From: Chiloscyllium plagiosum
Lineage: Eukaryota
Length of the DNA: 47,164 bases
Assembly: GCF_004010195.1 (NCBI RefSeq)
Contig: NC_057757.1
Span: forward strand, 3,572,197 to 3,619,360
Reading direction: 5' to 3'
Shown here: positions 1-47,164 of the stretch, in pieces
How the letters are laid out: each line of letters starts with the position of its first letter
Position numbering within the stretch: position 1 is the stretch's first letter
Translations under genes and position numbers: made by a program
Notes under the pieces: model-generated
What the model was told of the DNA's origin: nothing
The model's input: only the letters and a program-made list of their open reading frames with translations
Database searches by the model: none

Positions 1-2527
1 ACAACAACAGGTGAAGTTCTTAGATCACTTAATATGTGAACAAGGGAAGGCTATTGGTCAAGACAGAGTTCAAGCAATCCAGAAAATTTCAAAACCTCAC
101 ACAAAGAAACAATTACTAACGTTTATCCCATATTACGCAAACCTTGAGGCGCCCTTAAGTGACATAGCCCATGGGAAAAGTTTGCAGAACCAGAGCCCGT
201 TGCAGTGGACCCCAGAGGCCGGGAGTGCCTTTGTTGAATTAAAAAAGGAGCTCCAAACTACACCTACGCTGGGGATTCCGAATCCAAACAAACGTTTTAT
301 ACAGTGGATGAGAAGCGTTGCTGCTTGACAAGCGTTGTGGGCGGCACGGTGGCACAGTGGTTAGCACTGCTGCCTCACATGGCTGGAGACCCGGGTTCAA
401 TTCCCGCCTCAGGCGACTGACTGTGTGGAGTACGTATGGGTGGGTTGCGCGTCGGTGTGGACTTGTTGGGCCGAAGGGCCTGTTTCCACACTGTAATGTA
501 ATCTAATCTAATCTGTGCTATTGCAGCATCATGGGGGAAGATTGAGGCCGGTAACTTATTTTTCAGCTGAACGAGACCCCGTAGCGGCAGGATTGCCGAA
601 ATGCCTGCGAGCCGTGGCCGCAGCTGAAAAAGCTGTTGTAGCGTCCAGGGGGACAGTGAATTAATCCTTCTGGTCCCACATGCAGTATCCTTACTGCTTT
701 CTGAGCAAAGGACGCACACATGTCAGCAGCACGTTATTGGAAATGCCGAACATTACAATTAAGCGATGTAACGTCCTTAATCCTGCTAGCCTTCTCCCCA
801 CAGAAGGAGACGGAGACCCACATGATTGTGCCACTGTAACTAATGAGATTTGCAGCCCCAGATCAGATTTACAGGATTCACCACTTTAAAATCCGGATAT
901 GGAGTTTTTTGTGGACGGGTCAGCTTTCAGGAGCAAGGAGACAGGCCAGAATTGTGTTGGGTATGCTGTAGTGACGACCTACGAGGTAGTCAAAGCGGGA
1001 CCACTCCCTTCTCATCTGTCAGCGCAAGCAGCGGAGCTGATTGCCTTGACTGAGGCCTGTAAATTGGCTGAGGGAAAGACAGTGAATATTTACACTGATA
1101 GCAGATATGTATTCGGGGTTGTACATGATTTTGGAACCCTGTGGAAATGCAGCGGCTTCTTGATCTCCACTGGAAAGCCCATCACACACCTGATTTCTGA
1201 CCTCCTGGAAGCAGTCCTGTTGCCTAAATGAATCGCTGTGTGTAAGTGTGAAGCCACACAAAAAAATAATGATTTTATTTCTCAAGGCAATGCAAGGGCA
1301 GACTCGGCAGCAAAAACAGCAGCCCAGCAGCTAATAAGTGAGCAGATTGACATGTGTATGATAAGAGTTTGTACCCCAACAGCAGACGTACGGGAGTTAC
1401 AATCACAGGCCACACCGGAAGAAAAGCGTGAGTGGACGAAAGCAGGATGCAGTGTGAGGGGAGGAGTATGGTGTGGCCCCAATAGTAAACCCTGTCTACC
1501 ACGATCGTTATTTCCATTATATGCCAAACTGACATACGGTAAGGACCATGTGTCAAAAGTGCGGATGTACGACAGTATTTCAGCACACTGGTACACTAAT
1601 TACTCATTAATCCCAGAAATATTGCGAGTGCTGTTTTATCTGTGCCACTAGTAATGTGGGGAGGGGAATATAGATGAGTCAGCACACCCCCAACCCCAAA
1701 AACCTTTTGAACATTTACAGATGAATTTAATTGAACTAACGCCCAGTGAAGGGAAAAGATATTGTCTGGTAATAGTTGATATGATTTCCAAATGGGTGGA
1801 AGCGTTCCTCACGTTTAAACAGGATTCCAGTGCAGTAGCCAAAGCTTTGCTAACTGAGATAATTCCGAGATGGGGCATCCCTGAAAGGCTTAGTAGTGAC
1901 AATGGGACACCATTTGTCAATAATGCCTTATAGTAGATCAGTATTTATTTGGGAATAAACATGAGACCACACTGTGCCTACGGCCCATCGTGTGGTGGGG
2001 CAGTGGAAAGAGAAAATGCTACCCTAAAAAATAAATTGACAAAATGTTGTAAGGAACTAGGAGTGACATGGAAAAACGCACTTCCGATTGTGCTAATGTA
2101 TATGAAATCTAGGAGGAGAGAAAGAGCTAATCTTAGCCCGTTTGAGATTTTGTTTGGTAGACCGCCCAACACAGGAATTGGCCCAAGACCTAAGGTAAGA
2201 CAGATAACAGGCCACTGTGAGGATGAGATGTTGTGTTACTGCATAAAACTCTTTACACTTTTATCTCAAATACAGGATCAAGTGAAAGCAGCACTACCCC
2301 AAACAGCCGAAGGGAAGCTGCATGATCTAGAACCGGGAGACTGGGTAGTGGTGAAGGACTTCAGGATGAAAAACTGGAAGGCAAATAAGTGGCTTGGACC
2401 GTTTCAAGTGTTCCTTGCAACACAAACAGCAGTTCAGATCGCAGAAAGAACCACATGCATATACGCTAGCCATTGCAAGCGTTTAGCTGGGCCTGAGGAG
2501 ACATCGGATGGCACCGAAACCAATTAA
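1..2527 (+). mobile_element. pol: ERV copy A, degraded pol (RT thumb/connection, RNase H, integrase); 5' part lies outside the window
   Basis: Fragmented ORFs with class I retroviral motifs: LQWTPEA..AFVELKKEL..TPTLGIP; tether LRPV.YFSA..DPVAAGLPKCLRAVAAA; RNase H FVDGS / SAQAAELIAL / NIYTDSRY / GNARAD; integrase LVIVD..SKWVEAF, IIPRWGIPERLSSDNGTPF, GAVEREN, GPY/F-type WLGPFQV. Many stops and frameshifts. Confidence 0.93.
339..514 (+). mobile_element. tRNA-derived SINE (HE1-like, internally deleted) inserted in ERV pol
   Basis: A box GGTGGCACAGTGG, B box GGTTCAATTCC, CR1-like tail GGGCCGAAGGGCCTGTTTCCACACTGTA ending in (AATCT)n. The pol reading frame (LTSV|VLLQHHGG) resumes on both sides. 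Confidence 0.88.
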
Positions 2528-2864
2528 GTGCAAGTAGTGATTAGAAGCCTCATGTGAATATGGGGCTGCCCCAGCTCACACCTTTAGCAAGCGCCCTGGT
2601 AGGACTATTCGTAAGAGCAGGGGCATTGCATGGACCCCACCCTACCATGGCTTTGACGAGTGTGACGCATGAATATGGGATGTATACAGGGCACACCAGA
2701 GCACGTGACAATACCACCGCAAAGCTATGTTTTGTGTAGGTGGTATCTGAGGAAAGGCCTGGTGTTTCCTAAACATTTTCTGATGTGCAGCTATTCTGGC
2801 TCTGTATTTTTTTGTTGTTGCTGTAGTTGTCTTTGTTGCCATAAAATGACAAAAAGGGGGAAAA

Positions 2865-3301
2865 CGTAATGGAAAATTATCCATTTACTGTGTAATTAAT
2901 TATCCATTTACTGTGAAATTTAAAGAGAGTGAGTCAATTTTAAATCAATGCTGTACTGAGCTTTGTAAACGATGCTTTGATGAAGGTTTGCAGTTAGCTT
3001 ATCTCTGTTTGACTTCTGTAAACATTCAACTCGACCTTGCGATAGTCGAACTCAGCGAAAGCTGAATAACTGTTATGTCTAGGACCAGGGGTGAGAGGAT
3101 AACAACTTGAGTTTCCTCAGTCTCTGCCCTTGAGAGTGTGATAAGGAACGCTGTAAGACAGGCATCTCTGTAAATGTTTAGGTACTCATTGCATTGAGGC
3201 ATCTGACTTAGTGTAATGAGTCAATCTTGCAAGATTTTTAATAAAGACTCTGGCTTTGCTCTTGCTAATTATTGAGTCAAGTCGATTTAATTTCCACGAC
3301 A
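2865..3301 (+). mobile_element. 3' LTR of ERV copy A, preceded by a polypurine tract at 2851-2864
   Basis: AAAAAGGGGGAAAA followed by (C/T)GTAATGGAAA...TTTCCACGACA. AATAAA at about 3240. Aligns with both LTRs of copy B. Confidence 0.88.
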
Positions 3302-4865
3302 CTGTACAGGAGGTGTTGGATGTATTGGAATGTATGAAGGTGGGTAAATCTCCTTTTCATGAACAGATACATCCAAGAACATTACAAGAGGCTGGAGAAG
3401 AAATTGCAGGGCTCTTGGCTTATATTTTTGATTCATCATTAGTCACGGGTTGGTCCCGAACGATTGGAGAAGAGCGAGTGCTATGCTCTTCTTCACTAAG
3501 GACTACAAAACAAACCTGGGAGCTATCGGCCAGGAAGCCTCAAGCTGTGGAAACTCAGTTACTTGAGAGATTCTGAGAGATGAGATATATATGTGCTTAC
3601 GCAGATATAGTCAGCATGGATTTGTGTGTGGGAGATCATGCCTGGCAAATTTGTTCAAGTTATTTGATGAAGTGACCAGGAAATTTGATGTGGGTAGGGT
3701 GATAAATGTTATCTATTTGGATTTCAGCAAGGTCTTTCATAAGATGCCTCATCGTAGGCTGCTATGGCAGGTTAGATCGCATGAAATTCAGGGCGAGCTG
3801 GCAAATTGGATGTACAATTGGCTTGATGATCAGAAGCTGAGAGTAATAGTGGAAGGATGCTTACCAGGCTGGAGGCCTGTTACAGTGGAGTGTCTCAGGG
3901 GTCAGTGCTGGGCCCATTTCAGTTTTGTATCTATATCAATGATTTGAATGAGAATGGACAAGGCATGATTGATAAGTTTGCAGATGAATAGGCGGTATTG
4001 TGGACAATGAGGAAGGTTATCAGAAATTGCAGCAGGGCCTTGATAGGCTGGAAAATTGTGACGAGAAATGGCAAATGGAGTTTAGTGTAAATAAGTGTGA
4101 AGTCTTACATTTTGTAAAGTCAAATCAAGACAGGAGTTTCATATTGAATTGTCGGACATTAAGGAGTGTAGTGGTACAGAGGGACCTTGGAGTTCAGGTG
4201 TACGTTTCACTGAGGCTGGAGTCACATATAAACAGGGCAGTGAAGAAGGCTTTTGGCACACTGGCCTTCATCAGTCAAGGAACTGAGTCGAGAATTTGGA
4301 AAGTTATGTTGCAGTTGGACAGGTGATGAGGCTGCACTTGGAATATTGTGTTTAGAAGGATGTTATTAAACTGGAAAGAGTGCAGAATAATTTACAAAGA
4401 TGTTGCCAAGACTCAAGGGCCTGAGGGAAAAGAAGAGTTTGGACAAGCAAGGACTTTTTTCTTTAGAGCATAGGCTACTGAGGGGGGATGTTATAGAAGT
4501 GTACAAGGTAATGAGATGCATGGGTAGAGTGAATGCATTCAGTCTTTTTCCCCAGGGTTGGGGAATTGAGGACTAGAGGCCATCGATTTAAGGTTAAAGG
4601 GGAAAGAATAAAAGGGAACATTAGGGATAACTTTCTTTTACACAGACAGTAAGACACATGTTGAACGAGCTGCCCACAGAAGGGGTTGAGGCAGATACAT
4701 TAACAACATTTCAAAGGCATTGGGACAAATGCGTTGATGGGAAACGTTGAGAAGGATATGGGCCAAGTGCAGAGAAATGGGTTTAGTGTGGATGGACATT
4801 TTGTTCGACATGGGCCAGTTTGGGCAAACGGGCCTGTCTCCGTACTGTAGTATTTGATGAATCGA
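3302..4865 (+). mobile_element. CR1 LINE, RT and 3' end (degraded)
   Basis: QHGF..GRSCL.NL, VIYLDFSK.F.K.PH, KFAD, KWQMEF...KCEVLH, RDLGV motifs and a CR1 3' tail. Confidence 0.9.
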
Positions 4866-5702
4866 TAGTAACAACATCAGTTCGAACTGAATGGTGTTCC
4901 ATATGAATTAGGAGCAGGTTTATGCTTTCGGAATAGACTTTTTTGTTTCCTTGTAGATGGGAAGGAATCAACATGACATTAGCCTGCATTATGACTGAAG
5001 GGCATAATATTGCAGATTTACCATAATATTGCAAATGCATAGGCCTGAATGCAATATTCATGCAGAGAAAATAAAAATATTGTCAAAATAATTTTTCAGA
5101 ACGTGGTCAATGTACCTTTTCTGATGTGGTCAATTGTCATTTGGAGATTGCTTTGAATGAGTTCCTCCCAATAAAAAAGCCGACACGTGGAAGTATATCT
5201 GATTCTTAGACAAGGAAATAGGTGAATGCAAAAACACCAAACATGTCTCAGAGACATCGACCTTGTCAATCCCTCCCTCGTTTGAGAGGGATAGAGCAAT
5301 CCTTGGTTGAAGAAGGAGTGAGTCGTTCAAAGCATTTGATTTTCTTCCACCCACATCACATGACAGCGGTGAAACTCAGATTGCGAGATTAATCCTTTTA
5401 CAATATAGCTGACACATCCTTTTTAAACTCACAAATTGCTGCATATGTTTTCTTTTAATGTGTCACATTGCAGAAGATGCAATTACTGATAGAGCTGTGA
5501 AAACAATTTTTCCCTGCCATTTCAAACCAGAATTCATCTACACAAGGCTACAAAAACAGGAGGAAATGTATTTAGCACCAAGTCAGCAAATGTCCTTTTA
5601 CTGGATCAAAATTTAATAACCCAATGTCACTTCTAAACATATAATTTTCACCAGATCATGTCACTTGTTCGCGGCAGGTAAACCCCTTGTGAATTTTCTG
5701 TT

Positions 5703-6600
5703 TCATTTCTTTTTCTTTATAATTGCACAAGCGATTAGTGGATTCCTGACAATATTCTGCAATTCCTCTCTAAATTTGCTTTGCGTTATGGCATAGATAA
5801 ACGTGTTGGTGCATGCACTGAATAGCTGTAACATATTACCGATTTCTCGAAAAATAAATTGTGGATCACTGAAATCTGTGATTTGATAATCATTTGTAAA
5901 TCGTTCATAAAGGAAGTAGATAAGGAACGACAGCCATAAAAGAATGAAACTGCCGGATACAGCAAATAGCAGAATGATAGATTTTTTCCGGCTCTCCATT
6001 TCCGGGTCAGCCTTATTCTCTTCATTGAGCTGGGATCGGAGTCTTCTGCGGGCCTTATTGACAACAAGAATGTTTCTGACAGTCAGAGCATTGAGCAGAA
6101 GAATCAGAAAGAATGGAAAACATGGCGTTAAAATATATTCAAACCATTCAAATGTTGTCCACAAAAGGGAAGTGTGACGGATTTTCTTCAACCTGCAATA
6201 CCATGGTATATTATTACTTATGTACATGGGTTCATGTAGAAGGTACCAGGGGATATTCTTTATACATCCCAATGAGCAAACTGTTCCGATTACCACAGCA
6301 GACATTCTATCAGTGCAATATTTCACTTTGAATTTCTGGCAACAAATAGCAACATGGTGAATGCAACAGTTAAACAAACAGAAGTATCTCTGGCCGCGTA
6401 AATTAAAGCAATGGTGAGACTGCAGATGGGAGTAATCGATAGGACGGAACCCGGAAAATAAATGCCAGGAATACGGTTTAGAAGTACAGCGGTAATGATA
6501 ACCAGGAGGTCTGTTACTGCCATGGATACCAGGTACCTTGTGATACATCTTGATAGTCCGCATTTTCCTCGGGACAGAATTGCAATAGCCAGTAAATTAA
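5703..6600 (-). pseudogene. GPR139/142-like GPCR gene 1, exon 2, frameshifted in the TM3 DRY region
   Basis: Acceptor TTTGAACAG|TT at 6600. One frame reads VNLLAIAILSRGKCGLSRCITRYLVSMAVTD...TVAFT, then shifts at 6355/6356 into VAICCQKFK...CTNTFIYAITQSKFREEL (stop at 5703). The FDR codons are missing (about 10 nt). Confidence 0.88.
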
Positions 6601-7913
6601 CTGTTCAAACAAAACAAAATAAGCTGTGTCGGCTAAGAGTGGAGAATTAATTCCCAACGAAATCATTATGCTTATGACATGCTTTGCAAAGTTTGGAGTT
6701 ATGATAGTTGAAGTAAGCAAATATATTTTAGCATCTAAAGATAAGGTGGAATAAATGAGAACTTGAAAATATATTGATTACTGTATTATCATTATAATAA
6801 TAAAAATACTTGGAATCTATTTTGAGAACAGGCCCAATATTAATACCTGTGTACAATTTAAATGACTGAAAACAATCCACTGGACAAGTGACGCAACAAA
6901 GCCGGAACTGATCTGATCAGAAAATTTGAAGAGGACATGGATAATATTTGAATGAAAAATGGCAGTACCTACCAATTGCAATTCCAGCACCAGACTACGT
7001 AAGTAAATTTCAAGTTGACACAACAGCTTTTATGATTCTAAATTGCATGCAAACCCAAAGATATTACTGCATCTTGTTTAAACTTAAACAATGTATATTA
7101 ATTCAAAGCAATATCTCAACAACTGCTTGAAAATTAATGATGCAACTGTCAGAGTTTGGCTTGGAATTCTTAAACAAACATTTCAGTGATTAAAACACTC
7201 TTATTTTTATGTGAAAGGTATTACATCCAGGCTCTATTTTGTCTCAGGCACGCTGTAGCACAATTTCAAAGAGATGAGTCCATGCTGGTATGTCTCTATC
7301 AGAGGAGATGAGAGGAAACAAAAATACACTCAGAGCGTAGGTGGCAAGTGGAATTTACTACTTAACGTTAGTAGATCCAGAAGCCTTCATAACATTTTGG
7401 AAGTATATAGATGTGCACTTGCGAAGCCAATGCATCCACGGTTATGGTGCAAATGCTGGAACATGGGATTAGGAAAGTGGGGTTGTGTTTGGGAACAGCA
7501 CAGATGCTTTGGCTCAAAGCACTCTTTTCTGAGTAGTTGATGTCTCCAACACTATGTTCAGTCTTTATGGCGATAAACAATTCCTGATCACATCCACTTC
7601 CCAAAATAAATGTGGTAAGTGCAGACCCCGGTTTTCGGGTCTTGTTATGCACTGATTATTTACCATTTTTATCAGGGCAGTTTAATGGCCATTCTTTATT
7701 TGCAATGCTTCCCTAAAAGTCACAAGAATGTTGCAAAATGTTATAATGAGCACCTATTTAACTTTTAGAATTTTCCCTGTACATTTCATATTGAAAGGAG
7801 CATCGATACGTCAGTATTACAATCAAGACTGGAGCAAACGCAAAGAAATATCAGGCATGTATGTCTTCTTCGTTTTGTGATTTATACCATCTCACAGTAT
7901 GGTTTGGGATGTG

Positions 7914-8270
7914 ATGGTAATACCGTGATAATATTTCCAGAAAAAAGGTAAAATCAAAATAGCCCCACAAGGAAGAAGGTGGGGCTCAACAGCGAGAGAT
8001 GACTCGCGGTGGTATAACCTGAGCATCACATCACCTCAGGGGAGGGGATAACTGAGAACTGTTAGCTCTGTTGGAGAGTTGTATGATTTGCCGTGCAAGA
8101 TTCCGTTGAAAATATGGGTTTAATTCCTGCACCAACTGAAGTTTCTGTGACGGGTCTGCCTTTTCAAAATTGTCCCTTACCCGGTATATGATGACCCTCA
8201 GATGAAACACACCCCGTAATTTGGCTGTCTCTCTAATGAGAGATTGACTATGGTGACATAACCATTGTAA
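7914..8270 (+). mobile_element. Old tRNA-SINE-like repeat with a 5' extension
   Basis: A-box-like TAGCTCTGTTGG and B-box-like GGGTTTAATTCC. A related copy lies inverted at about 10200-10510. Confidence 0.5.
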
Positions 8271-8373
8271 TACCAATGCTCTTCACGTCAGTGTGTGGAA
8301 TGGCCTTGCCTGAATAAACATCGTTTCTCTATTATACAAACCTGTAAAATGCTCGTCAGAGTTAACTCTTTGC

Positions 8374-8676
8374 TAGGAGAGAGTGATGACTGCGGATGCT
8401 GGAGATCAGAGCTGAAAATGTGTTGCTGGAAAAGTGCAGCAGGTCAGGCAGCATCCAAGGAGCAGGAGAATCGACGTTTCGGGCATGAGTTCTCTCTCGT
8501 TGTTGAGAGAGCAGCATCTTCTTCCTGTGGGGCTATTACGATTTTACCTTTCTCCAGGAAATATTATCGTGGTATTACCATTCCTGAAGAAGGGCTCATG
8601 CCCAAAACGTCGATTCTCCTACTCCTTGGATGCTGCCTGACCTGCTGTGCTTTTCCAGCAACACATTTTGAGCTCG
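8374..8676. mobile_element. Non-autonomous palindromic Penelope-like element with internal cargo
   Basis: Inverted arms at about 8374-8489 and 8581-8675. 11-bp TSD TAACTCTTTGC (8363-8373 and 8677-8687). Decayed hammerhead core CTGAAGA-AGGGC TCAT GCCC-AAAACGTC. Confidence 0.8.
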
Positions 8677-9418
8677 TAACTCTTTGCACAATCTCTAGAC
8701 AGGTTAAACAAGGAATTGAATGATTCAGTGATAACGCGATATCCAGTCAGGGATACATTTGATTTTAAAGCTTTCATTGTTCAAACTGATTTGGAACAAG
8801 TTATTGTCATTTATGCAGGATGAACGAGCAGTAACAGCATGATGGGAGGTAACAACTGGATTGGAAAATGGTTCAGAGGCAAAGATCAGAATTGCAGGTC
8901 TATAGAGAAAATGATCACTGAGATCTGTGGTGAAACAGTGTCATTCACCAGACAGAGGGCCAGAGTTGGGAGGCACAGCTGGACAGAAGCTGAGCTGCTC
9001 CCCTGAGTGAAGGAACATGGAGTGGAGCAGTACAATCCCGCTGTTTGCCGCCACCTTCTCCAAGACATTTACAGATAGAAGGTCAATGCTGCTCAGACCG
9101 GGAACAACGAAGTATTGCAAGGAGAGTAAGTCGATAACCAAGTGGCTTATTGGAGATAATTAACACAGTTTCGAAATATTCTTGGGACATTGTTTCACAG
9201 TACCATTTCTATACTGAGTGCCACTACGAATATAGTTCAGAACGCAACTCTGAGTTAAAGAAAAACATTTAAAACATTATTCAGCTTGGAACATCGATCC
9301 AAATTGTTCTGAAAATTCAGCTGGAAATTCATTGTGACAACTATCATCAACAGCTATTTACCACGATAATCCACTTAACTAGTGTTTTTCAAGATGCTTC
9401 ACATTTGGAGGACTTTAC

Positions 9419-9488
9419 CTGGGACTGCGATACCTGCAAGGGCCGTGTAGTAAATTGCATAGATCAGGCCTCTTGGCGGAAGATGCAT
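9419..9488 (-). pseudogene. GPR139/142-like GPCR gene 1, exon 1 (MHLPPRGLIYAIYYTALAGIAVP)
   Basis: IYYxxLAxxxVP TM1 motif ending in a phase-1 donor CAG|GTAAAG, as in the paralogues. TATAAA at 9550-9555 on the minus strand. Splices in frame to 6600. Confidence 0.8.
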
Positions 9489-10194
9489 TATTTCCTCGGA
9501 GCACTGATGTCTGTTTGTATCCAACATGCATTCTTTCCATCTCTCCATGTTTATAGCTGATGCTGAATCATTGGAGATGCAATTAGAGAGCAGCAGGAGG
9601 TATCTTTCAATTCACCGGTTAGGTTGCAACAAAGTCTGTAGTCATTAAGCAAATGAAATGTTGCATTTAATCAAACTTTTCTTTTCCATACTGTCAAATG
9701 AAACAGAATTCGTTCTACAAATTGTTGCTCCAAATATTTCTATCCACGTGCTGGATAACCAAGTAATTTTTCACTTTGCTTTAAATTATCCAACTCCATT
9801 CTGTGAATGATCAGTGAGTCGATTTTCAGCAGACTTCATAGAGGCGATAACCATAATGTTTCAGCTCACCAGCTTACCGCTTTCAATTCACTACTGGCGA
9901 AAAAATTGCCAGTCAGCTTCAGCTACTCTCCTTTAACTGATGCCCCTTGTGAAGAAGTGCTTGCTTTAAAATGCAATGTGCTACTGAACTGGATGTCACT
10001 TTTTCGCATAATCATTCAGGACTTGTTATACCTGCATGACATTGATGTAACAAACCGGGAACTTCAAATAACATTTCACAGGTTGATGTTTCATCGAATC
10101 AATGTTTATTTATTTAAGGGCTTTCCGCATCCACACACTGACCTAAAGAGAGACAATATTACAAAGATAAAGTCGCCACATTCTGCACTGTAAA

Positions 10195-10510
10195 TAGAGA
10201 GAGAGAGAGAGAGAGAGAGAGAGCAGCGGTGGTGAGTTTATTCTGAGAGTCACCACACTCTACACACTCTAGCCGAGGGACGACATTGAGAAGGGAGAGC
10301 CATCCTGATAATCTCACCTAGTGGAGGAAATAACCTCATTCTACACGATAAATCAGCCAAATAACCAAGGAAACTAACAACCACTCCCCTCGACTGATAA
10401 ATGATCACCGTACACCACTTACCTCTCTCTGGTCAGAGATCAATTTTGTACTCCTGTGGGACTGTAGTGACTTTACCTTTCCATCAATATTATCATGGTC
10501 TCACCATTAA
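10195..10510 (-). mobile_element. Second copy of the old SINE-like repeat with an (AG)n end
   Basis: Its reverse complement matches 7914-8270 in several blocks. Confidence 0.45.
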
Positions 10511-11669
10511 ATACTTATCCATGCTATCAGAAACCATAATATCCCAAAAAAGGAACGAGAAACATGGTGTAGTATCTTCATAAGATTTATGATCTTCCTT
10601 GTGACTGACAGATCTACACAGTCCAATTTGATGAAACTCACAAGGAAAGGATAATGTTTTAACAAACGAAGAGGTGCATATCATAACATTTGTCACCATC
10701 TTGGAATTTTCTGGAGAGTTTTCCAACAAACGGTGTGGCACTAAACTTTCCGGATGAAATTGACATACAAGCAACATATAGCAATATTCCAACGTGTCCG
10801 CACTACACTGAACAGATAATTGTTTGAGGGATGTGATCTGAGATGGTTTATCAAAACTAAAAACCTGACATCGTGCCATGGACCATGACAGCAGAAAATA
10901 GAGCCCTTCGTCTTAACTCATTCGCAACTGGTTACACACAATACTTTAACTATTCTCTTCACAATTTCCAGCGCTTTGCCCACAGCTGTGAATTCCACAG
11001 CATTACAAGAACATTTTTATTCATTTATGGGATGAGGTCAGCATTTATTATCCATCCAGAATAGTTCAATGGGATGTTAGAGTCACCCTCTTTGCTGCGG
11101 TTCTGGTGGTAATGATGGTAATGTATTTCCCTAAAGGAGGAAATAGGTGTTCCAGAACATTACCTGTTTCCAGTAATAATACCACAGAGCCACGTGTCAC
11201 CACTGGGGAAGTGCACATCTAAATATGTCTTCAATGTTCTGAAGGCTTCTACCTGAATCCCCTCACAGTCAGTGAGTTCCAGATCCCAACCACAATCAGT
11301 CTGAGTTGTTATTCCCACACATCTCCTCTTGTAGACATATGGAAACATGTCTCACCCCCCCCCCCGCCCCCGACAACTCAGACTACGATATGTCCCTTGC
11401 ACTTCTCATCATTATCACTAATTTTAAACAAACACAACAATTAATATCGGGTTATTTTTCTCCTAGATTACAAAGTGTGCAATTTTTATGATGATTAAAC
11501 ATCAACCAACAATTTTCCGATGTCCCACTTATTCATCTTACCTTCAGTTGCAAATGCTTGCTTACAACTCTCAATGCTATACTCTTTGCAAAATATGTGA
11601 TAAATAGCATAAGTTAGTTGGTAGTTAATTCTATATTTCTGAAGTAAACTCTTTCTTTTGTTTCAACAG

Positions 11670-11950
11670 TCAATATGGTGGTGTTTGCAATCCTGTCACG
11701 CAGAAAATGTGGACTATCAAGCTATCTAACCAGGTATGTGGTTTCCATAGCAGTACATTTGGTGACTATCATAACCTTGCTTCCAAACCGCATTCCTTGG
11801 ATGTCCATTCCATTTATTTTCCTGTGGATTCTTCCAGTTTCAATACTGCTTCAATAAAATGGATATTGAACTAATTTGGTGGTTGAAGACAGACTACCGT
11901 TGAATGGGTGTTTTTCAGCCCCCAGACCTTTGACCACTTTTGTTTCAACT
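11670..11950 (+). pseudogene. GPR139/142-like GPCR pseudogene fragment (exon 2, TM1-TM3), head-to-head with gene 1
   Basis: Acceptor TTTCAACAG|TC, then VNMVVFAILSRRKCGLSSYLTRYVVSIA...NRIP, a stop at 11855, and a TFDHFVS remnant of TFDRFVA. Interrupted by a repeat arm, followed by a gap. Confidence 0.78.
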
Positions 11951-12065
11951 AGGAGAAAGTGAGGACTGCAGATGCTGGAGATCAGAGCTGAAAAATGTGT
12001 TGCTGGAAAAGCGCAGCAGATCAGGCAGCATCCTAGGAGCAGGAGAATCGACGTTTCGGGCATAA
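11950..12065. mobile_element. Single arm of the palindromic Penelope-like element
   Basis: TAGGAGAAAGTGAGGACTGCAGATGCTGG...CGACGTTTCGGGCATAAG, same family as 8374. Confidence 0.8.
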
Positions 12066-14022
12066 GAGATCAAAACTGTATCTCCTAGTGTTTTGAAAAT
12101 ATNNNNNNNNNNNNNNNNNNNNNNNNNNNNNNNNNNNNNNNNNNNNNNNNNNNNNNNNNNNNNNNNNNNNNNNNNNNNNNNNNNNNNNNNNNNNNNNNNN
12201 NNNNNNNNNNNNNNNNNNNNNNNNNNNNNNNNNNNNNNNNNNNNNNNNNNNNNNNNNNNNNNNNNNNNNNNNNNNNNNNNNNNNNNNNNNNNNNNNNNNN
12301 NNNNNNNNNNNNNNNNNNNNNNNNNNNNNNNNNNNNNNNNNNNNNNNNNNNNNNNNNNNNNNNNNNNNNNNNNNNNNNNNNNNNNNNNNNNNNNNNNNNN
12401 NNNNNNNNNNNNNNNNNNNNNNNNNNNNNNNNNNNNNNNNNNNNNNNNNNNNNNNNNNNNNNNNNNNNNNNNNNNNNNNNNNNNNNNNNNNNNNNNNNNN
12501 NNNNNNNNNNNNNNNNNNNNNNNNNNNNNNNNNNNNNNNNNNNNNNNNNNNNNNNNNNNNNNNNNNNNNNNNNNNNNNNNNNNNNNNNNNNNNNNNNNNN
12601 NNGCAATGCTTATCTTCAGTGACTGGTGTACAAGGGCCCCCAGGCCTCATACATCTCCCTTTCTGAATCGATCACCTTTCAGATTAGGATCTGCCTTCCT
12701 ATGTTTGCTATTAAATTGGATTATTTCCAAAGCATGTCCAGAAGCTTTTACAGTCAGTTCCCCGTAAGCTTCCTCCTATCCTGTTTTCCACCCCCACCTC
12801 ATTATCAATCCCTTTGTTCTCCGAAATCCAAATTGCTCCCATTCCTCAGGAACACTAAGGGTGGCGAAGTGCTGAGGATCGTGTTGAAATGTAAGACTGA
12901 GGCAGATGATTTCAGCGAGTGGAAAACAAGTCTCAAGGTGGCCAATGTTTCCCTCCTGTTCCCATTTTGTATTGTCACGGACTGAATTGCACAAAGGTTT
13001 GAAATGTTACTCCGAAATTGGCCTCCTTAGACGTAGTTGCCCTTGAGGTATTGAGACAGACACATAAACAGGCAGGGAATAGGGGGATCCACACTGTGCA
13101 CAGGCAAATGGGATCAGTTGAGAATGGCATTGTGGTTGGCACAGACACTGCGGGCCGAATGGCCTGTTCCTGTGCCGTGTTGTTCTCTGCTCCGTGTTTA
13201 AGTGTCTCACTGGGCCGTCCCAGAATGCAGTTAATGGTGAACTCCGTTGTTGTCGCTTCGGGTTGAAGTCACATGAGGGCGAAGTATTGGTCAGGTCATT
13301 GGCGTTACCTCGGTCCCCATCTCTGTTCTCCTTGTTAGCGGGATCGTTTACCTCAGCAGGAGAGGTCAGCTCATTCCATCCCAGGTTAGATTACGAAAAT
13401 AGAAACTGCGTTCTTGTGGAAGGTGCAGCATTTTGATCCACTCTCTTGTTCCAACTCACCCCAACACATGACCCCTCTGTGGCAGCCATCTTGTTTGAGG
13501 GAGATAATTAAATAAAATAACTTAATCCAATCAACACCCAGACTGGACTGAATTGAAAGAGTCACTTTTTGTGAAGGGATGATGATGAATTGAAAGGGGG
13601 GAGTGAGGGATGCTGGAAATCTGAAATAGCAATGTCAAATTCGAGGAAACGTTCAGGCAGTTCCCTGTGATAACTGAAAGATTTCACACCTTAGCTGTTT
13701 GGCCTTTCATCTGAGCTGGGGAAGAGTTAGGGATGGTTTAGGTTTCAAAAAAAGGAGTGGATGTGATCAGGACAAAAGGATAACTGAGACTGGGTCAAGG
13801 AAGGAGAGTCGGCCGACGGAAGAGGGTAGCTTCCAAGGTCTCAAGCAATGGGGCAACAGAACGACAAAGAAAAAACAGAGAGAATGGCAAAATGCCCCCA
13901 GAATAGGTGTATAATTGTGGGAAAGGCAACAAAAGAAGAAAAATGGAAATGTGCACAAGGAACATACAAACTGGGCTCACAACACGAACATCAATGAACT
14001 CAGTGTTAACTCCAGAGCACTA

Positions 14023-14111
14023 TTCCTGATGAAGGGCTTTTGCCCGAAACGTCGATTTTACCGCTCCTCGGATGCTGCCTGAACTGCAGTGCTTTACCAG
14101 CACCACTAATA
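14023..14111 (+). mobile_element. Single arm of the Penelope-like element with a 10-bp TSD
   Basis: CAGAGCACTA is duplicated at 14013-14022 and 14112-14121. Confidence 0.8.
14026..14053 (+). ncRNA. Minimal type I hammerhead ribozyme core
   Basis: CUGAUGA-A-GGGC(UUUU)GCCC-GAAAC-GUC: intact catalytic core, 4-bp stem II and palindromic ACGU stem III. Stem I is weak. Confidence 0.7.
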
Positions 14112-14599
14112 CAGAGCACTAGCAAAGTGCCTCAGCGAAAGACAGGCAGTTAGCTCTCCTGAGGCTGCCCTGACTTGGCACACACAGCTGTCTGATCTGC
14201 AGTCTGACCCCTGACCAATCCTCGACTAATCCATGATTTCACCCTCACTGACCTTTGCCTGACTCCTGAGGTATCCCTGACTAACCTCGGACTGACGTGT
14301 GAGCGAACCTCCCTGTCTCTGACTCCTCACTGACATTTTGTCTGACCCTTCACTCATCCTTGACTGACTCACACTGAAGCCTGACTGACAATAATCCCCT
14401 CCAATCCCCTCACCATCCTGATATGGAAATATATTGCTGTTCCTTCACTGTCATTGGGTCAATATCCTGGCATACACTCCCTGATGATATGGGGCGGGTC
14501 TACCTAAAGCATTCTAACACATGCACACACATGAACAATTAGTCACATGCATGAACAATTAGTCACACGCTTGCACAAACAACAGGACTACCACCAACA

Positions 14600-14972
14600 C
14601 TTGATGTGTCTCTGTGTCTAAGTATGTTTCTGTCTCTGTCTGCGTGTGTCTGTCTATTTCTGTCTGATTATCTGTGTGTCTCAGTGTGTGTCTCTGTGTT
14701 TGTGTCTCTGTTGTTTTGGGGCTGTATCCATTAAATGGGGTTTAACTCTCTCTACCTATCTATTCTTCTATTTAAATTGATACAATGCTGTTGGTCACGT
14801 TGATGTGTGTGTTTGTGTGTGTGGGCCCACCTCTGCCTACAATGGGACACAGTTTGTCCTGGAGGGAAGTTTAAATGAATGAATTAAAATGTAAATCAAT
14901 GTCTCTGACCCTCTTGTGTTTAAAGTGATACAATGCCACCCTCTGCTGGCCACCCCGCGCCACTACACAAGC
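14600..14972. repeat. Left arm of an inverted duplication (partner at about 17270-17640)
   Basis: Blocks such as TTTTGGGGCTGTATCCATT, TGTTGGTCACGTTGATGTGTGTG, GGGACACAGTTTGT and CCCTCTTGTGTTTAA recur as reverse complements. Confidence 0.8.
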
Positions 14973-15135
14973 GGCAAGTTCTTTCTGGGACAATTGGCTC
15001 CTGTCCCTGTGGTGACGTCACCCCAAGAATGGCGGCCCAAATGGGGATGGACTGACAAGGAGGAAGCGGGAGGAGGCAAGAGGTGACACTGGCCGGGGGC
15101 CTGAGGCCATGCAGAGCGGCTCCCTCTGGCGGCCG
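14935..15135. promoter_or_regulatory. GC/CpG-rich regulatory patch: two CTCF-like sites, CCAAT, CRE and a YY1-like site
   Basis: Minus strand: TGGCCAGCAGAGGGTGGC (14935-14952) and CGGCCGCCAGAGGGAGC (about 15118-15135). Palindrome GGTGACGTCACC at 15011-15022. AAGAATGGCGGC at 15025-15036. Confidence 0.55.
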
Positions 15136-15559
15136 GGAGGAGGAATCAGCAGCCGCTGTACAAACAAATAAAGATAGTATTTTCAAGATAAATGTCCCAC
15201 TGGATACTGTATTCTCCTTTCTTTATCCTGTAATAAGGCAGCAGCCACCTCCTGAAATATCAACATGAATTACTTCAGTGCTATAAGACAGGACATGACT
15301 AAGTTTTAGTAACCACAGAAGGATGAAAACATTTAACATTATTGTCCACAGTGCCCAGGGATGTGCAGACTGGGTGGGTTGGCCAAGGGAAATGCAAAGG
15401 AATTGTTCTGTTCAAACAGCTTGACAACTGCTTACACTGGAAACTGAAATAATAACTAAGCGTTTCCAAAAGCTTCTGTGGATAGAGGATGAGGGAGGGT
15501 TAAAATATCAGGTCGACAAAAGCTTAAAATATAGTTCCAAAACTGGAGGTTCGAATTAG

Positions 15560-16990
15560 CCGGCGCCCAGTTATAGGAAGGATCTCATTAAGCTGGAGAG
15601 GGTTGGGAAGAGATTTACCAGGATGTTGCCAGAAATGGAAGGTTTGAGTTACAAAGAAATGTCTAGGATCCTTTTCTGCTGGAGGTTGAGAGGCGAGCTG
15701 GTAGTAGTTTATAAAATAACAAGAGCTATGGATAGAGTTAATGGTAGTTGTCCTCTCCCTAGGATGGGGGATTTCAAGAGAATGGAGTTGTGGTTCTGTT
15801 TGCCGAGCTGGGAATTTGTGTTGCAGATCTTTCGTCCCCTGTCTAGGTGACATCCTCAGTGCTTGGGAGCCTCCTGTGAAGCGCTTCTGTGATCTTTCCT
15901 CCGGCATTTATAGTGATTTGTATCTGCCGCTTCCGGCTGTCAGTTCCAGCTGTCCACTGCAGTGGTCGGTATATTGGGTCCAGGTCGATGTGCTTATTGA
16001 TTGAATCTGTGGATGAATGCCATACCTTTAGGAATTCCCTGGCTGTTCTCTGTTTGGCTTATCCTATAGTAGTAGTGTTGTCCCAGTTGAACTCATGTTG
16101 CTTGTCATCTGAGTGTGTGGCTACTAAGGATAGCTGGTCATGTCGTTTCGTGGCNNNNNNNNNNNNNNNNNNNNNNNNNNNNNNNNNNNNNNNNNNNNNN
16201 NNNNNNNNNNNNNNNNNNNNNNNNNNNNNNNNNNNNNNNNNNNNNNNNNNNNNNNNNNNNNNNNNNNNNNNNNNNNNNNNNNNNNNNNNNNNNNNNNNNN
16301 NNNNNNNNNNNNNNNNNNNNNNNNNNNNNNNNNNNNNNNNNNNNNNNNNNNNNNNNNNNNNNNNNNNNNNNNNNNNNNNNNNNNNNNNNNNNNNNNNNNN
16401 NNNNNNNNNNNNNNNNNNNNNNNNNNNNNNNNNNNNNNNNNNNNNNNNNNNNNNNNNNNNNNNNNNNNNNNNNNNNNNNNNNNNNNNNNNNNNNNNNNNN
16501 NNNNNNNNNNNNNNNNNNNNNNNNNNNNNNNNNNNNNNNNNNNNNNNNNNNNNNNNNNNNNNNNNNNNNNNNNNNNNNNNNNNNNNNNNNGTGTCATCTA
16601 CATATCTGACCCAGAGTTTGGGTTGAGTTTGCGGTAAGACTGTTTGTTCTAATGTTTGCATTACCGCTTCTGCTATGAGTGCAGAGATGGGTGAGCCCAT
16701 GGGTGTGCCGTTGATTTGTTCATATATTTGGTTGTTGAATGTGAAGTGTGTTGTGAGGCACAGGTCCAGTAGTTTGAGTATGCCGTCTTTGTTGATAGGT
16801 TCAACGTCCTGTTGTCTGTTCTGTATGTCCAGCAGGTTGGCTATTGTTTCTCTGGCTAGGGTTTTGTCGATAGAGGTGAACATGGGGTATATGCGTTTAA
16901 GGTGAGAGGAGAGAGATTAAAAAAAAGACATAAGGAGCAAATGTTTTGCACAAACTGCGGTTGCATGTGACATGAACCTCCAGACTTCAG
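15560..16990 (+). mobile_element. CR1 3' fragment split by a Penelope insertion
   Basis: CR1 3' sequence stops at about 15785 and resumes at about 16884 (GGGTATATGCGTTTAAGGTGAGAGG). Confidence 0.65.
15786..16883 (-). mobile_element. Penelope-like retroelement 1 (RT, GIY-YIG C-terminus, terminal repeat with hammerhead motif); spans a gap
   Basis: FTSID...YEQINGTPMGSPIS...LWVRYVDD; HDQLSLVATHSDDKQHEFNWD; GCA-CUGAGGA-stem II-GAAA-GAUC-UGC at 15822-15862 on the minus strand. Confidence 0.92.
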
Positions 16991-17269
16991 AATAAATGGT
17001 ACCGTTTGTTCAGGGATTAGGAACTTGCTTTCTCTTTATTGTCCACGGATTGTGTAATTACACAGAGTAATGAAGAAAATAAACCACAAGTTCTTACAGA
17101 AATAAGCTAAAGTTTTAGACACACTCAGAGATAAAACAATCTGAATATATCCATCTTTATTTCCATTCACTGTTTTTTGGGCTGATTTGAACTGGGAACA
17201 GGGGCTTCAGTTTAGAAATAATGCTATGAAGAGCGGACAGGAACAAACTGATTGACAAAAAAAAACCTG

Positions 17270-17640
17270 TCGCTTTTGCAGTGGCGCAGGCAGGCCAGCA
17301 GAGGGTAGTATTGTATCACGTTAAACACAAGAGGGACATGCGTAAAATTTTTAATTCTTTCATTCGTTCAACCTTCCCTCCAGAACAAACTGTGTCCCAC
17401 TGCGGACTAAGATAGACACACACACACATCAACGTGACCAACAGTGCCATATTACTTTAAACACAAGAAGGATAGATAGAGACAAATGGAGGGGGGTTTA
17501 ACCCCAATGGATACAGCCCCCAAAACAGCAGAGAGCACATTGCACAGAGACACAGAGAGACACACAAACATAGAGACACACTACTACACACTCATGTCTT
17601 CACACACACACATCGATAGACAGAGATCAACAGACAAAAA
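17270..17640. repeat. Right arm of the inverted duplication, with a CTCF-like site at 17277-17309
   Basis: Reverse complement of 14600-14972; contains TGCAGTGGC-N6-AGGCCAGCAGAGGGTAG. Confidence 0.8.
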
Positions 17641-17734
17641 CACACAGACACGGGGCAAACACAGATCCACATATATTCAGAGACACAGACACATATACAG
17701 GGTCACACATAGATAAACACACACAAAGCAAATT

Positions 17735-18710
17735 TTGAGAAGATTTGTAGCTCAGGTTGAGGTTCAGGATGTAGGTTTGCTCACTGAGCTGGAAGGTTCA
17801 TTTTCAGACGTTTTGTCACCATGCCAGGAACATCATCAACAAGCCTTCAGATGAAGCACTGGCGGCATGGTCCGCTTTCCATTTATGTGTTTAGGTTTCC
17901 TTGGGTTGGTGATGTCATTTCCTGTGCTGATGTCATTTCCTGTTCTTTTTCTCAGGGGGTGGCAAATGGCATCCAAGTCAATGTGTTTGTTGATCGAGTT
18001 CTGGTTGGAATGACATGCGTCTAGGAATTCTCGTGCATGTCTCTGTTTGGCTTGTCCTGGAATGGATGTGTTGTCCCAGTTGAAGTGGTGTCCTTCCTTA
18101 TCTGTATGTAAGGATACTAGTGAGAGAGGGTCATGTCTTTTTGTGACTAGTTGATGTTCATGTACCCTGGTGGCTAGTTTTCTGCCTGTTTGTCCAATGT
18201 AGTGTTTGTTACAGCTCTTGCAAGGTATTTTGTAAATTACTTTAGTTTTGCTTGTTGTCTGTATAGGGTCTTTCAAGTTCATGAGCTGCTGTTTGTGTGT
18301 TGGTGTGTTTGTGGGCTACCATGGTGCCAAGGGGTCTGAGTAGTCTGGCAGTCATTTCCGAGATGTCTTTGATGTAGGGGAGAGTGGCTCGGGTTTCTGG
18401 ATGTGTTTTGTCTGTTTGTTTGGGTTTGTTGCTGAGAAATCAGCGGGCTGCGTTCATTGGGTACCCATTCTTTTTGAATACGCAGTATAGGTGGTTTTCC
18501 TCTGCTCTGCGTAGTTCCTCTGTGCTGCAGTGTGTGGTGGCTTGTTGAAATAATGTTCTAATGCGGCTTCATTTGTGAGTGTAGGGATGATTGCTTCTGT
18601 AGTTCAGTATTTGATCTGTATGTGTTGTTTTCCTGAAAACGCTGGTTTGAAGTTCCCCATTGGCTGTTCGCTCTATTGTGACATCTAGGAATGGCAGTTT
18701 GTTGATTTCT
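17735..18710 (-). mobile_element. Penelope-like retroelement 2 (RT thumb, GIY-YIG endonuclease, 3' terminal repeat)
   Basis: ORF 17836-18282 VIYKIPCKSCNKHYIGQTGRKLATRVHEH; decayed hammerhead motif at about 17803-17841. Confidence 0.92.
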
Positions 18711-19520
18711 CAGCAACAAACCCTCCTGTTCCGATCCCTCCTGTTCCAATACTGACGCCAGTGCCCCACGGAAAGGATCCCCTCTTTCCCACACCATCTT
18801 TTAACAACCTATTTCCTTCCCTATTCCCGTGTCCCTGTGCCAATTTGGACATGGCTCGGGCAGTAATCCAGAGGTGATGAACCTTGAGGACCTGTTCTTT
18901 AATTTGGTTCCCAGCTCCTGATAATCCCTGAACAACTCCTCTTTCCTGGTCTTGCCAACATAGTTTGTCCCAACATGGACCTCAACAACTGGATCCTCCC
19001 CCTCCTGCTCCAGTCTCCTTTCAAGCCGGTCAGAGATGTCCCTCACCCTAGCACCGGGCAAGCAACATACCACACGGGACTCTAGAGCCTGCTCACAAAG
19101 CACACTATCTCTCCCCCAAATGATAGAATCCCCCAAAACTACCACTTGTCCTTTTGCCTCCCCCCTCTTGAATAGCCTCCTGTACCACAGTGCGGTGGTC
19201 AGCTGGTCTCATCCCCCCCTGCAGCCCTGTTTCTCAACCACACAGGGAGCAAGGACCTCATACTTGTCAGACAAGCTCAAGAGCTGAGGCTCCTCTCCCT
19301 GGATCCCTCTACCTGCCTCACTTGCAGTCACTCCCTGTGCTCCCTGGACACTGACCGATCCTGGATCTACTAGGAGTGACTGCCTCCTAAAACCGAGTGT
19401 CCAGATAACTCTCTCTCCCATCCCAGGTGTGCTGCAGAGTTTGAAGCTCAGATTCCAGCTCACCAATTCTGAGTCAGAGTTCTTCCAGCAATCAACACTT
19501 GCTACAGATGTGGCCACCCG
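18711..19520 (-). mobile_element. CR1 ORF1 fragment (SGNH esterase-like domain)
   Basis: VVLGDSII, CLPGARVRDISDRL and VHVGTN motifs typical of vertebrate CR1 ORF1. Confidence 0.88.
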
Positions 19521-19689
19521 TTGTCTCCCACACCTTTAATGTCCTCAAAGAATTCTAGTAAATGAGTTAAACATGACTGGTCTTTCATGAACCCATACTA
19601 CGTCTGCCCAATGGGACAACCTCTATCCAGCCATTTCACTATGTCTACCTTGATGATAGATTGAAGCATTTTCCCTACTATGGAAGATA

Positions 19690-20520
19690 AATTAGGATGC
19701 TTTCTATGGTGAACCGATAAAAATTAGTGGGACTCGATATAGACCTGCTGAACTTCCTTAGCCTCTTGAGGAAATAGAGTTGTTGTTGAGCTTTCTTGAG
19801 CGTTACGTTGACCTGGGTGGACCAGGACGTTGGTGATTGTCTCTCCAAGGAACTTGACGCTGTCCACCATCTCCCCCTCAATCCCTGTGGGTGTCTGTGT
19901 GTATGTGCGTGTGTGTGAATGTGTCTGTGTGTGAATGTGTCTGTATGTGAATGTGTGTGTGCGTGCGAGTTTGTGTGCGTGCGAATGTGTGTGCATGGCT
20001 GTGTGTGTGTATGTGAGTGCGAGAGTGTAGGTATGACTGTGTGGGTGTCTCTGTGTGTGTGTGAATGTGNNNNNNNNNNNNNNNNNNNNNNNNNNNNNNN
20101 NNNNNNNNNNNNNNNNNNNNNNNNNNNNNNNNNNNNNNNNNNNNNNNNNNNNNNNNNNNNNNNNNNNNNNNNNNNNNNNNNNNNNNNNNNNNNNNNNNNN
20201 NNNNNNNNNNNNNNNNNNNNNNNNNNNNNNNNNNNNNNNNNNNNNNNNNNNNNNNNNNNNTGTGCGTGAATGTGTGTGTATGGCTGTGTGTGAATGTGTC
20301 TGCGTGTGAGAGAGAGTGTGTGTGTGTGAATGTGTCTGCACGTTGGGTGGGGGAGCTGGGTTGTGGGGATAGGCACTGAGACCTCGGTCTCAGAGTTTAG
20401 AGATGGGTTTGTTTGGAGTTATGGTGCTGAAAGTGGAACTGTCATTGATAAGTAGGAACTTGATGTAAGTATCCCTGTTATTCAGACATTCCAGGGCTGA
20501 GTGTAGGATCATTAGCTGCA
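19690..20520 (-). mobile_element. Rex1/Babar-like LINE RT C-terminal fragment interrupted by a (CA/TG)-rich tract and a gap
   Basis: VDSVKFLG.TI, WSTQVNVTLKKAQQQLYFLKRLRKF, NFYRFTIESIL. Confidence 0.65.
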
Positions 20521-20842
20521 AATGTCAAGTGTTGTGACAGTGTAAACCTCAGGACTTCAATAAGTCTTCGCAGATTAAAGGAAGCGAAAATAACTCTGTC
20601 TGCAATAAACTGTGTGGGGACGAGGACAAGGTGTTACACAAGATCTGAAAGCAAATAGCCATGCCTGGGAAAAGAAAGAGTTGAAGTTACAGCAACAAAC
20701 CTGTTTAACACCCTTTTGATAACTGGTTAGCTTATGCTACACGGAGAAATGATGACTCAGCAGGAATTCATCACAGGAAAGCTGAGTCTTCAGACAGACA
20801 AGTCAATGCCAAATGTAACAGGGAACAAGGAAGCTCCCATTA

Positions 20843-21140
20843 AGGTCGAGAGTGTGGCGCTGGAAAAGCACAGCCGGTCAGGCAGCATCTGAGAATCGAT
20901 GTTACGGGCATAAGCCCTTGATCAGGAATGAAGTCAGCAAGTTAGTCTCACAATCCAGCTTGTCTATTAATGGTGGAATTTATCTCCCATTCTAACCAAC
21001 AGCGTCTGTCTCTGGATAAGCCCTTCATCAGGAAGACATTCAGAAAACTGCACAAGGGTCAACCCTGTACATCCAGAGACAGACGCTGCTGGTTAGACTC
21101 GACTCTGACTCTCCAGTACCTGCAGTCCTCACTTTCTCCG
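20843..21140. mobile_element. Rearranged palindromic Penelope-like element with cargo
   Basis: Arm at 20843-20929, cargo at 20929-21017, arm fragment AAGCCCTTCATCAGGAA, second cargo, then terminal CTGCAGTCCTCACTTTCTCC. Confidence 0.75.
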
Positions 21141-21856
21141 AGCTCCTGTCAGGGGACAAGCTGCAGGCTTAGTGGTTCCAGAGGAATAGTCAGTATTGTA
21201 GATGAATGAGTCTAAGGGATCATCAGTAATGTCACATCACAAACCCGAAAATTGTACAAGAATTCAACTCCAGCAAACCACACAAGGATCGATCCTGTAC
21301 ATCCAGAGACAGACGCTGCTGGTTAGAATCGTAGATTAACTCCACCATTAATAGACAAGTTTGGTTGTGAAGCTTAACTTGCTGACTTCAGGGGTCTTAT
21401 TTTGGTTATTACAAGCAATCAGGTTTAAATATTCATTTCAGTATTCAATTATCTGTGCACTTTCCTAATATGTAGCCTAGTTGAAGGCAGCTTATGGTAA
21501 CTTACACACAACAGTGCACCCATCTATAGTGAAAAGAGCTAGAGTGACACTGAGAGAGTTGTTCTTTCTCAGAGCCAGCACAGACACAACATCTGAATGG
21601 CCTCTATCTGTGCTGTAACAATTTCAGTCATTCTGTAATAAACACCCAGAGTGAGGGCAGACAGTGTGAACCCATACCATGTTGCTGTGTTCCTTACTCC
21701 CACACTATCCCTGAACTAAACGCTGGTGTTGCATTGTGTAAAGACACTCAGCCCTCTTCGGCAAGGATCAAGAATACATAAAGCCTGGGATCTCAGATCG
21801 GAATCGGAATCCTGAGAAAATATGTATTTAGTGTTCCAAACATTGGCAAGTAAACA

Positions 21857-22752
21857 TCATCGAATTGCTTTGACCAACTTTATAAAGGGACACATTATTC
21901 CATTCTTCATCTCTTCTCTGAATTTCCTCTGGGTAACTGCATAAATAAAGGTGTTTGTGCAGCAACTCAGGAGCTGCAGCATGAAGCCAATCTCTCTTAC
22001 AAATGTTGGCAGAGGAACTGGATATCCCAAGTAATCGAATCGTTTCAATATGGAATAAGCAATGAACACCACCCACAACATGATGAAATTGCCAGATATA
22101 ATAAATAACATAATCATGGATTTCCTCCGACTCCCCATCTCTGGGTCACTGACACTGTCCCCAGACGTCTGAGCCCGGAGTCTCCTGCGAGCTCTGTTGG
22201 CTAATATAATGTTTCTGACTGTCAAAGTGTTTAACAGGAGAATCAAAATAAATGGAATGAACGGCGTTATGATGTAATGCATTAATTCAACAATGGCCCA
22301 GACAATTGAAGTAAATACATTTGGATTAACTCTACAAAACCATGGGCTATTCGAAAGCCAATATATATTGTAATACATGAAATACCAGAAAATATTCTTC
22401 AGACAACTCAGCACAGTCACTGTTCCTAAAACCACACCCGCTGTTTTCTTAGTGCAATATTTACTTCTCAGCTTTTGGCAACAGATGGCCACAAACCGAT
22501 CAAAGGTGAACGTGACCGTGAACCAGACAGAGCAGTCTGTGGCAGCAAAAAGCAGAACTGCGTGAATGTTGCACAAGGGGAGAAAATACACAAAATGAAA
22601 CTCATCCCGATACGTAATAGGAATTTGTCGTAGTATCAGATCGAAGATAATGACCAGTAGATCCGCCGTTGCCATAGCCACTAGATATTGAGTGACACAT
22701 TTGGAAAGACCACACTTCCCCCGAACCAGGATCGTAATTGCAATCACATTAA
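21857..22752 (-). CDS. GPR139/142-like class A GPCR gene 2, exon 2 (spliced product 330 aa, intact)
   Basis: Acceptor TTCTTTCCAG|TT. RGKCGLS in ICL1, MATADLL in TM2, TM3 Cys and TFDRFVAICC, ECL2 PWFC, TPFIPF in TM5, CTNTFIY in TM7, helix 8 KFREE. No stops. Confidence 0.93.
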
Positions 22753-23094
22753 CTGGAAAGAAGAGAATAAATAGAATCATTTATTGTTTAGAGTCAAAAA
22801 TTGTGACACTGGAAAAGCACAGCAGGTCAGGCAGCATCCGAGAATTGACTTTATGGGTTTAAGCCCTTCATCCAAAATGCTCAAGTATAATGAAGAAATC
22901 ATTGCTCACTGTATTGCCAGAAAAACAATTAAACTAATTCTTCAACGGGAGCCCAAAGTTTTTGCAACAAACTGCAAGGTAACAACAATTTTGCTGTTTA
23001 ATATTTCATTGAGATAGTGTTCACAATGTTTACTTGTTAAAGATCAAAAACACAATGTAATCACAGTGCCATATCACAATGTGGCCACAAAGCT

Positions 23095-23265
23095 ATGAGA
23101 AAGCAAGAAAGAGAGAGAGAAGAAAGAAAGAGAGAAGAAAGAAGGAAAGATGCAAAAAAAGCAAGAAAGGAAGAGAGAAGAAAGAAGGGAAGAAAGGAAG
23201 AAAGGAAAGAAAAAAAAATGAAGGAACAAAGGAAATGGAAGAAGGGAAGAAAGGAAAAAAGAATG
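23095..23265. repeat. Purine-rich (AAAG/AAGG) simple repeat in the gene 2 intron
   Basis: Direct inspection. Confidence 0.9.
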
Positions 23266-23483
23266 AATGTGGGTTAGTTAGATGGACAGATATATCAATA
23301 GAATGTTGATTGTGTTTTTTGCTTTACTGATGAGCAATGGTCTTTCAGTCCTAAAGAACAAAGGTATTCTTCCAGGCAATGTTGCAATGTAAGGAGGACT
23401 GTTTTAAGAAAGGCAAATCTTTTAAGATGCTGGATATAATTACATTCCACTTCTTGAATAAACACCCCGAGGGTGCAACTTAC

Positions 23484-23580
23484 CCATGACACCAAACGCA
23501 GCTAAGACCGGGTAGTAAATCTTCTGTATGTCATTAATCGCCCACAGAATCTTCAGCTTGACCAAAAAACCAAGAGACAT
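23484..23580 (-). CDS. GPCR gene 2, exon 1 (MSLGFLVKLKILWAINDIQKIYYPVLAAFGVM)
   Basis: Phase-1 donor G|GTAAGT. 97 + 896 nt = 993 nt, in frame. The ATG is conserved in gene 3. Confidence 0.88.
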
Positions 23581-23668
23581 GATGTCCCTTTGGAAAGTAA
23601 TGGACGTTTCGAAGGTGGCAGTTAAAGTTTGGTCTGTTCTCTGTTTGAGAGATGGAGAGAACATCTCT

Positions 23669-23822
23669 TATTTATAGCAGGGAGAATTCATCAGATCAGA
23701 AAATCAGCTCCCAAGTTGCTGGAGCCTAATTACAGCCAGCAAACAAAGTAATGAAATGAACAACTATTTTATCAAGGGAATTTATACATGAACAGTGCAG
23801 GTCCTGGTCAGTAAACCCTATC
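23669..23822 (-). promoter_or_regulatory. Proximal promoter of gene 2
   Basis: TATAAATA at 23669-23676 and TAATTA at 23727-23732. The block is conserved with 40611-40760. Confidence 0.7.
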
Positions 23823-24114
23823 CCTTCTCCCCAGCCCCAAAATTTGCACATTAATAGTGTGGTCCTTATCCCAAAATTCTAAAAAAAAGTAACTTCAGGA
23901 ACAGATTAATAGTAGGAGACAAGAACAAATGTTGTAAAGTCATCAGAACGAGGGCAATTGTCAGTATATCGACTCTGGCAGAGTTGATATAGTTCAAAGA
24001 TGACAACTATCACTGAATTTCCCATGAGCGATGTCCTGGAGGTTTCCCTTGACGTTAAACTGAACTGAACTAGGCACATAAATACTTTAGCTTTTATAGC
24101 ATCACATGGGAGTC

Positions 24115-24370
24115 CCTGGGTGGGGCAGCATTTATTGCCCATCCCTAGTTACCCTTGAGAAGTGGGGGTGAGCTGCCTCCTTTACCCACTGCAGTCCACA
24201 CGCTGTCAGTAGACGCACACTGCCAAGGAGCAGGTCAGAGGTTAGCAATACTGCAGGAAGTAACTCAACTCCTGACTCCCCAAAACCTCTCTCCCATCAA
24301 CAAGCCACAAGTCAGGGGTGTGATGACATACTCCCTACTCGCCTGGGCGAGTGCAGCTCCAGACACATAG
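24115..24370 (+). mobile_element. L2/CR1-group LINE remnant; related copy at about 41090-41440
   Basis: AGQRLAILQEVTQLLTPQNLS.I.K.QVR.VM.YS.LAW, typical of a LINE RT C-terminus. Confidence 0.6.
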
Positions 24371-24904
24371 CCGTCGAGTCATTCAGCATGGAAAAAGACC
24401 CTTCGGTCTAACCAGTCCATGCTGACCAGACATCCCAATCTGAACTAGTCCCATTGCCCTCTGGGTAAATGGGGAGGGGCAATGAATGTTTTCTAGCCCG
24501 AGGCACTCACATTCCCATCAATGAATCAAAAAAATCCGCACATGTACACAATTCTGATACTGCGCCTGGGATTGGCCAGAAAGTGTGCCTAGTGTCATTT
24601 GTCTGATTCAAATGGGCCATGAGACTGAAAAGGTTGGGAATTATTGACCTAGATTCTATGTTGTTGCCATCACTTACAGTTTTGAAAATGGATTCGCACT
24701 TTTTTGATAAAAGTGTGCGATCAATAAAGGTAACCATCAGCAAACGGTCCTGGAATCGATTCTCGGAAAAGGCTCAAATTGATTGGTGTGGATAGGTGAA
24801 CTAAACTTTTACAGAAGCATAATCCAAGGAGACTGAAACAATCCTGTTTATAAATAAACCCCCGGCTGACAAATCTACTTCATTGCCATAGCTGAGAAGC
24901 TCAG

Positions 24905-26905
24905 GAAACAGAAAATAGAGGCAAGAGTGGGCTATTTAGAGAGTAGTAAGGGTATGGAATGCTTTGCCTGCAATGGTAGTAGATTCGCCAAGTTTAAGTG
25001 CATTTAAGTCGTCATTGGACAGGCATATGGACGTACATGGAATAGTGTAAGTGGGATGGGTTTCAGAATAGTATGACAGGGCGGCACAACATCGAGGGCA
25101 GAAGGGCCTGTACTGCGCTGTAATGTTCTATGTTCTATTCGACCCATCGAGCCTGCTCAATCATTCAATATGGTCATGATCGATCTTTGATCTCAATGCC
25201 AAGTTCCTGCTCTCTCCCCGTAGCCCTTGACATTGTTAGAACCTAGAAATCGACCTCTTCCTGTCTTAATTCAGAGAATTGCCTCCACAGCTTTATATGG
25301 TGGAGAATTCCACAGGGTCAGCAGTCTCTGAGTGAAGACATTTATTCTCACCTCAGTTCAACATGACCTGCCATTGATATTGATGAAATGGAAAACATTT
25401 CCTGTGGGTTTTCTGCCACCACCAACCGGGTTCTTTCACCTTCCTGCCATTGAAATATTCCAGAAGGTAAGGGAGAATGGAACGGGATATTCAGGATCAC
25501 AAGAATTAGGATCAGAAGTCAGCAGTTTGGATCACTGAGTCTGATCCGCCACTCCACAAGGTCATGGCTGCTCTGATCATCCTCAATTGCACTTTCCGGC
25601 ACTTTCTCTGTAACTCTCGATTCTCTTTCTGATTAAAAGTCTGTCCACCTCAGTCTTGGTTATAATAACAGACTCAACCTCGACAGCCCTCTGTGGGAAA
25701 GAATCACACACATTCACTCCCCTCTGAGGCAAGACGCTCCTGCTCACCTCTGTCTTTAATGTACAATCCCCGACTCTGAGATGATGCCCTCAGATTATGG
25801 AACTCTCCCACAAGGGGGAAATAATCTCTCCCTATCCAGCCTGGCAAGGCCTCAAAGAATCTTGCATGCTTTCTATAATCTTGCCTCTCATTTGTCTAAA
25901 ATCCAATGACCTCAGGCCCACACTCATCAACCTCTCCTCATTGGACAATCGCTCCATTCCTAGTATCAGCCAAGTGAACCTTCAGTGAGTTGCCTCCAAT
26001 CCCAGGATACCTTTCCTGAGATAAGGGGCTGAAAACTGTTCACAATATTCCAGGGGCATCCTGACCAGTGCCTTGTACAGTTTGAACAAGACCTCCGCCT
26101 TTCTATTATTCTGTTCCTATAGATAAAAAGGCCACGTGGCCATTGTCAGTGGGCCTGGTGCCCACTGAACTTGGCTGCTGCGTTTCTGTACAGCATGCAC
26201 GCTGACTCCCAAATCTTTCTGTGCTCCATCTTTCTGCAGTATTTCTCTGTTTAAATAACATTCAGCCCCTCTATTCCATCTATCAAAGAGCGCAGCCAGA
26301 AATGCTCCTGAACAATGTGTCCTTCAGCTTTGCCTCAAACATATACCACTCGGCACTTTCGAGCCTGCTCTGCCTCTCAATATGATCCTGCCTGATCCTC
26401 ACATTCCCGCTTTCTCCCCATACATCTTGATGCCGTTAAACCACAACATTTATCCATCTATTCCTCAATTGTACTCAGTGACCCGGCCTCTACAGTCTTC
26501 TGTGGGAGCGAATTTCACAGGTTGACCACCCTCTGAGTGAAGAAATGTTTCCTCAACTCAGTCCTAATTGGTCTACCCCATATCCTGAGGCAGTGATCTC
26601 TTGTTCTAGACTCCCTAACCAGGGGGACACATCTTCCCTGCATATTGTCTGTCCAGCCCTGTTTGAATTTTATACGTTTCAATCAGATCCCCACTCACCC
26701 TTCCAAACCCGAGTGAATACAGGCCCATTTTAACCAGTCTCTCCTCAGAAGACAATCTTTCCCTCCCCAATATCAGCCCTAGCTGCACTCCCTCTGCGAC
26801 AAGGATAACATCTCTCAGGGAGGGAGAGCAAAACCACATACAATACTCCAGGTGCGGTCTTACCAAAGTCCGATATAACTGCAGTAAGACATCCCTCCGT
26901 CTTAA
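24905..26905 (-). mobile_element. Stack of degraded CR1 3' fragments (mostly minus strand)
   Basis: LYRTLVRPHLEYC..F.SP and GDLIETYKI motifs; several CR1 3' tails. Confidence 0.8.
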
Positions 26906-27125
26906 GCTCACTGTCACTTGAATTGTCTCGAACATCATTAGGACTATGTATTATGGGATGGGGAAAGGGATGAATGCAGGAGGGGAGAGAGGAGAGGAGG
27001 GACAGGTGCTGAGAAGAGTCACATACATACGGGAAGGACAGTTATTGTTTCTGTGCATCTGGGAAGGTGATGGTCTTGTGGTATTATTGATGGAGTATTA
27101 ATCTTGAGACCCTGGGAGTAGTAAT

Positions 27126-27353
27126 TGTAACAAAGTTAGTCAAGTGGTACACATACAATATGAGTTCCCTGATTGGGGCTGCTCTCCTGATCCAATCAGG
27201 GAGTCCTGGCTGACAGATATAAACAGGAACATTGAAGGGCACTGCTTGTCACTGGCCACTCGGGTGTTTCCTTTCTTCCTGGTGGTGGAAACTGAATAAA
27301 GATTCGTGCACCTTGTGTCTTTCACTGTGTCTCACACCTGCACACACACAACA
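27126..27353 (+). mobile_element. Solo LTR-like element
   Basis: TG...CA ends, inverted TCCCTGATTGG/CCAATCAGGGA, GATATAAA and AATAAA. No TSD seen. Confidence 0.5.
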
Positions 27354-27450
27354 TGGGTAAAAAAAGAAAAAGAAAAAAAAATAAACAAACAGGAACATAG
27401 AACAGCACAGCAGAGGAATGGACCTTTCAGCCCAAGATGTCATGTCGAAC

Positions 27451-27870
27451 TGTTGTGGAAATTAAATTGACTCGACTCAACTGTTAGCAAAAGCTAAGAA
27501 AGGAGCTTTATTTAAATTGTGCAGAATTTGACCCAATACATTTAGCCAGATGTCTCAATATAAGGGATACCTGAGCATAGTTCAGAAACTTGCCTTATAC
27601 TGTTTCTTAGCACGCTGTGAAGGGCAAAGACTGGGCAACCTCAAGTTGTTAATCTGTCATAACCTGGTCTTGGACATAACAGTTCTTCAGCTTTTGCCGA
27701 GTTCAACTGTCGCAAGGTCAAGTTAATGTTTACAAAATTCAAACAGAGACAAGCTGGCTGCAGACCTCATCAAAGTATTGTTTACAAAGCTCAGCACAGC
27801 ATGACATTTTAGAAACGCATTCTCTTTCAAATTTCACAGTAAATGTAAAATTTCTTAACTTTCCATTACA
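27451..27870 (-). repeat. 3' LTR of ERV copy B (420 bp)
   Basis: TGTAATGG...CCACAACA on the minus strand, directly after the PPT AAAAAGGGGGAAAA. Confidence 0.92.
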
Positions 27871-27949
27871 TTTTCCCCCTTTTTGCCATTTTATGACAAC
27901 AAGGACGACTACAGCAACAAAAACAAAAAAGAAACAGAGCCAGATAACT

Positions 27950-30088
27950 AAAAATCGGCAATCTGCATTGTAAGGAGCACTTGAAATGGTCCCAGCCACC
28001 TCTTCACCTTCCAGTTTTTCCTCCTGAAGTCTTTCACCACTGCGCAGTCTCCAGATTTTCGATTGTGCTGCTTCCCTCCTGCTGGTTGGGGTAGTGCTGC
28101 TTTCACTTGATTCTGTATTTCTGACAAAAGTGTAGAGAGTTTTATACAGTAACACAACATCTCATCCTCACAATGGCCTGTTATCTGTCTTACCTTAGGT
28201 CCTTGGCTAACTCCTGTATTGGGCGGTCTACCAAACAAAATCTCAAACGGGCTCTTTCTCTCCTCCTAGACAATACCTTTTCCCTTCGCTGGGCGTCAGT
28301 TCAATAAAATCCATCTGTAAATGTTCAAAGGGCTTTGGGGTTGGGGTGTGCTGTCTGACTCATCTGTATTATGGCACAGATAACACAACGCTCACAATAT
28401 TTCTGGGAGTAATCAGTAAATCCCTTAGTGTGCCAGTGTGCCGAAATACTGTCTCATGGTCCTTATCGTGTGTCAGTTTGGCATAGAATGGAAGTAATGA
28501 TGGTGGTAGACAGGGTTTACAATTGGGGCCACACCATACTCCTTCCCTCACACTGCATCCTGCTTTCGTCAACTCATACTTTTCTTCCGGTGTGGCCTGT
28601 GACTGTAATTCCTGTACGTCTGCTGTTGGGGTACAAATTCTTGTCATACCCACGTCAATCTGCTCACTTGGTGGCTGCTCGCCTGCTGTCATTGCTGCTG
28701 AGTCTGCCCTCGCATTGCCTTGGGAAATAAAAATCATTATTTTTGTGTCGGGCTTCACATTTACACGCAGCGATTGATTTAGGCAATAGGACGGCATCCA
28801 GGAGGTCAGAAATCAGGCCACGGTGTGTGAGGGGCTTTCCGGTGGAGATCGAGAAGCCCCTGTGTTTCCACAGGGTTCCAAAATCACGTACAACCCCGAA
28901 TGCATATCTGCTGTCGATGTAAATATTCACTGTCTTTCCCTCAGCCAATTTACAGGACTCAGTGAAGGCAATCAGCTCCGCTGCTTGCGCTGACAGATGA
29001 GAAGGGAGTGATCGCACTTTGGCGACTTCATGGGTAGTCACTACAGCATTCCCAACACAGTTCTGGCCTTTCTCCTTGCTCCTGAATGCTCACCCATCCA
29101 CAAAAAACTCCATATCCGGATTCTGAAGTGGTGAATCCTGCTAGGTCTAGGGCTGCAAATTTCATTAGTTACAGCGACACAATCATGTGGCTCTCCGTCT
29201 CCTTCTGTCGGGAGAAGGCTAGCAGGGTTAAGGACGTTACATCGCTTTATTGTAATGTTAGGCATCTCCAATAACACGGTATTGTGTCTTAACCAAGGTG
29301 CTGCCGACATGTGTGCTGTCTTTTGCTCGGGAAGCAGTAAGGATACAGCAGAAGTGCTGATCCCATGGTTAAAACAACAGTCTCCAGACTCCTGCGTAGA
29401 GCCTCATTATGTATGGTGAGGGACTCACAGTAACCATGACAAAGTCGCGTGAAGGTATATGATTTCCCTTTGAATGAAAAAGTGAACCAGAATTGACTAT
29501 CTGGGTGCACCAGTAACACTAAAGAAGGCAATTGCTAAATCCACAACAGAGAACCATTTACTGTCCAGTGGAATTTAAGCCAATATAGTACAGGGGTTTG
29601 GAACATATCGGGCGTGCGGGACAACAGCGCTATTGACTGCCAGCAGGTCTTGAACAAACCTCCATTCCTCTGGTTCACCGGGAATGTTTGCCTTTTTGAC
29701 CGGAAAAATGGGGGTTCTCACCAGTGAGTTCTCACAGGGGATTATCACTCCAGCCTTTAGGAGGGATTCAAAGACTGGAGTAATCCCTTCTGTAGCCTTG
29801 GGTTTTAATAGGTATTGTGCTCTGCAAGGATGCGGTAAATCTCTCTCGTAGCACGACTCCTGATGCACCCATTGAGTTCAGGAACCTTCCACTCATCTTT
29901 ATTGGCGTTGACTCCCTGAACTGGATTGGTTTAAGGACTGAATATGTTGCCCCTATATCTACCAAAAAGGTAACTGGTGTACCTTCCACATATAGCATAG
30001 AGGTAGGCATTGACTTATACGCATCATTGTTATATTGGACATACTGTCCACACTTTGCAATCTCAGCGCTCAATATAGAGGTTGGCAT
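27950..30088 (-). pseudogene. pol: ERV B pol remnant (protease, RT N-half, RNase H, partial integrase)
   Basis: FLVDIGATYSVL; RTPIFPVKK, WRFVQDL.AVN, YTFTRL.HGY.ES; SAQAAELIA; WLGPFQVLLT. Several large deletions. Confidence 0.9.
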
Positions 30089-30094
30089 GTCTCA

Positions 30095-31754
30095 GTGCCT
30101 CTAAGGTTAGTAGAAGAGATTAGCATAAGCGAGTCTTCGTTGCCAAGCATAAAGGAAAGAGGCTTACCTGTACCTTGTGGGCTGCCCACCTCCACCTCAG
30201 CCTTCCCCTGTCAGACCCCCTGTCGCTCAGCCTCCAGAGCCGACTGAGCCTGTCTGTGTGGGCACTGTCTCGCCCAGTGGTCCATTGCTCCACAAACAAA
30301 GCACCTGCCAGATCTACCTCTGCCTGCGCCTCTTCTGCAACCTCCACCTCTACCTCTCTCTCTTCCTGCAGCACCTCCCTCCAATGGCTGGGTGACCATT
30401 TGCATCATAGTAAGCTAAGCTTTATGTGCTTGCTGTGGCATCTTTAGTTTCTGCTTATCCTTCTCTTGGGTAAGCACTTTTTCAGCATGTATCACATGCT
30501 GTTCTATCAAATTCAGCTTTCCCATGTCCCAGGTAATACATGTGTCTTTTACCTTGTTCGCTATTTCGTCCTTCATTCCATTGATGTAGCTGTTCCTCAG
30601 GTGTGCCTCATACGGTGTGATTTCTGGTGCTGTTATGTCGTTGGGTGGTCTCAGTCCATTATGGGCATTATGGACTTCAGTGAGGCACATAAGGTACTGG
30701 GACACTGTCTCACCTTCCCATTGTTTACACATTGCTAGCTTGGTCATGTCCATCCGCACTGGGAATGCCTCCCTACAGGTGGTTGCCAGCACTGCAACAA
30801 AAGCATTAAAGTCTCCATTCTGCTCTGCTTGCGGGTTGGCTACTCTGGCATGGATGTTTGAGCTGGCCAGGTATACTTGATTTTGGTGACATTGGCACCC
30901 AGCTTTCGTCCCAGGAGATGTCTCATCTCATGTGACGTGGGATGGAACTCAGTACAGAAGTTTGTCACTTCTTCAGCAAACTTATTCCCTCCAACCTCGA
31001 GTGGGTCAAGCAACTGCCCATAGGCACTTTCCAAATCCTTTATGGTCCATGGTCGGTAGACCAGCACTGGGCACCCTTGTGGGCCTGCAGCTTCAACCAT
31101 TGGGGCTTGCAGAGCTACCTGGTTAAATGATTGTATGCCAGACCCCTCACCGTCTGACTCATCATCCGCCGTGGGGAGATCGCGAGCAGGCCCTGGATGC
31201 CTTTCCGTATTCGAGTGGCCGTTGTCATTTTGGGATTCTTACTTCAATTGGTTGCGGGTGCGATTTGTTATCCAGCAGACCCTGAGGCAGAGGCCGCTGG
31301 CATGGAACCTTCTCCAGGTGGATCTCGTAGGGAGGCTGTAGGTCTCGGAGGTCAGGATCCGGAACAGACTTAAGACACTGTACAGCTTCATTAGGTTGTT
31401 TTCCTCATGCGTCTGCATGTGCGCTGGTGTTTGTACGTGTATTTGATCTATCCTTTATTTGAGATTTCCTTTCTCTGATATCAGCCTCAACCTTCCACAT
31501 TTTATAAGCACTCCAATTCACAGGCTCTATTTTTCCCTTCCTTTCTCCTTCTCTCTCTCCTCCAACCTCGACATTAATTTTTCCAACTGCCTTTTACTAA
31601 AACTTGCCCCTTCTGGAAAACCACATTCCTTGATCCATAATTCTAACTGCTTTACAGACTCTGGGCCGTACTTATGTAGCATGTATTGTATTTTTGGTTG
31701 GCCATTCCAAGTCCTATGTGGATTCTTCTTTTGCTTGTTCTTGCTGGAGCCCAT
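30095..31754 (-). pseudogene. gag: ERV B gag remnant (MA, CA, single CCHC NC)
   Basis: MGSSKNKQKK start (Gly2 plus basic patch), LVYRPW capsid start, CKQWEGETVSQYL (MHR-like), CFVCGAMDHWARQC zinc knuckle after RGG repeats. Confidence 0.9.
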
Positions 31755-32291
31755 TTTTAGTGTAACTGGAAAAGTGTTCAGCTCTCTCTCTCTCTCTCTC
31801 TCTCTCTCACAGCGCCGTTATCTTTTTCCCTTTGACTTGTTTTTAACTTCCGGAGGCCCGCCTCTCGCATTGGGCGCGTCCACCTCCATGCCGTGGTTTT
31901 CATAAACCAAGAAACCACGTACCCAGTACGTCTTTAGTGAGTCCAACTCAGCCAGTGGTGGTTCCAAGTCTAAAACCACCCTTAAACTTGCTGTCTCTCA
32001 AACACTCTAGCAATCCTTTCCCTTGAGTTTTGCTCAAATACCGTGTGAGAGTTTACTTAAACCTTTTTCTGATTCATTTATTCTCTTAGAATGAGTCTCA
32101 ATATAGGAATATTTAAGCCAATTCTCTTACCCTGACCCTATTTGATTTGAACCCCAGTGCTAGGGCGATCCACAGATTCCTAGCCCTCCCACTCAAAAGA
32201 GACAATTTAGCGCTCGAGATGAAGTGAAAGACCTTCAAGGCGCTGACTCCTGCGCTTCCTGGGAATCTTCAGAATCTTACCCAGTCATGAG

Positions 32292-32309
32292 ATCCCGGAC
32301 GAGCCCCCA
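32292..32309 (-). promoter_or_regulatory. Primer binding site, tRNA-Pro
   Basis: TGGGGGCTCGTCCGGGAT, the 18-nt MLV-type Pro PBS. Confidence 0.93.
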
Positions 32310-32316
32310 AGTTTAC

Positions 32317-32678
32317 TGTTGACGAAATTAAATCGACTCGACTCAACTGCTGGCAAGAGCAAAGAAAGGAGCTTCATTTAAATGCTGCAGACTTTGACCC
32401 AATACATTCAGCCAGATGCCTCAATGTAAAGGGTACCTGAGCATAGTTCAGGGCAAAGACTGGGAAAACTCAAGTTGTTATTCTCTCATCCCCTGGTCTT
32501 TCGCTGAGTTAGACTGTCGCAAGGTCATGTTGAATGTTTACAAAATTCAAACAGAGACAAGCTGGCTGCAAACCTCATCAAAGTATTGTTTACAAAGCTC
32601 AGCACAGCATTAAATTTTAGAAACGCATTCTCTTTCAAATTTCACAGTAAATGTAAAATTTCTTAATTTTCCATTACA
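32317..32678 (-). repeat. 5' LTR of ERV copy B (362 bp)
   Basis: Aligns with the 3' LTR except for two internal deletions. Confidence 0.92.
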
Positions 32679-34660
32679 CAAACATGGTACCAAATTAAAC
32701 TAATCCCTTCTGCCTGCCCTTTGTCCAGGCCCCTCTATGCCTTCCATATTCATATGCTGATCTAAAAGCCCCTTAACTGCCCCTAATGTATCTGTCTCCA
32801 GCACCACCCTGACAGCACGTTCCAGACTCCTACCACTCTCAGCATAAAAAACGAGCCTCCTACATCTCTTCTGAACATTCTTCTTCTCATCTTCAGTACA
32901 CCCCCCCAAGTATTAAACATTTCAACTCTGGGAAAAGATTTTGACCTTAAACCCTATCTATGCATCTCATAATTTTAGAGACTTCTATCAAGTCTCCCCT
33001 CAGCCTCTCCTGCTCCAGAAACAACAAAAACCAAAGGTTTTTCTAGTCGCTCCTTATCCCCAGGATCCCTCTGTATATCAATGCTGTTCAGGGATCTGCC
33101 ATTACCCGGATACTTTTCCTTCACATTTGATCTCCCCAAGTACAGCACCTCACATTTACCCAGATTAAACTCCATCTGCCATTTCTCCGTCCATATCTGC
33201 AATGATTCTGCTATATCATTTGACAACCTTCTACACTGTCCACAACTCCACCAATGTTTTATATGAAATCATTTAGATATAATTCATTTCCTCTGAGGTC
33301 CCAGTCTGGTTCACTGTCACGGGTTTCCACCTGAAAAACATCATTCCACCCCTCCCACTGCCTTCTACGGGCAAGCCAATTCTAAATCCATTAGCCAAGT
33401 CACCATCGATCCCATGCATCTTAATCTTCTGCATGAGCCTATCATGAGGGACCTTGTGGAAAGCATTGCTAAAATCCATGTAGACAATATTCATTGCTCT
33501 ACCCCCATCGATCACCCCTGTCACCTCCTCGACAAATTCAATCAAGTTAGTAAGACATGACCTGCCCTGCACAAAGCCATGTTGACTGTCCCTAATTTTC
33601 CAAATGTGTGTAAATCCTATCCCTAAGTATTGTCTCCAATAGCTTCTCAACCACCGATGTGAGACTCATGGGTCTATAGTTTCCTGGATGATCCCTATTT
33701 ACCTTTTTGAACAGAGGAACGACATTAGCTCCTCGCTAGTCCTCTGGGACCTGTCCAGTGGCTAGTGGGGACGCAAAGGCTCAAGGCTCCAATGATCTCC
33801 TCTCTCATCTCTCTCAATAACCTGGAGTAGATACCATCAGGCCCTGGGGACTAATCCATCTTAATGGTCTTCAAGACACCAGTCATCACTTCTTTCTTGA
33901 CCTCAAAATGCCATATCACATTAGCACGATCCACACTAGTCTCACTGCCCTCTAGACCCTTCTCTTTGGTGAATACTGACACAAAGTACTCGTTTAGAAT
34001 CTCACTCACATCCTCCCCCTCCAAACACAAATTCCCTTCTTTATCCTTGAGTGGTCCTACCTTCTCCCCAGTTATCCTCTTGTTTTTAATATATGCTTAG
34101 AATGTCTTGGGGATTCTCTTTAACTCTACTTGCCAAGATCATTTCATGGTCCCTTCTTGCTCTCCTAATTCCATGGTTCAGTCCTTTCCTGCTTTCTTTA
34201 TATTCCTCACAGGCCCTGTCCGATTTTAGGTCCTAAACCTCACATATGCTTGTTTTATCCCTTTTGACTAACTTGACAGCCTCCCACATTATCCAAGGGT
34301 CCCTTATCTTGCCATCTTTGACCTTCTTCCTCACTGGAACATGTCAGCCCTGACCTCTGAACAGCAGGTCTTTAAGCAACTCGCATGTCAAATGTGGACT
34401 GGTCTGATAACAGCTCCTCCCAATTAACACTCACTCACTCCTGCCTAATACAGACATAATTTACCCTCCTCCCAATTTAGCAACATGCCACAAGGTCTTT
34501 ACTTATCCTTGTTCGTAGCTATCTGAAAACATAAGAAGTTGTGATCACTGTTTCCAAAATGCTCTCCCATTGAAAGGTCAGTCACATGGACAGGCTCACT
34601 AGCCAGCACAAGGCCCGGTATGACTCCCCCCCCCCCCCCCTCTAGTTGGACCATCCATAC
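32679..34660 (-). mobile_element. CR1 LINE (endonuclease end, RT, 3' end) hosting ERV B; its last ~58 bp lie at 27393-27450
   Basis: QHGFVQGRSCLTNLIEF, VYMDFS.AF.KVPH, KWQMEFNLGKCEVL. The 3' tail is continuous across the provirus. Confidence 0.9.
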
Positions 34661-36939
34661 TGTCAGGGGGTTCTGTACACTCTGAGAGCTGGCTCTGAGG
34701 AAGGGTCAGGTTACCGTGCACCTGGAAATAAAGGGTGACTTGGTGATGGGATACTGTCCTGGGGGGATTTAATTCACTGTGGACCTGGGTTTGAATTCCG
34801 CCTCAGTAAATGGTAGAATGGGAATTCAATAAGAATCCATTGGAAAACCTTGTCTGGTTCACTAACTTTCTGGAAGGAACCTGCCCTCCTTACCTGGTCT
34901 GACCAACATGTGGCCCCAGCCCCATAGCAATGTGGACCCTTGGGGGCAATTAGGGACAGGCAAGAAATGACACCCTCATCCCGGAAATGATGTCGTTCAA
35001 AATGAAGTCCGAGGGCACCAGTAAGCCCGAGGGCCAGAAGAGTTTAGAGCCTCCTCCTAAGAAACAGTACAGCCCTGCCGAGCAGGCTCAGATCATTGTA
35101 ACCCCAAATACATCCCAAGGGAAATGCAGAGGAAGTGACACAGGGTTGCACGCTGACAGACCTGAGCAGCAACATCGACGTTTACACACACCGACCCTCC
35201 CCCAACCCTGGAGTCATATCTAGTGTCAGGCAATTCCCAGGCTCCAAAGTAACTCAGCTCTCCTTCTGTTGTCCCAATGTAGCTCTCCATAAGCAGCAGA
35301 CATCCCAATGTTGACCTGTTACTGGGATCACAGGATCTGGGCCACTCCTTCATTTGGAAGTGTGTCTTCCACTGAGGTTGTAAAAATTATCATCATTCCC
35401 AGTCTTCCTGTTGCCTCGGTTCTTTCCATTAGGTCCTTTCCCATTTGTAAAGATTCAACACGTCCCCTTCAGAGGTGAGCAGAGACCAGGGGAATTTAAA
35501 ACACTGAGGCAGTAACAAGTATCAATTGGTTCATTTTGCTCAGAAAATCACAAAGAGACAATATAATAAAGAGCAGACAATTTTAAAAGGGTTACAGGGA
35601 AATGCGGCCTGAGCAGTTTGTACATTTGTTATTAAAGGTGGAAGAGGGAGTGCAGCAAATGGACACCAGGCTGATATCAGGGAGGGCAGGGCTGCTGTAT
35701 GAGGACAAATTGGTTCAACTGGACCTGTATCCAACAGCATTTAGAAGGATGGGAGGCAGAAAGTCATTCATGAACTTATTGGGAACTCAGGGCTTTATTA
35801 CCAGGGTTATGTGAAAAACAAGGAGGTTATGTTCAATGTGCATTGGACACAGCGTCTCCTGGCACAGGGAGTAATGTCTGCGTTTTGATGACACCCTTTA
35901 GAAAGATGTGAAGACATTAGAGAGAACGATGAACAGATACATAAGTTTTGCTCGACCATGCAGAACCTCAGTTAGGTGAATAGGATTGACAGATGGGCGT
36001 GACCCTTCAAGCAGAATGAAAAGGTTCATGGAAGGTTTACTTAGGTTCTCAAGTCATGAGGCATCTGGACAGAGATGATATTGAAAGAATCCTGCTCCCA
36101 TTGATGGCAGGATCACAAACACACCAACACAGAATGGAAATCATGGGGGATTGAAGCAATGGAGACATGAGAAAAGTGATCGTGCATCTAAGTACTTGGA
36201 TCAGAATGCACTGCCTCAGATAATGGTGGAGGGAATTTCACTGAGGTATTTGGGAGAGAATTGGGTAGAGAACTGACACAATGAAGTGGTATTAAGCGAA
36301 TTGTTCTTTCTCAGAGCCAGCACAGACGCAACATCTGAATGGCCTCTTTCTGTGCTGTAACAATTCAGTGATCCTTGTTATGGACCAGACCATACCCTGT
36401 ATAAACAAATTTCGGAGACAGCCTGGATCCTAATTTTTCTCTTTCTTAAAGTGTAAGGTGCTGCATTCCAGATGGGATTCACTTGGTCAAACATCCAAGC
36501 TTTAAGTAAAACACATTCTATTCTTATATTACAGCTAAAATACAAACAAAAACAGAAGAAGTTTCATAACCTTAACACAAGGAAAAATCTCAACAAACTA
36601 ATACATTAATTCACTACTTATCATCAAATGTTTCAATATAGCAAAATCCCATAAACCCACCCTGGCACAAGCAAATTCAGTGCACAGAGATTTCCCTCAC
36701 TTGCTGAGTCCCCCAGTCCAGGAGAAGCAACACCAACAGAATGAGTCTGGCAGCAGAGAGAGAAGTCAAGCTTTTTTTCCAGCAGCAGAGAGAGAGCTGT
36801 ACGTAGCGGCTTCAAATTCACAAAATTCAGCTTTAACTTGTGAGAACAAAAAAATGAAATCTCTGGGTTTGTGTGAGCCCGACTCTATCCACTCATCCTT
36901 CGTTTGTCTACATTTAAGCCTGTGTCTACGTAAACATTT

Positions 36940-37965
36940 ACTTTACCATTCGAATCCCATTTTCCAGCACTTCCAGCCTTTTGTGCTTTGATATTATAAG
37001 GGCATACCAAACACTTCTTCAATATTATCTGGGTTTCTGTGTCCAGAGAACATACAGGCAGTGAGTTTCAGATTCCCACCAGCCACTGGATCAAAAGTGT
37101 TTACTCACATTTCCTGTAAACCTTCTGCTCATTAACTTAAATTATTGATCTATGCATCAAGCAGAATTTTTTTTTCTGTCTCTGCTATTGTAGCCCCTTA
37201 CTATTTGACACATATCAATGATATCAATCTCCCCTGCTCTAAGCAAATCAACACAGGTCTGTCCAATGAAATGAAACTCTCCAGCCCAGGCAACATCCCG
37301 GTAAATCCCCTCTCCAGCTTCTCCCGTACTATCACCTCCCTTCCAAAATGTGGATTCCAGAACTGCACATTGTACATGAGCTAAGATTGAAGCAGTGTTT
37401 AAGGCAGTTCCAGCATCACCTCCCTGCAATTAAACCCTAAGTCTGGACTAGTAAAAGCAAGTATCCCAAATGCCTTCTCAAACACTTTATCCACCTGACC
37501 TGATACTTTAAGGAACTAAGGATCCTCCACATCAATGGCATGCTGATTTTCTGTGCTTCCCAGAGTCTGGTACTGCGCTTGTGATTTGATATAAAGTGGG
37601 TGTGCTGTGGTATTATTTGTCTTATTGAAGTGGGTCATGAGACTGAAAATGTTGGGAATCGTTCACCTTAATTCTGTGGTGTTCCCATCCATCTGTTCAT
37701 CATGCATTCCCCTCACCTTGTTTGCCCTTCCAAGTACATCACATCACATTGATCCCAACTGAGTTCCACTTGACACGGTCTACCCTCCTGAACAGCGTTC
37801 TACATCCTCCTGTAATGTAAAACTATCCTCCACACTATTCACCACCCCACCAATTCTTGTCTCATCTGCAAACTTACTGATCCACCTTCTTACAATAATA
37901 TTTAAATCATTTATATAAAACAGGAGCAGTGAGGACCCCAACACTGATCCCAATGAGGGTTCCAG
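36940..37965 (-). mobile_element. Old CR1 RT/3' fragments
   Basis: GSVLG..L.L.YINDL...ISKFADET and a degraded 3' end. Confidence 0.75.
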
Positions 37966-38059
37966 CTCCAAATTGTTCGAAAAAAATCATTGAACAGATA
38001 ATCTGACAGAATGCGAAACAAAATGCTGCATTACTGTTAAATGTTAGCTTGATGTTTGA

Positions 38060-38952
38060 TCAAATTACTTGGACCAACTTTGTGAAGGGATACAACATTC
38101 CATCTTTCAACTCTTCTCTAAATTTCCTCTGGGTAACTGCATAAATAAAGGTGTTTGTGCAGCAACTCAGGAGCTGCAGCATGAAGCCAATCTCTCTTAC
38201 AAATGTTGGCAGAGGAACTGGATATCCCAAGTAATCGAATCGTTTCAATATGGAATAAGCAATGAACACCACCCACAACATGATGAAATTGCCAGATATA
38301 ATAAATAACATAATCATGGATTTCCTCCGACTCCCCATCTCTGGGTCACTGGCACTTTCCCCAGTCACCTGAGCCCGGAGTCTCCTGCGAGCTCTATTGG
38401 CTAATATAATGTTTCTGACTGTCAAAGTGTTTAACAGGAGAATCAAAATAAATGGAATGAATGGCGTTATGATGTAATGCATTAATTCAACAATGGTCCA
38501 GACAATTGAAGTAAGTACATTTTGAGGAATGTCACAAAACCATGGACTATTCGAAAGCCAATATCGATTGTAATACATGAAATACCAGAAAATATTCTTC
38601 AGACAACTCAGCACAGTCACTGTTCCTAAAACCACACCCGCTGTTTTCTTGGTGCAATGTTTACTTCTCAGCTTTTGGCAACAGATGGCCACAAACCGAT
38701 CAAAGGTGAACGTGACCGTGAACCAGACAGAACAGTCTGTGACCGCAAAAAGCAGAACAGCATGGATGTTGCACATGTGGAGAGTGTGCACAAATAGAAA
38801 CTCCCCCCGATATGTGATAGGAATTTGTCGTAGTATCAGATCGAAGATAATGACCAGTAGGTCTGCCGCTGCCATAGCCACTAGGTAATAAGTGACACAT
38901 TTGGAAAGGCCACACTTCCCCCGAACCAGGATCGTAATTGCAATCAAATTAA
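38060..38952 (-). CDS. GPR139/142-like class A GPCR gene 3, exon 2 (spliced product 329 aa, intact)
   Basis: Acceptor TTCATTCCAG|TT. Same motifs as gene 2, colinear with it at an offset of 16200 nt. No stops. Confidence 0.93.
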
Positions 38953-40138
38953 CTGGAATGAAGAGAATAAATGGGCTCATTTATTGCTCAGGCATAATGC
39001 AAAAATGTTTTTCTTGCTTTATTTACAGTGAAATGTTGAAACTAATCCTTAAAGAGTTTCCAATGTTTTTGCATCAGTCTTCAATCTTTTCACAAATTGC
39101 AGGCAAAGCTGCTTTTTAAACAGACAGCTAACTCGGAATGTAACAAGGTACAAAAGGGTCACTTCTGGTGAGAAGACAAACTACAGACTTGAGGTCTCCG
39201 AAAGAGTAATCAGTGCTGGGGATGAAAGAATCTATTGAATCATTAACAACGTCACATCACAAGCTTGAAAGAGAGAAAATTGTGTGAGAATCCAACACCA
39301 GAACAATTCAACAGCAGAATTTTAATGAACAACACTGCACAGGAGTGAACTCTGGAAACCGATCTGTGTGTGACGCAGGCTGTTCGGCCCATCCAGTCCA
39401 CACCAACCCTCCGGACAGCATTCCAGCAAGACCCACCCCTCTACGCGATACCTTTAAACCCACCCTTTCCCATGGCCAATCCACCAGACCTACACATCTT
39501 TAGACAGAGACAGGCCACTGTTGATTGAAGTCATGGGCAGATTGTACCATGAATCGGGTAAGAGCTAAGTTGTATTGTGTGGCTTAGACCTGCCTGCTTA
39601 GGGATCTTAGTAAAGTTTAACTTATTGTTTCAGTTCTTGATTGGCTCTGAGATTTCTTAATAAGTAACTAAATGAAAGGTAAATTGTGGCGAGTTTACCG
39701 ACAACACATGGATCAGGGAAACATGGTTAAAACAAAAAAAGACACTTTTCAAAAGGAATAAATGAACAAATTGGAGCCAAATTTTGCAACGAGGCAGAAA
39801 TGCTGGAAGAGAAATGAGCCATTCAAACTCTTAGATGGCTTGTTCCATTGAAGGGAGTCGTGGATAAATTGTATAAATTGCCATCAATTATTCTTTAATC
39901 CCATTCTCATCTTGCCTGAGAGGAGAAACTCTGAATGATGATTTAGTGAGAAAAAGAGAATGAATAAAAAATGGAGAAAAAGTTCGAAAGAAGCAATAGT
40001 AAGAATGAAAGACAGAAAGAAAGGTGTCAAGAGGAAAGATTACAAGAAAGAGAGAAAAGAAAGAGAGCGAGGAAGAAAGAAAGAATGAAAGAGAAAAAAG
40101 AAGGAAACAAAGAAATGATAGATAAATGCAAGTATGGA

Positions 40139-40139
<1 letters not shown>

Positions 40140-40224
<85 letters not shown>
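40140..40224. repeat. (GATA)n microsatellite in the gene 3 intron
   Basis: About 21 perfect units, next to a purine-rich tract. Confidence 0.95.
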
Positions 40225-40425
40225 GGATGGACAGGTGGACAGACGGATGGACAGCAAATCGATGAATCAACGGACTGCATTTTTGCCTGACAAATGATAT
40301 GATGATAGAAGAACAGTATTCATGCTGAAACTGAAGGAAGAATATTCTGAAAAGTGACACAAAAATTAAGATAACACGTGATTATATTGTACTTTTTAAA
40401 ACATCATCCCTCGGGTGTAACGTAC

Positions 40426-40522
40426 CTGGGACACCAACAGCAGCCAAGATCGGGTAGTAAATCCTCTGTATATCAGTGATCGCCCACAGTATCTTCAGCT
40501 TGACCATAAAACTGAGAGACAT
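40426..40522 (-). CDS. GPCR gene 3, exon 1 (MSLSFMVKLKILWAITDIQRIYYPILAAVGVP)
   Basis: ACCATG start and phase-1 donor CAG|GTACGT. 97 + 893 = 990 nt, in frame. Absent from the ORF track. Confidence 0.88.
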
Positions 40523-40610
40523 GGTTTCCCCTTTGTCAGTAATAGTTACTTCAGTGACTCTTGTCAGGAATTAGCCAGTTCTCTCTTTGAGAGATGGAGA
40601 AAGCTTGCAG

Positions 40611-40760
40611 TATTTATAGGAGGGAGAATTCATCGGATCAGAAAATCAGTTCCCAAGTTAATAGAGTCTAATTACAGCCACTAATGCAAGTTATAAAAAT
40701 AACAACTATTGTAAGGGGAATTGGACATGAGCAGGGCATGTCCTGACCAGTTAATCCTAT
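40611..40760 (-). promoter_or_regulatory. Proximal promoter of gene 3
   Basis: TATAAATA at 40611-40618 and TAATTA at 40669-40674; same spacing as in gene 2. Confidence 0.7.
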
Positions 40761-41924
40761 CACTACTCATCAGTTCCAAGCATTAGTTCAAATTTGCACA
40801 TGAATAGAATAGTTCATGTACGACAATTCTAACAAAGATATCTTCTGAAGCAGATCAATCTTGACAGAAAAGAACATTGAATGGAAATGAGAATGGGGCA
40901 TGTCATTGGCAGCATTGAGACTGATGAAGCGTTGCCATGATTCAATGGGCATGCTCAATGAGGCTCCAATCACTGATTTCCCCACTAGCCACATCCTGGA
41001 GCCCCTGACTCGAAACTGAACAAAACTAGTCACGTAAATCAAATGGATTTTTGAGCATCTCATGGGAGGCTGGTGTTTCTGGGTTCATCTACATTTATTT
41101 CCTATCCCAGTTATCCTCGAGCAGGTGGTGGTCAGCTGCCTTCTTGAATCACTGCAGTCCATTTGCTCTGGGTAAACAGATTGCCAAGAGCAGGTCAGAA
41201 GCTTGGAATATTGCAACAAGTAACTCACCTCCTGACTTCCAAAGCCTGTTGAACATCTGCAAAGTAACACTCAGGAGTGTTGAGGAATCCTCTCCACTTG
41301 CCTGGAGGGGTGCAGCTACAACGACATTTTGGGAAGCTTGACACCAGCCAGAGACAAAGTAGCTCGCTTGATTGGCACCACATCCATGCCCACCCAGTCC
41401 CTCCACCACCGGCTGTGTGTAACATCTACAGGATGCATTGATGAAGGTTTAACATATCTTTAATTTAAAACTATGGGGGTGGTCATTTAATCAGAGACGA
41501 GGAAACATTTTCCCTCTCATTGGCTTATGAGCTTTTTGGACATCCCTTCCTCAAACGGAAGTTGATGCAGAGTTAAAAATGTAGAATAGAGAGAAAAGAT
41601 GAAAGCACCATAGCATAAACCAATGTAGAAGTGTCCGTGAGTATGTGAAACACAACAGTGGCACAAGATGGAACGCATCCCCATTACATCAAGAGGCAGG
41701 AGAAGCCAGAGATGCTTAGAAACTTCCTTCTGTCTTTATTCATGTGGGAAAGTGTAAATAATGATCAAAATAATGCAGATTCAAGGCACTAAGCTTACAA
41801 ATTTAGTTAATTAATGCTCACAAAGAAATGCATCCTGGATAAATTAAACAGTGCAACCGTTGGTAAATTATTTGGATCTTATGATCTACATTCAGGATTT
41901 CAAAGGAAAAGGAAGCAGAGAGCA

Positions 41925-42565
41925 TTAGTTTTTTGTAGAAGTAACAAAGAGGATTGTTGAGGGCAGAGCTGTGGACGTGATCTATATGGATTTCAGTAAG
42001 GCATTCAACAAGGCTCCCCATGGGAGACTGGTTAACAAGGTAAGATCACATGGAATACATGGAGAACTAGCCATTTGGATACAGAACTGGCCCGAAGGTA
42101 GAAGACAGAGGGTAGCTGTGGAGAGTTGTTTTTCAGACTGGAGGCTCATGACCAGTGGATTGCCACAAGGGTCAGTGCTGGATCTACTGTTTTTTGTCAT
42201 TTATATAAATGATTTGGATGTGAGCATAAGAAGTATGGTTGGTAGGTTTGCAGGTGACACCAACATTGGAAGTGTAGTGGACAGCGAAGAAGGTCACCTC
42301 TGAGTACAATGGGATCTTGAGCAGATGGGCCAATGGGCTGAGGAGTGGCAGATGGAGTTTAATTTAGATAAATGTGAGGTGCTGCATTTTGGGAAAGGCA
42401 AATCAGGACAGGACTTATATACTTAATGGTAATGTCCTGGGGAGTGTTGGTGAACCAAGAGACCTTGGCATGCAGGTTCATAGTTGCTTGAAACAAGTAG
42501 ATAGGATAGTGAAGAAGATTTTTTTATATGCGGTCCTTTACTGTTCAGAGCATTGAGTATAGGAG
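41925..42565 (+). mobile_element. CR1 RT fragment
   Basis: DVIYMDFSKAFNKAPH...GLPQGSVL...YINDL...FAGDT. Confidence 0.9.
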
Positions 42566-43384
42566 TTGGGAGGTGTGTGTGTGAGTAAGTGTGTGAGAGA
42601 GAGAGAGAGAGACCAAGATTGTGTCTGTGTGTGTCCAAGATTCTTTGTTTGATTTTCTCTGATCTGCTCTGATTCCCCATTAGATTGCTGGCTCTGAACA
42701 TCTACACGGACAGTCGTCCTAATCCCATGTACCATGTCCTGCTCCCGACCACAGCATCTGACTCCAATCCAGAGGGTGATACAGGAACCTCTCACTGTCA
42801 GAGGGAGGTGCACCTTGCAACTGACCCAGGTGTGTGAATGTCCTGCGTTCATCTGGCATTCAGGGAGATTAATGAAGCTTTAATATTTAGAAATCCTGAA
42901 GTCCTTTCATAACTCCATACCCTGAGTAACTCCTTATTTATTTTGTGTGTGTGTGTGTAAGAGAGAGAGAGTGATTGTGTGTATGTGTGTGTGTATGTGT
43001 GTGCACGCGTGTGCATGTCGATGTCACTAGGGCTCTGTGTCAGTGGGTGATTAAAACATTTAATCTTGTACTTATTAAGATATGAAACATTATTTGCTGG
43101 ATCTGTGTACACAAATCACAGAAAGCTAATGTGATGGTATCATCAAATATTTGGAGGACACCTGATGATTTTCCAGTTATTTCCAGGGGACATGAGGAAT
43201 CCTTACTGGAATTGTACAGTGGACATGAACCAACTCAATAAGGTGAACAGGTGGATGGGGCAATTGGCAGATATTGGGAGTGGAAAGAGAAGCAGACAGA
43301 TACACATACACTGACCAAGGGACAGGGTTTGAGAGAAGGATATTTGGATGTAGAGATAGTAAGTGAGTGAGTAAAATATTGTCT

Positions 43385-44065
43385 GGTTCTGAAATCTAAT
43401 CGAGGAGTTCAGGGTGGTTTATATATAAAATAACAGATACCCAGGAGTGAGTTACAGACAGGAATCTAATTGAGGGGTTCAGGGTGGTTTATATACAGAA
43501 TAACAGATACCTGGGAGTGAATGACAGGCTGGAATCCAATCCAGGGTTTCAGGGTGTAGTCTTTATATACAGCATATCAGAAACCAGAAAATGAGTTACA
43601 GACTGGAATCTAATTGAGGAGTTTGATTGGTTTACCTATAGACTAATAATTAGCCAGCAGTGAGTTAAAGACTGCAATCTAATTGTGAGGTTTATACACA
43701 GAGTAACTGATACCTGATATGAGTTGCAGGCAGGAATCTAATTGAACGTATCGGGGTGGGTTATACACAGACTAGGCGGAAGTGGGTACTGCAGATGCTG
43801 GAGATTAGAGTTAAGATTAGAGAGATGCTGGAAAAGCACAGCAGACAAGGCAGCATCCAAGGAGCAGGAAAATTGATATTTCGGGCAAAAGCCCTTCATC
43901 AGGGCTTTTGCCCGAAATGTTGATTTTCCTGCTCCTCAGATGCCGCCTGACCTGCTGTGCTTTTCTAGCATCTCTCTAATCTTATACACAGAGTAACTGA
44001 TACCTGGGAATGCATTACAGACTGGAATTTAATTTATATAGTGTATCAGTTACCCAGGCGTGAGA
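43385..44065. repeat. Degenerate ~58-bp minisatellite
   Basis: Unit approximately GAATAACAGATACCYGGGAGTGAGTTACAGACTGGAATCTAATTGAGGGGTTCAGGGTGGTTTATAT. Confidence 0.85.
43772..43981. mobile_element. Palindromic Penelope-like element without cargo, 11-bp TSD
   Basis: TTATACACAGA at 43761-43771 and 43982-43992. Minus-strand core CUGAUGAAGGGCUUUUGCCCGAAAUAUC at 43875-43902. Confidence 0.85.
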
Positions 44066-44189
44066 TATCATGATGATAGAAATTATAGGGGCATGCAGCA
44101 TGGAAACAGTGCCTTCTGCCCAACTGGTCCATGCCGACCTGTTTTCCTAAACTGAGCCAGCCTCATTTGTACTTTTCCTATTCTCATAC

Positions 44190-44660
44190 CCATTATTGCA
44201 GTGAAGTATTAAATGGAAGAATTAGTGCATCAGAAAGTTGGAGAATTGGTGCAGGACATACCAACATTTAAGAATTCTGGCAGCGGGAGAAACATTGCAG
44301 GGAACTACTAAATGGAAGAATTGGGCTAGGGCAAATCTAAATGCGAGAATTTTCAGCAGAGAATCAGATAATGGGAGAATTGGTGCAGTGTAGCACTAAA
44401 TGGGACGATCAAGGCAGGACAATACTGAATGGGGCAATTAGAGTAGAATTCTCTCCTAAATGGGAGAATTGGTAAAGGGCATCTGGAAATACTGCAGGGG
44501 AATTGGTGTGTGGTGCCAGTATATTAAAGAACTGGTTCAAACTGGTGCAAGGGGCCAATACTTGAGAGCAATGGAACAGAAATAAATGGGACTGGAGGGG
44601 AAGAGCATCAATAAATAGGAAAATCACTGCAAGGTATTAAGAAATGGAAGATTGTCACAG
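44190..44660. repeat. Degenerate ~30-bp tandem repeat (TAAATGGGAGAATTGGTGCAG...)
   Basis: Recurring AAATGG(G/A)AGAATTGG motif. Confidence 0.6.
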
Positions 44661-44664
44661 GGCC

Positions 44665-46212
44665 CTCCCTCAATACTGATTCTTTGATAGTGCTGCACTA
44701 CCTCAGTACTGACCCTCTCAATGCAAGCACTCCCTTAATTCTGACCCCTGAGGCACTGCCTCAGTATTGACGCTCTGTCAATAAGACACTCCTTCAGGAC
44801 TGACCCTTCAAAAATGAGGCAGAGCCTCATAACTTACCCTCTGATAGTAATGCACTCCCCCAGTTCTGACCCACTGACAACGAGGCACTCCCCAGTTCTG
44901 ACCATCTGATAGTGCTGCAGGACCTCAGCGCAATCCTCTAATTGTGTGGCACTCCCTCTATAATGAGGCAGTGCCTCAGTATTGAACCTCTGGTAAAGGG
45001 GCACTGCCTCAGAACAGACCCTCTGACAATGAGGCACTGCTTCAGTACTGACCATCTGACACTGAGGCACTCTCACACAACGGATCCTCTGACAGTGCAG
45101 CACTACCTCAGGACTGACCTTTTGAATGGGTGGCATTCCCTAAGTTCTCACCCCCTCATAGTAAGGCACTGTCAGTATTGACCCTCCAACAATAACACAA
45201 TCCCAAAAATCTGACCCTCTGACAGAGCTGCAATACCTCAGTCCTCACCTAATCATGTAGCGCCCCTTCAGTTCTAACCACATTACATTGAGGTACAGCT
45301 TCAACACGAATCCTCTGACAAAGTGGCACACTCTTCGGAATGAATCTCTGACATTATGGCACTCCCGAAATCGTGATCCTCTGATAATGAGACTCTCCTA
45401 CTGACCCTCTGATAGAGCTGTGAACACCTCAATACTGACTTTCTAATCATTTAGCACCCTTTCAATTTTGACTCTCTTTGAGTGAGGCACTGCCTCATTA
45501 TTGACTGTCTGACAATAAAACACTCCACAGTTCTGACCCTCTCACAATGAGGCACTGGCTCAGAACTGACCCTTTGGTAAAGGGGCACTGCCTCATATCT
45601 GACATTCTCACAATGAAGCATTACTTCAGTATTGACCATCTGACAACACGACACTCCCTCAGCACCGTCATGTTGATAATGCGGCTTTCCCTCAAAACTG
45701 ATCTTCGGACAATGAGGCAGTCCTTCAACACTGACCCTCTGATAGAGCTACCACACCCTAGTACTGACCATCTAATTGTGAGACACACACTCAACTCTGA
45801 TTCTCTTTAAGTGAGGCACTCCATCAGGACTGACCTTCTAACGATGAGGCCGTCCCTCAGGGCACTATCTCAGGCTGTCACTCTGGCTATCAGCTACTGC
45901 CTCATGATCAGAGTCTCAATACTGAAGGAGGGCCTTATTGTCAGAGGTTCATTCCTAACAGTGTGCCTCATTGTCAGAGAATCTGTTCTGAGGCAGTGCC
46001 TCACACTAATAGAGTCAGAACTGATGGAATGCTGCACGATTAAAGGATCAATACTGAGGTATTGCAGCACTGTTGGAGAGTCAATTCTAAGTGCTCCCTC
46101 AGTACTGGCTCTCTCACTGTGCTCCACTATCAATACTGAGCCTCGTAATGTGTGGCCCACACTCAATTCTGATCCCCATGCAATGGGGCACCACCTCAGA
46201 ACGGACCCTCTG
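44665..46212. repeat. Degenerate ~33-bp satellite (GCACTCCCTCAGTACTGACCCTCTGACAATGAG)
   Basis: Dozens of head-to-tail units; one block at about 45900-46095 is inverted. Confidence 0.9.
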
Positions 46213-47164
46213 TGGAAAGGACGATGGATGAAGACTCGCCATCTGAGGTAGTTTGGGCTGAGGTTAGGAATAGGAAAGGTGAGCTCACCCTGTTAGGAGT
46301 TTTTTACAGGCCTCCTAATAGTCCTAGAATTGTAGAAGAAAGGATTGAGAGGATGATTCAAGAGAAGAGTGAAAGTAATAGGGTGGTTGTTATGGGGGAT
46401 TTTAACTTTCCTGATATTGATTGGGGAAGCTATAGCTCAAGTTCGTTAGATGGGTCAGTGTTTGTCCAATGTGTGCAGGAGGGTTTCCTGACACAATATG
46501 TAGACAGGCCAACAAGAGATGAGGCCATACTGGATTTGGTTCTGGGTAATGAACCAGGCCAGATGTTAGAATTAGAGGTAGGTGAGCACATTGGGGACAG
46601 TGACCACAATTCGGTGACTTTCACTCTAGTGATGGAGAGGGATAAGTGTGCACTACAGGGCAAGAGTTATAGCTGGGGGCAGGGAAATTATGATGCGGTG
46701 AGGCATAACTTAGGATGTGTGGCTTGGAAAAGTAAGCTTCAAGACAAGGGCGTAACTGATATGTGGAGCTTGTTCAAGGAGCAACTAGAGAGTGTCCTTG
46801 ATAAGTATGTACCCGTCAGGCAGGGAGGAAAGGGTCGCGTGAGGGAGCCGTGGTTTAATAAGGAATTGGAATCCCTTGTTAAATGGAAGAAGGCGGCCTA
46901 TGTAAAGATGAGGCGTGAAGGTTCAATTGGGGCGATTGAGAGTTATAAGGTAGCCAGGAAGGACCTGAAGAGAGAGCTAAGAGCAGCAAGGAGGGGACAT
47001 GAAAGGTCCTTAGTAGATAGGATTAGGGAAAACCCTAAGGCTTTCTATAGGTATGTCAGGAATAAAAGAATGACTAGGGTAGGAATAGGTCCAGTCAAGG
47101 ATAGTAGTGGGAAGTTGCGTGTGGAGGCTGAAGAGATTGGGGAGACACCGAATGAATACTTTTC
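46213..47164 (+). mobile_element. Young 5'-truncated CR1 ORF2 (APE endonuclease and linker), open to the window end
   Basis: Uninterrupted frame: GVFYRPPNS, VVMGDFNFPDIDW, PTRDEAILDLVL, GDSDHNSV, PWFN, NPKAFYRYV. Confidence 0.93.

Follow-up and report, generated by a model that had tools for sequence, protein, structure and literature searches.

We found that four receptor loci in the window, the whole 47,164-nucleotide stretch of shark DNA analysed here, belong to a cartilaginous-fish gene family with over 500 two-exon members, encoding G-protein coupled receptors (GPCRs) of class A, that evolves via repeated duplication and loss. The family is under purifying selection. Phylogenetic trees place it next to amphioxus receptors and three orphan genes that are single-copy in vertebrates, as a lineage sister to GPR139 and GPR142. 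On this evidence the automatic name carried by many members, 'probable GPR139', masks non-orthology to GPR139.

Receptor loci in the window

Profile searches detected exactly four loci of the family (E values of 1e-241, 1e-237, 1e-213 and 2e-18; Table 1). The initial annotation had described four paralogous class A loci, two intact and two pseudogenes, and this count held. Genes A and B are intact, with introns of 1473 and 731 nt and spliced products of 329 and 330 aa, respectively. They are 89% identical to each other, and A is 50% identical to gene D. The N-terminus of gene A matches that of RefSeq model P0001, a relative (85% identical) whose structure model we used (pLDDT 77). Both intact products matched only 7tm_1 in Pfam (A, 74.5 bits; B, 69.6 bits; cut-off 30.5), and we found the expected class A features: seven helices plus helix 8, N1.50, D2.50, the C3.25-ECL2 cysteine pair and the DR motif.

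Gene D (intron of 2818 nt) has a single 10-nt deletion near 6354 relative to three intact paralogues. The deletion takes out FDR of TM3 and shifts the frame, and gene D is a young pseudogene. Locus C is a short fragment that resembles the D type and lies on the strand opposite to A, B and D. It has lost D2.50, with a stop following, and is without the 3' four fifths of exon 2; we looked for its exon 1 and found none. Three motifs had been proposed as shared by the loci (RGKCGLS, TFDRF and NTFIY). This needs correction in two places: TFDRF is present only in A and B, and C reads RRKCGLS.

The introns of A, B and D are all GT-AG, phase 1, and follow YYxxLxxxxV(P/M). These introns, the TATA boxes of the same three loci and the matching position of the AG acceptor in locus C are as initially annotated. 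The four loci lie within 35 kb, as had been stated, but the cluster extends beyond the window's right edge, where two further family loci lie within 20 kb. No family loci were found in the 20 kb of left flank. Retroelement remains are abundant throughout the window.

Table 1. Positions of exons and proximal promoters of the receptor loci in the window.
Feature	Position	Strand	Remarks
Gene A exon 1, coding part	40426..40522	-	short N-terminus and first half of TM1; phase-1 GT donor
Gene A exon 2	38060..38952	-	remainder of 7TM receptor
Gene A proximal promoter	40610..40688	-	element common to the family, starting at 40688; TATA box 69 nt downstream
Gene B exon 1, coding part	23484..23580	-	phase-1 GT donor
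Gene B exon 2	21857..22752	-	intact ORF
Gene B proximal promoter	23667..23746	-	weaker element copy and TATA box, spacing as in A
Gene D exon 1, coding part	9419..9488	-	phase-1 GT donor
Gene D exon 2	5703..6600	-	second subfamily; frame-shifted
Locus C, exon-2 fragment	11670..11852	+	end of TM1 to ECL1; profile E 2e-18

Size and kinship of the family

This shark genome contains at least 523 family loci, counted by perfect matches to a degenerate motif of 32 nt, for which the control gave 0. The count is a floor because the motif recovers only 54/80 intact members in hand; some copies on unplaced contigs may be haplotype duplicates. Among 50 systematically sampled matches, 32 were intact, 16 were broken (one of these has a 284-codon frame and failed the motif filter only) and 2 were in gaps. 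Copies are spread across many contigs, and many are on the small contigs C44 and C46-C50 and on C37. A search of protein clusters gave 2169 at E <= 1e-10; among the best 120, all named rows were sharks and 2 rows were unnamed. Family members that we looked up include skates, rays and chimaera.

The family tree contained species-specific clades of 11 Heptranchias genes (support 99), 15 Heterodontus genes (99) and 7 genes of this genome (81), beside a few cross-species orthologue groups, and expansion was seen in every shark lineage sampled. Together with the broken third of sampled loci, these clades bear out the birth-and-death evolution suggested initially. A large clustered family with pseudogenes and species-specific blooms is what is expected of a chemoreceptor repertoire. 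The same genome has one true GPR139 (G000:C21:58.73 Mb) and one GPR142 (C24:44.31 Mb), and three sister genes, X, Y and Z, have one match each.

We scanned 60 fetched regions for exon 1, imposing the intron phase. Exon 1 was found in 28 (27 family loci and gene Z) and was not found within the fetched stretch in 18; the other 14 were dropped, exon 2 being unrecognised by the script. The intron was present in all 27 family loci with exon 1, and we rejected a retrocopy origin for this reason.

The family grouped with GPR139 and GPR142 in trees against 15 class A and 3 odorant receptor (OR) rows (SH-aLRT, 100) and against 6 class A rows (100/99); outgroups were receptors of this genome, with named invertebrate peptide receptors and srw left out and TAARs not identified by name. 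A clade of GPR139 plus GPR142 (100/99) excluded the family, which joined X, Y and Z (100/96), and an AU test spoke against grouping the family with GPR139/142 alone (p = 0.03). Since the trees give separate clades and the true orthologues are present separately, we rejected GPR139/142 orthology. The label 'GPR139/142-like' stands as a statement of kinship with the wider group but not in the sense of GPR139/142 duplicates. GPR139, a receptor of the human brain, and GPR142 are class A orphans that L-Trp and L-Phe activate through Gq (PDB 7vug, 9m42).

Other comparisons agree with this kinship. GPR139 was the best match among solved structures (sequence E 1.5e-7; profile 1.5e-13). It also came first in a fold search, narrowly, with GPR15, TRHR and chemokine receptors scoring nearly the same, which is weak discrimination. 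A, B and D have the phase-1 TM1 intron just before N1.50 that marks the wider GPR139/142-related group; the exon-2 acceptor of the shark's own GPR139 is at the equivalent codon and phase, as the initial annotation had stated for GPR139, and gene X has the same acceptor position. The family and GPR139/142 share the DR motif, W6.48, an aromatic residue at 3.33 and NxxxY without the usual proline. They differ in that identity is only 22-23%, in copy number (hundreds versus one each), and in the loss from the family, a separate lineage with amphioxus receptors and the three vertebrate genes, of most pocket residues and P6.50.

The nearest relatives of the family are orphan genes without a name, namely X, Y and Z plus gene W of salamanders, which all carry the annotation 'probable GPR139'; we found no known function for any of the four. 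Gene W (Pleurodeles, Ambystoma, Lissotriton) joins the family at 100/100 on a long branch. Gene X, with roughly one row per species from shark, coelacanth, sturgeon, teleosts, amphibians and turtles, takes the sister position (91/86). The shark, skate, ray and chimaera entries that RefSeq and UniRef call 'probable G-protein coupled receptor 139' are family members, and others have been called 'capa receptor-like', 'vasopressin V2 receptor-like' or 'tachykinin-like peptides receptor 86C'. The nearest models are from Stegostoma (85% identical to gene A exon 2, same N-terminus). In a literature search that did not fully cover subscription journals, we found no paper linking GPR139-like genes to expansion in cartilaginous fishes, and no functional or family-level description of the shark 'probable GPR139' models. 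One survey's supplements mention GPR142 a single time, in a list of orthogroups, and do not mention GPR139 (PMC8455134).

Selection and promoters

Across 18 non-overlapping paralogue pairs, dN/dS was 0.36 (0.31-0.44), the pairs having been chosen among intact genes, which favours low values. The inner half of the receptor gave 0.26 (0.23-0.30) and the outer half 0.46 (0.37-0.61), consistent with the loop diversification noted earlier. ECL2 reached 0.73 and ICL3 0.37-0.53; outer TM segments, at 0.29, are barely faster than inner ones, at 0.23. Column entropy was 1.96 bits outside and 1.11 inside. No region exceeded 1. The outer face is relaxed or diversified; extracellular loops are loosely constrained in most GPCRs. 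The cytoplasmic face is conserved (DRF motif, ICL1 CGLS-x-C, ICL3-TM6 DPE...RRKS), and the receptors pair a variable ligand face with a conserved transducer face, as expected of a chemoreceptor repertoire.

TATA-like boxes are at 40618 (A), 23676 (B) and 9555 (D, within 9557-9546). Approximately 69 nt above the TATA box we found a family promoter element, which scored over the null maximum in 11/26 non-redundant promoters (leave-one-out), with a TATA-like box 63-72 nt downstream in 11/17. The copy in gene A has the best matrix score on the window's minus strand (leave-one-out, 12.1); that in gene B scored 10.3, under the null maximum, at a position that agrees with A. Element and spacing are preserved across subfamilies at ~50% identity. 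The element was undetectable in the other 15/26 promoters and in three close paralogues of A and B. Its T-rich half is forkhead/Sox-like and its TAATTA half homeodomain-like. By eye we could make out no clear site of the O/E type found in OR promoters, and the ETS-type core (GGAA) was absent from the 30 most enriched promoter hexamers.

Possible functions and known systems

We lean, modestly, toward the view that the family is a chemosensory repertoire that responds to chemicals carried by water or present on surfaces. Its ligands would probably be peptides or small polar molecules, and free Trp and Phe are probably not among them. The common promoter element would turn on members in one sensory-cell class, with a few genes per cell; candidates are microvillous neurons of the nose, or else chemosensory cells of taste organs, skin or gills. 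Ligands would differ from receptor to receptor and bind in the outer pocket, with D3.37 in place of GPR139 H3.37, and the conserved cytoplasmic motifs would couple all members to one G-protein pathway. A bolder version, which we regard as possible but doubtful, is that sharks, rays and chimaeras smell mainly through this family, an independent several-hundred-gene radiation from the GPR139/FMRFamide-receptor group, sparsely expressed in those microvillous olfactory neurons for which known receptors do not account.

The statement that cartilaginous fishes have very few ORs agrees with the 3 OR matches in this genome and with the 20-62 olfactory receptor genes reported per cartilaginous fish (PMC10869828). 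In the catshark nose, neurons form a near-continuous layer, whereas a V2R co-receptor labels ~6 cells per mm (PMC10116579), from which we infer room for a further receptor family. Two findings weigh against a role in the nose: V2R-type markers (TRPC2, Go) are present in all catshark olfactory neurons (PMC10116579), and no GPCR of any family is among the top 50 nose-specific genes (PMC11979771). We mapped reads of four runs to 37700-39950 at 85% likeness, a stretch that excluded exon 1 and so left the splice uncovered; no read from these runs of unknown tissue lay wholly on gene A. Of the 110 reads from single-cell run X5 (tissue unknown; 2% of the run was read), every one overlapped the stretch only in part and 1 reached >=95%; X6 gave 0. 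X7, whose RNA status is a guess, gave paralogue-like pieces (e.g., 38583-38726, with 18 differences in 144).

The Trp/Phe pocket of GPR139 includes F3.33, H5.43, W6.48 and N7.38 (PMC5430874) and E3.32, W166 and R6.51 (PMC12775434). A and B retain 3/7 of these (F, H, W); D retains W6.48 and N7.38 and has Y at 3.33. A, B and D have all lost E3.32, W166, W170, P6.50 and R6.51, and no window gene combines H5.43 (A type) with N7.38 (D type). Among paralogues, positions 2.61, 3.29, 3.32, 3.36, 5.43, 6.51 and 7.38 are each occupied by several residue classes, and D3.37 is conserved. Because E3.32, W166, W170 and R6.51 are gone, aromatic amino acids are not the default ligand, and retention of the GPR139/142 ligand site is not supported. 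It is very improbable that the genes are multiplied GPR139/142, serving as internal L-Trp/L-Phe sensors in brain, gut or pancreas: despite the structural match and the residues retained, true GPR139 and GPR142 are separate single genes of another lineage, the pocket is incomplete in every window gene, and two amino acids would not need hundreds of receptors.

Birth-and-death evolution is no less typical of immune receptors, and in mammals formyl-peptide receptors (FPRs) and MRGPRs detect microbial, parasite or damage peptides. The family might, by analogy, read such peptides in leukocytes, mast-like cells or somatosensory endings. Its peptide-receptor ancestry and the many copies on C44, C46-C50 and C37 would fit such surveillance, and cartilaginous fishes are reported to be without MAS1 and relatives (PMC8455134), making a functional stand-in conceivable. 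We consider this unlikely, as positive selection was not detected at region level, GGAA was missing from the top hexamers, and several hundred intact genes far exceeds the known FPR or MRGPR families. A neutral bloom, in which segmental duplication, at chromosome ends and in small chromosomes rich in repeats, left mostly redundant copies and few that matter, is improbable. It would account for the broken third of loci, the retroelement remains filling the window and the scatter over many contigs, but not for dN/dS of 0.36 with a clear inside/outside pattern, the intron kept in all 27 loci (which are thus not retrocopies), the promoter element and spacing kept across subfamilies, or expansion in every shark lineage sampled. 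Reproductive or social signalling, with sperm, oviducal gland or pheromone cells reading species-specific peptides, seems quite improbable given the moderate dN/dS, even with species-specific blooms and with invertebrate relatives that include the sex-peptide/MIP receptor group (PMC12208981).

With several hundred intact members in this one shark genome, this family of orphan GPCRs contradicts, whatever its function, the relative paucity of GPCRs described for cartilaginous fishes (PMC8455134). For all their large noses, these fishes are described as having an olfactory repertoire smaller than that of any other vertebrates (mean 43.8 genes; PMC10869828), and with the family in view this 'keen nose, few receptors' puzzle can be put directly to the test in tissue RNA-seq that already exists. 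If it is the main olfactory family, it would add a new family to the vertebrate chemoreceptors and enlarge the shark repertoire about tenfold. The 'probable GPR139' label spans, in the annotation of fishes, amphibians and turtles, several distinct unstudied genes, and through their single-copy members in bony vertebrates ligand and cell type could be approached.

As a chemosensory repertoire, the family would work like the OR, TAAR, V1R, V2R, T1R and T2R families, which it resembles in clusters, pseudogenes, lineage blooms, short N-terminus and variable outer face. It belongs to none of them by sequence (it matched only 7tm_1, fell outside ORs in the tree and was absent from the 7tm_4 and 7tm_3 match lists), and its intron lies inside TM1. 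Surveys of known chemoreceptor families would discard such genes by design (PMC10869828, methods). Nematode srw (PF10324) is a birth-and-death family derived from FMRFamide/myosuppressin-type receptors and a proposed sensor of environmental peptides (PMC2576165); it is an independent expansion, and its function is itself a proposal. GPR139 is related to the same receptor group (PMC12208981), and ESM Atlas clusters that look like our family bear PF10324 and FMRFamide-receptor names. The shark genes resemble srw and the mollusc FMRFamide-like receptor expansions in birth-and-death growth from the same peptide-receptor group.

Receptor loci and their surroundings

We found four class A GPCR loci of a two-exon type (A-D) in the window, and none besides, using six-frame translation with a motif search, direct reading, and profiles built from relatives. 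The initial annotation had seen this cluster correctly. A and B are intact, pass the 7tm_1 Pfam cut-off and are 89% identical; A and D are 50% identical. Comparison with three intact paralogues indicated that the deletion in D takes out the residues FDR of TM3. Because the remainder of its frame is open, we read D as a young pseudogene or null allele. The shared phase-1 intron also stood up, as A and B are spliced this way and the acceptor of fragment C is at the matching position.

Features of the window
Feature	Position	Strand	Observation
Gene A	exon 1 40522-40426, exon 2 38952-38060	minus	open frame, 329 aa after GT-AG phase-1 splicing
Gene B	exon 1 23580-23484, exon 2 22752-21857	minus	open frame, 330 aa after GT-AG phase-1 splicing
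Gene D	exon 1 9488-9419, exon 2 6600-5703	minus	one internal 10-nt deletion
Locus C	11670-11852	plus	fragment; no recognisable exon 1
Retrovirus-like pol	1-2900	plus	broken
Retrovirus-like pol	about 27800-31900	minus	broken
LINE endonuclease and reverse transcriptase	41929-42300	plus	remains
LINE endonuclease and reverse transcriptase	46173-47162	plus	remains
Minisatellite	43389-43692
Minisatellite	44954-45646
Assembly gap	12103-12602
Assembly gap	16155-16590
Assembly gap	20070-20260

The first 20 kb to the right of the window hold two further family loci, of which the nearer is broken; the 20 kb to the left hold none. Retroelement remains fill the inter-gene spaces. The two pol remnants, one of which sits between A and B, are ~84% identical over 1.1 kb and carry RNase H, an integrase core, an MLV-type integrase C-terminus and a weak protease match. 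One LINE remnant has a 330-codon open frame reaching the window end. Long frames on both strands of the minisatellites (units of 70 nt and 33/66 nt) are repeat artefacts. The first gap begins 250 nt past locus C, which meets a stop before it.

A clear exon 1 with a constant donor position was present in 28 of 60 fetched regions (27 family loci and the single-copy orphan gene Z); it was absent from the fetched stretch in 18, and the script discarded the other 14. A 26-nt promoter element had a mean score of 16.7 in 26 non-redundant promoters versus 7.3-12.6 in ten controls, and in leave-one-out scoring 11 of the 26 exceeded the best of 227 intron windows. A TATA-like box follows the start of the element by 63-72 nt in 11/17 listed promoters, and by 69 nt in both A and B. 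The element did not score in three genes closely paralogous to A and B. The element suggests regulation common to part of the family.

Size, spread and turnover of the family

The family containing A-D is expanded in the C. plagiosum genome. Protein searches gave at least 132 and at least 150 scored matches, from thousands of candidates. A stringent search for the ICL1 motif with a 32-nt degenerate pattern found 523 matches (control, 0). This number is a floor because the pattern is carried by just 54 of 80 distinct intact exon-2 sequences (13/24 among those from distant queries). The family is real and larger than had been stated. We sampled alternate entries among the first 100 pattern matches listed, all on large placed contigs; 32 were intact, 16 broken and 2 in gaps (n=50). 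Extrapolation from these contigs gives ~340 intact genes with the motif and perhaps 500-630 in all; unplaced contigs may hold duplicates. A quick tree (64 rows) contained species-specific A-type clades (11 Heptranchias, 15 Heterodontus and 7 C. plagiosum genes) and a few cross-species orthologue groups. These clades and the broken third of sampled loci bear out birth-and-death evolution.

Few olfactory receptors (ORs) had been expected, and the genome has 3 OR matches at E <= 1e-10; cartilaginous fishes are reported to have a mean of 43.8 olfactory receptor genes (PMC10869828, excerpts). We counted 73 matches to class C, fragments included; 51 of them lie on a single contig, probably the V2R cluster. 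At 14.9-16.8 Mb of contig C37, ~12 clustered class A matches (frames of 480-580 aa, some with stops) may be a further, smaller expansion, this one of an aminergic-type receptor.

Family members are already public under a misleading automatic name. At E <= 1e-10, 2169 public protein clusters matched; among the best 120, all named rows were shark and almost all were titled 'probable G-protein coupled receptor 139'. Skates, electric ray, stingray and chimaera also have members (profile search of 50% representatives; 30 of 150 rows looked up). We found no published description of the family in the literature searched, and no mention in the searched text of the shark genome papers PMC11979771, PMC10620051, PMC8455134 (including supplements) and PMC7677710. 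A 'relative paucity' of GPCRs is stated in PMC8455134.

Relationship to GPR139 and GPR142

GPR139 was the best solved-structure match of the family by sequence and, narrowly, by fold; identity to GPR139/142 is 22-23%. C. plagiosum has a single GPR139 (C21:58.73 Mb) and a single GPR142 (C24:44.31 Mb). The exon-2 acceptor of this GPR139 has the same codon and phase as the window genes, confirming for the acceptor the intron position given in the initial annotation. A distance of 60-130 kb separates the two genes from class C matches (C21:58.60 Mb and C24:44.25 Mb). In human, GPRC5B and GPRC5C lie near GPR139 and GPR142 in a similar way, and the arrangement is consistent with true orthology.

Three single-copy orphan GPCR genes, X (C26:36.60 Mb, L062), Y (C98156, L084) and Z (C27:2.29 Mb, L085), are distinct from GPR139 and GPR142 yet annotated as probable GPR139. 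X occurs about once a species in sharks, coelacanth, ray-finned fishes, amphibians and turtles, with no mammal or bird among the 120 rows listed. The salamander gene W (P0225, P0271, P0274; Pleurodeles, Ambystoma, Lissotriton), on a long branch, was the sole sequence from outside the Chondrichthyes that we found within the expanded family or immediately next to it.

A quick tree (89 rows) and a careful tree (39 rows), built without named invertebrate peptide receptors, TAARs by name or cyclostome sequences, agreed. Support was 100/100 for the family with W, 91/86 on adding X, 100/96 on adding Y and Z, and 94/90 with amphioxus receptors. All of these joined GPR139/142 at 100/99 against other class A receptors. 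The GPR139/142 clade proposed earlier therefore holds as this wider group, but GPR139 and GPR142 pair to the exclusion of the family (100/99). Joining the family to GPR139/142 alone was rejected (AU test, p = 0.03, run once the tree was known). Based on the groupings and this rejection, we place the family as a sister lineage of GPR139/142; the split is probably older than the amphioxus-vertebrate divergence.

Selection, ligand pocket and possible function

In 18 non-overlapping close pairs from 80 intact sequences, dN/dS was 0.36 overall (bootstrap 0.31-0.44). The cytoplasmic half had 0.26 and the outer half 0.46; by region, the values were 0.54 for ECL1, 0.73 for ECL2, 0.63 for ECL3, 0.29 for outer TM and 0.23 for inner TM. 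A and B show 30 differences in exon 2, 12 of them in ECL1 and ECL2. Invariant or near-invariant columns concentrate in ICL1, in the lower TM3 half, at the end of TM5 and where ICL3 meets TM6. The ratios and conserved columns show that purifying selection maintains function, less tightly on the outer face, and are not evidence of positive selection.

Mutagenesis of GPR139 indicates that Trp/Phe action needs F3.33, H5.43, W6.48 and N7.38 (PMC5430874, in part), and structures with synthetic agonists further implicate E3.32, W166 and R6.51 (PMC12775434, in part). Of these residues, F3.33, H5.43 and W6.48 are conserved in A and B, where positions 7.38 and 6.51 are both F and 3.32 is L. In D, N7.38 is retained and 5.43 is E. 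X lacks W6.48. Among 63 C. plagiosum rows, near-duplicates included, 5.43 is D (29) or H (25), 7.38 is F (26) or N (24), 3.36 is R (24) or T (22), and 3.37 is D in 55. The pocket is rebuilt relative to GPR139 and differs between subfamilies, with residues assigned from a low-identity alignment in which ECL2 positions are least certain.

The number of genes, their turnover, the contrast between inner and outer halves, the varied pocket and known precedent make us lean slightly towards a birth-and-death chemosensory repertoire. A real rival, to which we give a small but appreciable chance, is that the members are immune or somatosensory surveillance receptors. In catshark, olfactory neurons make up an almost continuous layer; the V2R co-receptor probe labeled 5.9 cells per mm, against 0.5-2.8 for other probes (PMC10116579). 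Many of these neurons may have no assigned receptor; alternatively, the counts may reflect probe sensitivity. All are reported to be TRPC2- and Go-positive (PMC10116579), which fits V2Rs and is compatible with another family too.

The chemosensory reading has a precedent in nematodes. GPR139 is described as kin to the FMRFamide/myosuppressin receptor group (PMC12208981, in part), and ESM Atlas look-alikes agree. A snail has an expansion of FMRFamide-like receptors (PMC11589774, in part). The nematode srw genes, a birth-and-death family akin to FMRFamide and myosuppressin receptors, are proposed sensors of environmental peptides (PMC2576165, in part).
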